64,000 bases of DNA from an uncultured virus (IMG/VR IMGVR_UViG_3300010160_000040). Taxonomy: Duplodnaviria; Heunggongvirae; Uroviricota; Caudoviricetes; Crassvirales. A program made the position numbers and the translations under genes. The stretch lies in the IMG/VR virus record IMGVR_UViG_3300010160_000040; one strand, 5' to 3'. Below are positions 1 through 64,000 of this stretch, one piece after another. The first letter of the stretch is position 1; the number at the start of each line of letters is the position of its first letter. The notes beneath the pieces are model-generated. The model made no database searches. It was not told the DNA's origin and saw nothing but the letters and a program-made list of their open reading frames with translations.

Positions 1-213
1 CGCCTAAAGATATTGATACTCCTCTCACAAAGAAATGTAATACGTGGGAGGAGTTAAAACAGCAAGGTGTGAGTGTAGATAAAGTTCTATACTTACCTAT
101 AGGTGTTACAACAGGTAACATAAAAATACAAAAAACAAAGTCTTATGAAATAGACAAGATTAATAGAGGAATTAAAGAAAGAGAATTTATTAATATAGAA
201 AATTTAAAACAAA

Positions 214-588
214 ATGAACTCAACAATTTTATTGCAGAAGACTCAAACTCCGAGAGAGAGGATTGAGAAGTTAAACTCTAATACTATAGTTAAAGGTATT
301 GGTAGAAAGTATAATCAATCATCTGATTGGTTATGGATAAATAAATACGGCTCTGTTAAACTAAAGAACCTTGAATTTAATCATTTAAGATCTATTTTAA
401 GTAGCCTAAAACCTTCAGAATTAAGATTTAATGGTCATTCAGCTAATGAATGGATACAAGCTCTTAAAACTGAAATAAACCAAAGAAATGAAATGGCTGA
501 TAGTTTATTAGCTAATATATTTCCAAAGTTTAGACAATTACATACCCAAGCTGTACAAGAAATTCTCCAACATAAAAATAATGGCTAG
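214..588 (+). CDS. hypothetical protein
   Basis: 124-aa ORF with A-rich leader; no recognised motif. Confidence 0.6.
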   Translation: MNSTILLQKTQTPRERIEKLNSNTIVKGIGRKYNQSSDWLWINKYGSVKLKNLEFNHLRSILSSLKPSELRFNGHSANEWIQALKTEINQRNEMADSLLANIFPKFRQLHTQAVQEILQHKNNG

Positions 589-670
589 ACATATAAGTTG
601 AGAGAACATTTAAAATATTAGCTTAAAATAAACAACTAAATAATTAATTACAATTTAAAACAAAACAATC

Positions 671-1303
671 ATGAAACAATCATTAAACGGAATCACAAAA
701 GAATTTGCAGTATTATCAGTAGATAAAGTTACAGCATCAGAGTACAAAGAAGGTATTTACCAAGCACAAATCAGACAAACTGTTACAACAACTTACCCTA
801 GTAAGAGAGTAGATAATAGTATGCAAGATAGTTTATTTGCAATCGAAGATTTCAAATTAGAACTTGGTGAATCATATGAATCAACACGAGTAGGCTGGAT
901 TAATGTACCAGAAGGTACAACAGCTGAACAAGTAGCACAACTATTAGGTACTAAACCAAATGCACGTATTTGCAAAAAGTATTCTAATAAACTACTTGAT
1001 GTCTTAACAGACGAGCAAAAGTATTCAATATCAGCAGGTCAAAGAACTGCAGCTCAATTTGCAGAGTCTTTAGTTATTAGAAATTCAGCTGGAGAAATTG
1101 TACAACCAGTACAATACTCACAAGGATTTTATGTTAATGACTTTAGTAACCACAAAGGTAGTAGTGAAACTGGTATTAATATCTTTGGTGATATTGATAT
1201 TAGAGTAGCTAAAACTGTAACTGTTGCTACTCAAGCTGAAGCAGCTGCTAAAAGTGCTCAAGTAATTAGCAAGTTACAAGCTGAAGTTGATGCTTTAGCA
1301 TAA
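671..1303 (+). CDS. hypothetical protein, probably highly expressed
   Basis: 210-aa ORF with an A-rich leader, followed by a terminator-like hairpin. Confidence 0.75.
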   Translation: MKQSLNGITKEFAVLSVDKVTASEYKEGIYQAQIRQTVTTTYPSKRVDNSMQDSLFAIEDFKLELGESYESTRVGWINVPEGTTAEQVAQLLGTKPNARICKKYSNKLLDVLTDEQKYSISAGQRTAAQFAESLVIRNSAGEIVQPVQYSQGFYVNDFSNHKGSSETGINIFGDIDIRVAKTVTVATQAEAAAKSAQVISKLQAEVDALA

Positions 1304-1349
1304 CTAAAGATTAAAGGGTCTATTACACCTATTAACAAGTAGTAGTATC

Positions 1350-1395
1350 AATAGTATTAGGAGAGTTCTGGGAATTTCTCTCCTATACTATTTTT
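1350..1395 (+). terminator. probable intrinsic terminator
   Basis: AATAGTA(T)TAGGAGAG ... CTCTCCTATACTATT inverted repeat ending in a T run, downstream of 671..1303. Confidence 0.6.
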
Positions 1396-1414
1396 AAATT
1401 TAATAGCAATTAAT

Positions 1415-1603
1415 ATGACTAATAAATACGAGCCTATGACGTGGTATAGTAATAGTACTTTACAAGGTACTAATATACATCAGTTAATACAAGATAATAC
1501 CCTAGAAGCAAAGGAAATGCTTAAAATAGTAGGTGATATACCTAGCTATAAAAGTTTCTTTTATTTTATTAGCAATAATAAAGTAATTATAATAACAAAT
1601 TAA
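1415..1603 (+). CDS. small hypothetical protein
   Basis: 62-aa ORF between the terminator and the tRNA-like element. Confidence 0.45.
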   Translation: MTNKYEPMTWYSNSTLQGTNIHQLIQDNTLEAKEMLKIVGDIPSYKSFFYFISNNKVIIITN

Positions 1604-1608
1604 AATAC

Positions 1609-1713
1609 GGTCAGGTGGCGGAATGGTAGACGCTATCTAAAAGATCATATGAAAGGGTGACATAAGAGTGAAATGAATAAACCCACTTACAGGTTCAAAT
1701 CCTGCTCTGACCA
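1609..1713 (+). ncRNA. tRNA-like element with no canonical anticodon arm (pseudo-tRNA)
   Basis: Acceptor stem GGTCAGG/TCTGACC; D-arm GCG-GAATGGTAGA-CGC; T-arm CAGG-TTCAAAT-CCTG. The 55 nt between the D and T arms lack a 5-bp/7-nt anticodon arm. No CCA is encoded. Confidence 0.7.
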
Positions 1714-1732
1714 CAAACTAAAAACAAATAAT

Positions 1733-2092
1733 ATGAAAAACATAATAATAGACGGTGTAGAATATACACCTGTAATTAAACAATCTCAAATAGTTAATAA
1801 GCATTATCACTTTGAGTTACATCCAGATAATTTAGGAGAAATGACTTGGGATGAAGCTATTAAAGCAGTTAAAAAGTTAGGAGATGGTTGGAGATTACCA
1901 ACTATTCAAGAATGCTTTATAATTTATGAAGATAAATTGATAAAAAACCAAGACTATTGGAGCAGTACCGAGTATGACGCATCCGATGCGTACCTCTTCA
2001 ACTTCAACTTTGGTTACGCCAACCTCTCTTATAAGACAATTACTTACCCCGTGCGTGCGGTTCGGGCTTTAGAAAACATAGAATTTAGATGA
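1733..2092 (+). CDS. DUF1566 (Lcl/C-type lectin fold) protein, DGR-target-like
   Basis: Motifs MTWDEA, GWRLPT, YWSSTE and a VRAVRA end. The start is placed at ATG 1733 because the 1673 start lies inside the tRNA-like element. Confidence 0.8.
   Translation: MKNIIIDGVEYTPVIKQSQIVNKHYHFELHPDNLGEMTWDEAIKAVKKLGDGWRLPTIQECFIIYEDKLIKNQDYWSSTEYDASDAYLFNFNFGYANLSYKTITYPVRAVRALENIEFR
1952..2070 (+). other. putative DGR variable region (VR)
   Basis: Locally GC-richer 3' gene end with many NNC/NNT codons, ending GTGCGTGCGGTTCGGGCTTT. Confidence 0.6.
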
Positions 2093-2244
2093 AAAAATCT
2101 GAAGCATTAAAATATTTTTTATCATTGATACAACAAAGAGGAAGCTCACATATATCTGAAGAAGCATATAACGAGATATATAGAAAAATAAAAAATATGA
2201 ATGAACCTATAAGTAAAATTCAAATAGATAATCTTATAAATTAA
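2089..2244 (+). CDS. small hypothetical protein (51 aa, not in ORF track)
   Basis: ATGA overlap with the upstream stop; MKKSEALKYF...DNLIN. Confidence 0.55.
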   Translation: MKKSEALKYFLSLIQQRGSSHISEEAYNEIYRKIKNMNEPISKIQIDNLIN

Positions 2245-2252
2245 AAAACAAT

Positions 2253-2432
2253 ATGAAAAAAATAACACCATTTATAATTGCAACTTTAATAGTTTATTTT
2301 TGCTTTGCATTTATAACTTGGCATTACAATCCTTCACAATGGGTAATGGAAACAAGAGTTTTATTTATATTTATTTGCAGTGTCACTTTGTTACTTATTG
2401 AAGTTAAACAAGACATAAATAAAATAAATTAA
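2253..2432 (+). CDS. small membrane protein (59 aa, two hydrophobic segments, not in ORF track)
   Basis: MKKITPFIIATLIVYFCFAFITWHYNPSQWVMETRVLFIFICSVTLLLIEV... Confidence 0.6.
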   Translation: MKKITPFIIATLIVYFCFAFITWHYNPSQWVMETRVLFIFICSVTLLLIEVKQDINKIN

Positions 2433-2436
2433 AAAT

Positions 2437-2634
2437 ATGATTATCCAACTTAACCCAATGATACCTATATTTAGAGTATCAGATAATATGGAAGGTTATG
2501 CTTTTTTAGTTATAGATTATAGCCAAGAGCATAACCTACTATTTACTTGTGCTATGGATAATGGAGAGATTTGGACATTAAACAATAAAGAAATTAGATT
2601 TTGTAAAAACATATCACTAGATAGATTAAAATAA
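2437..2634 (+). CDS. small hypothetical phage protein
   Basis: 65-aa ORF, tightly packed in the operon. Confidence 0.65.
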   Translation: MIIQLNPMIPIFRVSDNMEGYAFLVIDYSQEHNLLFTCAMDNGEIWTLNNKEIRFCKNISLDRLK

Positions 2635-2635
2635 T

Positions 2636-2893
2636 ATGATAATAATTATAGCAATAATAATATTAATAATAATAACAAGTTTTTTAGTTTATCAATTTTT
2701 TGGAGATACTATAGGTAAAAGAATAGAAATTGATATGTCAAGAAATGTAGTATATGGTTGGTATTATGGCGAAATTTTAGCGAGTAAAAGATTCAGATAT
2801 AATTACACAGCTGAAGAAGTACTTAAAGCTAAAGAATTAGTTAAAATTGAATTAGATAAAAACATAAAAATTTATAAAGAAATTCATAAATGA
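2636..2893 (+). CDS. hypothetical protein with N-terminal TM anchor
   Basis: Ile-rich hydrophobic N-terminus; overlaps the next start. Confidence 0.6.
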   Translation: MIIIIAIIILIIITSFLVYQFFGDTIGKRIEIDMSRNVVYGWYYGEILASKRFRYNYTAEEVLKAKELVKIELDKNIKIYKEIHK

Positions 2894-3138
2894 GTCACAT
2901 AATAAATTACATCAAAACTAATTGTTATACTAGACATAGTTGTTTAGCTTGTATTATGAATTTTTATAATACATTTAAATTTAGACCTGAGTTACAATTT
3001 GTATCAGAAGGCCGTGTTTTTGATGCTTATGCTGATAAAAATATAAAACAAAATCAAGAAATCTTATCTAATTTATATGTCTATATAAATGATGGTAAAA
3101 TAGTAGAAAGTTTAGAACACTTTAATGAACATTTGTGA
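2890..3138 (+). CDS. hypothetical protein
   Basis: 82-aa ORF overlapping both neighbours. Confidence 0.55.
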   Translation: MSHIINYIKTNCYTRHSCLACIMNFYNTFKFRPELQFVSEGRVFDAYADKNIKQNQEILSNLYVYINDGKIVESLEHFNEHL

Positions 3139-3428
3139 TCATAGAAAAATTATTACCCGCGTTAGAATTAATTATTATTCTTATATTAATAGGAGTAACT
3201 AAAAATACATTTAAAAAAAATAATAACATGCCTAAAATAAAAGAAGAATCAGAAGTATTATATGATTGGTTATTTCATATAGACCCATATACTAAAACAG
3301 CAAATGCTTATCATCGTGAAGATTATATGGCTTATTGGAGTGGGGCTGAAGCTAAACATAAGATTCATAGAAGCAAAACTATGAGTATTAATGAACTAGC
3401 TGAATATATAAAACTTAAAGAAAAGTAA
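3135..3428 (+). CDS. hypothetical protein (start uncertain)
   Basis: 97-aa ORF; TAATG overlap with the next gene. Confidence 0.55.
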   Translation: MIIEKLLPALELIIILILIGVTKNTFKKNNNMPKIKEESEVLYDWLFHIDPYTKTANAYHREDYMAYWSGAEAKHKIHRSKTMSINELAEYIKLKEK

Positions 3429-3706
3429 TGAGTCAAGCAAGAAACTATAATAGAAGTTTGAAGCAAGCTAAATCTAATTCTATTCAAACTAAAATAGTTA
3501 ATAGATATTTTAAATTAAAAGATGAGTATTCTAAGCTTCCTTACGAAGAATTAGACTCTCTAGCAAAAGATGTTTATGAAGGTAGGGTAAAGTTATCTAA
3601 AACAGATAAACAAGCCTTATATGATACTTATAGACCTCAATTGATGCAAAAAGCACAAGAAGAGTTTGCAACTAAAATGGCTAATAAGAAAGAAGATGAC
3701 AAGTAA
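3428..3706 (+). CDS. hypothetical protein
   Basis: 92-aa ORF, translationally coupled to the upstream gene. Confidence 0.6.
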   Translation: MSQARNYNRSLKQAKSNSIQTKIVNRYFKLKDEYSKLPYEELDSLAKDVYEGRVKLSKTDKQALYDTYRPQLMQKAQEEFATKMANKKEDDK

Positions 3707-3920
3707 TCAACAAAATAGAGTTATGTTTTTAGCTAAAAAACTAAAAATACAACATAGTTTAGAATATTGGTTAATTCTTAATAAACTAGCTGAACATAAA
3801 AACTGGACTCCTATAACTATAGTTGATAAAGTTAAAGAATTAGGTATGATTTGCTTTAATAATGATATAAATCATCACCCTATTGATTGGTTATATAATG
3901 AGTATTTAAATAATAAATAA
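3696..3920 (+). CDS. hypothetical protein
   Basis: Likely ATG start near 3696 (MTSNQQ...) within track ORF 3666..3920. Confidence 0.55.
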   Translation: MTSNQQNRVMFLAKKLKIQHSLEYWLILNKLAEHKNWTPITIVDKVKELGMICFNNDINHHPIDWLYNEYLNNK

Positions 3921-3937
3921 AATAAAAAAACTAAATT

Positions 3938-4339
3938 ATGACTAGCATAGAACTAACAGAAGAACATAAAGTTAAGTTACTTGAGATGTGTAAAGTATTG
4001 TTTCCTGAATCTAGGTACTGGTGGGAATATGAAATGTATGGTAGAGCATTAAAACAAGACTTTAATGATGTATTAGCTGTTGCAGAAACACTTAATCCGC
4101 CTATAAACATAGGTACAAAAGAAAAACCTTGGATGCAAACTACTAGTTATTATAATATTCATTGGTTTGAATTTTGTTTGCTGCACCTTTCTGAAAAAAT
4201 TTACAAATCTTTTTTTAAATTAGGAGAAGAAGATAATTGGTATGGTTGCCATCTTAATTGGGCAATTAATAGTATGTACACTCAAAATACAAATAAAGTA
4301 CATTTGGTAGACTACTTATATGAAGAATTTAAAAAATAA
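3938..4339 (+). CDS. hypothetical phage protein
   Basis: 133-aa ORF directly upstream of polA. Confidence 0.65.
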   Translation: MTSIELTEEHKVKLLEMCKVLFPESRYWWEYEMYGRALKQDFNDVLAVAETLNPPINIGTKEKPWMQTTSYYNIHWFEFCLLHLSEKIYKSFFKLGEEDNWYGCHLNWAINSMYTQNTNKVHLVDYLYEEFKK

Positions 4340-4344
4340 ATTAA

Positions 4345-6003
4345 ATGATATACACAATAGGTTGTTGGGATAGGTTATTTGAAGATGATGAGTATAAAGA
4401 AAGTACTGTAGAACATTGTTTAAGCTATTTTAGTAACCACAAGAGTATTCAACTAGATACTGAGACTAAAGGTAAAGATGCTCATAGCAAAGCTTTATTA
4501 TCTTTACAATTAGGTGATTCAGATAATCAATGGGTTATTGATGTACGTAAAATAAATATCTTAAACTTTAAAGACCTCATAGAGAGTAAGATAATAATAG
4601 GACATAATCTTAAATTTGATTATAAGTTCTTAAAGCATGCAGGAATAACATTAAATAATTGTTATGATACTATGCTTACAGAATGTGTCCTATATTGTGG
4701 TTACGATAAGTGGGGTTATGGTTTAGATAAGCTTGCACAAAGATATCTTGATGTAACTTTAGATAAAAGTACAAGAGGTGATTTCTTTAGATTAAATGCA
4801 GAACCTTTTAACACTGATCAAATTTTATATGCTGCTAGAGATGTTAAATATCTTCATAAGATAGCTGGATTACAATACGAAAGAGTTAGAAAATATAACT
4901 TAGAATATTGTGTTGATTTAGAAAATGAAGTATTTAAATCTCTTGCAGATATAGAATATAATGGTATGACTTTAAATAGAGAAAAGTGGTTAGGTAATAC
5001 TAATACTTTTAAACAAGAGTTAGATGATTTAGAAATTCACTTAGATAAAGTAATAACTGATGAACCTCTATTACAAAAGTTTGTACCTAAATATATTCAG
5101 AGTAATTTATTTGATGAACCTGAAAGAATACTAAAGATAAATTATGCTTCACCATTGCAAATTAAAAATATTTGTAATACTTTAGGATATGATATTGATA
5201 GTACAAATGACAGAGAATTAACTAAATTAGCTGATAAGCATGAATTCTTTAAAGTACTACAAGATTACAGAGAGAAAGCTAAAATAATATCTACTTATGG
5301 AGAAGGTTTCTTAGATTATATTAATCCTCATACCAATAGAGTTCATACTAGTTTCTGGCAAGTGCTTAATACTGGTCGTGTTAGCTCTGGTTCTAAAGAT
5401 GATAATGCGCCTAACTTACAAAACATTCCAGCTAAAAATATATTTAGGAATTGTTTTGAAGCTAGACCAGGTTATTTATGGGTATCTATTGACTATAGTG
5501 GTCAAGAGTTAAACTTAATGGCTGATGGTTCTGGTGAAGAAGGTTTTATAGATGTATTAAACAGAGGTGAAGATTTACATTGTTATGCAGGTTCTCTAAT
5601 GTTTAAGAAAACTATAACTAAAGCTGATAAAGACCTTAGAAACAAAGCTAAAACCATAAATTTTGGTAAACCATATGGTATGGGGCCTAACAAACTAGCT
5701 GATACTTTACAAATTAGTATAGAAGAAGCTGAAACACTGTTTAAAGAATATGGAATAGCTTTCCCTAAACTAAATAAATGGTTAGATACTCAAGCTAAAC
5801 TAGGTGTAACAAGAGGTTATAGTGAAACATTTGCTCCTTGTAAGAGGAAAAGATTTTATCCTGAACTAGAAATTATACCTAGATTAAGAGAAGAAACTAA
5901 ATATGTTATTAAAGGTTCTCCTGAAAGTAAAGTTTTGTGGAAGCAAATACTTCAAACTGAAGGACAAGTTCAAAGAAATTCTATGAATAGCCCAATTCAG
6001 GGT
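4345..6003 (+). CDS. polA: DNA polymerase family A, exon 1 (3'-5' exonuclease plus polymerase motifs A and B)
   Basis: LDTET, GHNLKFD, YAARD, TGRVSS, PNLQNIP, DYSGQE, RNKAKTINFGKPYG; ends at NSPIQG. Confidence 0.95.
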
Positions 6004-6840
6004 TAAAAAGACCGAGCCCTGATTAAACAATGTGAATTGCTGGAAGCCTGAAATGGTAATCAGCAGCCAAGCCTTACAGAAATGTATTGAAGGTTCAACG
6101 ACTAGAAAAAGTAGTCTTAGTATTTAGCTATATAAATACAGACAAAATTTCCACGAGCGCATTGCTTTATTAACATTTTATGTTATATTGACTCCTACAC
6201 TAATAACGGAGAAGATATGAAAAAATGTAAATTATGTAATTTAGAACAAGAAGATAGTAATTTCTATAAAAATGGAAAGTATCTATTGAGTAATTGTAGA
6301 AAATGTTTAAACAAAACTAGATTAGCCTATCAGAATGAATATAGAAAGAAAAATTCTGAAAAAGTTGCTATCTGGGGAAAAGAAAGTAGAAAGCGATTGC
6401 AAGCAGATGAAGTAAAAAGAGCTCATAAAAATGAGTTAAAAAGAGCTTCATTTAAACGGAATATAATACATGTATTATGGAAACGTACTAAAGATAGAGC
6501 ATTAAAAAAAGGTTATGATTTTAACCTTGAAGAATCAGATATTACTATACCTGAATTATGCCCTATATTAGAAATCCCTATATTTTGTGGAGATCGTTCA
6601 AACTATAATAATAGTCCTACAATAGATAGAGTAGATAACAGTAAGGGTTATACAAAAGATAATATTAAAATTATCTCAATGTTGGCTAATACTATGAAAA
6701 ACTCAGCATCTATTGATGAGCTAAAAGCTTTTTGTAAAAACATTTTAAATTATATAAATGATAAAGATGATATAGTCTAACCTACAAGGAAGAATAACTT
6801 GTAGAATCTAAGGATAAAGAGCCTTAGAGATAATAAAAAG
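6004..6840 (+). mobile_element. group I intron (837 nt) in polA carrying a homing endonuclease
   Basis: Interrupts PIQG|SGAD. The 5' exon ends in U, with P1 pairing CAGGGU/GCCCUG. Core elements AATTGCTGGAA, AATCAGCAG, TTCAACGACTA and GATATAGTCTA are present, and the terminal G is at 6840. Confidence 0.92.
6217..6780 (+). CDS. intron-encoded HNH-family homing endonuclease
   Basis: CxxC...CxxC N-terminus; CPIL, SPTIDRVDNSKGYTKDNI...N. The stop overlaps the intron P7' element. Confidence 0.88.
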   Translation: MKKCKLCNLEQEDSNFYKNGKYLLSNCRKCLNKTRLAYQNEYRKKNSEKVAIWGKESRKRLQADEVKRAHKNELKRASFKRNIIHVLWKRTKDRALKKGYDFNLEESDITIPELCPILEIPIFCGDRSNYNNSPTIDRVDNSKGYTKDNIKIISMLANTMKNSASIDELKAFCKNILNYINDKDDIV

Positions 6841-7095
6841 TCGGGAGCTGATATTACTAAAGAAGCTTTAATAGGTGTTAGAGAGTTAATTATTACTTAT
6901 AATAATACCTATAAAGAAGATGTAGCTTATCTTATATGTACAGTTCATGATGCTATTGATGTAGAAGTTAGAGAAGATCTAGCTAATCAATTTGCTAAAG
7001 AAATGGAAGATATAATGATAAACGCAGGTAATAAATATGTATCTAAAGTTCAAATGAAAGTAGATACTACAATAACTAAAGAATGGATAAAATAA
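6841..7095 (+). CDS. polA: DNA polymerase family A, exon 2 (motif C; not in ORF track)
   Basis: Translates SGADITKEAL...LICTVHDAIDVE...KEWIK*. The spliced product is 637 aa. Confidence 0.92.
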   Translation, partial: SGADITKEALIGVRELIITYNNTYKEDVAYLICTVHDAIDVEVREDLANQFAKEMEDIMINAGNKYVSKVQMKVDTTITKEWIK

Positions 7096-7111
7096 CTAAA
7101 AATGAATAAAA

Positions 7112-7993
7112 ATGGATAATAATGAAATAATAGATGAAAGCTGGGTAGGCCAACGTGTTACTTGCACAATTTACCCTGATGATGAAGAAGGTGTTCACAT
7201 TATTGATGCTAAAATATCAGCTCATAATGGTTACAATTACGGAATATGTCAAAATGAAGTTTCTGGATCTGATGATGGTGATCATTTAGGTTATGCTTAT
7301 GTTTGGAGAATAGATAATGCCGTAGAAAATTTAAAACTAGTAAAACCAGAATTAAAGTTTAATTTTATGGATCTAGTAGTATCTGATGATGGATTATACT
7401 ATGTAATAGCTAGTGATACAAATTTTGTAGGTCAGTGTAAAGGTTATTCTATTAAGAATGATGAATATGTAACTATAAATACTAATACTCTTAAATTATC
7501 TTCATTTGAAGAAGCTTGTAAAAAAGCTCCTACTCACGCTATAATTAATAGTGTTGAAGATAGTAGTAATCAATATAAGTACCCAGCGAAAAAACGTTTC
7601 TGTTTAGGTAAAACTTTAAAAATTGAAGCTCATAAAGAAGGGTCTGTCACTACTCCGCGTCATATTGTTTTATCATATCCAGATGGAAGCTCAGGTTGTT
7701 GGCTTTATAGTGATGTTACATTAACAATAGTATTACCAGTTATTTTTCTACAAAAGTTTGGTAAAGATTTAACAGTTAAAGTTGATGACACAGTTAGATT
7801 AATTAATAACAAAAAGTTACCTTTTGAAAGAAATGCTAAATGTCAAGTTATTAAAATAACTGCTAGTATTAACAACAAGTATACCATTAAGAATACTAAA
7901 AATAGCCCTCTTGATGTAGTCTATTTGAAGAATTTAAGAACAGGTAGAATAGAGCCTACTTATATGAAAAATGTTAAAAAAATTACTATTTAA
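7112..7993 (+). CDS. hypothetical protein
   Basis: 293-aa ORF abutting the next gene. Confidence 0.75.
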   Translation: MDNNEIIDESWVGQRVTCTIYPDDEEGVHIIDAKISAHNGYNYGICQNEVSGSDDGDHLGYAYVWRIDNAVENLKLVKPELKFNFMDLVVSDDGLYYVIASDTNFVGQCKGYSIKNDEYVTINTNTLKLSSFEEACKKAPTHAIINSVEDSSNQYKYPAKKRFCLGKTLKIEAHKEGSVTTPRHIVLSYPDGSSGCWLYSDVTLTIVLPVIFLQKFGKDLTVKVDDTVRLINNKKLPFERNAKCQVIKITASINNKYTIKNTKNSPLDVVYLKNLRTGRIEPTYMKNVKKITI

Positions 7994-8728
7994 ATGATAA
8001 AAATTACAAACACCCAAAACAGAAACATTTTATCAGAAGGTAGGTCTAATAATATGGGATTCGCTTTCTGTAAAATAGTTAATGAAAATGAGTATGAAAC
8101 TATTCAACCTATTAGTCCCTGTAAAGATTATTTAAATGATGTAATATTTGCTGAAAATACTGATAAATCTATTTATGCTCATGGATTACATTTAAAAGGC
8201 AAACAAGGGATACTTGAAAGTGAACTAGTATATATGGCTATCTCTATATGTCCTTACAAGTATAATCATACTTACAATGAGAAAGACTTTATTGTTGAAA
8301 AAGATAGATTAGCTAAATATCATAAACATTTAGAATACTTTATTAATTATTTTGAGGAATTACTTGATATAGATATTAAGTCTAATACAATAATTAGTGA
8401 AGTATCTGATAATTTATATTTAGTTGAGCTACCTAAAATATGGGCAGAAAGTACTTATATGATAAGTCTATACAGTTTGTTATTAAGAGCTGGACAAACT
8501 TATGATGATACAAGTATTAATCCTATAAAATTCTTAAAAAGTGATAAAATTTATCAACCTGATGTAAGTCTAGTTAGATCAAGTATTACTAAAATAGAAG
8601 AAATACTTAAATATGGACCAATACCTCAAGATTTTAGTACTTTAAAAGGTGATACAAGTACTCATAATTTAGGTATAGTGTCTTATAAATTAGATTACAA
8701 ACAATTTAAAGTAGAAAAAGCTATATGA
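7994..8728 (+). CDS. hypothetical protein of the amidoligase cluster (CKDYLND motif)
   Basis: 244-aa ORF overlapping the ATP-grasp gene start. Confidence 0.7.
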   Translation: MIKITNTQNRNILSEGRSNNMGFAFCKIVNENEYETIQPISPCKDYLNDVIFAENTDKSIYAHGLHLKGKQGILESELVYMAISICPYKYNHTYNEKDFIVEKDRLAKYHKHLEYFINYFEELLDIDIKSNTIISEVSDNLYLVELPKIWAESTYMISLYSLLLRAGQTYDDTSINPIKFLKSDKIYQPDVSLVRSSITKIEEILKYGPIPQDFSTLKGDTSTHNLGIVSYKLDYKQFKVEKAI

Positions 8729-9579
8729 TATTAAAGAAGAAAAAAAGTAGCTTAAAACAAGCTAAAAAGATTATTACATTTTTTAGGACTCTTGTACTAA
8801 CTAGGCATCCTAGCCATAAACCACTCAGAAAACAATTACAGTTATGTAAAGGTAGGAGCGTTGTAAGGTTAGGTAGTACAACCTCGCTAAATGATGGTAA
8901 AGTTAGAACAGAGGTTAATAGTGTACAAGGTATTAAGAATAGTGCTAGTAAGTTATTGATGAAACAATGTTTTACTAGAGCTGGTGTTAAAACAGCTAAT
9001 TGGTTTACAAAAGCAGAAGGTGTACAAGCATTTATAAATATTCATGAAGATCTTATTGATTATGATAATTTACCTTATCCTATTATTGCTAAACATCAAT
9101 TTGGTAGTAGAGGTACAGGTAATTATAAACTAGATAATCAACAAGCATTAGAACAATGGATGGTGGGTAAAAATTTAAGTAATTATATCTTTGAGAAATT
9201 TCAACCACTTGGTAGAGAGTATAGATTACATATAAGTAAGTTTGGTTGTTTCTATGCTTGTAGAAAGTTACTAAAGAGTGATGCCCCAGAAAATACTTGG
9301 CAGTATCATGATGATGTAGTTACTTGGGCTTTAGAGAGTAATCCAAGCTTTAAGAAGCCTAACAATTGGAATGATATTGTAGCAGATTGTGTAAAAGCTC
9401 AAAAATCACTAGGATTAGATATTTGCGCATTTGATGTTATAGTATCTTTACCTAATAAAGAGAATAACTCAGATTGGTTAATTGTAGAATCAGCTAGTGC
9501 TCCAAGTTTTGGTGATATCACATTGCAAAAATATTTAATAGAAATACCTAAAATAATTAATAGTAAAAATGGAAGATAA
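8725..9579 (+). CDS. ATP-grasp ligase (RimK-like)
   Basis: YPIIAK..GSRGTG, YIFEKF, REYRLH, LGLDICAFDV, IVESASAP. Confidence 0.85.
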   Translation: MILKKKKSSLKQAKKIITFFRTLVLTRHPSHKPLRKQLQLCKGRSVVRLGSTTSLNDGKVRTEVNSVQGIKNSASKLLMKQCFTRAGVKTANWFTKAEGVQAFINIHEDLIDYDNLPYPIIAKHQFGSRGTGNYKLDNQQALEQWMVGKNLSNYIFEKFQPLGREYRLHISKFGCFYACRKLLKSDAPENTWQYHDDVVTWALESNPSFKKPNNWNDIVADCVKAQKSLGLDICAFDVIVSLPNKENNSDWLIVESASAPSFGDITLQKYLIEIPKIINSKNGR

Positions 9580-10525
9580 AACTAAACCTGTATTAAGACA
9601 ATTAATAAAAAAAGGCTTATTTGATTATGAAAGAGGTAAAGTTAAAGTTTACCATCGTTTAGATACAAGAGAGCCTAAAGAAGAGATTATTAAAGTAATA
9701 AAAGGCTGTTGCCAAGCTATATTTGTAGATTTCCAAAAATCTGGAGATGTATTATTTGAAGGTAAATTTCAAAAAAAAGTCGGGTTATTCTATAAATGTA
9801 TTTCAGGAGAAAATGTACAATTTAAAAATTGTTACGCTGAAATGACTATTAGCCTAACTGATTTTGTAAATCCTTTAAAAGATAAATATTCTAAACTAGA
9901 ATATATAGAATTATATGTTAGATTATTACAAAAAATAGGCCTTATTTGTGAAATATCTTCAATAACTGCTACTAAATTATGTATAGTTATAGATTACTCT
10001 AAAATAGATTGGAATGAAGAAGCTCTTTTAAAACTTAGTTGGCAAACAATTAGAAATCTCCATGTTGATTTTTGTTCACATGTTCCAGCTAGATTTATAG
10101 AACTAGTTGAATTGTATCCAGATAAAGATTTACTAGTATTATTACAAGTAGCTTATAGATTAACTCCTTATGAAGCTATTACTACATCAACTACTAATTA
10201 TGCAGTAAGTAATGGTAATCCAGTATTTAACTATATACCTTCAGGAAGTCCTAGTGCTTGGAATATTTTAGTACAAACTTTAAATCCAGATTTAAATGTT
10301 ACTAATTTTAGAGAGCATTTAAAGAATCAGCTAGAATTAACTAAAGCTTTACAATTAACTCCTCTTACTTTAGGTATAACTTTTACTAGAGAAGAATATG
10401 AAAATCAATACAATAGATTAGTTGAAAGTACTACTAAAACAGAACTTTGGACTAATATAGAAAAATCAATTTTAAAAAATAAACAATTAACTAAAAAACA
10501 AACCCCATGCCTACAAACTATTTAA
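9569..10525 (+). CDS. hypothetical protein
   Basis: 318-aa ORF overlapping both neighbours. Confidence 0.7.
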   Translation: MEDKTKPVLRQLIKKGLFDYERGKVKVYHRLDTREPKEEIIKVIKGCCQAIFVDFQKSGDVLFEGKFQKKVGLFYKCISGENVQFKNCYAEMTISLTDFVNPLKDKYSKLEYIELYVRLLQKIGLICEISSITATKLCIVIDYSKIDWNEEALLKLSWQTIRNLHVDFCSHVPARFIELVELYPDKDLLVLLQVAYRLTPYEAITTSTTNYAVSNGNPVFNYIPSGSPSAWNILVQTLNPDLNVTNFREHLKNQLELTKALQLTPLTLGITFTREEYENQYNRLVESTTKTELWTNIEKSILKNKQLTKKQTPCLQTI

Positions 10526-11316
10526 TTACAAAATTTAAGTCAAGATCAACAAATTTAGAGTACATTTTAAAATCTAAAAATAATTATGTAAATACTGTTA
10601 ATGATATAGTTATTTCTAAACCTTTAGCAGATTTTATATGTAATGCAAATTTCAGTATTGGCGGTGTTAAAAGGTTATCTGATAATAAAGAATTTAAAGA
10701 CGGTGATATTTTAGTTACTTCAAATGGAAATACAGGAAAAATTGTGTATATAATAATAGATAATGGTAATGTACTTATATATCTTAATACACAAACTACA
10801 CCAATTACTTTAAATGACGCGCAAATATATGTAGAACCTGTTGTTGAACCAGCTTTAAGTGATGAAGTAAAAGCCGATTTATTTTTAGATATTCAATATC
10901 AAATTATTGAAGCTAACCCTAGTTCAATTAGATTACCAGGTTTGTTAAGAAATAGAAAAACTCAAAGCTTATCAGGTTTCTTGAGGGCTTTCTTTACTGA
11001 TTATAATACAAATAAAGATACTATCTTTGTAGATAATAGAGATGTTCAAACAGCCGCAGGTAAAAGACGTAGTGTTGGAGATATCTTTATGATTTGTAGA
11101 TACTATTATCCAACTTGTACTTTAAGTCAAGTATATAATATTTTATTAAATTACTTACCTACAATTATGCCAAGTGGTTTTAGAACTTCTTATTGTTCTA
11201 CAATTAATAAAAGAGTTTGGTATTATGATGCTACAAAAGAATCAGCTCAAAAAGATTTAAATTCTATTGATGAGTATGGTAATAAAATAGAAAAATTAAA
11301 AACTTATTTACAATAA
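10507..11316 (+). CDS. hypothetical protein
   Basis: 269-aa ORF containing a VKRLSDNKEFKDGD segment. Confidence 0.7.
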   Translation: MPTNYLITKFKSRSTNLEYILKSKNNYVNTVNDIVISKPLADFICNANFSIGGVKRLSDNKEFKDGDILVTSNGNTGKIVYIIIDNGNVLIYLNTQTTPITLNDAQIYVEPVVEPALSDEVKADLFLDIQYQIIEANPSSIRLPGLLRNRKTQSLSGFLRAFFTDYNTNKDTIFVDNRDVQTAAGKRRSVGDIFMICRYYYPTCTLSQVYNILLNYLPTIMPSGFRTSYCSTINKRVWYYDATKESAQKDLNSIDEYGNKIEKLKTYLQ

Positions 11317-11321
11317 TTAAA

Positions 11322-12083
11322 ATGTCAAATAAAACTAAGAAACCAGTAATAGGTATTCCAGCTTGGAGCCTAGGTGAGAATTCATTTGGAATACAAAAAA
11401 CTTATCTTGAATATTTTGCTAAGTTTGGTCAAGTAGAAATGCTTACACCAAACGAAGACATTAGAGAAGATTTAGATTTAGTTGTATTGCCAGGTGGACA
11501 AGATGTTCAAACCACTCATTATAATGCTGTACCAGGCTTTATGAATGGCTCAAGTGACCCTTTTAAGGATTACTTTTTTAAGAATAATTTACCTAAATAT
11601 ATTGAAGTGGGAACTCCTGTATTTGGTATTTGTTTAGGATATCAACAATTAGCAATATATTTTGGTATACCTCTTATTCAAAACATAACACCATATCATG
11701 GTTATTCTGAAGATGGTGATAAAGAAATTAACAAATGTGTAGTTAATGCAAAATATATGCAAGAAAATATTCATCCTTCTTGGACATATGCTACTACAAC
11801 TGTAAATACTTTCCATCATCAAGGAATTAGTAAACAAGCTTTAGAACATAATACTGAGTTAATACCTTTATTATGGGAAAAAGCTGTTTCTTGGGATAGA
11901 CAAAACGGAGCTCACAATATTTTAGAAGGTTTTGCACATGCAAAATTACCTATTATTGGTGTTCAGTTTCATCCTGAGAAAGCTAGTTCTTGCGATTTGT
12001 CTGACATTTTAGTGGATAGTCTAATAGCTAGAAGCCCTAGATTACAAAAATTAATTAAAATAGAAAAATCAATATTAGCTTAA
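11322..12083 (+). CDS. peptidase C26 / class I glutamine amidotransferase-like gamma-glutamyl hydrolase
   Basis: LPGGQD, FGICLGYQ (nucleophile), VNTFHHQG, GVQFHPE. Confidence 0.9.
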   Translation: MSNKTKKPVIGIPAWSLGENSFGIQKTYLEYFAKFGQVEMLTPNEDIREDLDLVVLPGGQDVQTTHYNAVPGFMNGSSDPFKDYFFKNNLPKYIEVGTPVFGICLGYQQLAIYFGIPLIQNITPYHGYSEDGDKEINKCVVNAKYMQENIHPSWTYATTTVNTFHHQGISKQALEHNTELIPLLWEKAVSWDRQNGAHNILEGFAHAKLPIIGVQFHPEKASSCDLSDILVDSLIARSPRLQKLIKIEKSILA

Positions 12084-12084
12084 A

Positions 12085-12996
12085 ATGAATAATAAAATAA
12101 CAGTAGAAAAACTAAATCCAGATAATTTAAATCCAATTACTAATGTTAGATTAGGGAGTGATCAAGAGTTTTTCATAGTTGATATAAATACTGGAGAACA
12201 TGTAAGTGCTGTAGGATTAATAGGAGGGTCGAAAGACCTTCCTAGATTCCTAAAGCTTGGTTATGGAGTACAAGAAGATAATGTCGCCTTAGAGCTTACT
12301 TTACCACCTACAAATTCATATATTAAAATGTATAATGATTGTCAGTGGATACTAGATAAAATAAATAAAGAGATAGAAAGCAAAGGGTTAATAGTTTTAA
12401 ATGACGATAGTGCTGATGCTATTAGCTTTTCTGATAAAGAGCTAGATACTGATGCTGCTAGATTGTTTGGATGTTCAGCAAGCTTTAATTTCTGGAATTT
12501 AGAAATGAATGAATCTCCTAAAGCTACTGATGGTAATTTAAGATCAATTGGTAAGCATCTTCATGTTTCTTATAAAGAAAGAGGTTATGAAACAGATATT
12601 AATTTACTTCGTGTACTAGACTTGTATCTAACTGTACCTAGTATTATAATGAATCCTAATGGGGCTTTACGTAGAAAACTTTATGGTAAAGCGGGTGAGC
12701 ATCGTATTGGTAGTGTTACAGCTGAATTACGTACTTTAGGTATTAATTGGTTTCAAAGTAAAGAACATACTAAATTTGTATTTGATAATACTTTTGCAGC
12801 TATTGATAAAATTAATAACGAGAAGTTTGTTATGGATGAGCATATGGATGACTGCTTAGCTATCATTAATTGTGTTAATAACAATGACTCTGATGTAGCT
12901 AAATACCTATGTGATAAGTATAATATCAACTATACTATTGAAAAGCAAGAAAATAAATCTATTAAAAAATCAGCTTCTGTTGAAGAAGCTATCTAA
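12085..12996 (+). CDS. phiEco32-like COOH-NH2 ligase type 2
   Basis: LGSDQEFF, IGGSK..P, QEDNV.LE, FGC, LRS.G.HLH, RRKLYGKAGEHR, ELRTL. Confidence 0.85.
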   Translation: MNNKITVEKLNPDNLNPITNVRLGSDQEFFIVDINTGEHVSAVGLIGGSKDLPRFLKLGYGVQEDNVALELTLPPTNSYIKMYNDCQWILDKINKEIESKGLIVLNDDSADAISFSDKELDTDAARLFGCSASFNFWNLEMNESPKATDGNLRSIGKHLHVSYKERGYETDINLLRVLDLYLTVPSIIMNPNGALRRKLYGKAGEHRIGSVTAELRTLGINWFQSKEHTKFVFDNTFAAIDKINNEKFVMDEHMDDCLAIINCVNNNDSDVAKYLCDKYNINYTIEKQENKSIKKSASVEEAI

Positions 12997-13007
12997 AATA
13001 ATAATAT

Positions 13008-14585
13008 ATGTGTGGACTAATAGGTTTTAGTGGTCATAAGGGACAAAAATTTGATGTTAATAAGGTCAAGATCTTATTTATGTATAATCAAGAAAGGGGT
13101 AAAGATGCTTCTGGTTTCTGGACTCCTCAAACAGGTGTAGTTAAATCAGTAGACGCGGCTTCTAAATTTCTTACTAAAGATTTTAATAAGATAATACCTG
13201 ATTGTTCTTTAATAGGACATGTTAGAGCAGGTTCAACTTATAAAACTTTTGTATCTGCAGCACATCCTTTTGAAGGTGATAATTGTGTGTTAGCTCATAA
13301 TGGTACATTAGATAATACAGAGGCTTTAACTACAGAATATAATACTACTAATCCAGGTACTGACACAGAGTTACTGCATAAAATTATGGATAGTAACTTT
13401 GGGGCTAAAATATTTAGTCAGATTGATGGTACAGCTAGTTTATTAGTAGCTGATAAAAATATTAAATTAAAAAAAGGTCAGGAAAATAGCTTTTTATTAG
13501 CTTTTAGATTAAATAATCAAAGGCCTTTATATTTTGGTATGAGTAATGAAGGTATGTATATTAGCAGCTTAAAAGAAGGCTTAGAAGCTATTGGATGTAC
13601 AGAAATTACAGAGTTTAGTACTAATATTTTATATACTATATTTGAAGGAGGGATAATTAATGATGTGGCTATACCCAGTAGAGCCCTTAAAAATAAAGTT
13701 ATTAACCACTCAAATTACGGTAGTAATGTGTATGCTGGTAGCGGCTCTGCTCCTGCTTATTGGGCTAAATATTTAAATGGTTGGATACAAACAGATAGAG
13801 CAAGTTTAGCAACAGATCCTATTAAGTATGAAATAGATGATTGGTTTTTATTAAGGGAAATTAAAGTTGCTGATTGTAAATTAGTTGTTGAAAATATTGA
13901 TGGTAACAAGTTAACTTTAGGCTTTGCTCAGTTTTATTACAATCAAAAACTTCTACCTATTAATCCTTTAGCGCCTAATACTAAAGTTGTTGTAATGACT
14001 AATATTCATAAAACTGATAAACCTTCTGAATTTGTATTCTTTAAAGGAGATGTAGTGGATATTCAACAAAAAGAAACTACTATTAAAGGAGCTTCTTGTA
14101 TTAGTGCTACTAGTTTAGTAGATGGTGTAGTTTATGAATTAAAGAAAGAGTTTGTTAGAGCTTGCATGATTAATGAGCGCCATCTTTCAAATATAATTAA
14201 TAATGCTAAACATATTGCTTTATTACCTCCAAAAACAGATCCTCCTGTTATTGAGTCAGAAATTTTAAGTACTAGTAAAATAGAAGAATCTTATTTAGCT
14301 CAATTTATGGTAGAAAATAACTTACTTAAAAATTTAAGTGTTGATGATATTATTAAAGCTACTGATGATAGTAAAATAGTATCTGAAATCTTTGATTTAT
14401 GTGAAGATAATATGATTTCTTTTGATGACTTATATGGAGTAATAGAAGAACATGAAAGTGATTTAGATTTAATGACATTAAGATGTTTTAAAGATGAATT
14501 TGATACAATGAAAGAAAAAGTGTGTGAAACTTATATTAAAACTGTTGAATTATGGAAGAAAAAGAAAGAGTCCTTGCTAGCTTAG
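13008..14585 (+). CDS. class II (Ntn) glutamine amidotransferase with long C-terminal extension
   Basis: MCGLIG (N-terminal Cys), RGKDASG, GHVR, AHPF, AHNGTL. Confidence 0.88.
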   Translation: MCGLIGFSGHKGQKFDVNKVKILFMYNQERGKDASGFWTPQTGVVKSVDAASKFLTKDFNKIIPDCSLIGHVRAGSTYKTFVSAAHPFEGDNCVLAHNGTLDNTEALTTEYNTTNPGTDTELLHKIMDSNFGAKIFSQIDGTASLLVADKNIKLKKGQENSFLLAFRLNNQRPLYFGMSNEGMYISSLKEGLEAIGCTEITEFSTNILYTIFEGGIINDVAIPSRALKNKVINHSNYGSNVYAGSGSAPAYWAKYLNGWIQTDRASLATDPIKYEIDDWFLLREIKVADCKLVVENIDGNKLTLGFAQFYYNQKLLPINPLAPNTKVVVMTNIHKTDKPSEFVFFKGDVVDIQQKETTIKGASCISATSLVDGVVYELKKEFVRACMINERHLSNIINNAKHIALLPPKTDPPVIESEILSTSKIEESYLAQFMVENNLLKNLSVDDIIKATDDSKIVSEIFDLCEDNMISFDDLYGVIEEHESDLDLMTLRCFKDEFDTMKEKVCETYIKTVELWKKKKESLLA

Positions 14586-16375
14586 AACAAATTAATGGAT
14601 TTAAATATCTAAAAAGAGGTAAGGAAAAATACTTTATCGGAGATTTTGTAGAATTAGTTGGTGATTTAGAAGAGTCAAATAATAAACCTAAAAAGTATGA
14701 AATAGTTAGTTTTATGCATGGTTTGGGAGGTGACATAGCAATTACATGTTTTAATCGTAAAGAGGGGATAGGATTATTTAGAGTTGAATCTATTAAATCT
14801 TTTTATTATAAAAAAGATATAAAAAAATATGTTCATAGAGGTTGTCCTAGAGTATTTGAAGCTAAAGAAGATCAGTTAGTAACAGATCATTTCGGTAATA
14901 AAGGTTATATTCAAGATATGATTTTAGCTGATAAGAAACTTGTAATTAAATCTTTATGTACTAAAATTCTAATTAATAACCAAGAAAATTCTTTTAAATG
15001 GGTTTTAAATACTGAATTAGCCCATACAAATCATTTTAAGTGCTTTTATGATAATCAACTTTATGTTAGTGAGTATAAAATGTATGCTTTTAAAGTAACT
15101 CAAATATCAGAAACACAATTTTCAGCAGAGAATGTTCCAGTTAATAGAGGCGCTAAAGAAAAGCTTATTAGTTGTAATCTTAAAGTTCTTAGCAGTGCTT
15201 ATAGTTCTGAAATAGTTTATTTATTAAATGGTGATGAAATATTAAAAGATCATTCTGATAAATTTATTATTGGTCCTAGATCTGGGCAATTAATTCTTAA
15301 ATCTAAGCTAAAGAGTGATGGATATCGTCAATATGATAATGGTTATTACTTTCCTGAGTTTAAAAACTTTAAAAGACATAACCCTTTTAATAAAGATTTT
15401 AATTACAAATTTGGATTAGATTCTCCAACTAATTTAATAACTGAAGGCTTGAAATATACTTTTGGTGTGGAAATTGAGATGGCTGATTGTACCTTTACTC
15501 CTACTATGATGCAAGATTATAATATTATGGTTGAGAAAGATGGTAGTATTACAAACTCTAGAGATGAGAAATACGGTCCTGAAATTATAACTGGGGTATT
15601 AAAAGGTGATCATGGATTTGCTCATTTACAAGCTCTTTGTAATGAGTTAGCTAATAAGGGTGAAGTAAATCACACATGTGGTATACACACTCACATAGGT
15701 TCCGCTGATTTCAATAGTACAAATATAGTGCTATTATTTAAGCTGCTAAAACATTTAGAAGAGGATATCTTCAATATGTTACCTAAAAGTAGAAGAGAAA
15801 ACAAGTATTGTAGAAGATTACCTAATCTAGATTTTAATTTTGATGGTTGTAACACCATTATGGATATGAAAATTAGAGTAGATAACTATTATACTGAACT
15901 TTTTACTAAAGCTGCTGATTCCCCTCCAAGTGATAAATTGAATAAAACCAAAAATCATCCTAAAGGGGCTAAAGTAAATTACGATCAAACTAATATTAGA
16001 TATTGCTGGGCTAATTTTATACCTGCACTATTTAATACAAGATTGACTAATCCTCCATCTAACACAATTGAATTTAGATGCTTCAATGCTAGTACTAACT
16101 TTATCAAAATTAAAAATTGGTTAAAGATTTGTATGGCGTTAGTAAGCTTTGCTGAAAACTGTCATAGTGATATAATGAGTAATACAGTAACTTTAAAAGG
16201 TGAAGTATTGCCTCTAACATTAAAAAATATTATGAATAAGGTATATCCTAAATCATATAGAATTATTAATGAATTTATTGATATTAGGACAGAATTATTC
16301 AAAGATGTAGATTTAGAGGATATTAAAAATGAAAATGAAGTTAATGTTAATCTAAAACTTAAACAACTAATATAA
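14552..16375 (+). CDS. putative amidoligase (glutamine synthetase-like, Amidoligase_2) with N-terminal extension
   Basis: TFGVEIE, DGSI, EII..VL.G, TCGIHTHIG, TIEFR.FNAS. Confidence 0.85.
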   Translation: MEEKERVLASLEQINGFKYLKRGKEKYFIGDFVELVGDLEESNNKPKKYEIVSFMHGLGGDIAITCFNRKEGIGLFRVESIKSFYYKKDIKKYVHRGCPRVFEAKEDQLVTDHFGNKGYIQDMILADKKLVIKSLCTKILINNQENSFKWVLNTELAHTNHFKCFYDNQLYVSEYKMYAFKVTQISETQFSAENVPVNRGAKEKLISCNLKVLSSAYSSEIVYLLNGDEILKDHSDKFIIGPRSGQLILKSKLKSDGYRQYDNGYYFPEFKNFKRHNPFNKDFNYKFGLDSPTNLITEGLKYTFGVEIEMADCTFTPTMMQDYNIMVEKDGSITNSRDEKYGPEIITGVLKGDHGFAHLQALCNELANKGEVNHTCGIHTHIGSADFNSTNIVLLFKLLKHLEEDIFNMLPKSRRENKYCRRLPNLDFNFDGCNTIMDMKIRVDNYYTELFTKAADSPPSDKLNKTKNHPKGAKVNYDQTNIRYCWANFIPALFNTRLTNPPSNTIEFRCFNASTNFIKIKNWLKICMALVSFAENCHSDIMSNTVTLKGEVLPLTLKNIMNKVYPKSYRIINEFIDIRTELFKDVDLEDIKNENEVNVNLKLKQLI

Positions 16376-18117
16376 TGTGTTTATTAATGATGAAACCCTC
16401 TGGAGTAGCTTATGACCATAAATTCATGCTTAGTGCAATTGAATCTGGTATTGTTACTAACAGAGATGGTATAGGAGGAGCTGTAAGAAAAAGCTCCTCT
16501 CATATACTTAGAATGAGTAAAGGGCATTATAACCACAGTAAACAGGATTTTTACAGATGGTTAAAGAGTCAAGACATACAAGCTGAAGATGAAGTATTAG
16601 TTCATTTAAGATGGGGTACAAACGGTTCTAGAACCATATATAATCAACATCCATATATACTAGGAGAAAAGAGTACTATGAGTAGAATAGGCATAGTTTC
16701 TGAATTAACTACAGAAGATGATGATGTAAAAACAGGTATATTTGCTCATAATGGTATATTTTCTGGATATGAGTATGAATGTTTTGATGAGGGTTTAAGT
16801 GATACTTATAATTGGGGATTAAGTTATTTTAGATCAGATAAACAAATTGAAGCTCTAAAAAATGCTCCTCATGCACTTATAGCTACTAATTTAACATTAG
16901 CTAACTCATTAAAAGGTGAGAAAGTTTGTTTTATGTTTCCTGATAGAGAGATGATTATTTTAGGTACCTTTATAAATGATGAAGGTTATCTATTCTCTAA
17001 TAGTGGGTATAAAAGTTATACTGAAGATAGAGGAGGTAGCTCTAATAGAGGCTCTGAATCAAACTTACTTCGTAATAAATTTCATAATCTTGTTGATATT
17101 GAAGATGAGGAAGAAGAAAATTTTCCTAGTTTTTGCGGTATTAACACAGGGTTTAATTTAAGCGATCAACAAACGAATTTTAATCTTGGTTCTGAAACTG
17201 ATGATGAAAAACTTTTTAATGATTGGCTAGAAAGAACTAGTATTAATACAGATTCTGAACCTGTTGTTGAAGAATTAGAAATTATCTCTAAAGCACAAGT
17301 AGCTGTAGTTAGGAAATTAGTTAACTCTAGTTTTGAGTACGAATTAAAGCTACCTAAAATAGAAGTTAAAGTTATACCTATTGGTAGACATTCTAATAAA
17401 GCTGAGTACTTTAATACTAAGTATAATAAGCGTCACAACTTAAATTTAGGCCCGTTAGATAAGGTTATTAAAGTAACCTCTAAAGATGATGTAGCTTTAA
17501 ATAGTAAGTATGCTATTGCAGCTGATTTTAGTTTACCTATTAAGTTAACTAATGAAAACTGTAAGCATTTTACACTTGTTAATATACAGGAAGAGGCTAG
17601 AAATAATTTAATATTTCCTCCTGATACTCAATTTACTGTAGGTACAGTAACTTTAGATAATGTATATATAAGAGGTACTATTTATGGAGAGTCTAACATT
17701 AGTGATGATGATTATACTGAGTATGTAATTAGAACTCATGATCAAATTGGTAATAATTTTAAAATTAGGCCTAAACATTCTATGATTCCTGTTTACAGAG
17801 ATTATATGAAGCTAGTTGAAAGATTTGGAATTGAGATTTCTTTAAATAAAAGTAAGACTCTTAAAAATCTTACATTTAGCATTCAAACACAAGTAAATAA
17901 AGAAAAATCTTTAAAAGGTTATGCAACAGATAAAGCTTATAATTTTGTTAAGAATCATTATAATGGTATAGCTCTAGTTGAATTTTATAATAACTTTGTA
18001 AAAGATATTTTAGATGCTAAAGCTAATAAAAAATTAAACTTAGCAGGTCCTAAAGAATCTTTATTTGATGAACCTTACACTCTTATTGATAATCATTTAG
18101 CTAGAATAATGGACTAA
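16375..18117 (+). CDS. second class II glutamine amidotransferase with acidic linker and C-terminal extension
   Basis: MCLLMMKP, NRDGIG, VHLRWGTNG, NQHPY, FAHNGI, SDT, FSN. Confidence 0.85.
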   Translation: MCLLMMKPSGVAYDHKFMLSAIESGIVTNRDGIGGAVRKSSSHILRMSKGHYNHSKQDFYRWLKSQDIQAEDEVLVHLRWGTNGSRTIYNQHPYILGEKSTMSRIGIVSELTTEDDDVKTGIFAHNGIFSGYEYECFDEGLSDTYNWGLSYFRSDKQIEALKNAPHALIATNLTLANSLKGEKVCFMFPDREMIILGTFINDEGYLFSNSGYKSYTEDRGGSSNRGSESNLLRNKFHNLVDIEDEEEENFPSFCGINTGFNLSDQQTNFNLGSETDDEKLFNDWLERTSINTDSEPVVEELEIISKAQVAVVRKLVNSSFEYELKLPKIEVKVIPIGRHSNKAEYFNTKYNKRHNLNLGPLDKVIKVTSKDDVALNSKYAIAADFSLPIKLTNENCKHFTLVNIQEEARNNLIFPPDTQFTVGTVTLDNVYIRGTIYGESNISDDDYTEYVIRTHDQIGNNFKIRPKHSMIPVYRDYMKLVERFGIEISLNKSKTLKNLTFSIQTQVNKEKSLKGYATDKAYNFVKNHYNGIALVEFYNNFVKDILDAKANKKLNLAGPKESLFDEPYTLIDNHLARIMD

Positions 18118-18119
18118 TT

Positions 18120-18533
18120 ATGGTAATAAATACAACAAAAAAAGATGCTTTAAAAGGTAGTATAGACGTTTCTAAGATAGTTAAAACTTCTTTTGATTTT
18201 ACAATTGAAGAAGTTTTAACTTCTACAGATGATGAATATAAACCTACAGTAACTTACATGCCTATAAGTTATTATAATACATTAGAAAAGCTTGACCAAG
18301 AGTTATCTAATTCCTATCACATGGGTAGAAATTATGAGGCTCTAACTAAAAAAGAGTTGTTACTTATAATTAGTAGTGTTTTAATTAAAACTCCAAGTTT
18401 ATATTATGATACACATAAATTAATTACTATAATTGAAGATGATTATTTTATAGGGGTTTATGAAACTAATACTGAGTTAGAAGAATATTTAAATATTATA
18501 AATACAAGGGATCTTGAATTAATGGAGGGATAA
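18120..18533 (+). CDS. hypothetical protein
   Basis: 137-aa ORF in the operon. Confidence 0.65.
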   Translation: MVINTTKKDALKGSIDVSKIVKTSFDFTIEEVLTSTDDEYKPTVTYMPISYYNTLEKLDQELSNSYHMGRNYEALTKKELLLIISSVLIKTPSLYYDTHKLITIIEDDYFIGVYETNTELEEYLNIINTRDLELMEG

Positions 18534-18537
18534 TAAT

Positions 18538-19692
18538 ATGAGCGAAGAAAAAGTAAAAAAATATGTGTCAAATAACGTAGATCAAATGGCTGATCAGATA
18601 TTAGCTGGTAATATGGAGCGACTTCATAAATGGACAAGTGCTGCTACTAGTCTAGGTATAGCAGAAAGATTTTCTATAAAAGAGGAGCCTGAAAAAAAAC
18701 CAACAAAAGGCTCTATTAAAAATAAATCAGATGGTAGTTTATTAGGTGAATTATTTAAATTAGTTTGGTATGTTACTAATACTAGTGGCTTACCCTTTGA
18801 AGTTTTAACTAATATAGAGTTATATAAAAAATCTATTTTTAATGAAGATTTTATAAACTCATTTATAAAAGCTTTAAATAACAATGTTATTATAGTACCT
18901 ATTAAAATAGTTAATATAACTAATTTAAATCTAATGGCATATAATCATAGTGGCCATGCTATTGATAGTGCTATTAGAGCAAAGTTAGGATTTAGGATGT
19001 ATGTATCATTTTTCCTACCTAGTTTAGATTCAGATCAAACAAATATGTACTATGATAAAGATCATATCTATTTAGAATTAAATAGTAGTACTCAGAATTA
19101 CAAAGCTGCTAGAAAAGAGATTTTAGATAGTTTTAAAGACCTGGATATGGAGATAGAGCAGGTTAGTGACACTTTAGATAATCTAGTTAAAACTAATCCA
19201 GAATATCATAAAATGGTGTATGATAGAAACAAGGCTATTATTAATTTGGATCTAATTAAAAGTAAGATTATAGATTTAAATGATAAAATCTATAAACTTG
19301 AAAGTGGGGTATTACCTGATGACTTAATAGAAAAGAATAGAGATAAGTTTAAATGGCAGCGTGTTAGGTTATTTAATACATTCTTAGAAAATACTAGTAA
19401 GCCTAAAGTTACTACAGAAAATTATAGAACAATTGGAAGTAATCTTTATGGAAATTATACAACACCTCCTCTTCCTGAGTTTTTCTTAAACGATGATGAT
19501 TTTAATATAAGTTCACTTGAATCTACTACATATGAAGATTATATAGACTATGACAATTGGGTATATTTTGATTTTAATGGGGATTCTTATGATTTAGATA
19601 CTATTACTTTAGAAAAGTTAGATAGTCTATTAGGCCAAGATTTAATGAGTGAAGAGAGTTCTGATCAAATAGTAATGTTTAGAGGTCTTTAA
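18538..19692 (+). CDS. hypothetical protein with acidic C-terminus
   Basis: 384-aa ORF in the operon. Confidence 0.7.
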   Translation: MSEEKVKKYVSNNVDQMADQILAGNMERLHKWTSAATSLGIAERFSIKEEPEKKPTKGSIKNKSDGSLLGELFKLVWYVTNTSGLPFEVLTNIELYKKSIFNEDFINSFIKALNNNVIIVPIKIVNITNLNLMAYNHSGHAIDSAIRAKLGFRMYVSFFLPSLDSDQTNMYYDKDHIYLELNSSTQNYKAARKEILDSFKDLDMEIEQVSDTLDNLVKTNPEYHKMVYDRNKAIINLDLIKSKIIDLNDKIYKLESGVLPDDLIEKNRDKFKWQRVRLFNTFLENTSKPKVTTENYRTIGSNLYGNYTTPPLPEFFLNDDDFNISSLESTTYEDYIDYDNWVYFDFNGDSYDLDTITLEKLDSLLGQDLMSEESSDQIVMFRGL

Positions 19693-19696
19693 TTAA

Positions 19697-20335
19697 ATGA
19701 AAGAACTTTTAAAAAAACTAAGAGATAATGATATAGATTTCTCTCAATATATTCTTCTATATAGTTTATTTCATGGAGATAAACAATATGCTGAAGAATA
19801 TAATAAAGTAGAAATTTATGATAGTCATCAAGGTATTCAAAAATTAATTCATCTAGGGTTTTTAGCTAGAGTTGAGCTACTTGAAGGTACTAGTAGATAT
19901 ACAGATTTTACTAATGATAATTTATTTATTACTAAATTAGGTATTGAAAGATTCTTTAAAGAGTCTACTAGTACTCCTAGTAATGAATCTATTTTACCTA
20001 AGTACAAAATACTTTGGATAGAAGATTGGTATGATTTATTTCCTAAAGGTATTAAATCAGGAGGCTACTATGTTAGAACCTCTATAAAAGATTGTGATAA
20101 AAAGATGTACAAGTTTTTAGTAGATAATTCTGAATTTACCAAAGATATAATTCTTGAAGCCACCAAGAACTATATTGAGGATATGAAAAGTAAGAATTAT
20201 TCAATGATGAAACTTGCGCCTAATTTTATCTATAAAGATGGAATAAGTATGTTGAGCGGAGCTTGTGAAGCCTATGTCCAAGGTGTAAACAATAATCAAG
20301 ATACTTATTCAACTAATGAATTAACTGGAATATAG
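19697..20335 (+). CDS. putative replication initiator / helicase loader
   Basis: Directly upstream of DnaB; wHTH-like N-terminus and a W..LFP.G motif. Function is inferred from position. Confidence 0.5.
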   Translation: MKELLKKLRDNDIDFSQYILLYSLFHGDKQYAEEYNKVEIYDSHQGIQKLIHLGFLARVELLEGTSRYTDFTNDNLFITKLGIERFFKESTSTPSNESILPKYKILWIEDWYDLFPKGIKSGGYYVRTSIKDCDKKMYKFLVDNSEFTKDIILEATKNYIEDMKSKNYSMMKLAPNFIYKDGISMLSGACEAYVQGVNNNQDTYSTNELTGI

Positions 20336-20339
20336 TTAG

Positions 20340-21392
20340 ATGAGCGATTTAAAGTTACGGATAGACGAGGGTTTAGATGGGAAGTATGAAGGGTTATCTA
20401 ATGGCTTTAATAGGCTAAATAACTACATCTTTGGTGTACAAAGAAAGTGTAAAACTCTTATAGGAGGGAATAGTGGTACAGGTAAAACAACATTATGTGA
20501 TTATATGGTTAGTAATGCAATACAAGATGCAAAAGCTAAAAATATAGAACTAGATGTATTTTACTATTCTTATGAAATAGACAAAGTAACTAAGCAGTGT
20601 AACTGGTTAAGTACTATTATATTTAATAAGTATGGTGTTACTATTCCTCCTGAGAGGATAAAAGGTTTAGGTCAAAATAGGTTAAATTCTTATGAGTTAG
20701 GACTAGTTAATGCTGAAATTCCTTATATGGAAGAAATGTTTAGTAAGATAAATTTCTATTTTAAACCAGAGAATCCAACAGGTATGTATCATACTTTATG
20801 GAAATTTGGCGCAGATCATGGTAAATTTACTTATGAAAATTACACAGATTCTGAAGGAAATGTTAAGAAAAAAATAGTTAGTTTTAAACCAACTAACCCA
20901 GATTGGCAATGTTTAGTAATAGTAGATCATATATCTTTATTAAGTCTTGAAAGGGGTTTCTCTGTAAAAGAAAATATTGATAAGTGGTCTGAGTACTGCG
21001 TACAACTAAGTAACCAATTTGGTATTAGTTTCTTTAACATTAGTCAGTTTAATGACTCACTATCTAGTGTAGAAAGGAGTAAGTTTAAAGGTGTAGATTT
21101 ATCTCCGCAACAATCAGATTTCAAAAATACTAGGAATCCTTATGACGATAGTGATGTTGTTATAGGACTTCTAAATCCTTGGAAACTTGATATGAGAGAG
21201 AGTCTTAATTACAAACTAAATGACTTTAAAAGTAATTTTGTGATGTTAAAGATTATTAAAAACAGATTATCTGTTGATAATATAGCAATAGGAACTCTTT
21301 TTAATCCTAAAGCTGGCACATTTATAGAATTACCTAAAGCTGCTGAAATGACCGAAGACCTATACAAAGAGTATTTAAACAAATTAAAATAA
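20340..21392 (+). CDS. dnaB: DnaB-like replicative helicase
   Basis: Walker A GNSGTGKT, Walker B VIVDH, ISQFN, IIKNR. Confidence 0.88.
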   Translation: MSDLKLRIDEGLDGKYEGLSNGFNRLNNYIFGVQRKCKTLIGGNSGTGKTTLCDYMVSNAIQDAKAKNIELDVFYYSYEIDKVTKQCNWLSTIIFNKYGVTIPPERIKGLGQNRLNSYELGLVNAEIPYMEEMFSKINFYFKPENPTGMYHTLWKFGADHGKFTYENYTDSEGNVKKKIVSFKPTNPDWQCLVIVDHISLLSLERGFSVKENIDKWSEYCVQLSNQFGISFFNISQFNDSLSSVERSKFKGVDLSPQQSDFKNTRNPYDDSDVVIGLLNPWKLDMRESLNYKLNDFKSNFVMLKIIKNRLSVDNIAIGTLFNPKAGTFIELPKAAEMTEDLYKEYLNKLK

Positions 21393-21396
21393 CTAG

Positions 21397-22008
21397 ATGC
21401 AAGAAGAAGAAAAAGAAAAAAATGGGGTTACAGCAAGTTTACAAAAGTATGATGAATCAGCACAAGCTGACTTATTAGTAAAAGCTGAAACATGGATTGC
21501 AAGCGGGTTATTACCAAGTTCAATTAAGAAGCCAGAACAAGCTGTTGTTATAGCTTTGAAAGGTAAGGAATTAGGACTTGAAACTATGGCTTCTTTTGAG
21601 CTCATAGATGTGATAATGGGTAAGCCAGCATTAAAACCAAAAGGTATGGCTAGCCTTATCAGAAAGGGAGGTGTAAGAACCAAAACTATAAAAGATTTTG
21701 AACCTATCTTAGACGAGAAAGGAGCTAAAGTTGATTATATTACAACTATTAGATTCTATCGAGATGGGATAGAAGAAGATGTATCTTATACCTATAGAGA
21801 TGCTGAGAGATTAGGATTAACTAATAAGGACAATTGGAAAAAGCAGCCTGCTGTTATGCAGTATTGGAGGTGTTATTCTAAAGGTGCTAATAGAGTTGCC
21901 CCTGATTTAATTAATGGCCTTTATACAACTGAAGAATTAGCGAGTTTTACTCCTAATTCCCCTCAGATAGAAATTACAGAAGATGGTGATGCTATTGTTA
22001 TACAATAA
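21397..22008 (+). CDS. RecT/Bet-like single-strand annealing protein
   Basis: NWKKQPAVM..WR......RVAPD...GLYTTEEL signature. Confidence 0.75.
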   Translation: MQEEEKEKNGVTASLQKYDESAQADLLVKAETWIASGLLPSSIKKPEQAVVIALKGKELGLETMASFELIDVIMGKPALKPKGMASLIRKGGVRTKTIKDFEPILDEKGAKVDYITTIRFYRDGIEEDVSYTYRDAERLGLTNKDNWKKQPAVMQYWRCYSKGANRVAPDLINGLYTTEELASFTPNSPQIEITEDGDAIVIQ

Positions 22009-22079
22009 CTTTACTATATACAAGATTACAAATAATAAACATATTCCTTTAACCACAACAAACATAATACGATAAATAT

Positions 22080-22625
22080 ATGAGCGAAACAACATTTAAC
22101 TTTGCAGAAGTACAATCATCAAAAGAAGTAAAACCAGTAATCCGTCCAGGAGTAAATGAAAATGTTACTATTGGGTCAGTAACTGAAACTACTACAGATA
22201 AAGGTAAGAAGGTAATTCGAGTACCTTTTACTAGTGCTGATGGTGCAGAGTTAACAATTGACATGTCAATGGAAGGAGGGGCACCTCAGTATACAATGCG
22301 AAAACTAAAGCATTTAATGACTAAATCTGCATCAGAAGATGTAGTTAATGCAGCAACTTCAATTGACGATGTTAACAAAATACTTAAAGGTCAAACTTTA
22401 AGAATTAAATTTACAGGTGAAGAATTTGTTTCTAGTAGAGATGGTAAAGTATACGTAAAAACTGTACTAGGTTTACCTAACTTTGCAGAAGCAATGACTA
22501 CCTCTAAAGAAATGAGTGCTTTAGTTTATGATACTAATAATCAGTATGACCTAAAGAAAGTTAACCAAGCAACTATTGATGGTAATGCACCTCAATTAGC
22601 TAAAACAGATGACTTACCATTCTAA
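22080..22625 (+). CDS. single-stranded DNA-binding protein
   Basis: Acidic DDLPF C-terminus; lies between the recombinase and primase genes. Confidence 0.7.
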   Translation: MSETTFNFAEVQSSKEVKPVIRPGVNENVTIGSVTETTTDKGKKVIRVPFTSADGAELTIDMSMEGGAPQYTMRKLKHLMTKSASEDVVNAATSIDDVNKILKGQTLRIKFTGEEFVSSRDGKVYVKTVLGLPNFAEAMTTSKEMSALVYDTNNQYDLKKVNQATIDGNAPQLAKTDDLPF

Positions 22626-22659
22626 ATTTAATTAATTAATAACAAATAAAATCTTAGTT

Positions 22660-23709
22660 ATGTTCGATTTTTCAATGATAAATTCTGAAGACTCCTACAT
22701 AACTAAAGATTTTGTATTAAGTAGGCTATCAGATCAACAAATTATTGAGTACTATCTTAATATTAAATTAGCGTATAGTAACTTAATATCTAGTCCTTTT
22801 AGAGAGGATAAAAATCCAAGTTTTGGAATAAAATATAATGGAAGTAAATTTACAGCTAAAGATTTTGGTACTAAAGAAATATTTGATTGTTTCAATATAG
22901 TAGAAAAATTATATAATTGTAACTTCCAAGAAGCTTTAAGGATAATTTCTAATGATTTTAATCTTATTAGTAAGTCAGAAAAACCTATTACTACCAGCAA
23001 TACTTTACATCAAAGTCAACCTGTAACAGAAATAACACATCTGATCAAACCTAAGAAGAATGTCATTACAATAGAAGAGCAACCTTTTACTAAAGTAGAT
23101 TTAGATTATTGGAGTCTATATGGTATAGATGAAAATACTTTAAAATTATTTAATGTAAAGAGTTGTAAATATGTTTGGTTAAATGGTAGTTTATGCAGAA
23201 TTTATAACAATAAAAACCCTGTGTATGCTTATCAATTTGATAAAACTTATAAAATCTATTGCCCTTTAACTAAAAACAAGAAAACTAAATGGCTGTTTTC
23301 TGGTAATCAAAATGATATAGAAGGATATAATGTTCTAGTGACCAACGTGTTCAGTCAAGAAATATCAAATTATGAGAAATCTACATTTGATACTATTATA
23401 GTAACCAAGAGTCTAAAAGATGTTATGTGTCTATACAAATTGGGTTATCAAGCTATAAGTTTACAAGGTGAAACTAATCCTTTTACTTTTGAGTTATATT
23501 TGAAACTAAAAAATCTTGGATTAAAAAACTTCTATTCTTTTTATGATAATGATAAAGCTGGAATTGCTGGTACTAATGAAATAGTATCAGCTTTTCCTGA
23601 TTTTATACCTTTATACATACCAGATGAATATGGAGCTAAAGATATTAGTGATTATACTGCAAAGTTCGGATTAAGAGAAGCAAAAGTGTTGATTGATAGC
23701 CTACTCTAA
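22660..23709 (+). CDS. dnaG: DNA primase (DnaG-type TOPRIM)
   Basis: SPFREDKNPSF N-domain; TKSLKDVM, YDNDKAG, KDISD. Confidence 0.85.
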   Translation: MFDFSMINSEDSYITKDFVLSRLSDQQIIEYYLNIKLAYSNLISSPFREDKNPSFGIKYNGSKFTAKDFGTKEIFDCFNIVEKLYNCNFQEALRIISNDFNLISKSEKPITTSNTLHQSQPVTEITHLIKPKKNVITIEEQPFTKVDLDYWSLYGIDENTLKLFNVKSCKYVWLNGSLCRIYNNKNPVYAYQFDKTYKIYCPLTKNKKTKWLFSGNQNDIEGYNVLVTNVFSQEISNYEKSTFDTIIVTKSLKDVMCLYKLGYQAISLQGETNPFTFELYLKLKNLGLKNFYSFYDNDKAGIAGTNEIVSAFPDFIPLYIPDEYGAKDISDYTAKFGLREAKVLIDSLL

Positions 23710-23744
23710 TACAATAATACTTAATTAAAGTATGAGGAAAGTAT

Positions 23745-24341
23745 ATGAGAGGTTACCAAATAGATGATAAAAGTATAATATATCAAAAAGTTTTAGACAA
23801 CTATATAGAATATGTTACACTTAGCAACAAAAGAAGACCTACTTTTTATAAACGCGGAGTCCCTATACCTAAGAAGTATAAGAAAGAAGACTATGGTTTT
23901 AACAAAGAAGGTATATTAATTAATAAAGAAAGTAGTGAAAAAATAATTAAAAATGTTAGAAGTGTTGGAACTCCTAAGTTGAAGAAGATATCTGGACAAG
24001 ATATTTGGGTTGGATTACCTTTTCATCTAAGAACCAAAATTGCTAGAGAAGTTAAATTATACTTTCTTAATGAATTAAATGATTTACAAAAAATAGACCC
24101 TAAATTGTTTCCAATTGGGGTAGATATGACTTTTGTTAAAAGTATTGATAGAAATAACTGGGATATAGATAATCTAGCTTTAATATACCGTAAGGTATTA
24201 TTAGACTGTTTAAAACTAGTTGTAGGTGCAGATGACTCATCTGAATTTATTCAAGAAATACCAACAAGATTTATACCTACTGAAGATGGTAGAAGACAAT
24301 TAATTATTACAATATATACTATAAATGATACAAATGAGTAA
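23745..24341 (+). CDS. RusA-like Holliday junction resolvase
   Basis: DIDNL...KVLLDCL....DD motif. Confidence 0.7.
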   Translation: MRGYQIDDKSIIYQKVLDNYIEYVTLSNKRRPTFYKRGVPIPKKYKKEDYGFNKEGILINKESSEKIIKNVRSVGTPKLKKISGQDIWVGLPFHLRTKIAREVKLYFLNELNDLQKIDPKLFPIGVDMTFVKSIDRNNWDIDNLALIYRKVLLDCLKLVVGADDSSEFIQEIPTRFIPTEDGRRQLIITIYTINDTNE

Positions 24342-24597
24342 AGCCACTGAAAAACAAATTAAAAATACAACAATTAGTTTAGATAGTTTTACTTTAGCTT
24401 CAGATTTAGCTGATGTACTTATTAAAGATAAATATAAAGACCCTGAATTAATCTTTGATTATGATGAGGTTAATGATTGTTATATCTATAAAGAAAGTAT
24501 AGCTGCAGAATATGAAGAAATGGTTGATAATCTAAACGATTATTTAATTAACCAATACAGTAATTTAAATATATATGGAAGCGGAATTAAAAGCTAA
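24334..24597 (+). CDS. acidic hypothetical protein
   Basis: Short ORF overlapping both neighbours; start uncertain (24325 or 24334). Confidence 0.55.
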   Translation: MSKATEKQIKNTTISLDSFTLASDLADVLIKDKYKDPELIFDYDEVNDCYIYKESIAAEYEEMVDNLNDYLINQYSNLNIYGSGIKS

Positions 24598-24931
24598 CTC
24601 AGTAATAGAAAGGGAGTATAAAGGTTCTATTTATATGTATCCTACTGAATTAATAGAAGGTATTTTAGCTCAATTTGGACCTAAATCTGATGAGTATGAT
24701 GCGGCTATTAATGGTAGGTATACTTTAGGGCCTATGATAGAAGAGTATCTAACTAATGATACTATTTCTAGTGATGAGTTTATAATAGCTTATGAACAAG
24801 GGGATGAAGAACTTTGGAGATATTATCAAATGTTTACTTTAAATGAGCCCTACAAAGTTTTATATGACCAATGGTTAGCAGTAATGCATAACGAAGAGGT
24901 TGAATTGTTAGAGGAGGACTATGCAGATTAA
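24575..24931 (+). CDS. acidic hypothetical protein
   Basis: 118-aa ORF overlapping both neighbours. Confidence 0.6.
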   Translation: MEAELKANSVIEREYKGSIYMYPTELIEGILAQFGPKSDEYDAAINGRYTLGPMIEEYLTNDTISSDEFIIAYEQGDEELWRYYQMFTLNEPYKVLYDQWLAVMHNEEVELLEEDYAD

Positions 24932-25781
24932 AATAGTGCCTAATCCTTCGATTAGAGGAACTTTAGTAGACTTTATAAGTAATACTAAGATAATACAAGA
25001 TGAAGGGCTTAAAACAGCTATAATTGATGCAGATAGTATTTTATTTGCTATTTGTGTAGATAAGAAACAAGATGATTATCAAATAGCTCAATTTGGAGCT
25101 CAAACTGAAAGAACTTTAAATAATGTGATTGAAGAATTTAACACATATTTTTTAAAGATTCTAATGGACTCAGGTTGTCTTCAATATGTAGCTTTCTTAA
25201 CAGCTGGTTCTCATCGTTATAGTTTTTACCCAGAATACAAAGCTAATCGAAAGAAGTTAGAAAAACCTAGATTTTTGAAAGAATTAACAGCTTATGCTAT
25301 TGAAACCTTAGGTTTCTGTAGAGTAGATGGTTATGAGGCAGATGATTTAGTTAATATGTGTAAAGAACAATTGGGGCAGAATGTCTTAATTGTTCATACA
25401 GATAAAGACTTAGATCAAATTCCAGGTAATCATTATAACTACAAGAAACCAGAATTTTATGATATTAGTGAAGATGCCGCTCAGTTAAACTTGTGGACAC
25501 AAGTAATAACAGGTGATTCTATAGATAATATTAAAGGAATTCCAGGTAAAGGTAGTAAGTTTGCTGAAACTCTATTTGAAGAAGATGAAGAAGGAACACC
25601 TTTTCATAGTTTAGTATTACATGAATATGTAACTAAATTCGGAGAATACCAAGGTATAGAAGAGTTTACTAAAAACTATAAGCTTATTAAGTTATTAGGA
25701 TTAGGTAATTCAGGGCTATTTTTTCAAACAAGTTTAGTAGAAGATAAGTTAGATTTAGAAGCTAATTTAAATCTACAATAA
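24921..25781 (+). CDS. 5'-3' exonuclease / flap endonuclease (T7 gp6-like)
   Basis: IIDADS, YKANR, EADD, DKDLDQIPG, GDSIDNIKGIPGKG. Confidence 0.9.
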   Translation: MQIKIVPNPSIRGTLVDFISNTKIIQDEGLKTAIIDADSILFAICVDKKQDDYQIAQFGAQTERTLNNVIEEFNTYFLKILMDSGCLQYVAFLTAGSHRYSFYPEYKANRKKLEKPRFLKELTAYAIETLGFCRVDGYEADDLVNMCKEQLGQNVLIVHTDKDLDQIPGNHYNYKKPEFYDISEDAAQLNLWTQVITGDSIDNIKGIPGKGSKFAETLFEEDEEGTPFHSLVLHEYVTKFGEYQGIEEFTKNYKLIKLLGLGNSGLFFQTSLVEDKLDLEANLNLQ

Positions 25782-25810
25782 TAATAATAATAACTAGTAA
25801 GAGGAGATAG

Positions 25811-26404
25811 ATGATAGAGGAGATAGAGAAAACTAGTGAGAAAGGTAATTTTGATGTAAATAAAGTTACTAAATCAAATATTTTTGTAAGAAGTATGTTA
25901 GGGTATTCATTTGATTTTTATGGTGAGAATTTCCATAATTGTTATATTGGAGGAGATACTCAAAAAGATGTTTTATACTTAACATTTAAAAAACCTATTT
26001 TAGACCAAACCAAATTTAATAAAATATTAGAAACTTTAAGTATAGATGAGTACTATATTGGATACAAAACATCTGAAGATTGGTGTATTGTTAAAATGTA
26101 TGTACCTATGCAATACCTAAATGATTTTAATAAGTTTGTTAACGGTAAGTATTCACAAATGAGTGAAGACTTTAAAGAGAATTTATTGAGTATCTTATTA
26201 AGATATGATAAAACTAAAACTCTTTTTAGTAGAACTAAAGCTTGTTTATATCCTACAAAGGAAGCAAGAAAACATTTAAGTGAAGCTTTAGGGGTTACAA
26301 TAGATAAGGATGCTGAAGTGGCTTCAGTTCCTAATATGGACATAGAAAGGTATAGAGATGAGTATTTTAGAAAAGAAGACAATGAAAGCAAAGGAAACTA
26401 TTAA
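25811..26404 (+). CDS. hypothetical protein
   Basis: 197-aa ORF preceded by GAGGAG. Confidence 0.7.
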   Translation: MIEEIEKTSEKGNFDVNKVTKSNIFVRSMLGYSFDFYGENFHNCYIGGDTQKDVLYLTFKKPILDQTKFNKILETLSIDEYYIGYKTSEDWCIVKMYVPMQYLNDFNKFVNGKYSQMSEDFKENLLSILLRYDKTKTLFSRTKACLYPTKEARKHLSEALGVTIDKDAEVASVPNMDIERYRDEYFRKEDNESKGNY

Positions 26405-26729
26405 ATACGATGAAGGTAAACCTTGTCTAAGTGATGTGCCTCAATTAGCTTTAATGAGTGTGGCTAAAGTATTTAATTATGGAGCTAATAAATACTCCAA
26501 ATTTAACTACTCACACGGTACTAATTGGTTACGTTATTATGACGCAGCTCAAAGACATATGAGTTCTTGGATGACTGGAGAAGATATTGATGAGTCTACC
26601 CATAATCATATAGATCATGCAATAGCTAGTCTAATGATGCTTAGAGAGAACATACATCTTGAAAGAGGAGATGATGATAGAAATGATATTTACAAAAAAC
26701 AACAATTAAAATTAGAATTCAATGAATAA
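26382..26729 (+). CDS. DUF5664 dATP/dGTP diphosphohydrolase-domain protein
   Basis: KYDEGKP, V..YGA.KY..FNY..G, RY.DAA.RH, GED.D....H..HA. Confidence 0.8.
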   Translation: MKAKETIKYDEGKPCLSDVPQLALMSVAKVFNYGANKYSKFNYSHGTNWLRYYDAAQRHMSSWMTGEDIDESTHNHIDHAIASLMMLRENIHLERGDDDRNDIYKKQQLKLEFNE

Positions 26730-27210
26730 AGAAGCAGAACAAGTAGTTTACGCAGAAGACATGGTTAAACCAAATGTATTTGTACAATTTAAGAAGTTAG
26801 ATGAAAAGGCTGTAATTCCAACTTACGCTAACATAGGAGATGTAGGAGCAGACTTAACTGCTACTTCAGTTAATCATGTACCAGCTACTATTGAAGAAGC
26901 TGCTTACTATGAGTATGGTACTGGGTTAGCTATTAAGATACCTGAAGGTTATGGAGGTTTTATATTTCCTAGAAGCAGTATATCTAAAAAAGATTTATTT
27001 CTTGCTAATGCGGTAGGAGTAATTGACCCTAGTTATACAGGCGAAATTAAACTACGCTTTAAATACAAAACTTTACCTAAGTTGTATGATGCAGGCGAAA
27101 GAATTGGCCAGCTTGTTATATTACCAATACCAACTATTAATTTTAGTGAAGTTTCAGAACTTCCTATAACACAACGTGGAAATGGCGGATTTGGAAGCAG
27201 CGGAGCCTAG
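26722..27210 (+). CDS. dut: trimeric dUTPase
   Basis: GADL, PRSS, GVID.SYTGE, RIGQL, RGNGGFGSSG. Confidence 0.93.
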   Translation: MNKEAEQVVYAEDMVKPNVFVQFKKLDEKAVIPTYANIGDVGADLTATSVNHVPATIEEAAYYEYGTGLAIKIPEGYGGFIFPRSSISKKDLFLANAVGVIDPSYTGEIKLRFKYKTLPKLYDAGERIGQLVILPIPTINFSEVSELPITQRGNGGFGSSGA

Positions 27211-27412
27211 TTCTGATGATAATAATTTTGAGTTTACTATGAAACATTTAACTGCTAATGGGTTAGGAATAACTGTAGATCAGTTAGATGTTTTAGTACC
27301 TCAATTATCAGAAGAAGAATTTAATACAGTTAGACAGTTTTTGATATCAGAAGATTCAGAATCAGAAAAAGAAGCTAAACTGGTTATAAACAAATACCTA
27401 AAGAATGAATAG
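27176..27412 (+). CDS. hypothetical protein
   Basis: 78-aa ORF filling the gap between dUTPase and the exonuclease; start uncertain. Confidence 0.5.
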   Translation: MEMADLEAAEPSSDDNNFEFTMKHLTANGLGITVDQLDVLVPQLSEEEFNTVRQFLISEDSESEKEAKLVINKYLKNE

Positions 27413-28178
27413 TAAAGGAAAGAAAGAGGCAGTTAAAAAGTTTAAAAGACTATTTTATGATATTGAAACATCTTATAATATAGTTAAATCTTGGAGAATA
27501 GGTTATGAAGTTAGGTTAACTGATAAGGATATTATCCAAGAAAGAGCAATTATTTGTGTAGCTTACAAGTGGGATGGAGATAGCCAAGTTAAGTATTTAG
27601 CTTGGAATAAGGGTGATGATAGTGAGTTAGTAACAAAGTTTGCTGAGATTTTAAATTCAGCTGATGAAGTGATAGGGCATAATTCAGATAGATTCGATAC
27701 CAAGTGGTTGAGAACTAGATGCTTATATCACGGAGTAGCATTAACTCCTTTTATTCAATCTATTGATACTTTAAAAGAAGCTAAGAAACTATTCTTATTT
27801 AACTCTAACAAGTTAGATTATATTAGTAAATTCTTAGGTTCTGAAGGTAAGATGGAAACTGGGGGATTAGAATTATGGGATGACGTTGTTTTAAGACACA
27901 ACAAACAAGCTTTAAACAAAATGGTAGCATATTGTAAGCAAGATGTTGAAGTCTTAGAAGAAGTTTTCAATAAACTAAATCCTTATTTAAAGAATAAAGT
28001 TACTAAAACTATTAGAGTAGAAGGTAATGGTATTAACTGTGTGGAGTGTGGCTCTCCAAATATAGTTAAACATAAGATAAGAATTAGTATTGCTGGAAGA
28101 CAAACCCAACAATATCAATGCAAAACTTGTGGTAAGTATCATTCTGTAGCTATTAAGAAAGATAGTAAAAATAACTAG
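27405..28178 (+). CDS. DnaQ/RNase H-like exonuclease with C-terminal Zn ribbon
   Basis: FYDIET, GHNSDRFD, SNKLDY, YCKQDV; CVECG...CKTCG. Confidence 0.8.
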   Translation: MNSKGKKEAVKKFKRLFYDIETSYNIVKSWRIGYEVRLTDKDIIQERAIICVAYKWDGDSQVKYLAWNKGDDSELVTKFAEILNSADEVIGHNSDRFDTKWLRTRCLYHGVALTPFIQSIDTLKEAKKLFLFNSNKLDYISKFLGSEGKMETGGLELWDDVVLRHNKQALNKMVAYCKQDVEVLEEVFNKLNPYLKNKVTKTIRVEGNGINCVECGSPNIVKHKIRISIAGRQTQQYQCKTCGKYHSVAIKKDSKNN

Positions 28179-28279
28179 GTAGTATCTTATGTATTATAAG
28201 AGAAAGTTGTAAAAATTGATTAGGGAGGATATATTGTATGTCCTCCCATTCAATAATGTGTGGTAGATAAATAATATAT

Positions 28280-30148
28280 ATGATAGAAAACAAAACAGAA
28301 ACATCAATTCAAGTGTTAAGCGACTTAGTAGTTTTTAACAAGTACGCAAAGTATAACCCAATCTTAAAAAGAAGAGAAGCCTATAGTGAAGTAGTAGATA
28401 GGTATATAAATATGATGATTAAAAAATATCCTACTTTAAAAGAAGATATTATTTACCAATCAAAGTTTATATATGATAAAAAGGTATTGCCTAGTATGAG
28501 AGCTATGCAATTCTCTGGCGCTGCTATTGAAAAGAATGAAGCTAGAATTTATAACTGCTGTTATTTACCTATAGATGACTATAGAAGTTTTAGTGAAATT
28601 ATGTTTCTACTATTAGGAGGTACAGGTGTAGGCTATTCTGTTCAGAATAACCATGTTGATAGGTTACCTGAAATACATAAACCTACTAAGGAACAAAAGT
28701 ATCTTGTAGGCGATAGTATTGAAGGTTGGGCTGATGCTGTAAGACATCTTATGGCTAGTTATTTTGGACTTAGAACTACTAAACCTAAATTTGATTTTAG
28801 TGATATTAGACCTAAAGGACAAAGACTTATTACAGCTGGTGGTAAAGCTCCAGGACCTGAACCACTTATGAGGTGTTTATTTGAAATAGAGAGGATTCTT
28901 GATAGAAAGAGTAATGGTGAGAAGTTAACCTCACTAGAAGTACATGATATTGTATGTCACTTAGCTGATTCAGTACTAGCAGGAGGCATTCGTAGAGCAG
29001 CATTAATTTGCTTATTCAATGCAGATGATGAAGCTATGCTTACTTGTAAGTTTGGTAATTGGTGGGAAGAAAACCCTCAAAGAGGTAGGGCTAATAACTC
29101 TGCTGTCTTAGTAAGACATAAGATATCTAAAGAGTTTTTCTTAGATTTGTGGAAGAAGATTGAGCTATCTAATAGTGGGGAACCAGGTATTTACTTTACT
29201 AACAATCCAGATTGGGGTACTAACCCTTGTTGTGAAATAGCTCTAAGACCTTATCAGTTCTGTAACTTATCTGAGATTAATGTATCAAATTTAGAGTCAC
29301 AAGAAGACTATAATCAAAGAGCAAAAGCTGCTTCATTCTTTGGTACATTACAAGCAGGATTTACTGACTTCCATTATCTAAGACCTATTTGGAAGAAGAC
29401 TACTGAGAAAGACGCTCTAATAGGTATAGGAATGACAGGTATTGCTTCTAATGAGATATTTAAGTATGACCCTAAAGAAGCTACAGAAGTTGTTATTGAT
29501 ACTAATAAACGCTTAGCTAATTACTTAGGTATTAATCCTGCAGCTAGAACAACTTGTATTAAACCATCTGGTACTACTAGTTTAGTGTTAGGTGTAAGTT
29601 CAGGTATTCATGCTTGGCATAATGATTACTATATTAGAAGAATGCAGATGAATAAATCTGAGGCTATCTATGAGTATCTAAGTGCTAATCATCCTGAGAT
29701 TATACAAGACTATAAGATGATTGCTAATAGCGCTGTAGTAGAAATACCTATTAAAGCACCTGAAGGAGCTACTATTAGAAACAAGGAAACAGCATTAGAG
29801 TTACTTCAAAAAGTTAAATTTCTAAATGAAACTTGGATTAAACCAGGTCATAATGCTGGTGAAAATACTCATAACATATCTGCTACTATATCTGTAAAAG
29901 ATGATGAATGGGAGTCTATTGGTAATTGGATGTGGGATAACAGAACCTCTTTTAATGGGTTAAGTGTTTTACCTTATGATGGCGGTAGCTATATTCAAGC
30001 TCCTTTTGAAGATATAACTAAAGAGAAGTATGAAGAATTAGTTAAACATATTCATTCTATTGATCTTACTAAAGTTATCGAAGAAGATGATAATACTACA
30101 CTAGTTGATGAAATAGCTTGTGGAGCATCTGGTTGTGAAATAAAATAA
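28280..30148 (+). CDS. nrdJ: class II (adenosylcobalamin-dependent) ribonucleotide reductase
   Basis: LPSMR, YNC, GTGVG, GGIRRAA, TNPCCEI, KPSGT, C-terminal CGASGCE. No NrdB in the window. Confidence 0.9.
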   Translation: MIENKTETSIQVLSDLVVFNKYAKYNPILKRREAYSEVVDRYINMMIKKYPTLKEDIIYQSKFIYDKKVLPSMRAMQFSGAAIEKNEARIYNCCYLPIDDYRSFSEIMFLLLGGTGVGYSVQNNHVDRLPEIHKPTKEQKYLVGDSIEGWADAVRHLMASYFGLRTTKPKFDFSDIRPKGQRLITAGGKAPGPEPLMRCLFEIERILDRKSNGEKLTSLEVHDIVCHLADSVLAGGIRRAALICLFNADDEAMLTCKFGNWWEENPQRGRANNSAVLVRHKISKEFFLDLWKKIELSNSGEPGIYFTNNPDWGTNPCCEIALRPYQFCNLSEINVSNLESQEDYNQRAKAASFFGTLQAGFTDFHYLRPIWKKTTEKDALIGIGMTGIASNEIFKYDPKEATEVVIDTNKRLANYLGINPAARTTCIKPSGTTSLVLGVSSGIHAWHNDYYIRRMQMNKSEAIYEYLSANHPEIIQDYKMIANSAVVEIPIKAPEGATIRNKETALELLQKVKFLNETWIKPGHNAGENTHNISATISVKDDEWESIGNWMWDNRTSFNGLSVLPYDGGSYIQAPFEDITKEKYEELVKHIHSIDLTKVIEEDDNTTLVDEIACGASGCEIK

Positions 30149-30155
30149 TTATAAT

Positions 30156-30815
30156 ATGAAAGAACCTAATAGACAGAGAAAAGGAGATATTAAGGTGATC
30201 AATGCTATCCAATTAAATGATGAGCAGAAACATGCTAAAAGTCTTATCATCGCAAATCAAATTGTAGTGGTTACAGGTAGGGCTGGTAGTGGTAAAAGTT
30301 TAGTCTGCGCTCAAGCAGCTTTAGACTTCCTTAAGAAGAAGCAGGTAAATTGTATTTGGAATACAAGAGCAGCTATTGAAGTAGGTAAATCACTAGGATT
30401 TCTTCCTGGTGCTTTAGATGAAAAGTTTGACCCTTATATGGAAGCTTTTATAGAGAACTTAAATAAATGCTGTACTAATAAGGCTGAGGTAGAAAATCTA
30501 ATAGAATCAGGTAAAATTAAAGCTCTGCCTATTCAATTTATTAGAGGTAAAACTATTGATGATATTCTAATTTTAGAAGAGAGTCAAAATACTACTAAAG
30601 CTGAAATGCTTGCTATTCTAACTAGATTAGGTAAAACAGGTAAGATTATTATTAATGGGGATAACGAGCAAAAAGACATTAAAGATGATTATAATGGTCT
30701 GAGCTATGTTATTGAATTATCAAAACAAATACCTGGTATTAAATGGATTAAATTAAAAGCTAACCATCGAAGTGACTTAGTAGGTAAAATTCTAGAATAT
30801 GAGTATGATAAATAA
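30156..30815 (+). CDS. phoH: PhoH family ATPase
   Basis: GRAGSGKS, LGFLPG, FIRGKT, EESQN, LTRLG, GD..Q.D. Confidence 0.9.
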   Translation: MKEPNRQRKGDIKVINAIQLNDEQKHAKSLIIANQIVVVTGRAGSGKSLVCAQAALDFLKKKQVNCIWNTRAAIEVGKSLGFLPGALDEKFDPYMEAFIENLNKCCTNKAEVENLIESGKIKALPIQFIRGKTIDDILILEESQNTTKAEMLAILTRLGKTGKIIINGDNEQKDIKDDYNGLSYVIELSKQIPGIKWIKLKANHRSDLVGKILEYEYDK

Positions 30816-30823
30816 TTAAAGGT

Positions 30824-31012
30824 ATGATAAAAACAATAGTATATGAACAAGAAGTAAATTATGGTAGATTTGGACTACTAAAACTAGTAGATGATAATGT
30901 TACTTTTGATACTTCTGATGGTGAATATGGTATAGTTGTATTACCTATCATATTACTAGAAGAGGCTCTTAAACAACATAAAATAAAACAAGATGAAGAT
31001 TTGGCACATTAG
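30824..31012 (+). CDS. small hypothetical protein
   Basis: 62-aa ORF overlapping the next gene. Confidence 0.5.
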   Translation: MIKTIVYEQEVNYGRFGLLKLVDDNVTFDTSDGEYGIVVLPIILLEEALKQHKIKQDEDLAH

Positions 31013-31682
31013 CGATACACATACTAAACATGAATATCTTAATCCTCCTAAAGATTGTGATATTGTAATATTTAGCGGTGATTGTAGTAACCCTAGAGAG
31101 CCTTCTATTAATAAAGTGCAAGTAAGAGATTTTATAACTTGGTTTGTAAATCTTCCTATGAAATATAAAATATTTGTAGCAGGTAATCATGACACTTCTA
31201 TTGAAGCTGGGTATTTAACAAAAGATAATTTTGAATCAGTAGGAATTACTTACTTAGAAAACAGCTCAATTGAAATAGAAGGTTTAAAGATATGGGGTAG
31301 TCCATATACTCCTAGTTTTGGAATAGGTTGGGCTTACAATAAGAAGCGTGAAAAATTACATGATTTGTGGGCTACTATACCTGATGATACTGATATTATA
31401 ATAACTCATGGTCCTCCTAAAGGGATTATGGACTTAGCTTATCATAAAATAGATAATAAGTGGTTATTAGAGTATTGTGGATGCGGTGCTTTATTAAAAA
31501 AAGTATTTCAAATTAAACCTAAGTTAGTTTGTTTTGGACATATTCATGATAATGAAGATAACTTAAATTCAGGTATTAGACAACTAGGAACTTTACCTAC
31601 TATTTTTAGTAATGGTAGTGTAGTAACAGATGGAGAGTTTGATAAAGGGCCTAGTAATAATGGTAATTTAATAACAATTTAG
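30993..31682 (+). CDS. calcineurin-like metallophosphoesterase
   Basis: SDTH, GD, GNHD, THGPP, GHIH. Confidence 0.9.
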   Translation: MKIWHISDTHTKHEYLNPPKDCDIVIFSGDCSNPREPSINKVQVRDFITWFVNLPMKYKIFVAGNHDTSIEAGYLTKDNFESVGITYLENSSIEIEGLKIWGSPYTPSFGIGWAYNKKREKLHDLWATIPDDTDIIITHGPPKGIMDLAYHKIDNKWLLEYCGCGALLKKVFQIKPKLVCFGHIHDNEDNLNSGIRQLGTLPTIFSNGSVVTDGEFDKGPSNNGNLITI

Positions 31683-31913
31683 ATGGTAACTATATTTAAA
31701 AAAGGTAATTTTGAATCTCGTACTAATAAAATCTTAGCGGTATTTACTAACACAGTAATACAATTAGATAAGATGAATGAGGAAATTTCTGCGAGTAATA
31801 GATTAAAAGAAGAGCAAATTAAGGCTATTCAAGATACTATACGAGATCAAAGTAAAGTATATTACAAGAATGTAGTAATTAAAGATAATATTAATAAAAT
31901 TTTAAAAGGGTAA
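31683..31913 (+). CDS. small coiled-coil protein
   Basis: 76-aa ORF abutting the previous stop. Confidence 0.6.
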   Translation: MVTIFKKGNFESRTNKILAVFTNTVIQLDKMNEEISASNRLKEEQIKAIQDTIRDQSKVYYKNVVIKDNINKILKG

Positions 31914-31915
31914 GA

Positions 31916-32155
31916 ATGAAAGGAAAGACTAAAACAACAAAAGGTAAAGTTAAATGTGTAACTACTAAAACTATTAAAGGTAAACGAGTTACTAGTACAG
32001 GAGATGTATTACCTAAAGGAGTATATGTAAGTAATAAGAATATTGCTAATCCTACTTATATGGCTCGTCCTACTTTAAACGGTGAGAGAGTTTATTTAGG
32101 TAGTTTTGCAAGTATTAACAAAGCTAAGAAAGCTATTAAAGAAGCTATTAAGTAA
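31916..32155 (+). CDS. small basic protein with AP2-like DNA-binding motif
   Basis: LPKGVY...YMAR..LNGERVYLGSF.S...A pattern; K/T-rich N-terminus. Confidence 0.55.
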   Translation: MKGKTKTTKGKVKCVTTKTIKGKRVTSTGDVLPKGVYVSNKNIANPTYMARPTLNGERVYLGSFASINKAKKAIKEAIK

Positions 32156-32157
32156 AT

Positions 32158-32197
32158 AAAAAAAGGAGAGGTTTAACAGCCTCTCCTTTTTATTTTT
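32158..32197. terminator. bidirectional intrinsic terminator between the convergent gene blocks
   Basis: A-run GGAGAGG ... CCTCTCC T-run. Confidence 0.9.
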
Positions 32198-32199
32198 AT

Positions 32200-35100
32200 T
32201 TAGTATTTACTAGATTGAGTTGTTTTTGTAGGCTCAAATAAGTTTATAAACTTATAACCTGGTATCCATTTATAAAGATAATAGAGTTTTTCTTTTTTAT
32301 CTTTTATCTTCTTGTTACCCATAATGTTAACTAGACTTCTACCTTCGGCCTCTCCAAAAATTTCATCAAACCCCTCATCAAAAGTATTTTGTATAGTTTT
32401 AGTAGCATTAATTACTAGTCCTAGTATAGGTAAAGGATTATTAAGTAATGTTATCCAATCTCCAGGATTAACTATTCCCATAAGCTCTCTACGATACCTA
32501 TTAAGAATTCTATAAGACTGGCGCGTTGCCCAATTTTTTTTAGCGAACTTATCGTCATCATCAAACCCTCCGCCAAGTATTCCAAGTAATACTAATAAAG
32601 TTAAAATATAAGTTATTTCAGTTGCTAAAGCTCTAATCTGACCTTGCTTATATTCTAAAAAATCTTCAAATGTAAGGCTACCATTTTTAACAGCAGGTAG
32701 ATGTTCATTCTCTTTTAAAAAATTATCATATAAAACTCTAGCTCTATTTTCATTAACTTGAGCAAACTTACTATTTTTAACAAAAGGTAGCATATTAGCA
32801 GCTAATTTAGCACTAGCTAATCCTACATATTTAACTAAATTTAATATTCCAACAGCTTCAGGATCTACTACGTCACTTAATAAAGCAGTATATCTAGCTT
32901 CAGTAACTGTATTAGTTTGTGGATTGTATCTTAAAGATTGTTGTGATAGTATATTATCTACTCCTCTAAATCTCTCTTCAGCTAAAGCAGGTAACCAGTT
33001 TCTAAAACTCATAAATAGCTTACCCATAACAGTCATGTTAGCGGCATTCATATCTTCAGAGTTCAGACCTCCTTTAATAGTTGTAGTAGTATTTAATACA
33101 AGGTTTCTTAATTGAGAATATAACTCAGCATTAACATTACCTTCTTTATCAATTAAACCCTCCACAATAAGAGCTTCTCCTTCTATCTTACTATTATCTA
33201 GTAAAGACTTTAAACCCTCTTCTAAACGCTTAGCATTAAGTCTAACTAAATTATTATTTTTATCTAGCCCATAGTTTTGTAACATAGAATACATTACTTG
33301 CTCATCTATATGTTCATCACCTACTCTAAATCCAGCAAATAAAGTATTATAATTTATATTTTGAGCTAAATTATTTTTCCCCATTTTAGCTACCTTATCT
33401 AGCCAAGGCATAGATTTACGATCTTCAGGTTTACCTGCATAAGGCTGTATAAAATTAGCTAGAGCAAAGTATAAAGGCTTTTTTTCATTAGAGTATCTAT
33501 CTTTTAAAGACTTACCCCACATAGTTTTAGTATAGAAATATCCTTTATCACCCTCAAAGAAAGCATTAGTTCTAGCCCCCATTAAGTTAACTAGATTAGA
33601 TATAGGAGAAATAGCAAGTTCTTTTATTTGTTGATACTGCTTAATTTTTAAAAGGCCTTGTTTAAGCTTACTAGGTTTATCTTTATAGAATACTCCGTAT
33701 AAGTGATAGTTAACCATATCTTCAAATAACCTAGACTCCTCAGTTTGAGGACCTTCTTCTGTTTGAGCTTTTTGATCATTGTTAATTCTAACTTCTTTAC
33801 CATCGGCTGTAGTTTGGTTAACACCTTTTTCAGCAAGTATATCTTTTAAAGCTTCAATAGTACTCTCAGTATGTTTTAAGTTATTATAACTAAAAGCCAT
33901 TTGAGCAAATACAGCTAAGCTAGAAGACAAATCAAAAGACTTTAAAGTATTATCTATATCACCTTGGTTATTAACTAAAGGATTAATAAAGTATTTAGGT
34001 ATCTCTCTTTTTTGTAATCCAGTAGCTGGGTCTATTTCTCCTCTTAATGTTATATAACCTTCTTTATAAAGAATAGTATTGTTTTCTTGAACACTCATTA
34101 TGTTCATAAAGTTTTCTTTAGAAAATACAGTAGAGCCATTCATAAACTGCTCCATAGTATTACCTTTTATCCAAGGTATAAAGTTATTAGGTACTTTAGT
34201 ATACTGTATATCAAGCAAGCTTCTAAATTGCTCCATACTTTCTTCCCAGAAATTATAGTAATTTAACAAAGCTGGAGTACTTCTAATCTTAGCATATTCA
34301 GGATTAAGTAAATTTTCACTTACTTTAGAAGGATCTATTTCATAATACTTATACCAATAATCACTATATTTACTAGTAGAAGATTTTAAATCTGGATTGT
34401 TCTCATTAATCCATTCAATTAAATCCTTATTAGTTTGTATATCACCCATAGTATAAGAATTTATAATCATGTGTTTTTGTAAAGCTGCTTGATAAAGCTC
34501 TTTATAGTCTTCTTTAAGTTTTACCATACTATCTAAAGTTTTGTCATCTTTCTCTCTTCTAGCTTCTTCTAATTCATCATATAACTCACTTTTAAACTTA
34601 GTATGTAAATTACCTGACTTCTTGTTAATAAGTAAATCATAAACTTTAAAACCACCTAATCCATTAGCAGCACCCCAAACTTGAAGTTCTTTATTAAGTT
34701 TATCTAATTTATCAGTAAACTTTATTAAATCTAATCTTGTTTTAGTGTTAGCACCTTCAATAATAGTTCTAGCTTTTTTAAATATAGTATTGTTAATATT
34801 ACTAAATCTACGGAGCAATTTATCAAACCAAGTTAAGTTTTTATCTCCGAGCATAGCAGCTCTGTCATCTAAATTTAAAGTTAAATCTATTGTTCTTTGT
34901 TTTAAAGCCTCTTCTAGATTATTAGCAACACCTGCAATAGTATCTAAGTTAGCAAAATATGCAGCTCTATCTAAAGCATTAGCTTTATCCTCAGGAATAC
35001 TTTTAATAAAGTCAGGGGTACTATTAGCAATAGCTTTAAAGAGTTGTAAATCCGACATTAAATCATCAATCTTAGATAGGTTTAAGTACAAAGTGTTACC

Positions 35101-36369
35101 TTCTTCTAGGTAATCGGATTTAAGCGTTCTATTAATATCTAAATAGCCTTGTATAAGACCATTATAAAGTTCAGTAAACCCTTTAATATCTTTCTTTAAC
35201 ATAATAGAGTTAATCAAAGAATTTAACTTCTTAATTCTACCTCTAAGTTTAAAAGCTTCAGCTGTTTCATCAGCTAATCTTTCTAACCTTTTAGTTAAGT
35301 TATGCTTTAATTTATTAGCTTTTGATAAAGCTTCATCTAATCCAGCTACCCCAGTACTTTCTAAAGTAATAGGAATAGGAGTAAGAAATTTCTTTTTATC
35401 AGAATCCTCTCCCATTTTAATAGTAGTAATAACATCAGTTAGCCTAGCACCTTCTTTTTTAGTAGGATCAGCTTTTTTCTTCTCAACAAATCCTATTTGA
35501 ACAGGCATAATTCTAGCAAACCTAAAATTTTTAACTCCTGTCTTCTTATACATATCCATAAGAGTAGGTAATTGCACATTAAATTCTTCTATCTTGTAAC
35601 CAGGAATCCAATCATCTTTAACTATATTACCATTAGCATCTAGCTTACTATAATGAGGAGTCATAGTTTTATAATCAAGTACCCCACCAGATTTATCACT
35701 AAAAAGAAAAAATAAGTCAGCTGTACCCCCTTTAGAACCATCAGTATCTAAATTAAAATCTTCAGCTTGAATAAATACCTTTTTAGTAGGGTCTATATCT
35801 TTTTGTATATCAATACCTAATTTAACTAACTTTTCTATCTCAAAAAACAAAGCTTCAAAGTCTTGAGGATTTAATCCTAACTCATCACTAATTTCTTGAA
35901 CAGTTTTTAATTCTTCCTTACTAGGAGGGTTTTCTATAAATTTAGCATACTTATTCTTAAAAATATTAGTTAAATCTTGAGCAGCTTTATGAAACTTAGT
36001 ACCTCCATTTCTTTTTACTTCATTATCAGGTAAGTTAGATAGCTCATCAGAAGCTTCTTTACCTCGTCTTTTAACAAAAGCAGCTTTGTTTTTATCTGTT
36101 ACACGACCTTGAACAGCTAACTCTTTAGTATCTATCCAAACATATCTAGAAGTCTTACCTGAGCCATCTAAATGTAAGCCTTTAGTAAGTTTACTATTGT
36201 CTACAAGCTCAGTTGTAAATAATCCTTGTAGTATCTTTCTTCTAGCTATAACATCTTCAACTGTATCATTAGGATTTCCTTTTAAGAATTCAAATTTCTT
36301 TTGGTTAACTAAATCTCTAACAGTTTGAATATCAAACTTACTTGGGTCTATTGGACAATTTACTGGCAT
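32200..36369 (-). CDS. large virion (ejection) protein with N-terminal PD-(D/E)XK-like domain
   Basis: 1389 aa; GT.FH...E...GTADL...LDYKT; hydrophobic helix near the C-terminus; last gene of the RNAP cassette. Confidence 0.75.
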   Translation of the reverse strand: MPVNCPIDPSKFDIQTVRDLVNQKKFEFLKGNPNDTVEDVIARRKILQGLFTTELVDNSKLTKGLHLDGSGKTSRYVWIDTKELAVQGRVTDKNKAAFVKRRGKEASDELSNLPDNEVKRNGGTKFHKAAQDLTNIFKNKYAKFIENPPSKEELKTVQEISDELGLNPQDFEALFFEIEKLVKLGIDIQKDIDPTKKVFIQAEDFNLDTDGSKGGTADLFFLFSDKSGGVLDYKTMTPHYSKLDANGNIVKDDWIPGYKIEEFNVQLPTLMDMYKKTGVKNFRFARIMPVQIGFVEKKKADPTKKEGARLTDVITTIKMGEDSDKKKFLTPIPITLESTGVAGLDEALSKANKLKHNLTKRLERLADETAEAFKLRGRIKKLNSLINSIMLKKDIKGFTELYNGLIQGYLDINRTLKSDYLEEGNTLYLNLSKIDDLMSDLQLFKAIANSTPDFIKSIPEDKANALDRAAYFANLDTIAGVANNLEEALKQRTIDLTLNLDDRAAMLGDKNLTWFDKLLRRFSNINNTIFKKARTIIEGANTKTRLDLIKFTDKLDKLNKELQVWGAANGLGGFKVYDLLINKKSGNLHTKFKSELYDELEEARREKDDKTLDSMVKLKEDYKELYQAALQKHMIINSYTMGDIQTNKDLIEWINENNPDLKSSTSKYSDYWYKYYEIDPSKVSENLLNPEYAKIRSTPALLNYYNFWEESMEQFRSLLDIQYTKVPNNFIPWIKGNTMEQFMNGSTVFSKENFMNIMSVQENNTILYKEGYITLRGEIDPATGLQKREIPKYFINPLVNNQGDIDNTLKSFDLSSSLAVFAQMAFSYNNLKHTESTIEALKDILAEKGVNQTTADGKEVRINNDQKAQTEEGPQTEESRLFEDMVNYHLYGVFYKDKPSKLKQGLLKIKQYQQIKELAISPISNLVNLMGARTNAFFEGDKGYFYTKTMWGKSLKDRYSNEKKPLYFALANFIQPYAGKPEDRKSMPWLDKVAKMGKNNLAQNINYNTLFAGFRVGDEHIDEQVMYSMLQNYGLDKNNNLVRLNAKRLEEGLKSLLDNSKIEGEALIVEGLIDKEGNVNAELYSQLRNLVLNTTTTIKGGLNSEDMNAANMTVMGKLFMSFRNWLPALAEERFRGVDNILSQQSLRYNPQTNTVTEARYTALLSDVVDPEAVGILNLVKYVGLASAKLAANMLPFVKNSKFAQVNENRARVLYDNFLKENEHLPAVKNGSLTFEDFLEYKQGQIRALATEITYILTLLVLLGILGGGFDDDDKFAKKNWATRQSYRILNRYRRELMGIVNPGDWITLLNNPLPILGLVINATKTIQNTFDEGFDEIFGEAEGRSLVNIMGNKKIKDKKEKLYYLYKWIPGYKFINLFEPTKTTQSSKY

Positions 36370-37850
36370 TTTCTTTCTAATTTATTTTCTTGTACTAATT
36401 CTTCTATAATATCTTCGTTACTAGTTTGGTAATATAAATTTTTGTATTTACTTTCTTGTAAATTAACAGGTAATACATTTATGTAGTCAGTCTGATCTTT
36501 AGGTCTATCAAACATTAACTCTTTTTGTCCTAATGGGGATAAACTAAGTTTACCTTCAAAAATATCTTGCCATGATGCTACATTTTCAAAAGATTCTTCC
36601 TCATTACCACCAATAAAAAAATCTAAAGTTTTAATTTTTTTAGCTCCTTCTAATATAGGCAATAAATTATTATTTGGACCATAAACATTTATATCAAACA
36701 TTGGAGCACTAGGATTAATTTTTCTTTTAGTTTCTATTCTATATCCTTTTGAAGCTTGTAAATAACTTTTTGTAATATAATTATTAGACTCATTTTTTAT
36801 TTCTCTTAATTTAACAATATTTGGTTTATCCATTAACTTATCAAAAGCTTCTTGCCCATTTTCATCTAACCATTTTTGAGATACTTTAAAATCAAGATCA
36901 TGAATCTGCTCACCTCTCCATCTTTCTATATTTGTTTGTTTAGCAATAGCTAGACTGCCAGCAAGTTTAAATGGAAGATTTTCTGTGTACTCATTAACTA
37001 TTTGTTTTGAAAGAAGGTCTTGATCTAAAGCCTTATTATAATCTACATTTGAGTAAGCAAATGATTTTTGAGATGTTACTAATGATTTATCTCCAGCTAG
37101 CATTCCTTCAGCTATTTTTACAACAGCTTGTTTATCATAGACTATACGATTATTTTTTTTAATATTAAATTTACTACGGATAGATTTAAAGAACTCATCA
37201 ATTAAAGCTTTAATTTTTTGTAATAATGTTTTTTCAACAGGATTTTTAGATGTGTATTGATTAACAATTGCATCTCTTATAAGATGTCCTAAAGCTTCTA
37301 TTTTAACTTTATTTTCATCTTTATAAATTGGCATATATTGTTTTTTAACACTATTATATCCTGACCAACTTTCTATATTTGTAAAAGCCTCTTTAATTAA
37401 TGGATGGTTTTTACCCATAAGCATAACTATCATATGAGCAGCTTCTTCAGGTACTGTAGTTATGTTTCTTTTAGATGATAAATATATAAGCTTTTGTATA
37501 ACATCTGTAGCCCCTAAAGCATCTACACCAAATCTTTTTTTAAAGTCATTTAATTCTTTAGTTGTTACCCCAAATTCATTAAGAAATAAAAGAAGCTGGT
37601 CATCAAGTTTTTTTTCAGCCGCAGGAAGTTTTGATTTATCAAGTTGAAAAAAAGAATTATTATCTACTTCTGGTTTAACACTCTCCATAGTAGTAATACC
37701 CAACTCTTGTAAAGTCGGGTATCTATTGTGTATTCCAGATTCAGTCATCCATTTAGAAACCATCATTTCAAATTCTAATGGCTGCTTTTTACTTTCAGCT
37801 AATAACTTTTGGAATTCTGGGTTACTAGAAGTTATACAGAATGTAGCCAT
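36360..37850 (-). CDS. virion-associated protein with zincin-like (EExxH) and nucleotidyltransferase-like (GS...DxD) domains
   Basis: PEEAAH; LAGSLA...HDLDF...LDFF. Confidence 0.6.
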   Translation of the reverse strand: MATFCITSSNPEFQKLLAESKKQPLEFEMMVSKWMTESGIHNRYPTLQELGITTMESVKPEVDNNSFFQLDKSKLPAAEKKLDDQLLLFLNEFGVTTKELNDFKKRFGVDALGATDVIQKLIYLSSKRNITTVPEEAAHMIVMLMGKNHPLIKEAFTNIESWSGYNSVKKQYMPIYKDENKVKIEALGHLIRDAIVNQYTSKNPVEKTLLQKIKALIDEFFKSIRSKFNIKKNNRIVYDKQAVVKIAEGMLAGDKSLVTSQKSFAYSNVDYNKALDQDLLSKQIVNEYTENLPFKLAGSLAIAKQTNIERWRGEQIHDLDFKVSQKWLDENGQEAFDKLMDKPNIVKLREIKNESNNYITKSYLQASKGYRIETKRKINPSAPMFDINVYGPNNNLLPILEGAKKIKTLDFFIGGNEEESFENVASWQDIFEGKLSLSPLGQKELMFDRPKDQTDYINVLPVNLQESKYKNLYYQTSNEDIIEELVQENKLERKCQ

Positions 37851-38260
37851 TAGTGTAAGTTTTCTAATTTATAAATTACGTGAGCAAATTGTTCTAATAT
37901 ATTATCAATCATTTGCTCTATATATCCTTCAGTAACTCTAGCTCTCATAGCCTCAATCTTAGCCATCTCTTTCTTAATATAAGAGATAGGCTCTACATTA
38001 TTAGTAATCATCATTGATGAATAGTTTAACATAAGACCAGTTTTAACAAAACTTTTCTCTACTAAATCATCATTTAAATCAGCTAATGATGAGTAGAATG
38101 CACCAAGTGCCTCATGCATTGCAAATGATTTATCTCTTGCTTGTAGATGTACTATATGCATTTGAATTTCAGCTTCAAATAAGCATTGTGATATAGCTTG
38201 TACAGCCATTTTAGTTGATCCGCTAGGTTCCATTTGACTTCCTTTTAATTTAGGTAACAT
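37850..38260 (-). CDS. ferritin/Dps-like four-helix protein
   Basis: HIVHLQ...SFAMHEALGAFY..L.DL.DDLVE; ends YKLENL. Confidence 0.75.
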   Translation of the reverse strand: MLPKLKGSQMEPSGSTKMAVQAISQCLFEAEIQMHIVHLQARDKSFAMHEALGAFYSSLADLNDDLVEKSFVKTGLMLNYSSMMITNNVEPISYIKKEMAKIEAMRARVTEGYIEQMIDNILEQFAHVIYKLENLH

Positions 38261-38271
38261 TTTATTTTATT

Positions 38272-41200
38272 TTAAGTTAAACAAGATTTTAAAAACTCAA
38301 TAGTTGATTTTCTATCTTTTAGTAATTGAGCTTCTATTTGAATTAAAGCATTATTTTTATCAGCAGACATTTTTTTAGCTATCATATTATCTAATATAAT
38401 AACTTTTTGCTCATTTGTGAAATCTTCAAGGTTATAAAAAGTATCAGCTTTTTTATCTTCAGTAGAAGTAGTAGCTTGTGATTGAGTAGATACAGGTATA
38501 TCTCCCGTATTATCAATACCTATTTCAGCAAGTTTTGTATTAAGATAATTCCATATTTTAGGAGCACTGTCTTTCATATTAGAAATAGCACCTTTACCAA
38601 AAGGCATTTCTGCACCAAACTTAATACCATTATACTTCTTAGATGCCTGTTTAATAGTTTCTATTTCATCATCAATAATTTTCTTGTATTCATTAAATTG
38701 GTCATCTGTCCATTGAGTTCTCTTATCATCTACCATTGTAGTAATAGGATAAACATTTTTAAGACCTCTTGCTACAGCTTGTGTTTTACTTGCATATTTT
38801 TTATCTACACCATATTTTTTAGCATACCAACTGTTAGGATCAATAACTCCTGAGCCTGACGTTCTACCAGCATTATCTGTAAATAAATACATATACTCTG
38901 TATCTTTTTCAGCTGATTCTCTAGTAAATCTTTGTGATTCATTTAGAGGAATTACTTTAACACTAGTAGATGGTTGAGTAGATGTAGTAGACCCGCTAGA
39001 ACTTACTTCAGCAACTTTACCAGTTATTCTTTCCATAATATTTCTAACTTCATAACCATTTAAGTACTCTTCAATTTCAGCAGCTTTATTAGCAACTTCC
39101 CCAGTTAAAGGTCTAGTATAATCAATAGCATTAAACCCTCCTATAGGGCCGATACTCTCACTATTAACACCATTAATTAAAATAACTAACTTACCAGTAG
39201 AAAAATCCTTTTTAAACGGAGAAAATATATTACCTACTTTAGGTTTTTTATTAATTTGATTAGGATTAGCTAAGAAGAATTTAACATAGAAATCAGCGAG
39301 TACTTTATTAGTAATACCTTTAACATCCATAGTAGCTATAAAGTCTAATACTTTCTTTTGAGCTTCGTAAGGTAAAACCTTATTAAGTTGGTAAGTACTA
39401 TTACTTATACCAGATTGGAATATATTAAATACTATTAAATCATCATATAAATTTTCATCTATCTTTTTAATATCTGCAAATGCTTGAGCTAAACTATTAG
39501 CTTCGCTATCTGTTAATTTACCTGCATATAACTTTAAGTTATCTATCTTTTCATTCTCATTAATACCTAGCTTATTATCTAATTGAGCTACTAATTGATT
39601 AATTAAATAGTTATTTTCAAAAGCTGGATTCTTTTTAGCTTTAAGTATTCTTCTAGCTATACTATTATCACCTTTAAATAAAGTATCAAACTTACCTTTA
39701 AACTGTGTATTATTTTTAGTATTTTGAATTAAGTAGTTAATAAGGTTTTCATCAAATCTTTGTCTAGCTTTACTATTAATTTCTTTATTTTTAATATGGT
39801 CAAAAGCTTTAGCTCTTAAATCTTCTGTTAGATCTCTCATTCTTTCAGTACTCTTAGTAAGATAAAGTTGATCAAACCATTTAGATATTAACTCTCTAGA
39901 TTTAATAAAAGGAGTTAATAAACTATTGTTCATTAAGTCATCTATAGTTTCTTTACTAAATATACCATTTTCACCAGTAATCTCTTTATAAAGAGTTTCT
40001 AGAGCTTGTACGTCACTAGGACTTTTTTGATATTTAGTATCAGCTGATAGTTCAGTTTTAACATCTGTTATCTTATTAGCAGAATCTTCTATAGCTATCC
40101 ATGTATATAACTCATTTTGTTCATTAGGAAACTCTTTACTTAGATACTTAATAATATCTTCTTTTTTATTTAGACCTCTTTTTACACTAATTGACTTAGC
40201 ATTACTTTTATTTCTTAATCTATAGTATTCTCTTATAACAGGGGAATTAACTACAGAGATAATATCTGACACAGAGTACCCTTGTAATACCATATAACAA
40301 ACAGGATTTAAGGTATCTAGTACAATGTTAACAACAGCTGAATAGCTATCTTTAACAATATCTACCTGACTTGTAATAAGAGCAGACAATACATCTTCTA
40401 CTTCTTGTACATAATTTCCAATTTGTATACTAGTTATAGAAAACTTAGTACCATCTTTTAAAGATTTATTATACATTTCCATAATCTTATGGAATGTAAT
40501 CCAAGTAGCTACAATACCTACACCTTGTTTACCTCCTACATATTCTAAAGTTGATTTAACTAAAGAGCCTATTTTAAATATATCAGTAAAAGGTTTATTA
40601 ACAGAGTTATCAGTACCTAAAGTTTTCTTCTGCTCTATTTGAGCTAATTTTTGTATATCTCCTCCAGTAATAGGCTTTAAAAATCTAGCTATCCTAGCAG
40701 GGTTTAATAACATCTCTATTTCAACTTCTAGTAATCTAGCTTGTAATTTTTTAGTACCTTCTAACTTATCTGAAGATATAGTATTAAAGTTATCATCTAA
40801 GAAAGGTAAGAATAAACTTTCCTTATCTATATCAAAATCACCTCCAGTCTTTACAATAATCTCATTAGGTACTATAATAGTTTGAGTATACATTGGATAT
40901 AAAAACTTCTTAACTTGTAGTACATCATTAGAGCTAAACTGTTGATTAGGTATCCTTAAACCTTTAACTATAATTGGAGGTACAAAACCAGCTTCTATAT
41001 CAGCATTAAGTAAATCAATAGCCTTAATAATATCTTTAGTTCTGTACTTTTTAAATAGGCCAGGTAGCTTTTCTATTGGAAAAGGTAGTGCACATTCAGC
41101 TGGGTGTACTTCAATTATATTACCATCTTTATCATAACTAAATTCATAAAATTTTAAAAAAGCTCCGCCTACAGCTTTACCATTACTCGCTTCTCTATTA

Positions 41201-44200
41201 CCAGATTCCCATCCAGTACTAGGAGCTTGAGCTAGCATAGTACCATTTCTTTTTAAGATAAGTAAGTTATTAGTAACTAAACTAGTTAAGATATATTGTA
41301 TCTTAGGGTAGTTAGATAAACTTTCAATATACTTTAATCCTCCTTCATCGTTAACCCAATCAGTAATAGCTTCTAGTATATTATCAGGACTTCCTCTTTC
41401 TACAGCAGCTTTTCTAATTAAATTAGCAAACTTAGCTCCATTATTAATAGTTAATGAATTAGTTCCTTCTGTAGTATTATATTCATTTAATAACTCTACT
41501 GTTAATTGCTCAACTAATTCAGAATAAATATTTTCATATTCAACAGCATTATTCCAAAGTTTAGATTGGTTTAATTTATCTAAGTCACTTAAAGAAGCCC
41601 ACTGCTCAGGAGAACCATTAAAATCAATAGGTCTTTCACCATCTTCCATAATACCACTAAGGATAGTCTTTCTACCTTGTGTAGAATCAGTTACCTTAGG
41701 TTTAATTTCAAAAGCTATTTCATTTTGTTTACCTAGATATCTATAATCTAATGTACCCATATCTCCAGGTTGCAAAGGTTCATTATTAAAACCTTCAAAT
41801 CCTACTATTTGACCATCTACTATTGTAGGCGTATAAAATAATCTACGAGTGTTAGAAGCTCTAATAGGAGCTCCTACTTTAGAAGCAGAAGCAAAATGTA
41901 TTGTATCAATACCATTCTTTAACATAAAGATATTTAAATCTTCAAGAATAGTACCTCTAATTAAAGAAGGTATAAGCATACCATAAGAATTCTTACGATT
42001 AGATATTACACCTGTTCTAGTTTCAGGATCTTGTTGAGCATAGTTTTCTTTACTCATCATATAGTTAGGCCCAACATATTGATACTTCTGCTGAGTAAAA
42101 GGTCTAATTACATTCTTCATATAATTATTTATTTTCTCAGGAGTATCAAAAGACTCTGGTATTTCATATAATCCATATAACTCTTCTTGAGAATTAGCAG
42201 ATAAAGCTTTTAACTCTTTTTTAACTACTTCTAGTCTACTACTGCTAATACCTTCAGTTCTAAAAATACTTTCAGCAGCAAAGAATATATTACCTAAAGA
42301 ATAACCATCTGTTTCTTCAAACCCTCCTTTAGGAAAGTAAGCTTCAAAAGATTCTAAATCATTTTGATATATCTTTGCTAGTTCTTCTCTAATGTGAGCT
42401 ACAACTCTAGGATCGTCAATAACTAATTCAGTTAAAGTACCATCAAATTTTTTTCTGTAAAAAAACTCTTCACCATCTTTTAATTTTATCTTATAGTTAG
42501 GACTGTTAAATAGGCTCTCTAAGTAACTATTAGTTACATTATCTACTATCATAACTTGCTTAGTAGATGATTGCATATTAGCCCTCTTAACAAAGTCATA
42601 TATTAAAATAGATTCTTCAGCAGTTACTTGTCTAGCATTATTTAAGTTATTAGTAAACCCTTTAATTTTATAAAAAGCAGGGTCACCTAAAAATAACTTA
42701 GATTGTTCTACAGCTCCTACAAAGAATTTAGCAGCGGCTAACTCAATAGCTTCATCATAAAATTCAAAGGTATCAGGTTTAGATTTAAAAGATTCTGTTA
42801 AATTACTAATTACATTTTTATTTAAGCCTGCTCCAGGAGTTAATTCATTTATACCAGCTAATCTAGATTCAGCTTTAGTTTTAGCGAAGTAATCATTTAT
42901 CCAAGAATCCATTTGTTTATTTACAAAATTATTCCCAGTAAAATCTAATTCATCTGAATTAATTAAAGCTTCTAATCTAGCTTGATGGCTAGCATCTTTT
43001 TTAAAGGTGTCAAGTATACCATTAAATACTAAAAACTCTTGTCCTAATGTATCGTAGTTTTCTATATAAGCTTTATAATCACCTCTAGTTTTTCTAACAC
43101 GTTTTAACTCACTTACAAAGTAATCATGTAAGTAACCTTTAAATATACTTCTCCAATTGCTTGTAGGTGTATAATTACTAGCAATATCACTAAATATATC
43201 AGTTACCCCATACCCAAAACTATAAGAAGGAAACATACTTCTATCAGCGTGTTTAATAGCAGGAAAGTTATTCTCTAAAGTATTATTTAAAAAACTACTC
43301 CATAAATCACTTTCTACTAGTTTACTTGTAGGTAACCCATCATTATCTGCAGTAGTACCAGCAATTAAACTCATTGTTATTTTAGTACCTTTAGCTAGAT
43401 ATTTATTTAACCAAATACTATCATAACTCCAACTATTAAGTATCTCAGGGTATATTTCATTTAATCGTTTTAAATATACATCTTTAAATGTATCTGCATC
43501 TACTCCATCATATCCTAACTCATCTCTAACTAAGTCAACAACTCTATTTAAGTTATTAATTACTAAAGTTTGATAAGTATTTAAATTAATACTAGATACG
43601 TTATTACCACTAACATTAGCAAGCTGATTATCATAATCATTTCTATAAGGAGCATTAAATTCTATCATAGCCGTAGCTAGAACATTAATTGTAGAAGGCT
43701 CTTTACCTACTTGTTGGAATATATCTATAGGATTTCCACCATTCTTTATAAAGGTTTTAAATTCTCCTAGAAAAGCAGCATAAACTTCAAAGAATGTTTT
43801 AGAGCCTGCTAAGACCTTTATTTTCTTTTTAGATGTTATAACACCTTTAGAAGCTAAAGGAAAGCCTATAGCTTTTAAAATCTCTTCTTCGCTAGAATAC
43901 TTATCATTAAGAGTGTTAATTATTTTAGATTTATTTTCAGTAAAAGCAATATCTAATTGCCCACTCCACTCTTTTAACATTCTATTTTGCATGTTATTAG
44001 TATCAGCATTTTGAGATTTTATCTCATCGCCATTAATAACTTGGTTAATAAATTCGTATTTAGTGTTAGAAAAAGAAGATATAAATTTATTTATTAAAGA
44101 TATTCTTGGTAAATTAGATTCATTATTATCTTTTAAAGATAGTACATTACCTTTATCATCAAATATAAATTGTTCAGGATAAAATACTTTTTGATGTAAC

Positions 44201-45087
44201 CATTCAATAGTAGGATTAGTTTTTCTCTCATTTTTAATAACTCTCATAAAAGCATTTATATCAGCAGGCTGATTAACAAATACATTCATTAGTAAGTCAT
44301 TAGCTTCACTTTGGGCAATAGGAGATTCTAAATTTAAGTTATCACTTAAAATAGCATTATTATAATCATCTACAGAGTATCCTGTAGGATTGTCTACTAA
44401 ATTTTGCTTACTTAACTTAGGTATACCTGATATAAGTAACTTAATGGCCCTAGAAAAACTATCTTTTCTATTCTGCTCTAAAGATTCAGTATTCCAATTA
44501 TCTCTAACTTCTTCAATAGAACTTTGCAATTCAAATGAAGTATCTTCATCACCTTCTTTAAATTTAAATAGGTTAGCTATCTTTACTTTAAATGTATTTA
44601 AAATAAGATTAGCATGATCACTATCTTCAGGATAGGTAAATTTAAAGTAGTCTGCTAGAAAACTAGTAGGAAAGTCACGAGAGATAGCAGAAGCTATTTC
44701 CATATGTCTAGGATTAGTACCATCAAACATACTAACCATATCTAATAAAGCTTCTTGATAAACTTGTTGGAATTTAGAAGTAGATAAAGTATCATCTAAT
44801 AGATTACTAAAATCATCTAGACTACTTAAATTATTTACTAAATTCTTTATAAAGTAATACTTTAAACCTTCAAATAATTCAGACTGTTCATTTGTAGATA
44901 ACTCAACACCTTCAAAGATAAACTTAGTCATAACCTTAGGGTCTAGACGTTTTATCTCTTTAACTTCTTGAGTAGTTGGTATTTTACTATTATTCTTATA
45001 GTAAAGTTTATAAGCATTAAGTTCGCCATATTGACTTACTAATGCTTTAAAATCTGGGTGTTTTGGATTAGGACAACTTTTAGCCAT
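38272..45087 (-). CDS. virion-packaged DNA-dependent RNA polymerase (crAss-type, single chain)
   Basis: 2271 aa; RIPNQ and the catalytic GGDFDIDK motif (~40822-40845). Confidence 0.88.
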   Translation of the reverse strand: MAKSCPNPKHPDFKALVSQYGELNAYKLYYKNNSKIPTTQEVKEIKRLDPKVMTKFIFEGVELSTNEQSELFEGLKYYFIKNLVNNLSSLDDFSNLLDDTLSTSKFQQVYQEALLDMVSMFDGTNPRHMEIASAISRDFPTSFLADYFKFTYPEDSDHANLILNTFKVKIANLFKFKEGDEDTSFELQSSIEEVRDNWNTESLEQNRKDSFSRAIKLLISGIPKLSKQNLVDNPTGYSVDDYNNAILSDNLNLESPIAQSEANDLLMNVFVNQPADINAFMRVIKNERKTNPTIEWLHQKVFYPEQFIFDDKGNVLSLKDNNESNLPRISLINKFISSFSNTKYEFINQVINGDEIKSQNADTNNMQNRMLKEWSGQLDIAFTENKSKIINTLNDKYSSEEEILKAIGFPLASKGVITSKKKIKVLAGSKTFFEVYAAFLGEFKTFIKNGGNPIDIFQQVGKEPSTINVLATAMIEFNAPYRNDYDNQLANVSGNNVSSINLNTYQTLVINNLNRVVDLVRDELGYDGVDADTFKDVYLKRLNEIYPEILNSWSYDSIWLNKYLAKGTKITMSLIAGTTADNDGLPTSKLVESDLWSSFLNNTLENNFPAIKHADRSMFPSYSFGYGVTDIFSDIASNYTPTSNWRSIFKGYLHDYFVSELKRVRKTRGDYKAYIENYDTLGQEFLVFNGILDTFKKDASHQARLEALINSDELDFTGNNFVNKQMDSWINDYFAKTKAESRLAGINELTPGAGLNKNVISNLTESFKSKPDTFEFYDEAIELAAAKFFVGAVEQSKLFLGDPAFYKIKGFTNNLNNARQVTAEESILIYDFVKRANMQSSTKQVMIVDNVTNSYLESLFNSPNYKIKLKDGEEFFYRKKFDGTLTELVIDDPRVVAHIREELAKIYQNDLESFEAYFPKGGFEETDGYSLGNIFFAAESIFRTEGISSSRLEVVKKELKALSANSQEELYGLYEIPESFDTPEKINNYMKNVIRPFTQQKYQYVGPNYMMSKENYAQQDPETRTGVISNRKNSYGMLIPSLIRGTILEDLNIFMLKNGIDTIHFASASKVGAPIRASNTRRLFYTPTIVDGQIVGFEGFNNEPLQPGDMGTLDYRYLGKQNEIAFEIKPKVTDSTQGRKTILSGIMEDGERPIDFNGSPEQWASLSDLDKLNQSKLWNNAVEYENIYSELVEQLTVELLNEYNTTEGTNSLTINNGAKFANLIRKAAVERGSPDNILEAITDWVNDEGGLKYIESLSNYPKIQYILTSLVTNNLLILKRNGTMLAQAPSTGWESGNREASNGKAVGGAFLKFYEFSYDKDGNIIEVHPAECALPFPIEKLPGLFKKYRTKDIIKAIDLLNADIEAGFVPPIIVKGLRIPNQQFSSNDVLQVKKFLYPMYTQTIIVPNEIIVKTGGDFDIDKESLFLPFLDDNFNTISSDKLEGTKKLQARLLEVEIEMLLNPARIARFLKPITGGDIQKLAQIEQKKTLGTDNSVNKPFTDIFKIGSLVKSTLEYVGGKQGVGIVATWITFHKIMEMYNKSLKDGTKFSITSIQIGNYVQEVEDVLSALITSQVDIVKDSYSAVVNIVLDTLNPVCYMVLQGYSVSDIISVVNSPVIREYYRLRNKSNAKSISVKRGLNKKEDIIKYLSKEFPNEQNELYTWIAIEDSANKITDVKTELSADTKYQKSPSDVQALETLYKEITGENGIFSKETIDDLMNNSLLTPFIKSRELISKWFDQLYLTKSTERMRDLTEDLRAKAFDHIKNKEINSKARQRFDENLINYLIQNTKNNTQFKGKFDTLFKGDNSIARRILKAKKNPAFENNYLINQLVAQLDNKLGINENEKIDNLKLYAGKLTDSEANSLAQAFADIKKIDENLYDDLIVFNIFQSGISNSTYQLNKVLPYEAQKKVLDFIATMDVKGITNKVLADFYVKFFLANPNQINKKPKVGNIFSPFKKDFSTGKLVILINGVNSESIGPIGGFNAIDYTRPLTGEVANKAAEIEEYLNGYEVRNIMERITGKVAEVSSSGSTTSTQPSTSVKVIPLNESQRFTRESAEKDTEYMYLFTDNAGRTSGSGVIDPNSWYAKKYGVDKKYASKTQAVARGLKNVYPITTMVDDKRTQWTDDQFNEYKKIIDDEIETIKQASKKYNGIKFGAEMPFGKGAISNMKDSAPKIWNYLNTKLAEIGIDNTGDIPVSTQSQATTSTEDKKADTFYNLEDFTNEQKVIILDNMIAKKMSADKNNALIQIEAQLLKDRKSTIEFLKSCLT

Positions 45088-45090
45088 TCG

Positions 45091-48000
45091 TTATTTTTTT
45101 TTAGTTCTATTTTGACCATTAAACTTATTTAGGTCACCTGTTTCAGTACCACTTGGTTTCTTAGTAGATGCTACTCCAGTACATTTTTTTATTTCTTCTG
45201 CTACTTGATCTACTGTTTTATCTTCATTAACTTTTTGATTAGAAGATACTTCTTTAACTGATTCAGGAGCTTCCTCACTTAAACCAGATAGTTGCTCATT
45301 AACTAACTTATCAATATTAGAAATTACATCAACAATATCATTTAATAATCCAGCATCTACTAATTCATCTGTTAGCTTATCTTTAAACTCTTCTACACTA
45401 CTAGATGTAATATTGTATGGTATAGGAGGTAATTTTTTTATAGTAGCAATAATTTTACCTATTGTACTATTATTTTGACCTGTAATATCCTCATCTTCTG
45501 AAGTTCCAGGCACCCCCTCGTCACCTTGATATTCAACTTCTTTATTACCAGGTGTTGCAAACATATTTAAAATTCGCAAAGCTTTTTTTTCTGCTTCAAC
45601 TCTTTTACTAGGTACTACTACGGGTTCTGATGTAGTAGGAAATAAAGACTCTCCATTCATAGTATTAGAAGGAGTAGTAACTACAGCAGTACCTTTATAA
45701 TAATCTTCTATATTTTGTATAAAAGCATCAAATGAGATGCCATACTTATTAAGAATAGTCATAACTCTTTCATGACTACTTTTATTTTTAGCTTTTAAAT
45801 TAACTACTAAATTATCTAATACTTCTTTATTACTATAGTTAGATATACTTGCTGTATTTTCTTTTGTAGCTTTTATAGGCTCTAATTTAGGAATAGTAGA
45901 ATCTATTTTAGATAGTAAAGAATTTAAAATATTAACAGTTTCTTGAAGCCACTTATTTCTATCTAAAGTGAGATCTTTACTTTTTTGTAATTTTTGATCA
46001 TTAGATAATGACTCATTACTCATTACATTAATTATCATATTAAAATCTAATTTATCAAGCTCATTACTTAACGATTCGTAATTTTTGCTATCAATTTTAA
46101 TATTTAAATTAAAGCTTTTGTTAATATATTCAACTAGTTCTTGAATACCTGTCGTTTTATTTGTAAGTCTATTTTCAAAAATAAATCCTATTCTACTAAA
46201 TAATGCAGCTCTAATAATTGAATCTAAACCTTTGTTTTTAATTATACTTCTAAAAACTTTTTCAAAATTAGTACCATAAATTTCAGGTGCTCTTAATCCA
46301 GCTTGTTCTGTAAATTTACTACTTTGATATATAAAACTACCATAATGAGCTTCTACTACTTCTTCAAATAAATTTTTAGCTGTTGGCACAGGAGTTGCAG
46401 AAGCACTAGCACCTCTTAAACCTGCTGGAAGATTTCCTCCAAATACTATTTTGTTTTCATCAAATTCCACCTCAGTAGGAGCATCTTTTCCAGCAGCTGG
46501 GCCTGATGAAGGTTTAGCGCCAGGAGTTGAAGCTGGTTTAGGAGCAGGTTCAGGTTCAGGTTGAGTTTGTAGTTTATTTAATATTTTAGGTTTACCATTA
46601 TTAGAACTATCTAATATAACATTTTTAGAAGCAAATAGCATCTTATTACCATTATATTTACTATTAGAACTAACAGCATTTGTAATTAAAATTGGATCTT
46701 TAGAGTTTAATAAGAACTCTTTATAGCCATTTGGATAAGTTTTCCAAGCTAATTCTCCTTTACCATTTATATAAGGGTGCTTGTAAAATTTATTTGTAGC
46801 AAACATATTCTTAGATATGTTATGTCTTTTAGTATCTAAGAAAGCCATAAAATCTAAATTATACTTAGGGTTATCTAAATTAGCTAAATCAATAGCAGTA
46901 ATAGCCCAACCTTGATTAGGGTTTGAGAAATATACTTTATTACTCTTTAAGTAAATAGTGTTCTTACTACCTGGATTTTTAGAACCTCCCCAAAATATAA
47001 TATTATTCATTAATGATAAAGTACCAGTTTTACCAAATATAGGTACATCTGTAACTTTCTCATTATTACCCATATTATCAGCTATATAGTAACTCTTACC
47101 ATCATTACCAATATTTAACTTTTTCTCACTAAGACTACTTTCTGTTTGTGTCCTAGATTGTTGTAAGTAGTATATAATAAGTTTCTTATCTTCTGTAGAT
47201 ATCTTTCTTTGGTTAGCATAGAAATACTCTTTAGTTTTTTTATTATAAACTATAACAGCTCCTTTCTTTCCATTTTTAATTTTAATTCCAGAACCTGGTA
47301 TTTCCCAAACCTCACTATTATCAATTACATAAACACCTATATTCTCTAAGTCTTCTGGTTTTTGAGAATCAAGACCTCTTTTGTTTTTTAATACTTCAGC
47401 TACTGAACTCATAGGAGATTTAGCAACATCTTTATTAGATTCTCTAGTTAAAAGAATACCATTAGTAACTCCAGGAGCTTTTAAATAAGTAGTTTCATTA
47501 GCTTCCATATTAGCTTTTAACTCTGCTATAAACTCGTTATAGTTAGCTTTAGCAAAATTTGTTACTAACTCTTTAAATTGTGAAGGAGTTAATTTCTTTT
47601 CTCCAACAGTAATATACTTAGTAGGATCTGTTAAATGAATGTTAGTAGGGTCTTTAACTTCCATACTAGCATTACGCATAAAGAAATTTACTAATGCATT
47701 TAAGTTAACTTTACTTTTACCTTTATTATCTATTAAAGTATCTGCTTTAGGTAAAAATGTATACACATACTTACCAGTTTTAGATACTTCACCTTGATCA
47801 TCTGACTTAACAAACTCTCCATCAGCAGTATTTACTAATACAGTAACTATATCATTTGCTGGATCATGAATTCCTCCACCATTAGAAATACGTTTTAAAG
47901 CATCTATTTTTAAATCAGCAGGTATCTTAGCACCAGATAAAAGATATGTTCTTAAAACATATTTAGAATTAGTTATATCAGGAGTATTTTGTTCTAAGAA

Positions 48001-51000
48001 GTTATTCCATCTTATAGAATCTTCATTTTTATTAATAACTGGATAACCATCTGCATCATAAACTGTTTCTAACTTACCTTCAGCATTAGTTTCATACTCT
48101 ACAGTCATATTAGTAGTATAAAATAAATGGTCAGATAGAGCATTACTATTTAAAACTCTACTAGCAATTTCTGTATGAATAGGTTTAGGATTAAATTCTT
48201 CATCACCTGCTTTTTGTGAATCAGGTAAATTACTAATTTCATCTTTTCTATCTCTATTAAGAATAGTAGAATATTCTATTTTTATAGATTGTAGTGCGTT
48301 ATTTAAATTTTCAAATAACTTTCTATTATTATTAAATCTAATTAGATTATTAATATCAATTAAATTTTGTTCTAATTCAGCTAATTGTTGTTTAGTAACT
48401 ACAGCTTCATTTTCTAATGATTGTCTATTTACATAATTTAAATTTAAATTTATCTCTTCTAAATCTTTATTAAATTCAGCTCTAGCTTCTTCAATTGTAA
48501 GATTATAAGTAGTAGCAAACTTTTTAAATATATAATCTGCTAAAGCTCTAATTTTAGGATCTTCTAATAATTCAGCTGTTGTTAAATTATATTTATCAGC
48601 AACTTTCCACTTAACTTTAAACCATTGAGGTAAGTCATCTATTTTAGTAGCAAATACCCAATTTTTAAAATCATCAGATTCATTTATAGCAGTTTGTAAT
48701 AGTTCAACTTGTTTTCTTAATGCTGCAATTTGTTCAGTAACATTATCTTTTAATATACTAAGTTGATTTAAAGCATAATCTATATCATCAGTATTAGCTA
48801 ACTCTTCTAAATCTTTAGAAAGTTTTTTAGCCCATATCTTATCAATAGACTCTAAGTTCATTTGATCTAACTTTTCTAAAAACTCATTTAAAGAAAAATC
48901 TAGGCCCTTTTTAAAAGAGTCTTTCATTTCTTCAACGACTAATAATAAATCATTCTTTTGAGAAGCTAGTTGATTAAATACTCTAGATATATCCTCTTTA
49001 ACTTTTTCTAATTCAGCTATTCTTTGTTCTAGAGCTTTTATAGATTTGTTAATAGCTCCTTTCTCTTTAATATTACCAACAAGTTTATAATACTCTTTTT
49101 GAAAAGCTAACTCTTCTTTTAAAGCATTTTGCTCAAGTAATACTTTTTTAGCTTCCTCTATAGTAGTTATAATCTCTTTATTTAAAGTGTTAGCAACTGC
49201 TTCTAATGCTTTAATTTTAGCAGCATTAGTTTTAATAGCTGTAGACTTTACTTTATTAATTAAAGTTTGTTGTTTATTAACAAAATTTATTTTATCAAAG
49301 TATTTAACTATAAACTCCTCATTAAATAACTGTAGTACACCTTTTTTATTTTTAACGTATTCTCCAGTTTTAATATTTTTTAATAGTAATCCTTTAGTCT
49401 TTCTATCCTCTATAATACTTTGTAGCTTATCATTATACTTTTGTATAATATCAGCTATCTTTTCTTTATCAGTAATAGGATCTAAACCTTCTAACGCTTT
49501 ATTTTTTTCATCTTCAAACTCTTTTCTTAGCTCTGTTATATTAATAGGCACTAATTCAAATGCAGTATTTTTACCAGCAACCTTCATAACAAATTGATTA
49601 CCAATAATTCCATTACCTCCTTTATCTACCCAACCAGCTCTTTTAGAATTTTCTCTAACTATGTTAATCTTTTCTTTATCAGATAGTTGTTTAGCCTCTT
49701 CAGCTGCTTTAGTATCAACAGCTTCTTTATCAGCCTTAGCTATAATATTTAAAGTTTGAGTAAAGTTATTATTAGTTAATCTAATCCAAGCAGAGTTCAT
49801 TGCTTTTCTTTCCCCTATTAATTGGGTTAAATCATTTAGCTTTTCTATTAAGTCTAATTGTTCTATTTTTGAAATATTTAATTTAGCAATAGAATCAATA
49901 GCCCCATCTAATTTATCTAAATCTTCAGTGGTTAAATTTTTAATAGTAGTTGGATTTAGTTGACTAAAATCTGCTAATACATAAGCATTATTAGTTACCT
50001 TCATAATAGTAGCAGTAACTTCATTATAAACATCTATAATTCGTTTATCCTGAGTTTCACCTAAATATAAACTTCTATTTAAAATATCTTTAATAGCTAC
50101 TTGTTTAGTTTTATCTCCATCAGAAACTAAAGCTATTTGTTCACCAAACATAGCTTCTAAATCTTCAGTAACATTTTTTAAATCTTCAACAGCTTTTAAA
50201 TTAGTGCTAGATTGTTTTCTAATGTAAGTCATTACCTCATCATCACTCCATTTAGCATCAAAAAAACTTTTTTTACCTTTAGTTTCATCTTTAGGGTCTA
50301 CTGGTATAGTATACTTATTCCTAATATCATCAGCAGACAATTTAGTTTCATCTTTTAACATATCAGAAAGCTCTTCATATTTACCAGCTTTGATATAAGC
50401 ATTAGCTAAATTATAAAACTTCTCATGTTTTAAAGATTCATAGTTATATTTATCACTACTTAGTAAGGCTTGTTGTTGTGCTTGATCTAAATTAGCACTT
50501 CTATTTAACATCTCTTGGAAGTTAATAATAGTTCTAGTAGGATCTTGTTTTAACTCTGCTGAGTACTCATTAAAAGCTTTATTAATTTCACCAGCTCTTT
50601 CTTGTGCTTCTACATTTTCAGTGTTAGCATCTTTAAAAGATTGGTAAAGTCCTGCACCAGGCATTATTAATCCAGTAAGGGCCCCTAAAAAATAATTAGT
50701 AAGACCTTCTTGATTAGTAGAATTAGATAGACCTTGGCCAACACTACTAATAATATCTGTAATACCTCCTTGCTTAGCTCCTGTAAATTTACCTGAATAG
50801 TAATCTTCAGCAGACTTTTGTACTACACCTTGGAAAAACTCTTCCATACCTTCTCTATTAGAAGATATAGCAGCTTTACCTAAAGTGCTATACCATTTAG
50901 GTTTAATAGCAGTAGCTATGTTCTCTCCAGCTTTTAACTCATTTAAAGCAGTCATCTTAATACTGTTTTCAAATCTCTTAGCATTTAAAGCATAGTTTTT

Positions 51001-52065
51001 TGCAAACATATCTCTATACCCAGCAAAGTTACTAGCTGTTAATAATACAGAGTTCCAAAGAAATTCAGCATTCTGAAATCCTTTAACATTCTCATCAAGA
51101 CTTTTTAACTTCTCTTCGTACTCTTGCTCCTTACCAGCTTTAATTCTATTAGTTGTAGGGTCAAAGTATTCTTCATCTAAAGCTTTTTTGTTGGTATCAT
51201 AGAATTGTCTGCCATTACCTAAAGCTTCTATCCTAGCTTCACCAGTTGCAGCTATAGCAGAGGAAGTTATTTGATTAGCCCTATTCCAATTTCTGTAAGT
51301 CTTAGCGCCTGATTCAAGCATACCTTTAACAGTAGCAGCTGTTGTATTAGTTAACTCAGGAGCTTGCTGTAATAATGCAATAGCTTCATCTATATTTTTA
51401 GCCTCTCCAGTAGCAATAGATTTAGTCATTTTATTAAATAACTCTACTTCTTTCTTTTGAGTAAAAGCTTTGCCTAAATTACTAAATAAATTACCGCTAA
51501 CCATACCAGCAGCCATAGCTCCTCCAGCAAACCCTAGATTCTTAATAAACATATCACCCCAAAAGTTAGCTGCTTTATCAGCATCAAACATTTGATCTAA
51601 TAATCCGCCTTCTTGTTCAGCTTTAGTTCTGTAGTTTGCAAAAGCACTTTCCATCCCTTCATTAAAATCCTGCATAGCATTACTAAAAGGATTGTCAACA
51701 AAAGCATTTAATAAATCTCCACCTGATTCTATATCTCCAGCTGCACCTTTAGCAATCATATTACCTATTCCATATACAGTCCCTCCAAAAGTATCTGCAA
51801 ATGTAGTAACAGCTAGTCCAGCTCCTTTAACTACACCATTAGCAAGTTGATCAATACCTGGCTGATTAATAGCTCTATGCTCATAAAAAGAATCCATAGG
51901 ATCACCTTCAAATGGTACCATATACCCTTGATCATACTGACTAACTTCTTCAGTAGGTAATATTAACGACTGTCTATTTTTATAAGGAGAGCCTATTATT
52001 CCTTGACTCTGCGCATTTGCTAGTAAAAAATTTATATCAAATGAGGGGTTATTATTTTCTGGCAT
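45091..52065 (-). CDS. giant virion/ejection protein, first gene of the RNAP cassette
   Basis: 2324 aa; Gly/Ala hydrophobic N-terminal helices, EG.EE..Q motif, long coiled coils, Pro-rich linker. Confidence 0.75.
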   Translation of the reverse strand: MPENNNPSFDINFLLANAQSQGIIGSPYKNRQSLILPTEEVSQYDQGYMVPFEGDPMDSFYEHRAINQPGIDQLANGVVKGAGLAVTTFADTFGGTVYGIGNMIAKGAAGDIESGGDLLNAFVDNPFSNAMQDFNEGMESAFANYRTKAEQEGGLLDQMFDADKAANFWGDMFIKNLGFAGGAMAAGMVSGNLFSNLGKAFTQKKEVELFNKMTKSIATGEAKNIDEAIALLQQAPELTNTTAATVKGMLESGAKTYRNWNRANQITSSAIAATGEARIEALGNGRQFYDTNKKALDEEYFDPTTNRIKAGKEQEYEEKLKSLDENVKGFQNAEFLWNSVLLTASNFAGYRDMFAKNYALNAKRFENSIKMTALNELKAGENIATAIKPKWYSTLGKAAISSNREGMEEFFQGVVQKSAEDYYSGKFTGAKQGGITDIISSVGQGLSNSTNQEGLTNYFLGALTGLIMPGAGLYQSFKDANTENVEAQERAGEINKAFNEYSAELKQDPTRTIINFQEMLNRSANLDQAQQQALLSSDKYNYESLKHEKFYNLANAYIKAGKYEELSDMLKDETKLSADDIRNKYTIPVDPKDETKGKKSFFDAKWSDDEVMTYIRKQSSTNLKAVEDLKNVTEDLEAMFGEQIALVSDGDKTKQVAIKDILNRSLYLGETQDKRIIDVYNEVTATIMKVTNNAYVLADFSQLNPTTIKNLTTEDLDKLDGAIDSIAKLNISKIEQLDLIEKLNDLTQLIGERKAMNSAWIRLTNNNFTQTLNIIAKADKEAVDTKAAEEAKQLSDKEKINIVRENSKRAGWVDKGGNGIIGNQFVMKVAGKNTAFELVPINITELRKEFEDEKNKALEGLDPITDKEKIADIIQKYNDKLQSIIEDRKTKGLLLKNIKTGEYVKNKKGVLQLFNEEFIVKYFDKINFVNKQQTLINKVKSTAIKTNAAKIKALEAVANTLNKEIITTIEEAKKVLLEQNALKEELAFQKEYYKLVGNIKEKGAINKSIKALEQRIAELEKVKEDISRVFNQLASQKNDLLLVVEEMKDSFKKGLDFSLNEFLEKLDQMNLESIDKIWAKKLSKDLEELANTDDIDYALNQLSILKDNVTEQIAALRKQVELLQTAINESDDFKNWVFATKIDDLPQWFKVKWKVADKYNLTTAELLEDPKIRALADYIFKKFATTYNLTIEEARAEFNKDLEEINLNLNYVNRQSLENEAVVTKQQLAELEQNLIDINNLIRFNNNRKLFENLNNALQSIKIEYSTILNRDRKDEISNLPDSQKAGDEEFNPKPIHTEIASRVLNSNALSDHLFYTTNMTVEYETNAEGKLETVYDADGYPVINKNEDSIRWNNFLEQNTPDITNSKYVLRTYLLSGAKIPADLKIDALKRISNGGGIHDPANDIVTVLVNTADGEFVKSDDQGEVSKTGKYVYTFLPKADTLIDNKGKSKVNLNALVNFFMRNASMEVKDPTNIHLTDPTKYITVGEKKLTPSQFKELVTNFAKANYNEFIAELKANMEANETTYLKAPGVTNGILLTRESNKDVAKSPMSSVAEVLKNKRGLDSQKPEDLENIGVYVIDNSEVWEIPGSGIKIKNGKKGAVIVYNKKTKEYFYANQRKISTEDKKLIIYYLQQSRTQTESSLSEKKLNIGNDGKSYYIADNMGNNEKVTDVPIFGKTGTLSLMNNIIFWGGSKNPGSKNTIYLKSNKVYFSNPNQGWAITAIDLANLDNPKYNLDFMAFLDTKRHNISKNMFATNKFYKHPYINGKGELAWKTYPNGYKEFLLNSKDPILITNAVSSNSKYNGNKMLFASKNVILDSSNNGKPKILNKLQTQPEPEPAPKPASTPGAKPSSGPAAGKDAPTEVEFDENKIVFGGNLPAGLRGASASATPVPTAKNLFEEVVEAHYGSFIYQSSKFTEQAGLRAPEIYGTNFEKVFRSIIKNKGLDSIIRAALFSRIGFIFENRLTNKTTGIQELVEYINKSFNLNIKIDSKNYESLSNELDKLDFNMIINVMSNESLSNDQKLQKSKDLTLDRNKWLQETVNILNSLLSKIDSTIPKLEPIKATKENTASISNYSNKEVLDNLVVNLKAKNKSSHERVMTILNKYGISFDAFIQNIEDYYKGTAVVTTPSNTMNGESLFPTTSEPVVVPSKRVEAEKKALRILNMFATPGNKEVEYQGDEGVPGTSEDEDITGQNNSTIGKIIATIKKLPPIPYNITSSSVEEFKDKLTDELVDAGLLNDIVDVISNIDKLVNEQLSGLSEEAPESVKEVSSNQKVNEDKTVDQVAEEIKKCTGVASTKKPSGTETGDLNKFNGQNRTKKK

Positions 52066-52070
52066 ATTGT

Positions 52071-53702
52071 TTATTTATTAATAGGTATTGCTAATGCTCC
52101 TCCTGTATAACCTTGGTTATTAAAATCAGACCATTGATAAAAACTTAGAGTATTATTTTTTCTGGCTTTAGGTTTAGCTGAAAAACTTCCTAAATCATGA
52201 TAAGCAATAATTAAATCTTCAGGTTTAATATTTTCTTGTTTTATAATTTGTTCAGCAGTTTGTTTAATTTGATTAATAGATCCTGCAAAATCTATTGCAA
52301 ATTTTTTATTGTTAGCTAAAAATACTACAGAACCTCCACCAAATTTATTATAACTATCTTTACCATTAGCTACATTAGGAAATATAAAATCTGTAGAAGT
52401 AGATTTTTCATTTTTCTTTGTGATAGGATTATAAACATCATAAGGAACTTTTACAGGTATACTTTTAATTGAACTTTTAAAAGAACTATGTCTTTTTCCT
52501 TTATCATCATAAGTAAATACAACTTCGGTTTTCCCATCCCAATCTAAATCTGTGTATCTTAATTGTCTTAAAGGTGTTTTAACTTTAGATTTATCTGTAA
52601 CTTCAGATAATCGTTTGTACTTTATATTAACTTTATCTTCATTTTTAGTTACTTCTACAACAAATGGATCTGTAACTGTAGAACCCTTTGCTATTGGATT
52701 TCCTTTTAAATTTTCATCTACATAACCTTTACCATATTTATGTTGTGTATTACTTGCTAAATCTGTATCTAAAATAAAATGAGCTATACCTGCAACATTT
52801 TTATATGATGTATTAACATCACTAGCGCCTACATTTTTTACAGGTACATAATTAAATCCTTTGTTCCTATCAAACTTATTATAATATGAAAAATATTTAT
52901 CTTCTTTAGAATTTTTTTGAGCAGGAACATCACCTAATAATTCAAAACGAGCTTCAACTTCATCAGTTGCTTTTGTAGTAGGTTTAGTAAAAGTTACTTT
53001 TTTAGCTTTTATTATATCTACATCAGGATTTGCTAATCCTTGTTTAACCATTGCTCTTTTAGCCCATTGTGTAACATCTTCTGCAGCATTTCCTATAGCA
53101 GTAGATGTGCTTATCACACTTTTTTCAAATGCCTGTAATGTTGATTCTTCTTTAACAGGTGTTTTAGCTACTGGTACTTTAGTAGGTTTTTTAGTTGGTA
53201 TAAAACTTAAATCTCTTTTAGCAGCCACTGTCGGTTTAACTACAGGTTTAGTTTCAAAGAAATTAGCTTGCTCTAACTTTTTATAAGTTTTACCATCTTC
53301 TTTTTTAGATATAATTTTAGCTACTTCTTTCTCTCCTATAGTATCTACTATAGTTTTTAAAGGTGTAGTTGAATTAACATTTATAACTTTACCTAATTGT
53401 TTAGCAGCTTGATTTACACTCTCTGTAAAGTAATTTACATACCCTTCATGATTATTGTTATCTGAAGCTGGTGCATATTTTTCAAGAAATGTATCAACAG
53501 TATGCTTTCTTTCAGGTAGCGCATCTTTTTTAACTTGCCTATTTAAAGCACTCCAACCATTTTCTAATGTTGTAAATTGATCAAACCCTCCCTTATCTTT
53601 AGGTAATTTAGGGTCCCACCCTTTTAAATTCCCAGGGTTGTTATTAAATTCTGCTCTCGTAACTCCAGTAGGGCGAGCTTTAGTTTCTACTGAAGTTTCT
53701 AC
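52071..53702 (-). CDS. -1 frameshift extension of the 677-aa cargo protein, containing a lysozyme-like domain
   Basis: The frame is open from 53720 to 52071 with no start codon before GTG 53228. It encodes RAEFNNNPGNL...FTTLENGWSAL...FLEKYAPASDNNN..Y. Confidence 0.8.
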   Translation of the reverse strand, partial: VETSVETKARPTGVTRAEFNNNPGNLKGWDPKLPKDKGGFDQFTTLENGWSALNRQVKKDALPERKHTVDTFLEKYAPASDNNNHEGYVNYFTESVNQAAKQLGKVINVNSTTPLKTIVDTIGEKEVAKIISKKEDGKTYKKLEQANFFETKPVVKPTVAAKRDLSFIPTKKPTKVPVAKTPVKEESTLQAFEKSVISTSTAIGNAAEDVTQWAKRAMVKQGLANPDVDIIKAKKVTFTKPTTKATDEVEARFELLGDVPAQKNSKEDKYFSYYNKFDRNKGFNYVPVKNVGASDVNTSYKNVAGIAHFILDTDLASNTQHKYGKGYVDENLKGNPIAKGSTVTDPFVVEVTKNEDKVNIKYKRLSEVTDKSKVKTPLRQLRYTDLDWDGKTEVVFTYDDKGKRHSSFKSSIKSIPVKVPYDVYNPITKKNEKSTSTDFIFPNVANGKDSYNKFGGGSVVFLANNKKFAIDFAGSINQIKQTAEQIIKQENIKPEDLIIAYHDLGSFSAKPKARKNNTLSFYQWSDFNNQGYTGGALAIPINK

Positions 53703-53708
53703 TTTTTT
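53651..53708 (-). promoter_or_regulatory. programmed -1 ribosomal frameshift signal
   Basis: In-frame A_AAA_AAG (53708-53702), then UAG, then an 11-bp stem AACUUCAGUAG/CUACUGGAGUU; a pseudoknot is possible. Confidence 0.8.
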
Positions 53709-55732
53709 CCAGCAGCAGGTTTATCTAGATAATCGCCTTTATCTACATCTAATTTTAAACTATATCTAGTAACAGCTTCTGAGTTAGTATATTTTCTATT
53801 AGGATTATCTGAATGGTACCAATAAGCTTTAAATCTACCCTGCTTATCTTTCTCTCTTATAGCATAAACATATTTAGATGGATCGTTTGGATCTAAATAA
53901 ACTTTTTCACCATTTGGTTCAAATTGTAAACTATGAATATCATTAATTAAATTATTAACATTTTCTTTGAAAGCTATTTGAGTATTTTCTTGCTCTCTTA
54001 TATTTGGATCAGGGTTCTTAGAAGTTTGTTTTAAATCCTTTATAAAGAAATTTTTAAACGTACCATCTTTAGCAAGGACAGTAATTTTTACTGCATTACC
54101 CCAAGAAGTCTTATCTGCTGAAGCTACTCTTAGACTATTATCTGGATCTACCGAATATATTGAAGCAGGAACATCTGCTAATTTATCGGTACCTAATGTA
54201 TACCCTAAACTTTTGAAAAATTCAGCTGAAGAATTTCCTTTAGTTAATTCTTTCATAGTACTACCATCTATAATAGATATATTTTGCGATAAGAAACTGG
54301 CAGATATATCTTCTAAAGTTATATTTTTATCCGCTTTTCCTTGTATACCTAATATTGAAGGATCTATGATACTTGTAACACCCTCAGTATTAAAATCTGT
54401 AACAGCTGCATTTGCATCTACATAACCACTTTCAACCATTTCTTTAAAAGCTTTTTCTAGTGAAGTTATAGATTTACCACCTTCCATCTTGTCTAAAGCT
54501 TTTTGCATTAATTTAGGAGTTATTGCTTTTAAATAATCTTTACCACCTTTTCTTGCTGGGGCTATAATATTATCAACAACAGCATCTTGATTTATAGCTC
54601 TATAATATTTTTCTAACAAATCTAACTTTTTATCATCCCAATCTGCTAACGATATACCTTCTTCTCTAGGGCCGCCTGTGTAACCTTGTGAAGTATTTCC
54701 TAAAGCATTAGGTACTTCTCTAACAGTAATACCCTTTAAAGTTTCATTCATTTGCTTTTTAAAGCTATCAATATTTTTAATACCTGCAACATTAACTTGA
54801 GCCCCTTTTGTTAAAGCTCTATTAGCTAAAGGTGTAGCTTCTACTTTCTTAGTTTCTTCTTTTGGTAATTGCTGATAAGATTTATTATCTTGAGTTATTT
54901 CTCTTTTATAATAACCAGGAAAACCATTAGCAGCATCTTCTATAAATTGTTGTTGAGTGTACTCTCCTCCACTTAATCCGTATAGTTGTTTTTGATATTG
55001 CATAAAAGGAGTGTTACTATTTCTATTTTCTTGTTCCCAAACATTTCTAGCCCACTCTCTCACTTTTTCTTCTTTTAGTTCTTCTCTAGTGTATTTATGA
55101 TCTCCTATTTCAACCATAGGTACACCAGTAAGTGTATCATACTTTTTAGGAGCTAAATCAAATTGATTACTAACAGCATCGCCAACAAACTTATCCATTT
55201 GATGCTGATAGTTTTCTTTATCATATATACCAGTAGGTGCTATAGTATTATATAAAGCAGCATGCTGATCATCTGTAATTTCAGACATATTAACTTTATT
55301 CCAAGTTGGAGTTTGTCCTAAATAATTAAAGTTAGTACCAACAGCTCTATTTAATTTACCCTCTACTAAGTTTTTATTTTGAAATTTTGAATAAACAGCA
55401 TCATTATTTATTCTTTTAATAGTATCATTAGTATTATAAACTTCAATAATTTTAGTTAAATTTTTAGAAGCTTCTTTATAATCCATAGTATTATTTAATA
55501 AGCCATTTCTAACATTATCAGTATTTTTTTTTAGCCAGTTATTATACTTTTGTTCTTCTTCAGTTGTTGTGTAATTTCCGCCTTTAACTCGAAGTTGGCT
55601 TGTTTTATCTAATAAGTCATCAACAGCGTCATCATTAGCTTCCTTTTGAACTAGATTCTTTTGCATAAAATCTAGGTTTAAAGGAGAAAACTGGGATTGA
55701 TACTCTGTAGTACTTGGTTTAAAAAATCTCAT
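53699..55732 (-). CDS. virion cargo/ejection protein (0-frame product)
   Basis: 677 aa; ends exactly at the slippery site; lies between the cargo gene and the RNAP cassette. Confidence 0.75.
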   Translation of the reverse strand: MRFFKPSTTEYQSQFSPLNLDFMQKNLVQKEANDDAVDDLLDKTSQLRVKGGNYTTTEEEQKYNNWLKKNTDNVRNGLLNNTMDYKEASKNLTKIIEVYNTNDTIKRINNDAVYSKFQNKNLVEGKLNRAVGTNFNYLGQTPTWNKVNMSEITDDQHAALYNTIAPTGIYDKENYQHQMDKFVGDAVSNQFDLAPKKYDTLTGVPMVEIGDHKYTREELKEEKVREWARNVWEQENRNSNTPFMQYQKQLYGLSGGEYTQQQFIEDAANGFPGYYKREITQDNKSYQQLPKEETKKVEATPLANRALTKGAQVNVAGIKNIDSFKKQMNETLKGITVREVPNALGNTSQGYTGGPREEGISLADWDDKKLDLLEKYYRAINQDAVVDNIIAPARKGGKDYLKAITPKLMQKALDKMEGGKSITSLEKAFKEMVESGYVDANAAVTDFNTEGVTSIIDPSILGIQGKADKNITLEDISASFLSQNISIIDGSTMKELTKGNSSAEFFKSLGYTLGTDKLADVPASIYSVDPDNSLRVASADKTSWGNAVKITVLAKDGTFKNFFIKDLKQTSKNPDPNIREQENTQIAFKENVNNLINDIHSLQFEPNGEKVYLDPNDPSKYVYAIREKDKQGRFKAYWYHSDNPNRKYTNSEAVTRYSLKLDVDKGDYLDKPAAGKK

Positions 55733-55769
55733 ATTTTTGTTTTTATATTAATATAATCAATTAATTTGA

Positions 55770-57602
55770 TTATTCTATTGGTGTAACTGGAGTTTTAGAA
55801 TCATTAGCGCTTATTTTCTTTCTACTACTCACCTTACCATCAGCATCCATAACATACTCATAACCATCTGCAAGTAGCGGTAGCATTGTGTTTTGTGTTT
55901 TATTCATAGCTCTATCTTGACCATATCCTAAAGAGTTTTGCCCAAAGTTATGTAGACCTTGACTTACAGCACTTCTAGCTGCATCTTGTTCTTGCTGTCT
56001 AGCTTCAGATTCTCTCATTTGAATTTGAGCATTATACTGATCTTTAGTTAAGTTAGTTTGATTTAAACCTTGTGTATTAGCTATATCATATTGACTTTTA
56101 ATACCAGCCATAGTAGCAGCTCTATCCATACCTTCTTTACTAGTCAGAATACCCATATTAGCAAGGTACTCACCAGCACTAGTAGTAGTATTTCTAGCAG
56201 CGTTTTTAGTTGAGTTGTAAGCAGATGTCAATCCTTTATTAGCAGCAGCCATAGCTCCTCTAGGATCAGCATATTGATACTTACTATTCATCCTATCAAA
56301 ATTAACAGGATCACCACCTTTTAAACCTCGTGCAACATCATAAGCAGGGCCTATAGTACTAGCTAGGTAACCTAATGGATTAACTTTTGTTTGTAATGGC
56401 TTATTAGTATTTGTTATAGTAGCAGGTGTTGGTGATACAGAAGATTTAGATAATGTAGGAGATGTAGTTTGTAAACCTACTCTAGATCTTTCATTTTCTA
56501 TTGCTTCTTGAATAGCCCCTCTGTCAGTTGGTTGAGTTACTAATGTATTTGCTATATTACCTACAGCCTCTTTATCAGAATTTATATCATCAGTAGTATA
56601 GAATCCACTACTTTGCTGGCTTGGAATTTCAAGAGGGCCAGTTGCTGCATTAGGTTTATAATTAGAAAAATCATTAGCTTGATTAGTTAACTTATTAATG
56701 TTGTTCATCCAATTAGGCCCGCCCATTTGAAACTTACTTTGTGAGTTATTAGTCATACCAGTACTTTCTTGTACTTTCATAAGATTACCTAACTCCCTTT
56801 CTTTAGACTCCATAGATATCTTATCATCTGGTCTTCTGGAATACTTGTTATTAATCTTTTTACTTACATCAGCAAAAGTTCTTTTACCTAATTGTAATGT
56901 ATCACTAAATATATAACCATTATGATTAGTTTCTCCTCCTTCTACTTCTGATTTACCAATAGGTATACCGCCATTCTCATGTGTATTACCGTGGTACTCT
57001 GTAAAATTACCACCCATCTTAAACTGCTTACCTTGTGCGCTAGGATTAAAGTTACCAGCTATGTTAGAAGTCATTGCATTCTGCTGGCTAGATTTAACAG
57101 CACTATAGTCTTCCATTTTATTTTCATAAGTTTTCTTATCTATAGCTCCACCAATAGCACCTCCTACAGCCCCGCCTATCATAGTACCTACTCCAGGAAT
57201 TGGTATAAATGAACCAGCAATACCGCCTGCTACACTACCTATAGTTTTACCTATATTCTTTTGAACAGGGGCATTAGGATCCGCTCCAGCTTGTTGAGGA
57301 GCTTGTTGACCTCCACCAAGTCCAGATAGATTAGGAAGTTTAAAACCTCCTGGAGCAGCAGCAGGAGCTGCAGCAGCTGGTGCTGTAGTAGGCGGTGTAA
57401 AATGTTTAACAGGATCTGTTAAACTAGTAGGTACAGCAGAAGCAGGTAAAAGCGGAGGTAAACTTCCACCACCTTGATACTTCTGATTAGGAGATAAAGA
57501 ACCTCCCATTTGAAATTGATTATATGCTTCTTGAGTAGGAAACTTCTCGTAGAACTCCTTCTCGGTCATCTTGTGTGTTTTAAGTATTTCTTGCTTTGTC
57601 AT
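55770..57602 (-). CDS. crAss-type cargo protein with Gly-rich TM-like segment
   Basis: HENGGI...EVEGGET...IFSD motif; GxxxG helices; four F/YxxGG motifs; Q/N-rich C-terminus. Confidence 0.7.
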   Translation of the reverse strand: MTKQEILKTHKMTEKEFYEKFPTQEAYNQFQMGGSLSPNQKYQGGGSLPPLLPASAVPTSLTDPVKHFTPPTTAPAAAAPAAAPGGFKLPNLSGLGGGQQAPQQAGADPNAPVQKNIGKTIGSVAGGIAGSFIPIPGVGTMIGGAVGGAIGGAIDKKTYENKMEDYSAVKSSQQNAMTSNIAGNFNPSAQGKQFKMGGNFTEYHGNTHENGGIPIGKSEVEGGETNHNGYIFSDTLQLGKRTFADVSKKINNKYSRRPDDKISMESKERELGNLMKVQESTGMTNNSQSKFQMGGPNWMNNINKLTNQANDFSNYKPNAATGPLEIPSQQSSGFYTTDDINSDKEAVGNIANTLVTQPTDRGAIQEAIENERSRVGLQTTSPTLSKSSVSPTPATITNTNKPLQTKVNPLGYLASTIGPAYDVARGLKGGDPVNFDRMNSKYQYADPRGAMAAANKGLTSAYNSTKNAARNTTTSAGEYLANMGILTSKEGMDRAATMAGIKSQYDIANTQGLNQTNLTKDQYNAQIQMRESEARQQEQDAARSAVSQGLHNFGQNSLGYGQDRAMNKTQNTMLPLLADGYEYVMDADGKVSSRKKISANDSKTPVTPIE

Positions 57603-57608
57603 AATTAA

Positions 57609-60600
57609 TTATTTTAAATTGTCTAACCAATTGCTCTTATTATTATTTAATTTACCACCGTTTTTATATTTTTTCTTTATACTTAAATCAGGTATAAATC
57701 CTTTAGTGTCATCAGGCATTAATGACTCTTTTGGTACATTCCATTTATCAGCTGTTTTTCCTGCTATTTTTTCTAACTCTTTAAGAAATTCATCTACCTT
57801 GACTGGATCATTATATCCATTTTTCATATTTGTTTCTAGCAATTTAGATATTTTTGTATGTTTACCTAAAGTATTCATTCCAGTAAGGCCTTTATTAATA
57901 AGTTCAAATTGAGGGTTAGCTTTATCATTAACAATTTTTGCCCATATTGGATAAGAGTCCCCGCTTAAACTACCAGGATTAAAGTCCCATTTACCAGGTA
58001 TATTAGAAATTAATTTATTTAGATTTACTGCTGTTTTACCAGCACTAATAGGATTTTTACTAAAAAAACCAAAATTTTTAAATTCTCCTACAGGATTAGT
58101 ATCAGAAGGTAAGCTAACATGACTGCTAAATGATCTATTAGGTGAATGAAATGTTGTTTCTGCAATATCAGCCTGTTTATTATTTAAATACCCTCTTAAA
58201 TAAGCTCTTAATTTACCTTGACCTGCTGGCGCATTACTATATAAGGAGGCAACTTCTTTTGATACTAAAGTACCTTCTTCCCCATGTATTAACCCTGATT
58301 TTTTAAAAGCTTCTAAATTTTCAGGTGTAAATGCTGAATTAGAAACAACAGAATTTTCATTAATTTTATTTAAGATTGCTTCTCTTACTTTTAATGCTGG
58401 TTTAGAATTTAAAATAGGTATTGTTATATTTCTTTCTAACTCTTTAGCTTTGTGAATTAGTTTTGAATTTTTAGGTGTAGCTGCTGTTACTGCGGCTCTA
58501 CTGCTTGTTATAATATCATTAAGTCTAATCCATTCTGGAGTGCCTGGCATATGGCCATTAATAGGTCTTGCAGTTTCATTAAGTACATTACCTACAGTAG
58601 AACTTGCGGCTGCAGATTTACTAATTACATTATTTTTCAAATTTCTCATTCCTCCAATAGGATTTAAAGCCTCTGCAGCTACTACAGCAGCTTTACCTAA
58701 TTTACTAGCAGCTTTAATAGGTAAACTACCAGGCATTAACATTAACTCAGGATAAGATGGTTCTAAAGCACCTTTGCCAGTAGCAGTTCCTTTTTTAGGA
58801 CCTTGTTGATATACCTCTTGAGTTTGAGGATTATTGACTGGAGTCCAAACTGGATTCATTCTTTTTGCTTCTTCTTTAGCTTCAGCATCAAGTCTATTTT
58901 TAGGTATATTAGAAGATAATCCTTTAAACCCTCCTAATTGAAATTTTTGAGGATACTCAGTTACTGTTTTACCTTTAAAGTTATACTCTCCACCTGGCTT
59001 CATCATCTGAGTGTCGCCACTATCTGATACACCAAGAACAGGGTAGTTTACTCCTTTCATTGTTATTTGATTAGAGTTAATTTTTGTTACTTTACCAGGA
59101 TGAGCCCACTGACCTCTATTATCTTCTATAACATTATTAGGATTACTTAAACCATCTAACCAACCACCGTTTCTTAATTTAGATTTTGCATTTTTAGATT
59201 GATAATCTAATAATGCTTTATTAGTTTCAGGCCCATATATACCATCAAAGGTTCCATCTAAGGTTCTATATTTAGTAGTAGATTTAGGTAGTTTATAACC
59301 TTTATTTACTAAAGTGGTTTGTAATTTTTTTACATTATAATCTCCACTTCCAGGAATAATATTATTTAACGCATTATCAGTATAATCTTTATTTGCTGTT
59401 AAGTTATTAGAAAGTTGCCCACTATTTTTAAATGGCACTTCTGATTCTATTTCCCGTAAATATGCTCTAACTAAGTTTATATCATCTCCAAAATTGCTAG
59501 GATTTTTATCATTATCTCTATATCTTAGTTTATGTTCTAATAAAGCAGCTTTAACATTAAGATTACTTGCATATTTAGATTGCATTGCTTTATATGTATC
59601 TGGTCCAAAATAACCATCATCTTTTACTCCTAAATTTTTTTGTATTTGTTTTATATTATTAGGAGATAAATTTCCATAAGCTATCATTGCCATACCTGGC
59701 TCTCTTAATCTATGGGCATCATATTCAGCAGTCCCTGGTATTTTGTATCTTTCTTCACCATGTCGTATGTATTCATATGCAGTTTTGTACTCATAAGGAT
59801 TAAATATATTCTCAAATAATTTAGGATCTTTTAAATGACTAGATTCTGCAATTATATTATCTATAAACTCATGCCCACTTTCAGGATTTTCTCCAACATT
59901 AATATTAGAATTTGTTTGTTCTGGCTTTATAGAGGCTCTATTAGGCTCTTTGTCAGAAGCTCCTTTCCAAGTTATACTACCTACATTTTTACCTCTATTA
60001 AGAGTTTTAAAAAATTCAGGATATTCTTTTCTTAAAAAATTATCGTATTCTTTTTGATTAGGATTGCTACCTATATATGGTATATAATCAGTATCTTTTC
60101 TTGTGTTATATCTTTGATTATTCCACATAAATTCTTCTTCTCCTGCTTTTCTTGCAGCATTAAAAGCTTGTCCTCTTGTTCCACTTTTAGTGTAATCATC
60201 TACTCCCCAATTGTAAGGATTTAAAGTAGCTTTTACTGCATCCCAACTTGGTAATATATCACTATTTTCTTCATCATTTACAGGGCCTCCCATGTCAAAC
60301 CTCTTCTTAGATAAACTATTTAACAGTCCACCATTCTTTGCATAAACCTTTCCATCATTAGAATTAGATTTAGATATAGTATTCATCATCTCAGTAATCT
60401 GATCATCTGAATAATACTGTCTTAATCTTTGTAATTGATTGTAATCTTCAGATTCTTTAGTACCTTGATTATAAGACTCATTTACTTTATCTAAGTATTC
60501 CTTTTTAAAAGGTTGGGTAAGTGGGTCATAAATTTTATTTTCTCCACTTAGCTGTCTAATAGAATGTATCTGAGATCTTACTTCTTCAGGATCTGTAAGC

Positions 60601-62540
60601 TTATTATATGTGTCTTCTTTATGTAATGCGGGATTATATTCTGGAGTATTTTTATTTATATACTCTCTATCTTTAACAGTCATTAAATTATCATGAGTTA
60701 ATTCATGGGCAAATAAACTATTAACTAATTTAGGATTGTTTTGTACAAAATTCTTGTTTAAGTTTATTTGTTTATTACCTTTATTATCAATGTAACCTTC
60801 TCCATAGTTTTTTAAGTTCTCTACTACACTAGGAGTAACATTATAATTTGATTCATTGTAATATTTCTTATGTTGTTTAACACGTCTTTCTAATCTATTA
60901 GGATTTGTTATACCTAAATCTATATTTTGATTTCTTAATATGTTGTCATACATAGGTGAGTTATACCAACCTTTTACATACTCTGTAGCATTAGTAACAT
61001 CTGGAGCTTGTTCAGTCTTATTATTATCTAAACCATCTAACTGTCCTCCGTTTCTTAATTTAGATTTTACTGTTTCTACTATAGGTTTACCTATATCATC
61101 TTTAGCCTCAATTACTTCAGCAGTTCCTGATATATAGTTACCAGCTTCTCTAATTCCTTTTTTAATAGGAGTTACTATTTTATTAGGTATTCCTGCATTA
61201 AACATTTTTGTAGCTAATTTAGTAGCCATATTTTTACTAGCTATAAAACTTTTAAGTCCAGGAACTAATCCAATTGCTGCTCCAGTTTTATCTCCTTGGT
61301 GCATGTCCATAGCAGAGCCTGCAACAGCCATTATTGGATTAAACATACCTGCTACATCAGTTGTAAATTTTACCCCTTTTCTAACTTCTTCTTTTGTAAG
61401 AGGTTGTACAGGCATTTTATCTATACTTTTTAAAGTTCCCTTATTTTTATTTAAATTACTTTTTTGTATTAAAGTTTGATTTGGAATTACAGGATTGCTT
61501 ACTCTTGTATTATCTGAAATTTGAATTTCATTATATTTAAAACCTGTATGAAATTTATTAGCAACATTTTTATTTGTATATTTTTCTACTTGAGAATTTT
61601 TAACATTGGTTACAGTATTTTCTCTTTTATCCTTATTTTTTAAAGCAGTTTTATCTTTATCTTTTGAATAACTAGAAGATTTATTTATTTTTTTTTCTAA
61701 ATTATCACCTTCAAGAAACTTAGCTCTTTGAATTAATGCTTGATTTGGAATTACAGCAGCCTTTACTTTTGTATTATCTTGTATTGGATTATCCTCATCT
61801 AATCCATCTAACCATCCACCTTTTCTAAACTCTTGTCTTCCAGTATTATTACCTTTATTAATATACCCACTTGGCTTACCTTGTATTTTTAATGCTTTGC
61901 TTCCTGTATATAAAGTTTTTGGGTCCTTATATACAGGCTTAGTTGTTGGTTCAGTATAATAAGGATATATATACGGCCCATTATTACTAATACTTATATC
62001 TAAAGAAGCTGGATTTGTTTTCTTTTTAAAGTTTTCATCATAGTCCCCACTATTAATAATATATCCTACACCTATAGAATCTTGTTTACTCGCACTAATT
62101 TTTTTATCAATAAAAGCTTGAGATGCTTTAGGAAATATTTTTTTTACTTCATTAATTTTATTAATAGATGGATCCACTGTTTCACCTACAGTCGGTATAA
62201 CTTTACGATTAGTTTTATCTTTAATATGATACAATGGATTTACGCCCCAATTTTCACCCCAATCATATAAATATTTTTCAGGTTTAATTTCTGTATTAAG
62301 ACTTCCTGGACTTATTTTTTCATTTTTTTTTAAATCTTTTTTCCAAGTAAAATAATTATTATAAGATTCATTATATTCTTTAAGTGTATCACCTATATTA
62401 AGTTTATTTACTTCATCAGTAAAAAAACTAAAATTTTGTTTAGCTAAAGCAGTACTATCTTCATATGCTTGATTAGCTTTATCAAATTCTAATTTATCTC
62501 TATATACTTTAGTTCTTTGTTTTTTATTTTTATCAGGCAT
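57609..62540 (-). CDS. multi-module (polyvalent) virion protein with zincin HExxH and two peptidoglycan-binding-like segments
   Basis: AHELTH; DGYFGPDT and DGIYGPET; QWAHPG...ITMKGV.YPV module; xxNGG/xxGG linkers. Confidence 0.7.
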   Translation of the reverse strand: MPDKNKKQRTKVYRDKLEFDKANQAYEDSTALAKQNFSFFTDEVNKLNIGDTLKEYNESYNNYFTWKKDLKKNEKISPGSLNTEIKPEKYLYDWGENWGVNPLYHIKDKTNRKVIPTVGETVDPSINKINEVKKIFPKASQAFIDKKISASKQDSIGVGYIINSGDYDENFKKKTNPASLDISISNNGPYIYPYYTEPTTKPVYKDPKTLYTGSKALKIQGKPSGYINKGNNTGRQEFRKGGWLDGLDEDNPIQDNTKVKAAVIPNQALIQRAKFLEGDNLEKKINKSSSYSKDKDKTALKNKDKRENTVTNVKNSQVEKYTNKNVANKFHTGFKYNEIQISDNTRVSNPVIPNQTLIQKSNLNKNKGTLKSIDKMPVQPLTKEEVRKGVKFTTDVAGMFNPIMAVAGSAMDMHQGDKTGAAIGLVPGLKSFIASKNMATKLATKMFNAGIPNKIVTPIKKGIREAGNYISGTAEVIEAKDDIGKPIVETVKSKLRNGGQLDGLDNNKTEQAPDVTNATEYVKGWYNSPMYDNILRNQNIDLGITNPNRLERRVKQHKKYYNESNYNVTPSVVENLKNYGEGYIDNKGNKQINLNKNFVQNNPKLVNSLFAHELTHDNLMTVKDREYINKNTPEYNPALHKEDTYNKLTDPEEVRSQIHSIRQLSGENKIYDPLTQPFKKEYLDKVNESYNQGTKESEDYNQLQRLRQYYSDDQITEMMNTISKSNSNDGKVYAKNGGLLNSLSKKRFDMGGPVNDEENSDILPSWDAVKATLNPYNWGVDDYTKSGTRGQAFNAARKAGEEEFMWNNQRYNTRKDTDYIPYIGSNPNQKEYDNFLRKEYPEFFKTLNRGKNVGSITWKGASDKEPNRASIKPEQTNSNINVGENPESGHEFIDNIIAESSHLKDPKLFENIFNPYEYKTAYEYIRHGEERYKIPGTAEYDAHRLREPGMAMIAYGNLSPNNIKQIQKNLGVKDDGYFGPDTYKAMQSKYASNLNVKAALLEHKLRYRDNDKNPSNFGDDINLVRAYLREIESEVPFKNSGQLSNNLTANKDYTDNALNNIIPGSGDYNVKKLQTTLVNKGYKLPKSTTKYRTLDGTFDGIYGPETNKALLDYQSKNAKSKLRNGGWLDGLSNPNNVIEDNRGQWAHPGKVTKINSNQITMKGVNYPVLGVSDSGDTQMMKPGGEYNFKGKTVTEYPQKFQLGGFKGLSSNIPKNRLDAEAKEEAKRMNPVWTPVNNPQTQEVYQQGPKKGTATGKGALEPSYPELMLMPGSLPIKAASKLGKAAVVAAEALNPIGGMRNLKNNVISKSAAASSTVGNVLNETARPINGHMPGTPEWIRLNDIITSSRAAVTAATPKNSKLIHKAKELERNITIPILNSKPALKVREAILNKINENSVVSNSAFTPENLEAFKKSGLIHGEEGTLVSKEVASLYSNAPAGQGKLRAYLRGYLNNKQADIAETTFHSPNRSFSSHVSLPSDTNPVGEFKNFGFFSKNPISAGKTAVNLNKLISNIPGKWDFNPGSLSGDSYPIWAKIVNDKANPQFELINKGLTGMNTLGKHTKISKLLETNMKNGYNDPVKVDEFLKELEKIAGKTADKWNVPKESLMPDDTKGFIPDLSIKKKYKNGGKLNNNKSNWLDNLK
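59148..59187. repeat. 40-nt direct repeat, copy 1 (encodes KSKLRNGGWLDGL)
   Basis: 36/40 identical to 61029..61068 by manual alignment. Confidence 0.8.
61029..61068. repeat. 40-nt direct repeat, copy 2 (encodes KSKLRNGGQLDGL)
   Basis: 36/40 identical to 59148..59187; a partial third copy lies at ~61800-61820. Confidence 0.8.
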
Positions 62541-62543
62541 ATC

Positions 62544-64000
62544 TTAATGTATTGATTGTCTATAAAATGTTATAATTGGATGCAAAACTAATCTTTGGTT
62601 CTCTCTATTAGTAAAGCTTATTTCTGTTTGCAAATACATATCTCTTAATCTAGGTTTAGATAAAGTAGAATAAGTAGCATTAGTAATATCTCTTTGTATT
62701 TGTAATTTCCAATCTCTTTCTACTTTATTAATATTACTTTGCGGATACAAAGGTTGTAACAAAGTAGATTGATTCTCAGTTTTATGTTGTATTAAATCAA
62801 TAGTAACTAGATTTTGTAATACCCCATTAGTATCATATACTTCAGTTTGATATTGTTGATTATCCCAAACTTTAGTTTGTAATGGATTTTCATTAGTTAA
62901 GAACTTTAATTTACTTGGGAAGTAATCATCATAAAACTCTCCATAGTTACCTTTATTATGCCAGTAACATTTATCATCTCCTAAACTACTAAACACTCTA
63001 GTATTTAATTTAAAGTATATTTTAGGTTTAAAACTATAGAAGCTTTCAAATGCTTGCATCTTTTCATTGTAACCTAATGTAAAACTATTCTCAGGATTAA
63101 CTCTATCTAAGAATGTATAATATATTGTTTGATATTCTGTATCATATACACCGTGAACACCATTAAATAATTTATTAATGTTATTGTTAACACTTTGTAA
63201 TTTACTAAATAAACCTGAGTTATCAGATATACATTCTAATCCAGATTTATTTTGGTAAGGATTAGAATCAGCTACTTGAAATATCTTTTTAAGACTATCA
63301 TCATAATGATATATTGCCATATTAGTATTAATAACACTATACTGATGTGATGTACCAGTTTCCTTAGTAATGTAGTCATATCTTAATAATACTTTATTAT
63401 TACTTAAAACTATACTACCATCAGCTCCTTGGACAGCACCTCTTTCATTACTACTAGCAATACCTATTCCATTAGTTTGATAAAAGAATATTTTATTCTT
63501 ATTAACAACTAATTCTACAATAGGGCCTTGTGTACCTTCAACATCTAGATAATCTACAAATTGAAAATCTCTCCAACTATCAATTACTTCACCATCTATC
63601 TTAGGTTTAGAATGCCATATTCTATTAGTATATTGATCCACCTCATTAGCAAAAAACATACTAGGTGGAAAATACTTTTGAATATTATATTTTTGATGGA
63701 ATACATCATTGTATTTAAATTCAGATAATAAAAACCTTTCATTTCTTAATACTAGATTAGCAGTATCAGGACCATCTTTTTGTACACGCTTTCTAAACCT
63801 ATTATGAATTCCACCTCTAAGTAATGCTAAAGGAAGAACAGCTCCATATACCATTGTTCCTGCTATAACTCCCGCAACTTTAGCTGTTTTAGGTTTCTTT
63901 ATAAAATTAAAAAACTTACTTTGATCAGGATTGCTAATGCTTTCAGTTTTAAAATCAGAATTTTCTTTTAAATCATCTGGAGATAAACTAACAATTGGAT
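62544..64000 (-). CDS. tail stabilisation / muzzle protein (5' end outside the window)
   Basis: The frame stays open to the window edge. Beta-rich, with W..F...D.LDV..G.I, F.SFYSF.P and RLRD.Y motifs, in the position typical of crAss-like tail genes. Confidence 0.7.
   Translation of the reverse strand, partial: PIVSLSPDDLKENSDFKTESISNPDQSKFFNFIKKPKTAKVAGVIAGTMVYGAVLPLALLRGGIHNRFRKRVQKDGPDTANLVLRNERFLLSEFKYNDVFHQKYNIQKYFPPSMFFANEVDQYTNRIWHSKPKIDGEVIDSWRDFQFVDYLDVEGTQGPIVELVVNKNKIFFYQTNGIGIASSNERGAVQGADGSIVLSNNKVLLRYDYITKETGTSHQYSVINTNMAIYHYDDSLKKIFQVADSNPYQNKSGLECISDNSGLFSKLQSVNNNINKLFNGVHGVYDTEYQTIYYTFLDRVNPENSFTLGYNEKMQAFESFYSFKPKIYFKLNTRVFSSLGDDKCYWHNKGNYGEFYDDYFPSKLKFLTNENPLQTKVWDNQQYQTEVYDTNGVLQNLVTIDLIQHKTENQSTLLQPLYPQSNINKVERDWKLQIQRDITNATYSTLSKPRLRDMYLQTEISFTNRENQRLVLHPIITFYRQSIH

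Follow-up and report, generated by a model that had tools for sequence, protein, structure and literature searches.

CrAss-like phages are the most abundant human gut viruses, and it matters how their particles pack and inject at least three proteins of 150-280 kDa, among them the polymerase with which infection begins. In phi14:2 and crAss001, the homologues of this RNA polymerase cassette are virion proteins by mass spectrometry (sequence records and PMC10172136), and a 2026 paper on N4 describes the crassvirus ejection proteins as still to be resolved (PMC13434306). Disulfides occur elsewhere in crAss001 virions (PMC10172136); cysteine is not mentioned in that paper, and neither cysteine nor disulfide in the preprint 10.1101/2020.03.07.982082.

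The closest structural precedent is the pre-ejectosome of cyanopodophage A4 (Anabaena phage A-4L), in which cryo-EM revealed a disulfide between gp27 Cys1715 and gp26 Cys5 (PNAS 2025, PMC12002296), the C-terminal helix of gp27 docking into gp26 and being bonded there. In the A-4L record, gp27 (1717 aa) has a lone Cys two residues from its end, gp26 (1114 aa) has a lone Cys at residue 5, and the two genes are adjacent. The accessible text of the paper handles the bond as a structural detail, states no rule and contains the words 'cysteine' and 'crAss' zero times. The system described there is a single link in a symmetric, ordered pre-ejectosome, with no RNA polymerase and no chain of three or four links.

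The Schitoviridae also inject proteins that are nearly Cys-free, including a giant virion RNA polymerase. According to the accessible parts of PMC11445570, their ejection proteins (N4 gp50-52, DEV gp71-73) have a Cys content of 0.00075% versus 0.865%, a suppression proposed to ease passage through the periplasm. However, as described there Cys is dispensed with wholly, whereas the crAss cassette keeps exactly those Cys that face the protein ends. Giant injected multi-enzyme proteins are also known from phages and conjugative elements, as the so-called polyvalent proteins (Iyer et al. 2017, PMC5512222), but in the available portion of that paper these rely on single-polypeptide fusion and autoproteolysis, and cysteine and disulfide appear zero times.

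Cysteine positions in the cassette

The DNA analysed, hereafter the window, is the whole 64,000-nucleotide stretch of an uncultured Crassvirales virus (IMG/VR IMGVR_UViG_3300010160_000040). The genes of interest are the following.

45091..52065, minus strand: p2324, candidate first link of a chain; homologue of crAss001 gp47 and phi14:2 gp67
38272..45087, minus strand: p2271, predicted virion RNA polymerase (RNAP), candidate middle link; GGDFDID motif
37850..38260, minus strand: 136-aa DUF5856/Dps-like gene, between the RNAP and p496 genes
36360..37850, minus strand: p496, candidate accessory middle link; body homologous to gp65/gp49-like proteins over their N-terminal part
32200..36369, minus strand: p1389, candidate last link; C-terminal part of a gp65/gp49-like protein

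The sole Cys of p2324 is C2295 (codon 45181-45183), 29 residues short of the C-terminus. The RNAP has a head Cys5 (codon 45073-45075), a tail Cys2269 (codon 38281-38283) followed by the last two of its 2271 residues, and two core Cys at 1332 and 1597. In p496 they are Cys5 at the head (codon 37836-37838) and Cys495 at the tail (codon 36366-36368), with one residue after it, and the lone Cys of p1389 is C5 (codon 36355-36357), without a C-terminal one. The Cys positions stated in the original prediction are confirmed, but it called the four proteins consecutive, having overlooked the DUF5856 gene that separates RNAP from p496. This 136-aa protein (Pfam DUF5856, 4.6e-11; PHROG 858, 1.9e-15) has a single internal Cys26. 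Its gene is present in two related loci (L003 and L004) and absent from a third (L014), and it is probably not a chain link.

Together the four proposed chain proteins sum to 6,480 residues. Eleven Cys are found in the 10,367 aa of the ten minus-strand (virion) proteins of the window, and 146 in 10,187 aa of plus-strand protein. At the Cys frequency of the whole window (157/20,554), the chance that three proteins out of ten share a Cys at a particular residue comes to ~5e-5 by our own arithmetic. Judged from sequence, the terminal-Cys pattern is not a matter of chance, a point settled by its conservation in relatives. Upstream of the RNAP gene and on the same strand lie the muzzle gene (Pfam crAss_MUZ, 1.1e-53, 62544-63854) and a cargo-protein gene (Pfam crAss_CARG1, 3.1e-08, 55770-57602), which is the location expected of a Crassvirales virion RNA polymerase. 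Pfam and PHROG returned zero matches for p496, p1389 and p2324, and for the RNAP only DUF7831, just below the cut-off.

By BLASTP, p2271 is 26.9% identical to phi14:2 gp66 over 431 aa (E 3e-11), and tblastn recovered phi14:2 g066, annotated 'Catalytic RNA polymerase subunit', plus 47 other crAss records (48 in total). Its GGDFDID matches the DFDxD catalytic motif that marks the two-barrel core of the Crassvirales virion RNA polymerase (phi14:2 gp66-like), and D418, F419, D420 and D422 are invariant in an alignment (A1) with phi14:2, p-crAssphage, cr118_1 and crAss001; phmmer against PDB chain sequences gave no match. Packaging in the virion and injection are known only for the phi14:2 and crAss001 homologues, and may be expected of the window RNAP.

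Homologous proteins, their order and the terminal-Cys pattern are shared with phi14:2 (gp67, gp66, gp65) and PhicrAss001 (gp47, gp50, gp49), to which the window adds the DUF5856 gene; its gp65-like protein is moreover divided between p496 and p1389, where another Cys pair has arisen. As in A4, the window and its relatives have a Cys at the extreme C-end, the next protein's Cys near residue 5, and few or no others. However, BLASTP of A4 gp26, gp27 and gp28 against 425 cassette proteins gave no match at E<=0.01; the A4 precedent is therefore an analogy only.

The best reading, to which we give a probability of about 0.65, is that the cassette proteins are chained by disulfides; the Cys pattern suggests, without proving, that end-to-end bonds tie the cargo into one thread. 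The injected cargo would consist of the gp47-like protein, the virion RNAP, the accessory protein and the gp65-like protein, each separate protein having a short C-terminal 'tail', an N-terminal 'head' or both, with a single cysteine apiece. The tail Cys of one protein most likely bonds with the head Cys of the next, to give one polyprotein-like thread in the virion running p2324, RNAP, p496, p1389, and the near absence of other cysteines means that such links would stay unambiguous. That the link is a disulfide we infer by analogy with the A4 bond. It would form in the assembled or released particle, ensure that the proteins are packaged together in equal numbers and let them pass unfolded through the tail in N-to-C order, and host cytoplasmic reductants would afterwards separate them. 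Functional analogies, in unrelated proteins and settings, are modular polyketide and non-ribosomal peptide synthases, in which docking domains at the C- and N-termini fix the order of separately encoded subunits, and the AB toxins, in which an interchain disulfide tethers a chain until cytosolic reduction after translocation releases it. Counting against a disulfide, the cargo is synthesised in a reducing cytoplasm, and anaerobes of the gut are numerous among the hosts. It also counts against chaining that the Cys is not always at the very end, lying 8 residues from it in crAss001 gp50 and 29 in window p2324.

Conservation in annotated genomes and metagenomic relatives

At least one tail/head Cys pair was found in all eight annotated crAss genomes examined (phi14:2, crAss001, p-crAssphage, cr108_1, crAss002, cr118_1, cr130_1 and cr6_1). 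The single Cys of phi14:2 g067 is its last residue, g066 has two (3 and 2179 of 2180) and g065 has one (3). The crAss001 proteins have one Cys at -2 in gp47, C5 plus another at -8 in gp50, and a single one (5) in gp49; the gp47 gene is on the other strand, with the pattern intact. A point against chaining is that depletion is not absolute: two internal Cys remain in the window RNAP, and as many as 26 Cys occur in a cargo protein of gut crAss phages. Some of these gut proteins have an unpaired Cys close to the C-terminus, namely p-crAssphage gp47 (a tail Cys without head partner, which also speaks against chaining) and gp48, and crAss002 gp30. These would suit terminal Cys that each act alone, as anchors to portal, capsid or cargo protein 1, or as sites of post-ejection modification. 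Such solitary roles are very improbable, as they leave unexplained why first proteins lack a head Cys, why last proteins lack a tail Cys and why fusions lose both. A 4,182-aa open-ended ORF in L073 has not a single Cys.

The individual families also speak for chaining. p2324 is 24.7% identical to crAss001 gp47 over 818 aa (BLASTP, E 9e-40), and in 8/9 of its homologues there is just one Cys, with 0-45 residues between it and the C-terminus. All seven p1389 homologues, down to 21% identity, have exactly one at residue 3-6. RNAP homologues have Cys at residue 3 or 5 in 14/15 cases and a C-terminal Cys with 0-3 residues after it in 15/15, and two of more than 3,100 aa (25-29% identity) have the head and tail Cys only.

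Eighty IMG/VR loci, forming 56 non-redundant clusters, were surveyed, and junctions next to the RNAP gene were scored for a Cys at the C-terminus of the upstream protein and another within residues 2-8 of the downstream one. Both were present at 75 of 88 junctions and neither at 10, and three looked mismatched but were explained (downstream junctions: 50 yes/yes, 2 no/no, 1 yes/no; upstream: 25 yes/yes, 8 no/no, 2 no/yes). Control ORFs on the opposite strand had an N-Cys in 4/47 and a C-Cys in 7/47. Five split junctions without any Cys (L017, L072, L056, L061, L076) count against chaining. Internal Cys amount to 0.027% (84 in 313,234 aa) of the 132 cassette proteins of at least 1000 aa, versus 153 terminal Cys, and in 99 of these proteins terminal positions hold every Cys. 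An N-Cys was lacking in 27/30 first-of-chain proteins, the other three abutting a contig end, and a C-Cys in 45/47 last-of-chain proteins, with both exceptions explained.

The order predicted for crAss-like genomes (first protein C-only, last N-only, middle ones both) thus held, and the terminal-Cys observation is far more general than the original prediction knew. Its finer claim, that every N-Cys is at residue 5 and every C-Cys follows basic residues, was right in the window but did not extend to relatives, where N-Cys are at residues 2-7 and tails vary (..NNC, ..ICE, ..FKC). The original prediction also knew of no description of the mechanism. A literature search found no publication stating the rule for crAss phages, but a head-to-tail disulfide had been seen by cryo-EM in A4 (PMC12002296).

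In the window the p1389 start codon ATG overlaps the TGC that encodes Cys495 of p496, and the median gene gap is 3 nt, so that the pattern might be suspected to result from overlapping genes, the context of start sites or some other signal in the nucleotides of the junction. This is hardly credible and already contradicted: terminal Cys use both TGT and TGC at variable positions, and partners are kept up to 696 nt apart, ~6 kb apart across three inserted genes in L051, and on opposite strands in crAss001. The p496-type tail Cys persists in L003 and L004, where the next gene begins 227 nt later, and Cys495 is therefore not an overlap artefact.

Gene splits, fusions and the choice of partner

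None of the 12 RNAP ORFs fused to the gp47-like part has an N-Cys, versus 30/32 split RNAP ORFs. Measured from a conserved anchor domain, break points fall at no fewer than four separate positions, every one with its own Cys pair, and a search of 283 long proteins turned up no tail-head relic within them. L079 and L064, which are 84% identical, form a natural experiment. The single L079 protein, of 4093 aa, has no Cys except at 3 and 4090, whereas L064 has a 2845-aa protein ending in Cys and a second one of 328 aa that combines an ART domain with head Cys3 and the same tail. Across the loci compared, Cys pairs are shown to be gained at gene splits and absent at fusions. The rule explains why cassette genes fuse and split freely, flags which neighbouring proteins are cargo, corrects start-codon annotation and hints at a natural route for loading foreign payloads into phage particles. 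Simple and order-wide, it suggests a concrete mechanism that is cheap to test.

In chains of at least three proteins the partners of each Cys cannot be assigned from sequence, and middle proteins could instead close on themselves, head Cys to own tail Cys, with the first protein pairing with the last and no linear chain. Moreover, P0085, a retained 89-aa protein of head and tail only, bears both ends on one small protein. Self-closure is very improbable, since 16 of 26 complete chains have just two proteins, where an inter-protein pair is the sole possibility, tails stay with the next gene's head despite body swaps (L064/L079; window versus L014), and the A4 pair is inter-protein. Since each crAss001 virion is estimated to contain several copies of every protein, two heads or two tails might conceivably pair as well, a point against the chain.

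Head and tail modules

37659..37850, minus strand: p496 head module (residues 1-64), Cys5 in a coil leader, then two predicted helices
38275..38454, minus strand: RNAP C-terminal tail module (last 60 aa), modelled as a bundle of three helices, the third of which ends in the Cys

Alignments show heads and tails to be modular and the cysteine rule to be conserved across the order. AlphaFold2 models residues 1-10 of the p496 head as coil, with helices at 11-20 and 24-38 (pLDDT 72.4). The likeness noted earlier between the RNAP and p496 N-termini is borne out, both heads fitting C.{5}PxFxxL. p496 has 485 homologues at E<=1e-3. Its head recurs in nine proteins of 89-884 aa, which are 63-86% identical to it across residues 1-64 and have Cys5 and a penultimate Cys but different bodies; this supports the earlier idea that accessory proteins can join by acquiring both ends. 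The head module is, by these alignments, portable. In relatives, ART-PolyVal, AAA_33/Zeta_toxin (zeta-toxin-like kinase) and GNAT-like domains lie between head and tail, which flank exchangeable enzyme payloads. Head families co-vary with tail families, a pattern that common descent might also produce.

A doubtful extension of this is a specific plug-and-socket code, in which payloads (ADP-ribosyltransferases, kinases, acetyltransferases, even an empty 89-aa adaptor) would be spliced post-translationally into a fixed position of a thread of ~0.7 MDa (our estimate from the summed residues). This thread would enter the particle whole, leave through the tail in N-to-C direction and be severed by reductants of the host. 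Its reduction would in this way set the moment at which the self-inhibited RNA polymerase is released and perhaps also activated.

The RNAP tail has a mean column identity of 72% and an invariant K-S-C-L in its alignment (A2), and AlphaFold2 predicts helices at 14-26, 33-46 and 48-58 (pLDDT 95.0, pTM 0.80). A confidently predicted three-helix fold resembles a docking domain, so the modules might dock non-covalently, the two cysteines binding a shared metal (Zn or Fe) or fine-tuning the contact with no disulfide. A reducing cytoplasm, which disfavours disulfides, would suit this, and co-occurrence of the Cys pair is compatible with any joint site. However, each partner offers one Cys, with no conserved second ligand near either end and freely varying flanks; the strong removal of other Cys is a prediction of thiol-disulfide chemistry, and the only solved analogue, A4, has a disulfide. 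Metal binding or plain docking is thus unlikely, and disulfide chaining is preferred. The window RNAP tail is predicted to be helical, with its Cys ending the last helix.

The cargo cassette of the window

Replication genes (DNA polymerase A, primase, dUTPase, ribonucleotide reductase and PhoH) occupy the plus strand to ~32 kb, and the minus strand carries the virion genes of the window. Among the latter is a cassette of five genes, downstream of the crAss_MUZ and crAss_CARG1 genes. The cargo proteins are named here by their length in amino acids.

62544-63854, minus strand: crAss_MUZ gene (Pfam, 1.1e-53)
55770-57602, minus strand: crAss_CARG1 gene (Pfam match)
45091-52065, minus strand: p2324, homologue of crAss001 gp47 (E 9e-40)
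38272-45087, minus strand: p2271, assigned as virion RNA polymerase, with a GGDFDID motif
37850-38260, minus strand: 136-aa DUF5856/Dps-like (ferritin-like) gene, one internal Cys (Cys26)
36360-37850, minus strand: p496, part of a gp65/gp49-like protein
32200-36369, minus strand: p1389, part of a gp65/gp49-like protein

The sequence identifies p2271 as the virion RNA polymerase: tblastn aligned it with 47 crAss records besides phi14:2 g066 ('Catalytic RNA polymerase subunit'), and D-F-D-x-D is invariant between p2271 and four reference polymerases; phmmer against PDB sequences returned 0 matches. PHROGs contained no family for any of the four chain proteins (p2324, p2271, p496 and p1389). The last two jointly correspond to one gp65/gp49-like protein of other crAss phages, which is unsplit in cr108_1 gp52, crAss001 gp49 and the related locus L001.

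Cys is scarce on the virion strand, with 11 in the 10,367 residues of its ten proteins, compared to 146 in 10,187 residues for the replication-strand proteins. The original prediction was that terminal Cys of four virion proteins link them into an ordered chain. All of the Cys positions that it named were correct on rechecking; its gene list had overlooked the 136-aa gene with its internal Cys. In p496 the Cys495 codon, TGC, overlaps the p1389 ATG, and gene overlap was considered as a trivial cause of this C-terminal (tail) Cys. This explanation was dropped because two related loci, L003 and L004, keep the p496-type tail Cys although the next gene is 227 nt away, and wider gaps at other junctions also exclude it. 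No phage thiol oxidase or thioredoxin was found among the 31 plus-strand window proteins scanned.

The DUF5856/Dps-like gene lies within the cargo cassette in this clade and its Cys26 is conserved; in L003 (9689-12151) a shorter copy shares one frame with a p496-like gene. Two Cys-free proteins, one of 1643 aa with a peptidoglycan-binding domain (57609-62540, minus strand) and one of 610 aa combining the crAss cargo-1 domain with a glycine zipper (55770-57602, minus strand), are likely to be envelope-crossing cargo ahead of the chain. Elsewhere, successive genes for glutamine amidotransferase, COOH-NH2 ligase and amidoligase (11322-16375, plus strand; Pfam matches Peptidase_C26, COOH-NH2_lig, GATase_6 and Amidoligase_2) may point to a pathway that modifies nucleotides or DNA.

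Terminal cysteines in homologues and polymerase loci

The terminal Cys proved to be conserved in the polymerase, p1389 and p2324 families. Polymerase homologues have a Cys at residue 3 or 5 in 14/15 cases and a C-terminal Cys followed by 0-3 residues in 15/15; two of more than 3,100 aa (25-29% identity) contain no Cys beyond this terminal pair. All seven p1389 homologues have a single Cys, at residue 3-6. A single Cys 0-45 residues from the end was found in 8/9 p2324 homologues (window protein included), the ninth combining Cys3 with a Cys 2 residues short of its end.

The same arrangement is seen in annotated genomes. In phi14:2, g067 ends in its one Cys, g066 carries Cys3 and Cys2179 in a protein of 2180 residues, and the only Cys of g065 is Cys3; together the three proteins amount to 5,398 residues. 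In crAss001, gp47 has one Cys, at -2, and obeys the rule even though its gene is on the other strand; gp50 has Cys at residue 5, at an internal site and at -8, and gp49 has only Cys5. The crAss001 atlas (PMC10172136) gives masses of 262.5, 276.9 and 154.5 kDa for this trio. p-crAssphage, cr108_1, cr118_1, cr130_1 and cr6_1 each have a tail Cys before, and an N-terminal (head) Cys after, a gene boundary. In crAss002 gp33 the head was found at residue 33, a Met lying 32 codons inside the annotated gene, so the annotated start is probably wrong. Annotated or first-ATG starts seem too far upstream at L009 (crAss002) 14167-26904, L001 9962 and L002 9287, and an internal Met in such genes gives the usual M-x-C head directly after the previous stop. 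The terminal-Cys rule could be used for correcting start sites.

A polymerase-core alignment retrieved 529 confirmed IMG/VR loci, 80 of which were taken into a survey (56 clusters at 70% identity). ORFs were called by one fixed rule with TAG or TGA recoding allowed; a head Cys was scored where one fell within residues 2-8, and a tail Cys where one fell within the final 10. At the junction (the boundary between neighbouring chain genes) after the polymerase ORF, tail and head Cys were both present in 50 cases and both absent in 2, with the tail alone present in 1. At the junction before it, both were present in 25 and absent in 8, with the head alone present in 2. A closer inspection of these two revealed that the Cys of the upstream protein is 17 residues from the end, resembling the window. 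In the tail-only case (L051), three unrelated Cys-rich genes intervene, and the partner with the head Cys is encoded 6 kb further on. Five cases lacking both Cys are fused giants preceded by a small Cys-free cargo protein, and five are Cys-less splits (L017, L072, L056, L061, L076), ranging from a 28-nt overlap to a 243-nt gap. Among 47 control ORFs from the opposite strand (1.55% Cys overall), 4 had a head Cys and 7 a tail Cys.

In the 132 cassette proteins that reach 1,000 aa or more, 84 Cys are internal (0.027% of 313,234 residues) and 153 are terminal, the terminal Cys being the sole Cys in 99/132. The predicted order, with the first protein of the chain carrying a tail Cys only and the last a head Cys only, was borne out: the head Cys is absent from 27/30 first-of-chain proteins, the three exceptions beginning less than 700 nt from the locus end, and the tail Cys from 45/47 last-of-chain proteins. 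Across 78 junctions the head Cys is residue 3 (34), 4 (22), 5 (13), 6 (6), 7 (2) or 2 (1), and at 69 no more than three residues come after the tail Cys. Both TGT and TGC are used for the terminal Cys, and junction gaps reach 696 nt.

Cys-less polymerase splits, including that of L006 (cr108_1) at 14220-25810, range from a 28-nt overlap to a 290-nt gap, and the cr108_1 split (gp54/gp53) falls inside the catalytic region. Such splits may be frameshifts, introns or true non-covalent splits. Loci reading through TAG (Gln) or TGA (Trp) include L039, L045, L065, L076 and L017; recoded phages obey the terminal-Cys rule too.

Split forms, fused forms and terminal modules

Fused and split forms were compared for 5'-complete polymerase ORFs only. 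A head Cys is missing from all 12 that are fused to the gp47-like part, where the catalytic motif lies 2,931 or more residues into the protein, and is present in 30/32 with a shorter N-terminal part. A conserved domain (~1907-2090 of the fused L026 protein) is 600 to 1,350 residues from the start in split polymerase ORFs, and this varying distance shows that the polyprotein was cut at several places, with a Cys pair at each cut. That the pairs are relics of a polyprotein cleavage site was ruled out, because the fused proteins carry no tail-head relic (no such internal pair occurs in 283 long proteins) and the break points vary.

Locus L079 encodes a single protein of 4,093 aa whose only Cys are residues 3 and 4090. 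In L064, 84% identical to L079 over 2,604 residues, a 2,845-aa protein ending in Cys is succeeded by one of 328 aa that has Cys3 as its head Cys, carries an ART-PolyVal domain and shares its 22-residue tail with the L079 protein; the next protein downstream is the same in both.

Moreover, residues 1-64 of p496 recur, at 63-86% identity, on nine proteins (89, 237, 245, 302, 375, 383, 411, 541 and 884 aa), each of which has Cys5 and a penultimate Cys. The bodies behind p496-type heads include ART-PolyVal, AAA_33/zeta-toxin-like kinase and GNAT-like domains, and the 89-aa protein is nothing but head and tail. The accessible text of the polyvalent-protein paper (PMC5512222) gave no match for cysteine or disulfide. 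A head Cys occurs in 120 of the best 150 p496 homologues, and a tail Cys in 63. Residues 1-44 of the polymerase, its head, share 38.6% identity with the head of the non-orthologous cr108_1 gp52. AlphaFold2 predicted a three-helix bundle (pLDDT 95.0) for the last 60 polymerase residues, the third helix ending at the Cys, and a coil leader with Cys5 followed by two helices for the p496 head (pLDDT 72.4). Foldseek of the polymerase tail model against the PDB gave no match at E<=0.001.

Nature of the proposed link between cargo proteins

Paired Cys at junctions, outer chain ends without a Cys and the lack of a pair in fused genes all point to cooperation between the tail Cys of one protein and the head Cys of the next. 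A disulfide would be the simplest chemistry for the proposed link, because there is one Cys per side with no conserved second ligand, and because the depletion of all other Cys agrees with thiol chemistry. Disulfides elsewhere in the crAss001 particle, described in the accessible part of its atlas (PMC10172136), were counted in favour of this reading. Cys suppression is documented for N4-like ejection proteins in the accessible part of the DEV paper (PMC11445570).

A head-to-tail disulfide between ejection proteins is already known from the cyanophage A4. According to the accessible sections of its cryo-EM report (PMC12002296), the C-terminal helix of gp27 is inserted into gp26 and bonded via Cys1715-Cys5. 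In the A-4L record, gp27 (1,717 aa) and gp26 (1,114 aa) each contain that one Cys only. The likeness is that, in the sections cited, a tail Cys of one ejection protein is bonded to Cys5 of its partner; however, gp27 and gp26 show no similarity to the crAss cassette proteins that BLASTP could detect. The A4 precedent raises the odds of a disulfide in the crAss cassette. The original prediction of a chain is supported in part, in that the comparison and one solved analogue support end-to-end linkage well. As to its purpose, linkage would ensure equal co-packaging, the linked proteins might be threaded unfolded from N to C, and reduction in the cytoplasm would release them. N-to-C threading of unfolded protein has been proposed for crAss001 gp45 in the accessible part of the atlas (PMC10172136).

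No description of a terminal-Cys rule for crAss phages was found in the main texts of the open-access literature searched. The word cysteine is absent from the accessible text of the crAss001 atlas (PMC10172136), where links between cargo proteins are not discussed, and the phi14:2 polymerase preprint (10.1101/2020.03.07.982082) gave no match for Cys or disulfide. Crassvirus ejection proteins are said to remain unresolved in the accessible part of a 2026 paper on N4 (PMC13434306).

Gut crAss phages also encode lone-Cys cargo proteins upstream of the chain. In L008 (p-crAssphage), gp47 (5600-8173) has its lone Cys at -1, and an R-C-G-G motif with a lone Cys near the C-terminal end is found in L008 gp48 (4685-5479) and L009 gp30 (3472-5145), all three having no head partner. 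These proteins may pair tail-to-tail among their multiple copies.
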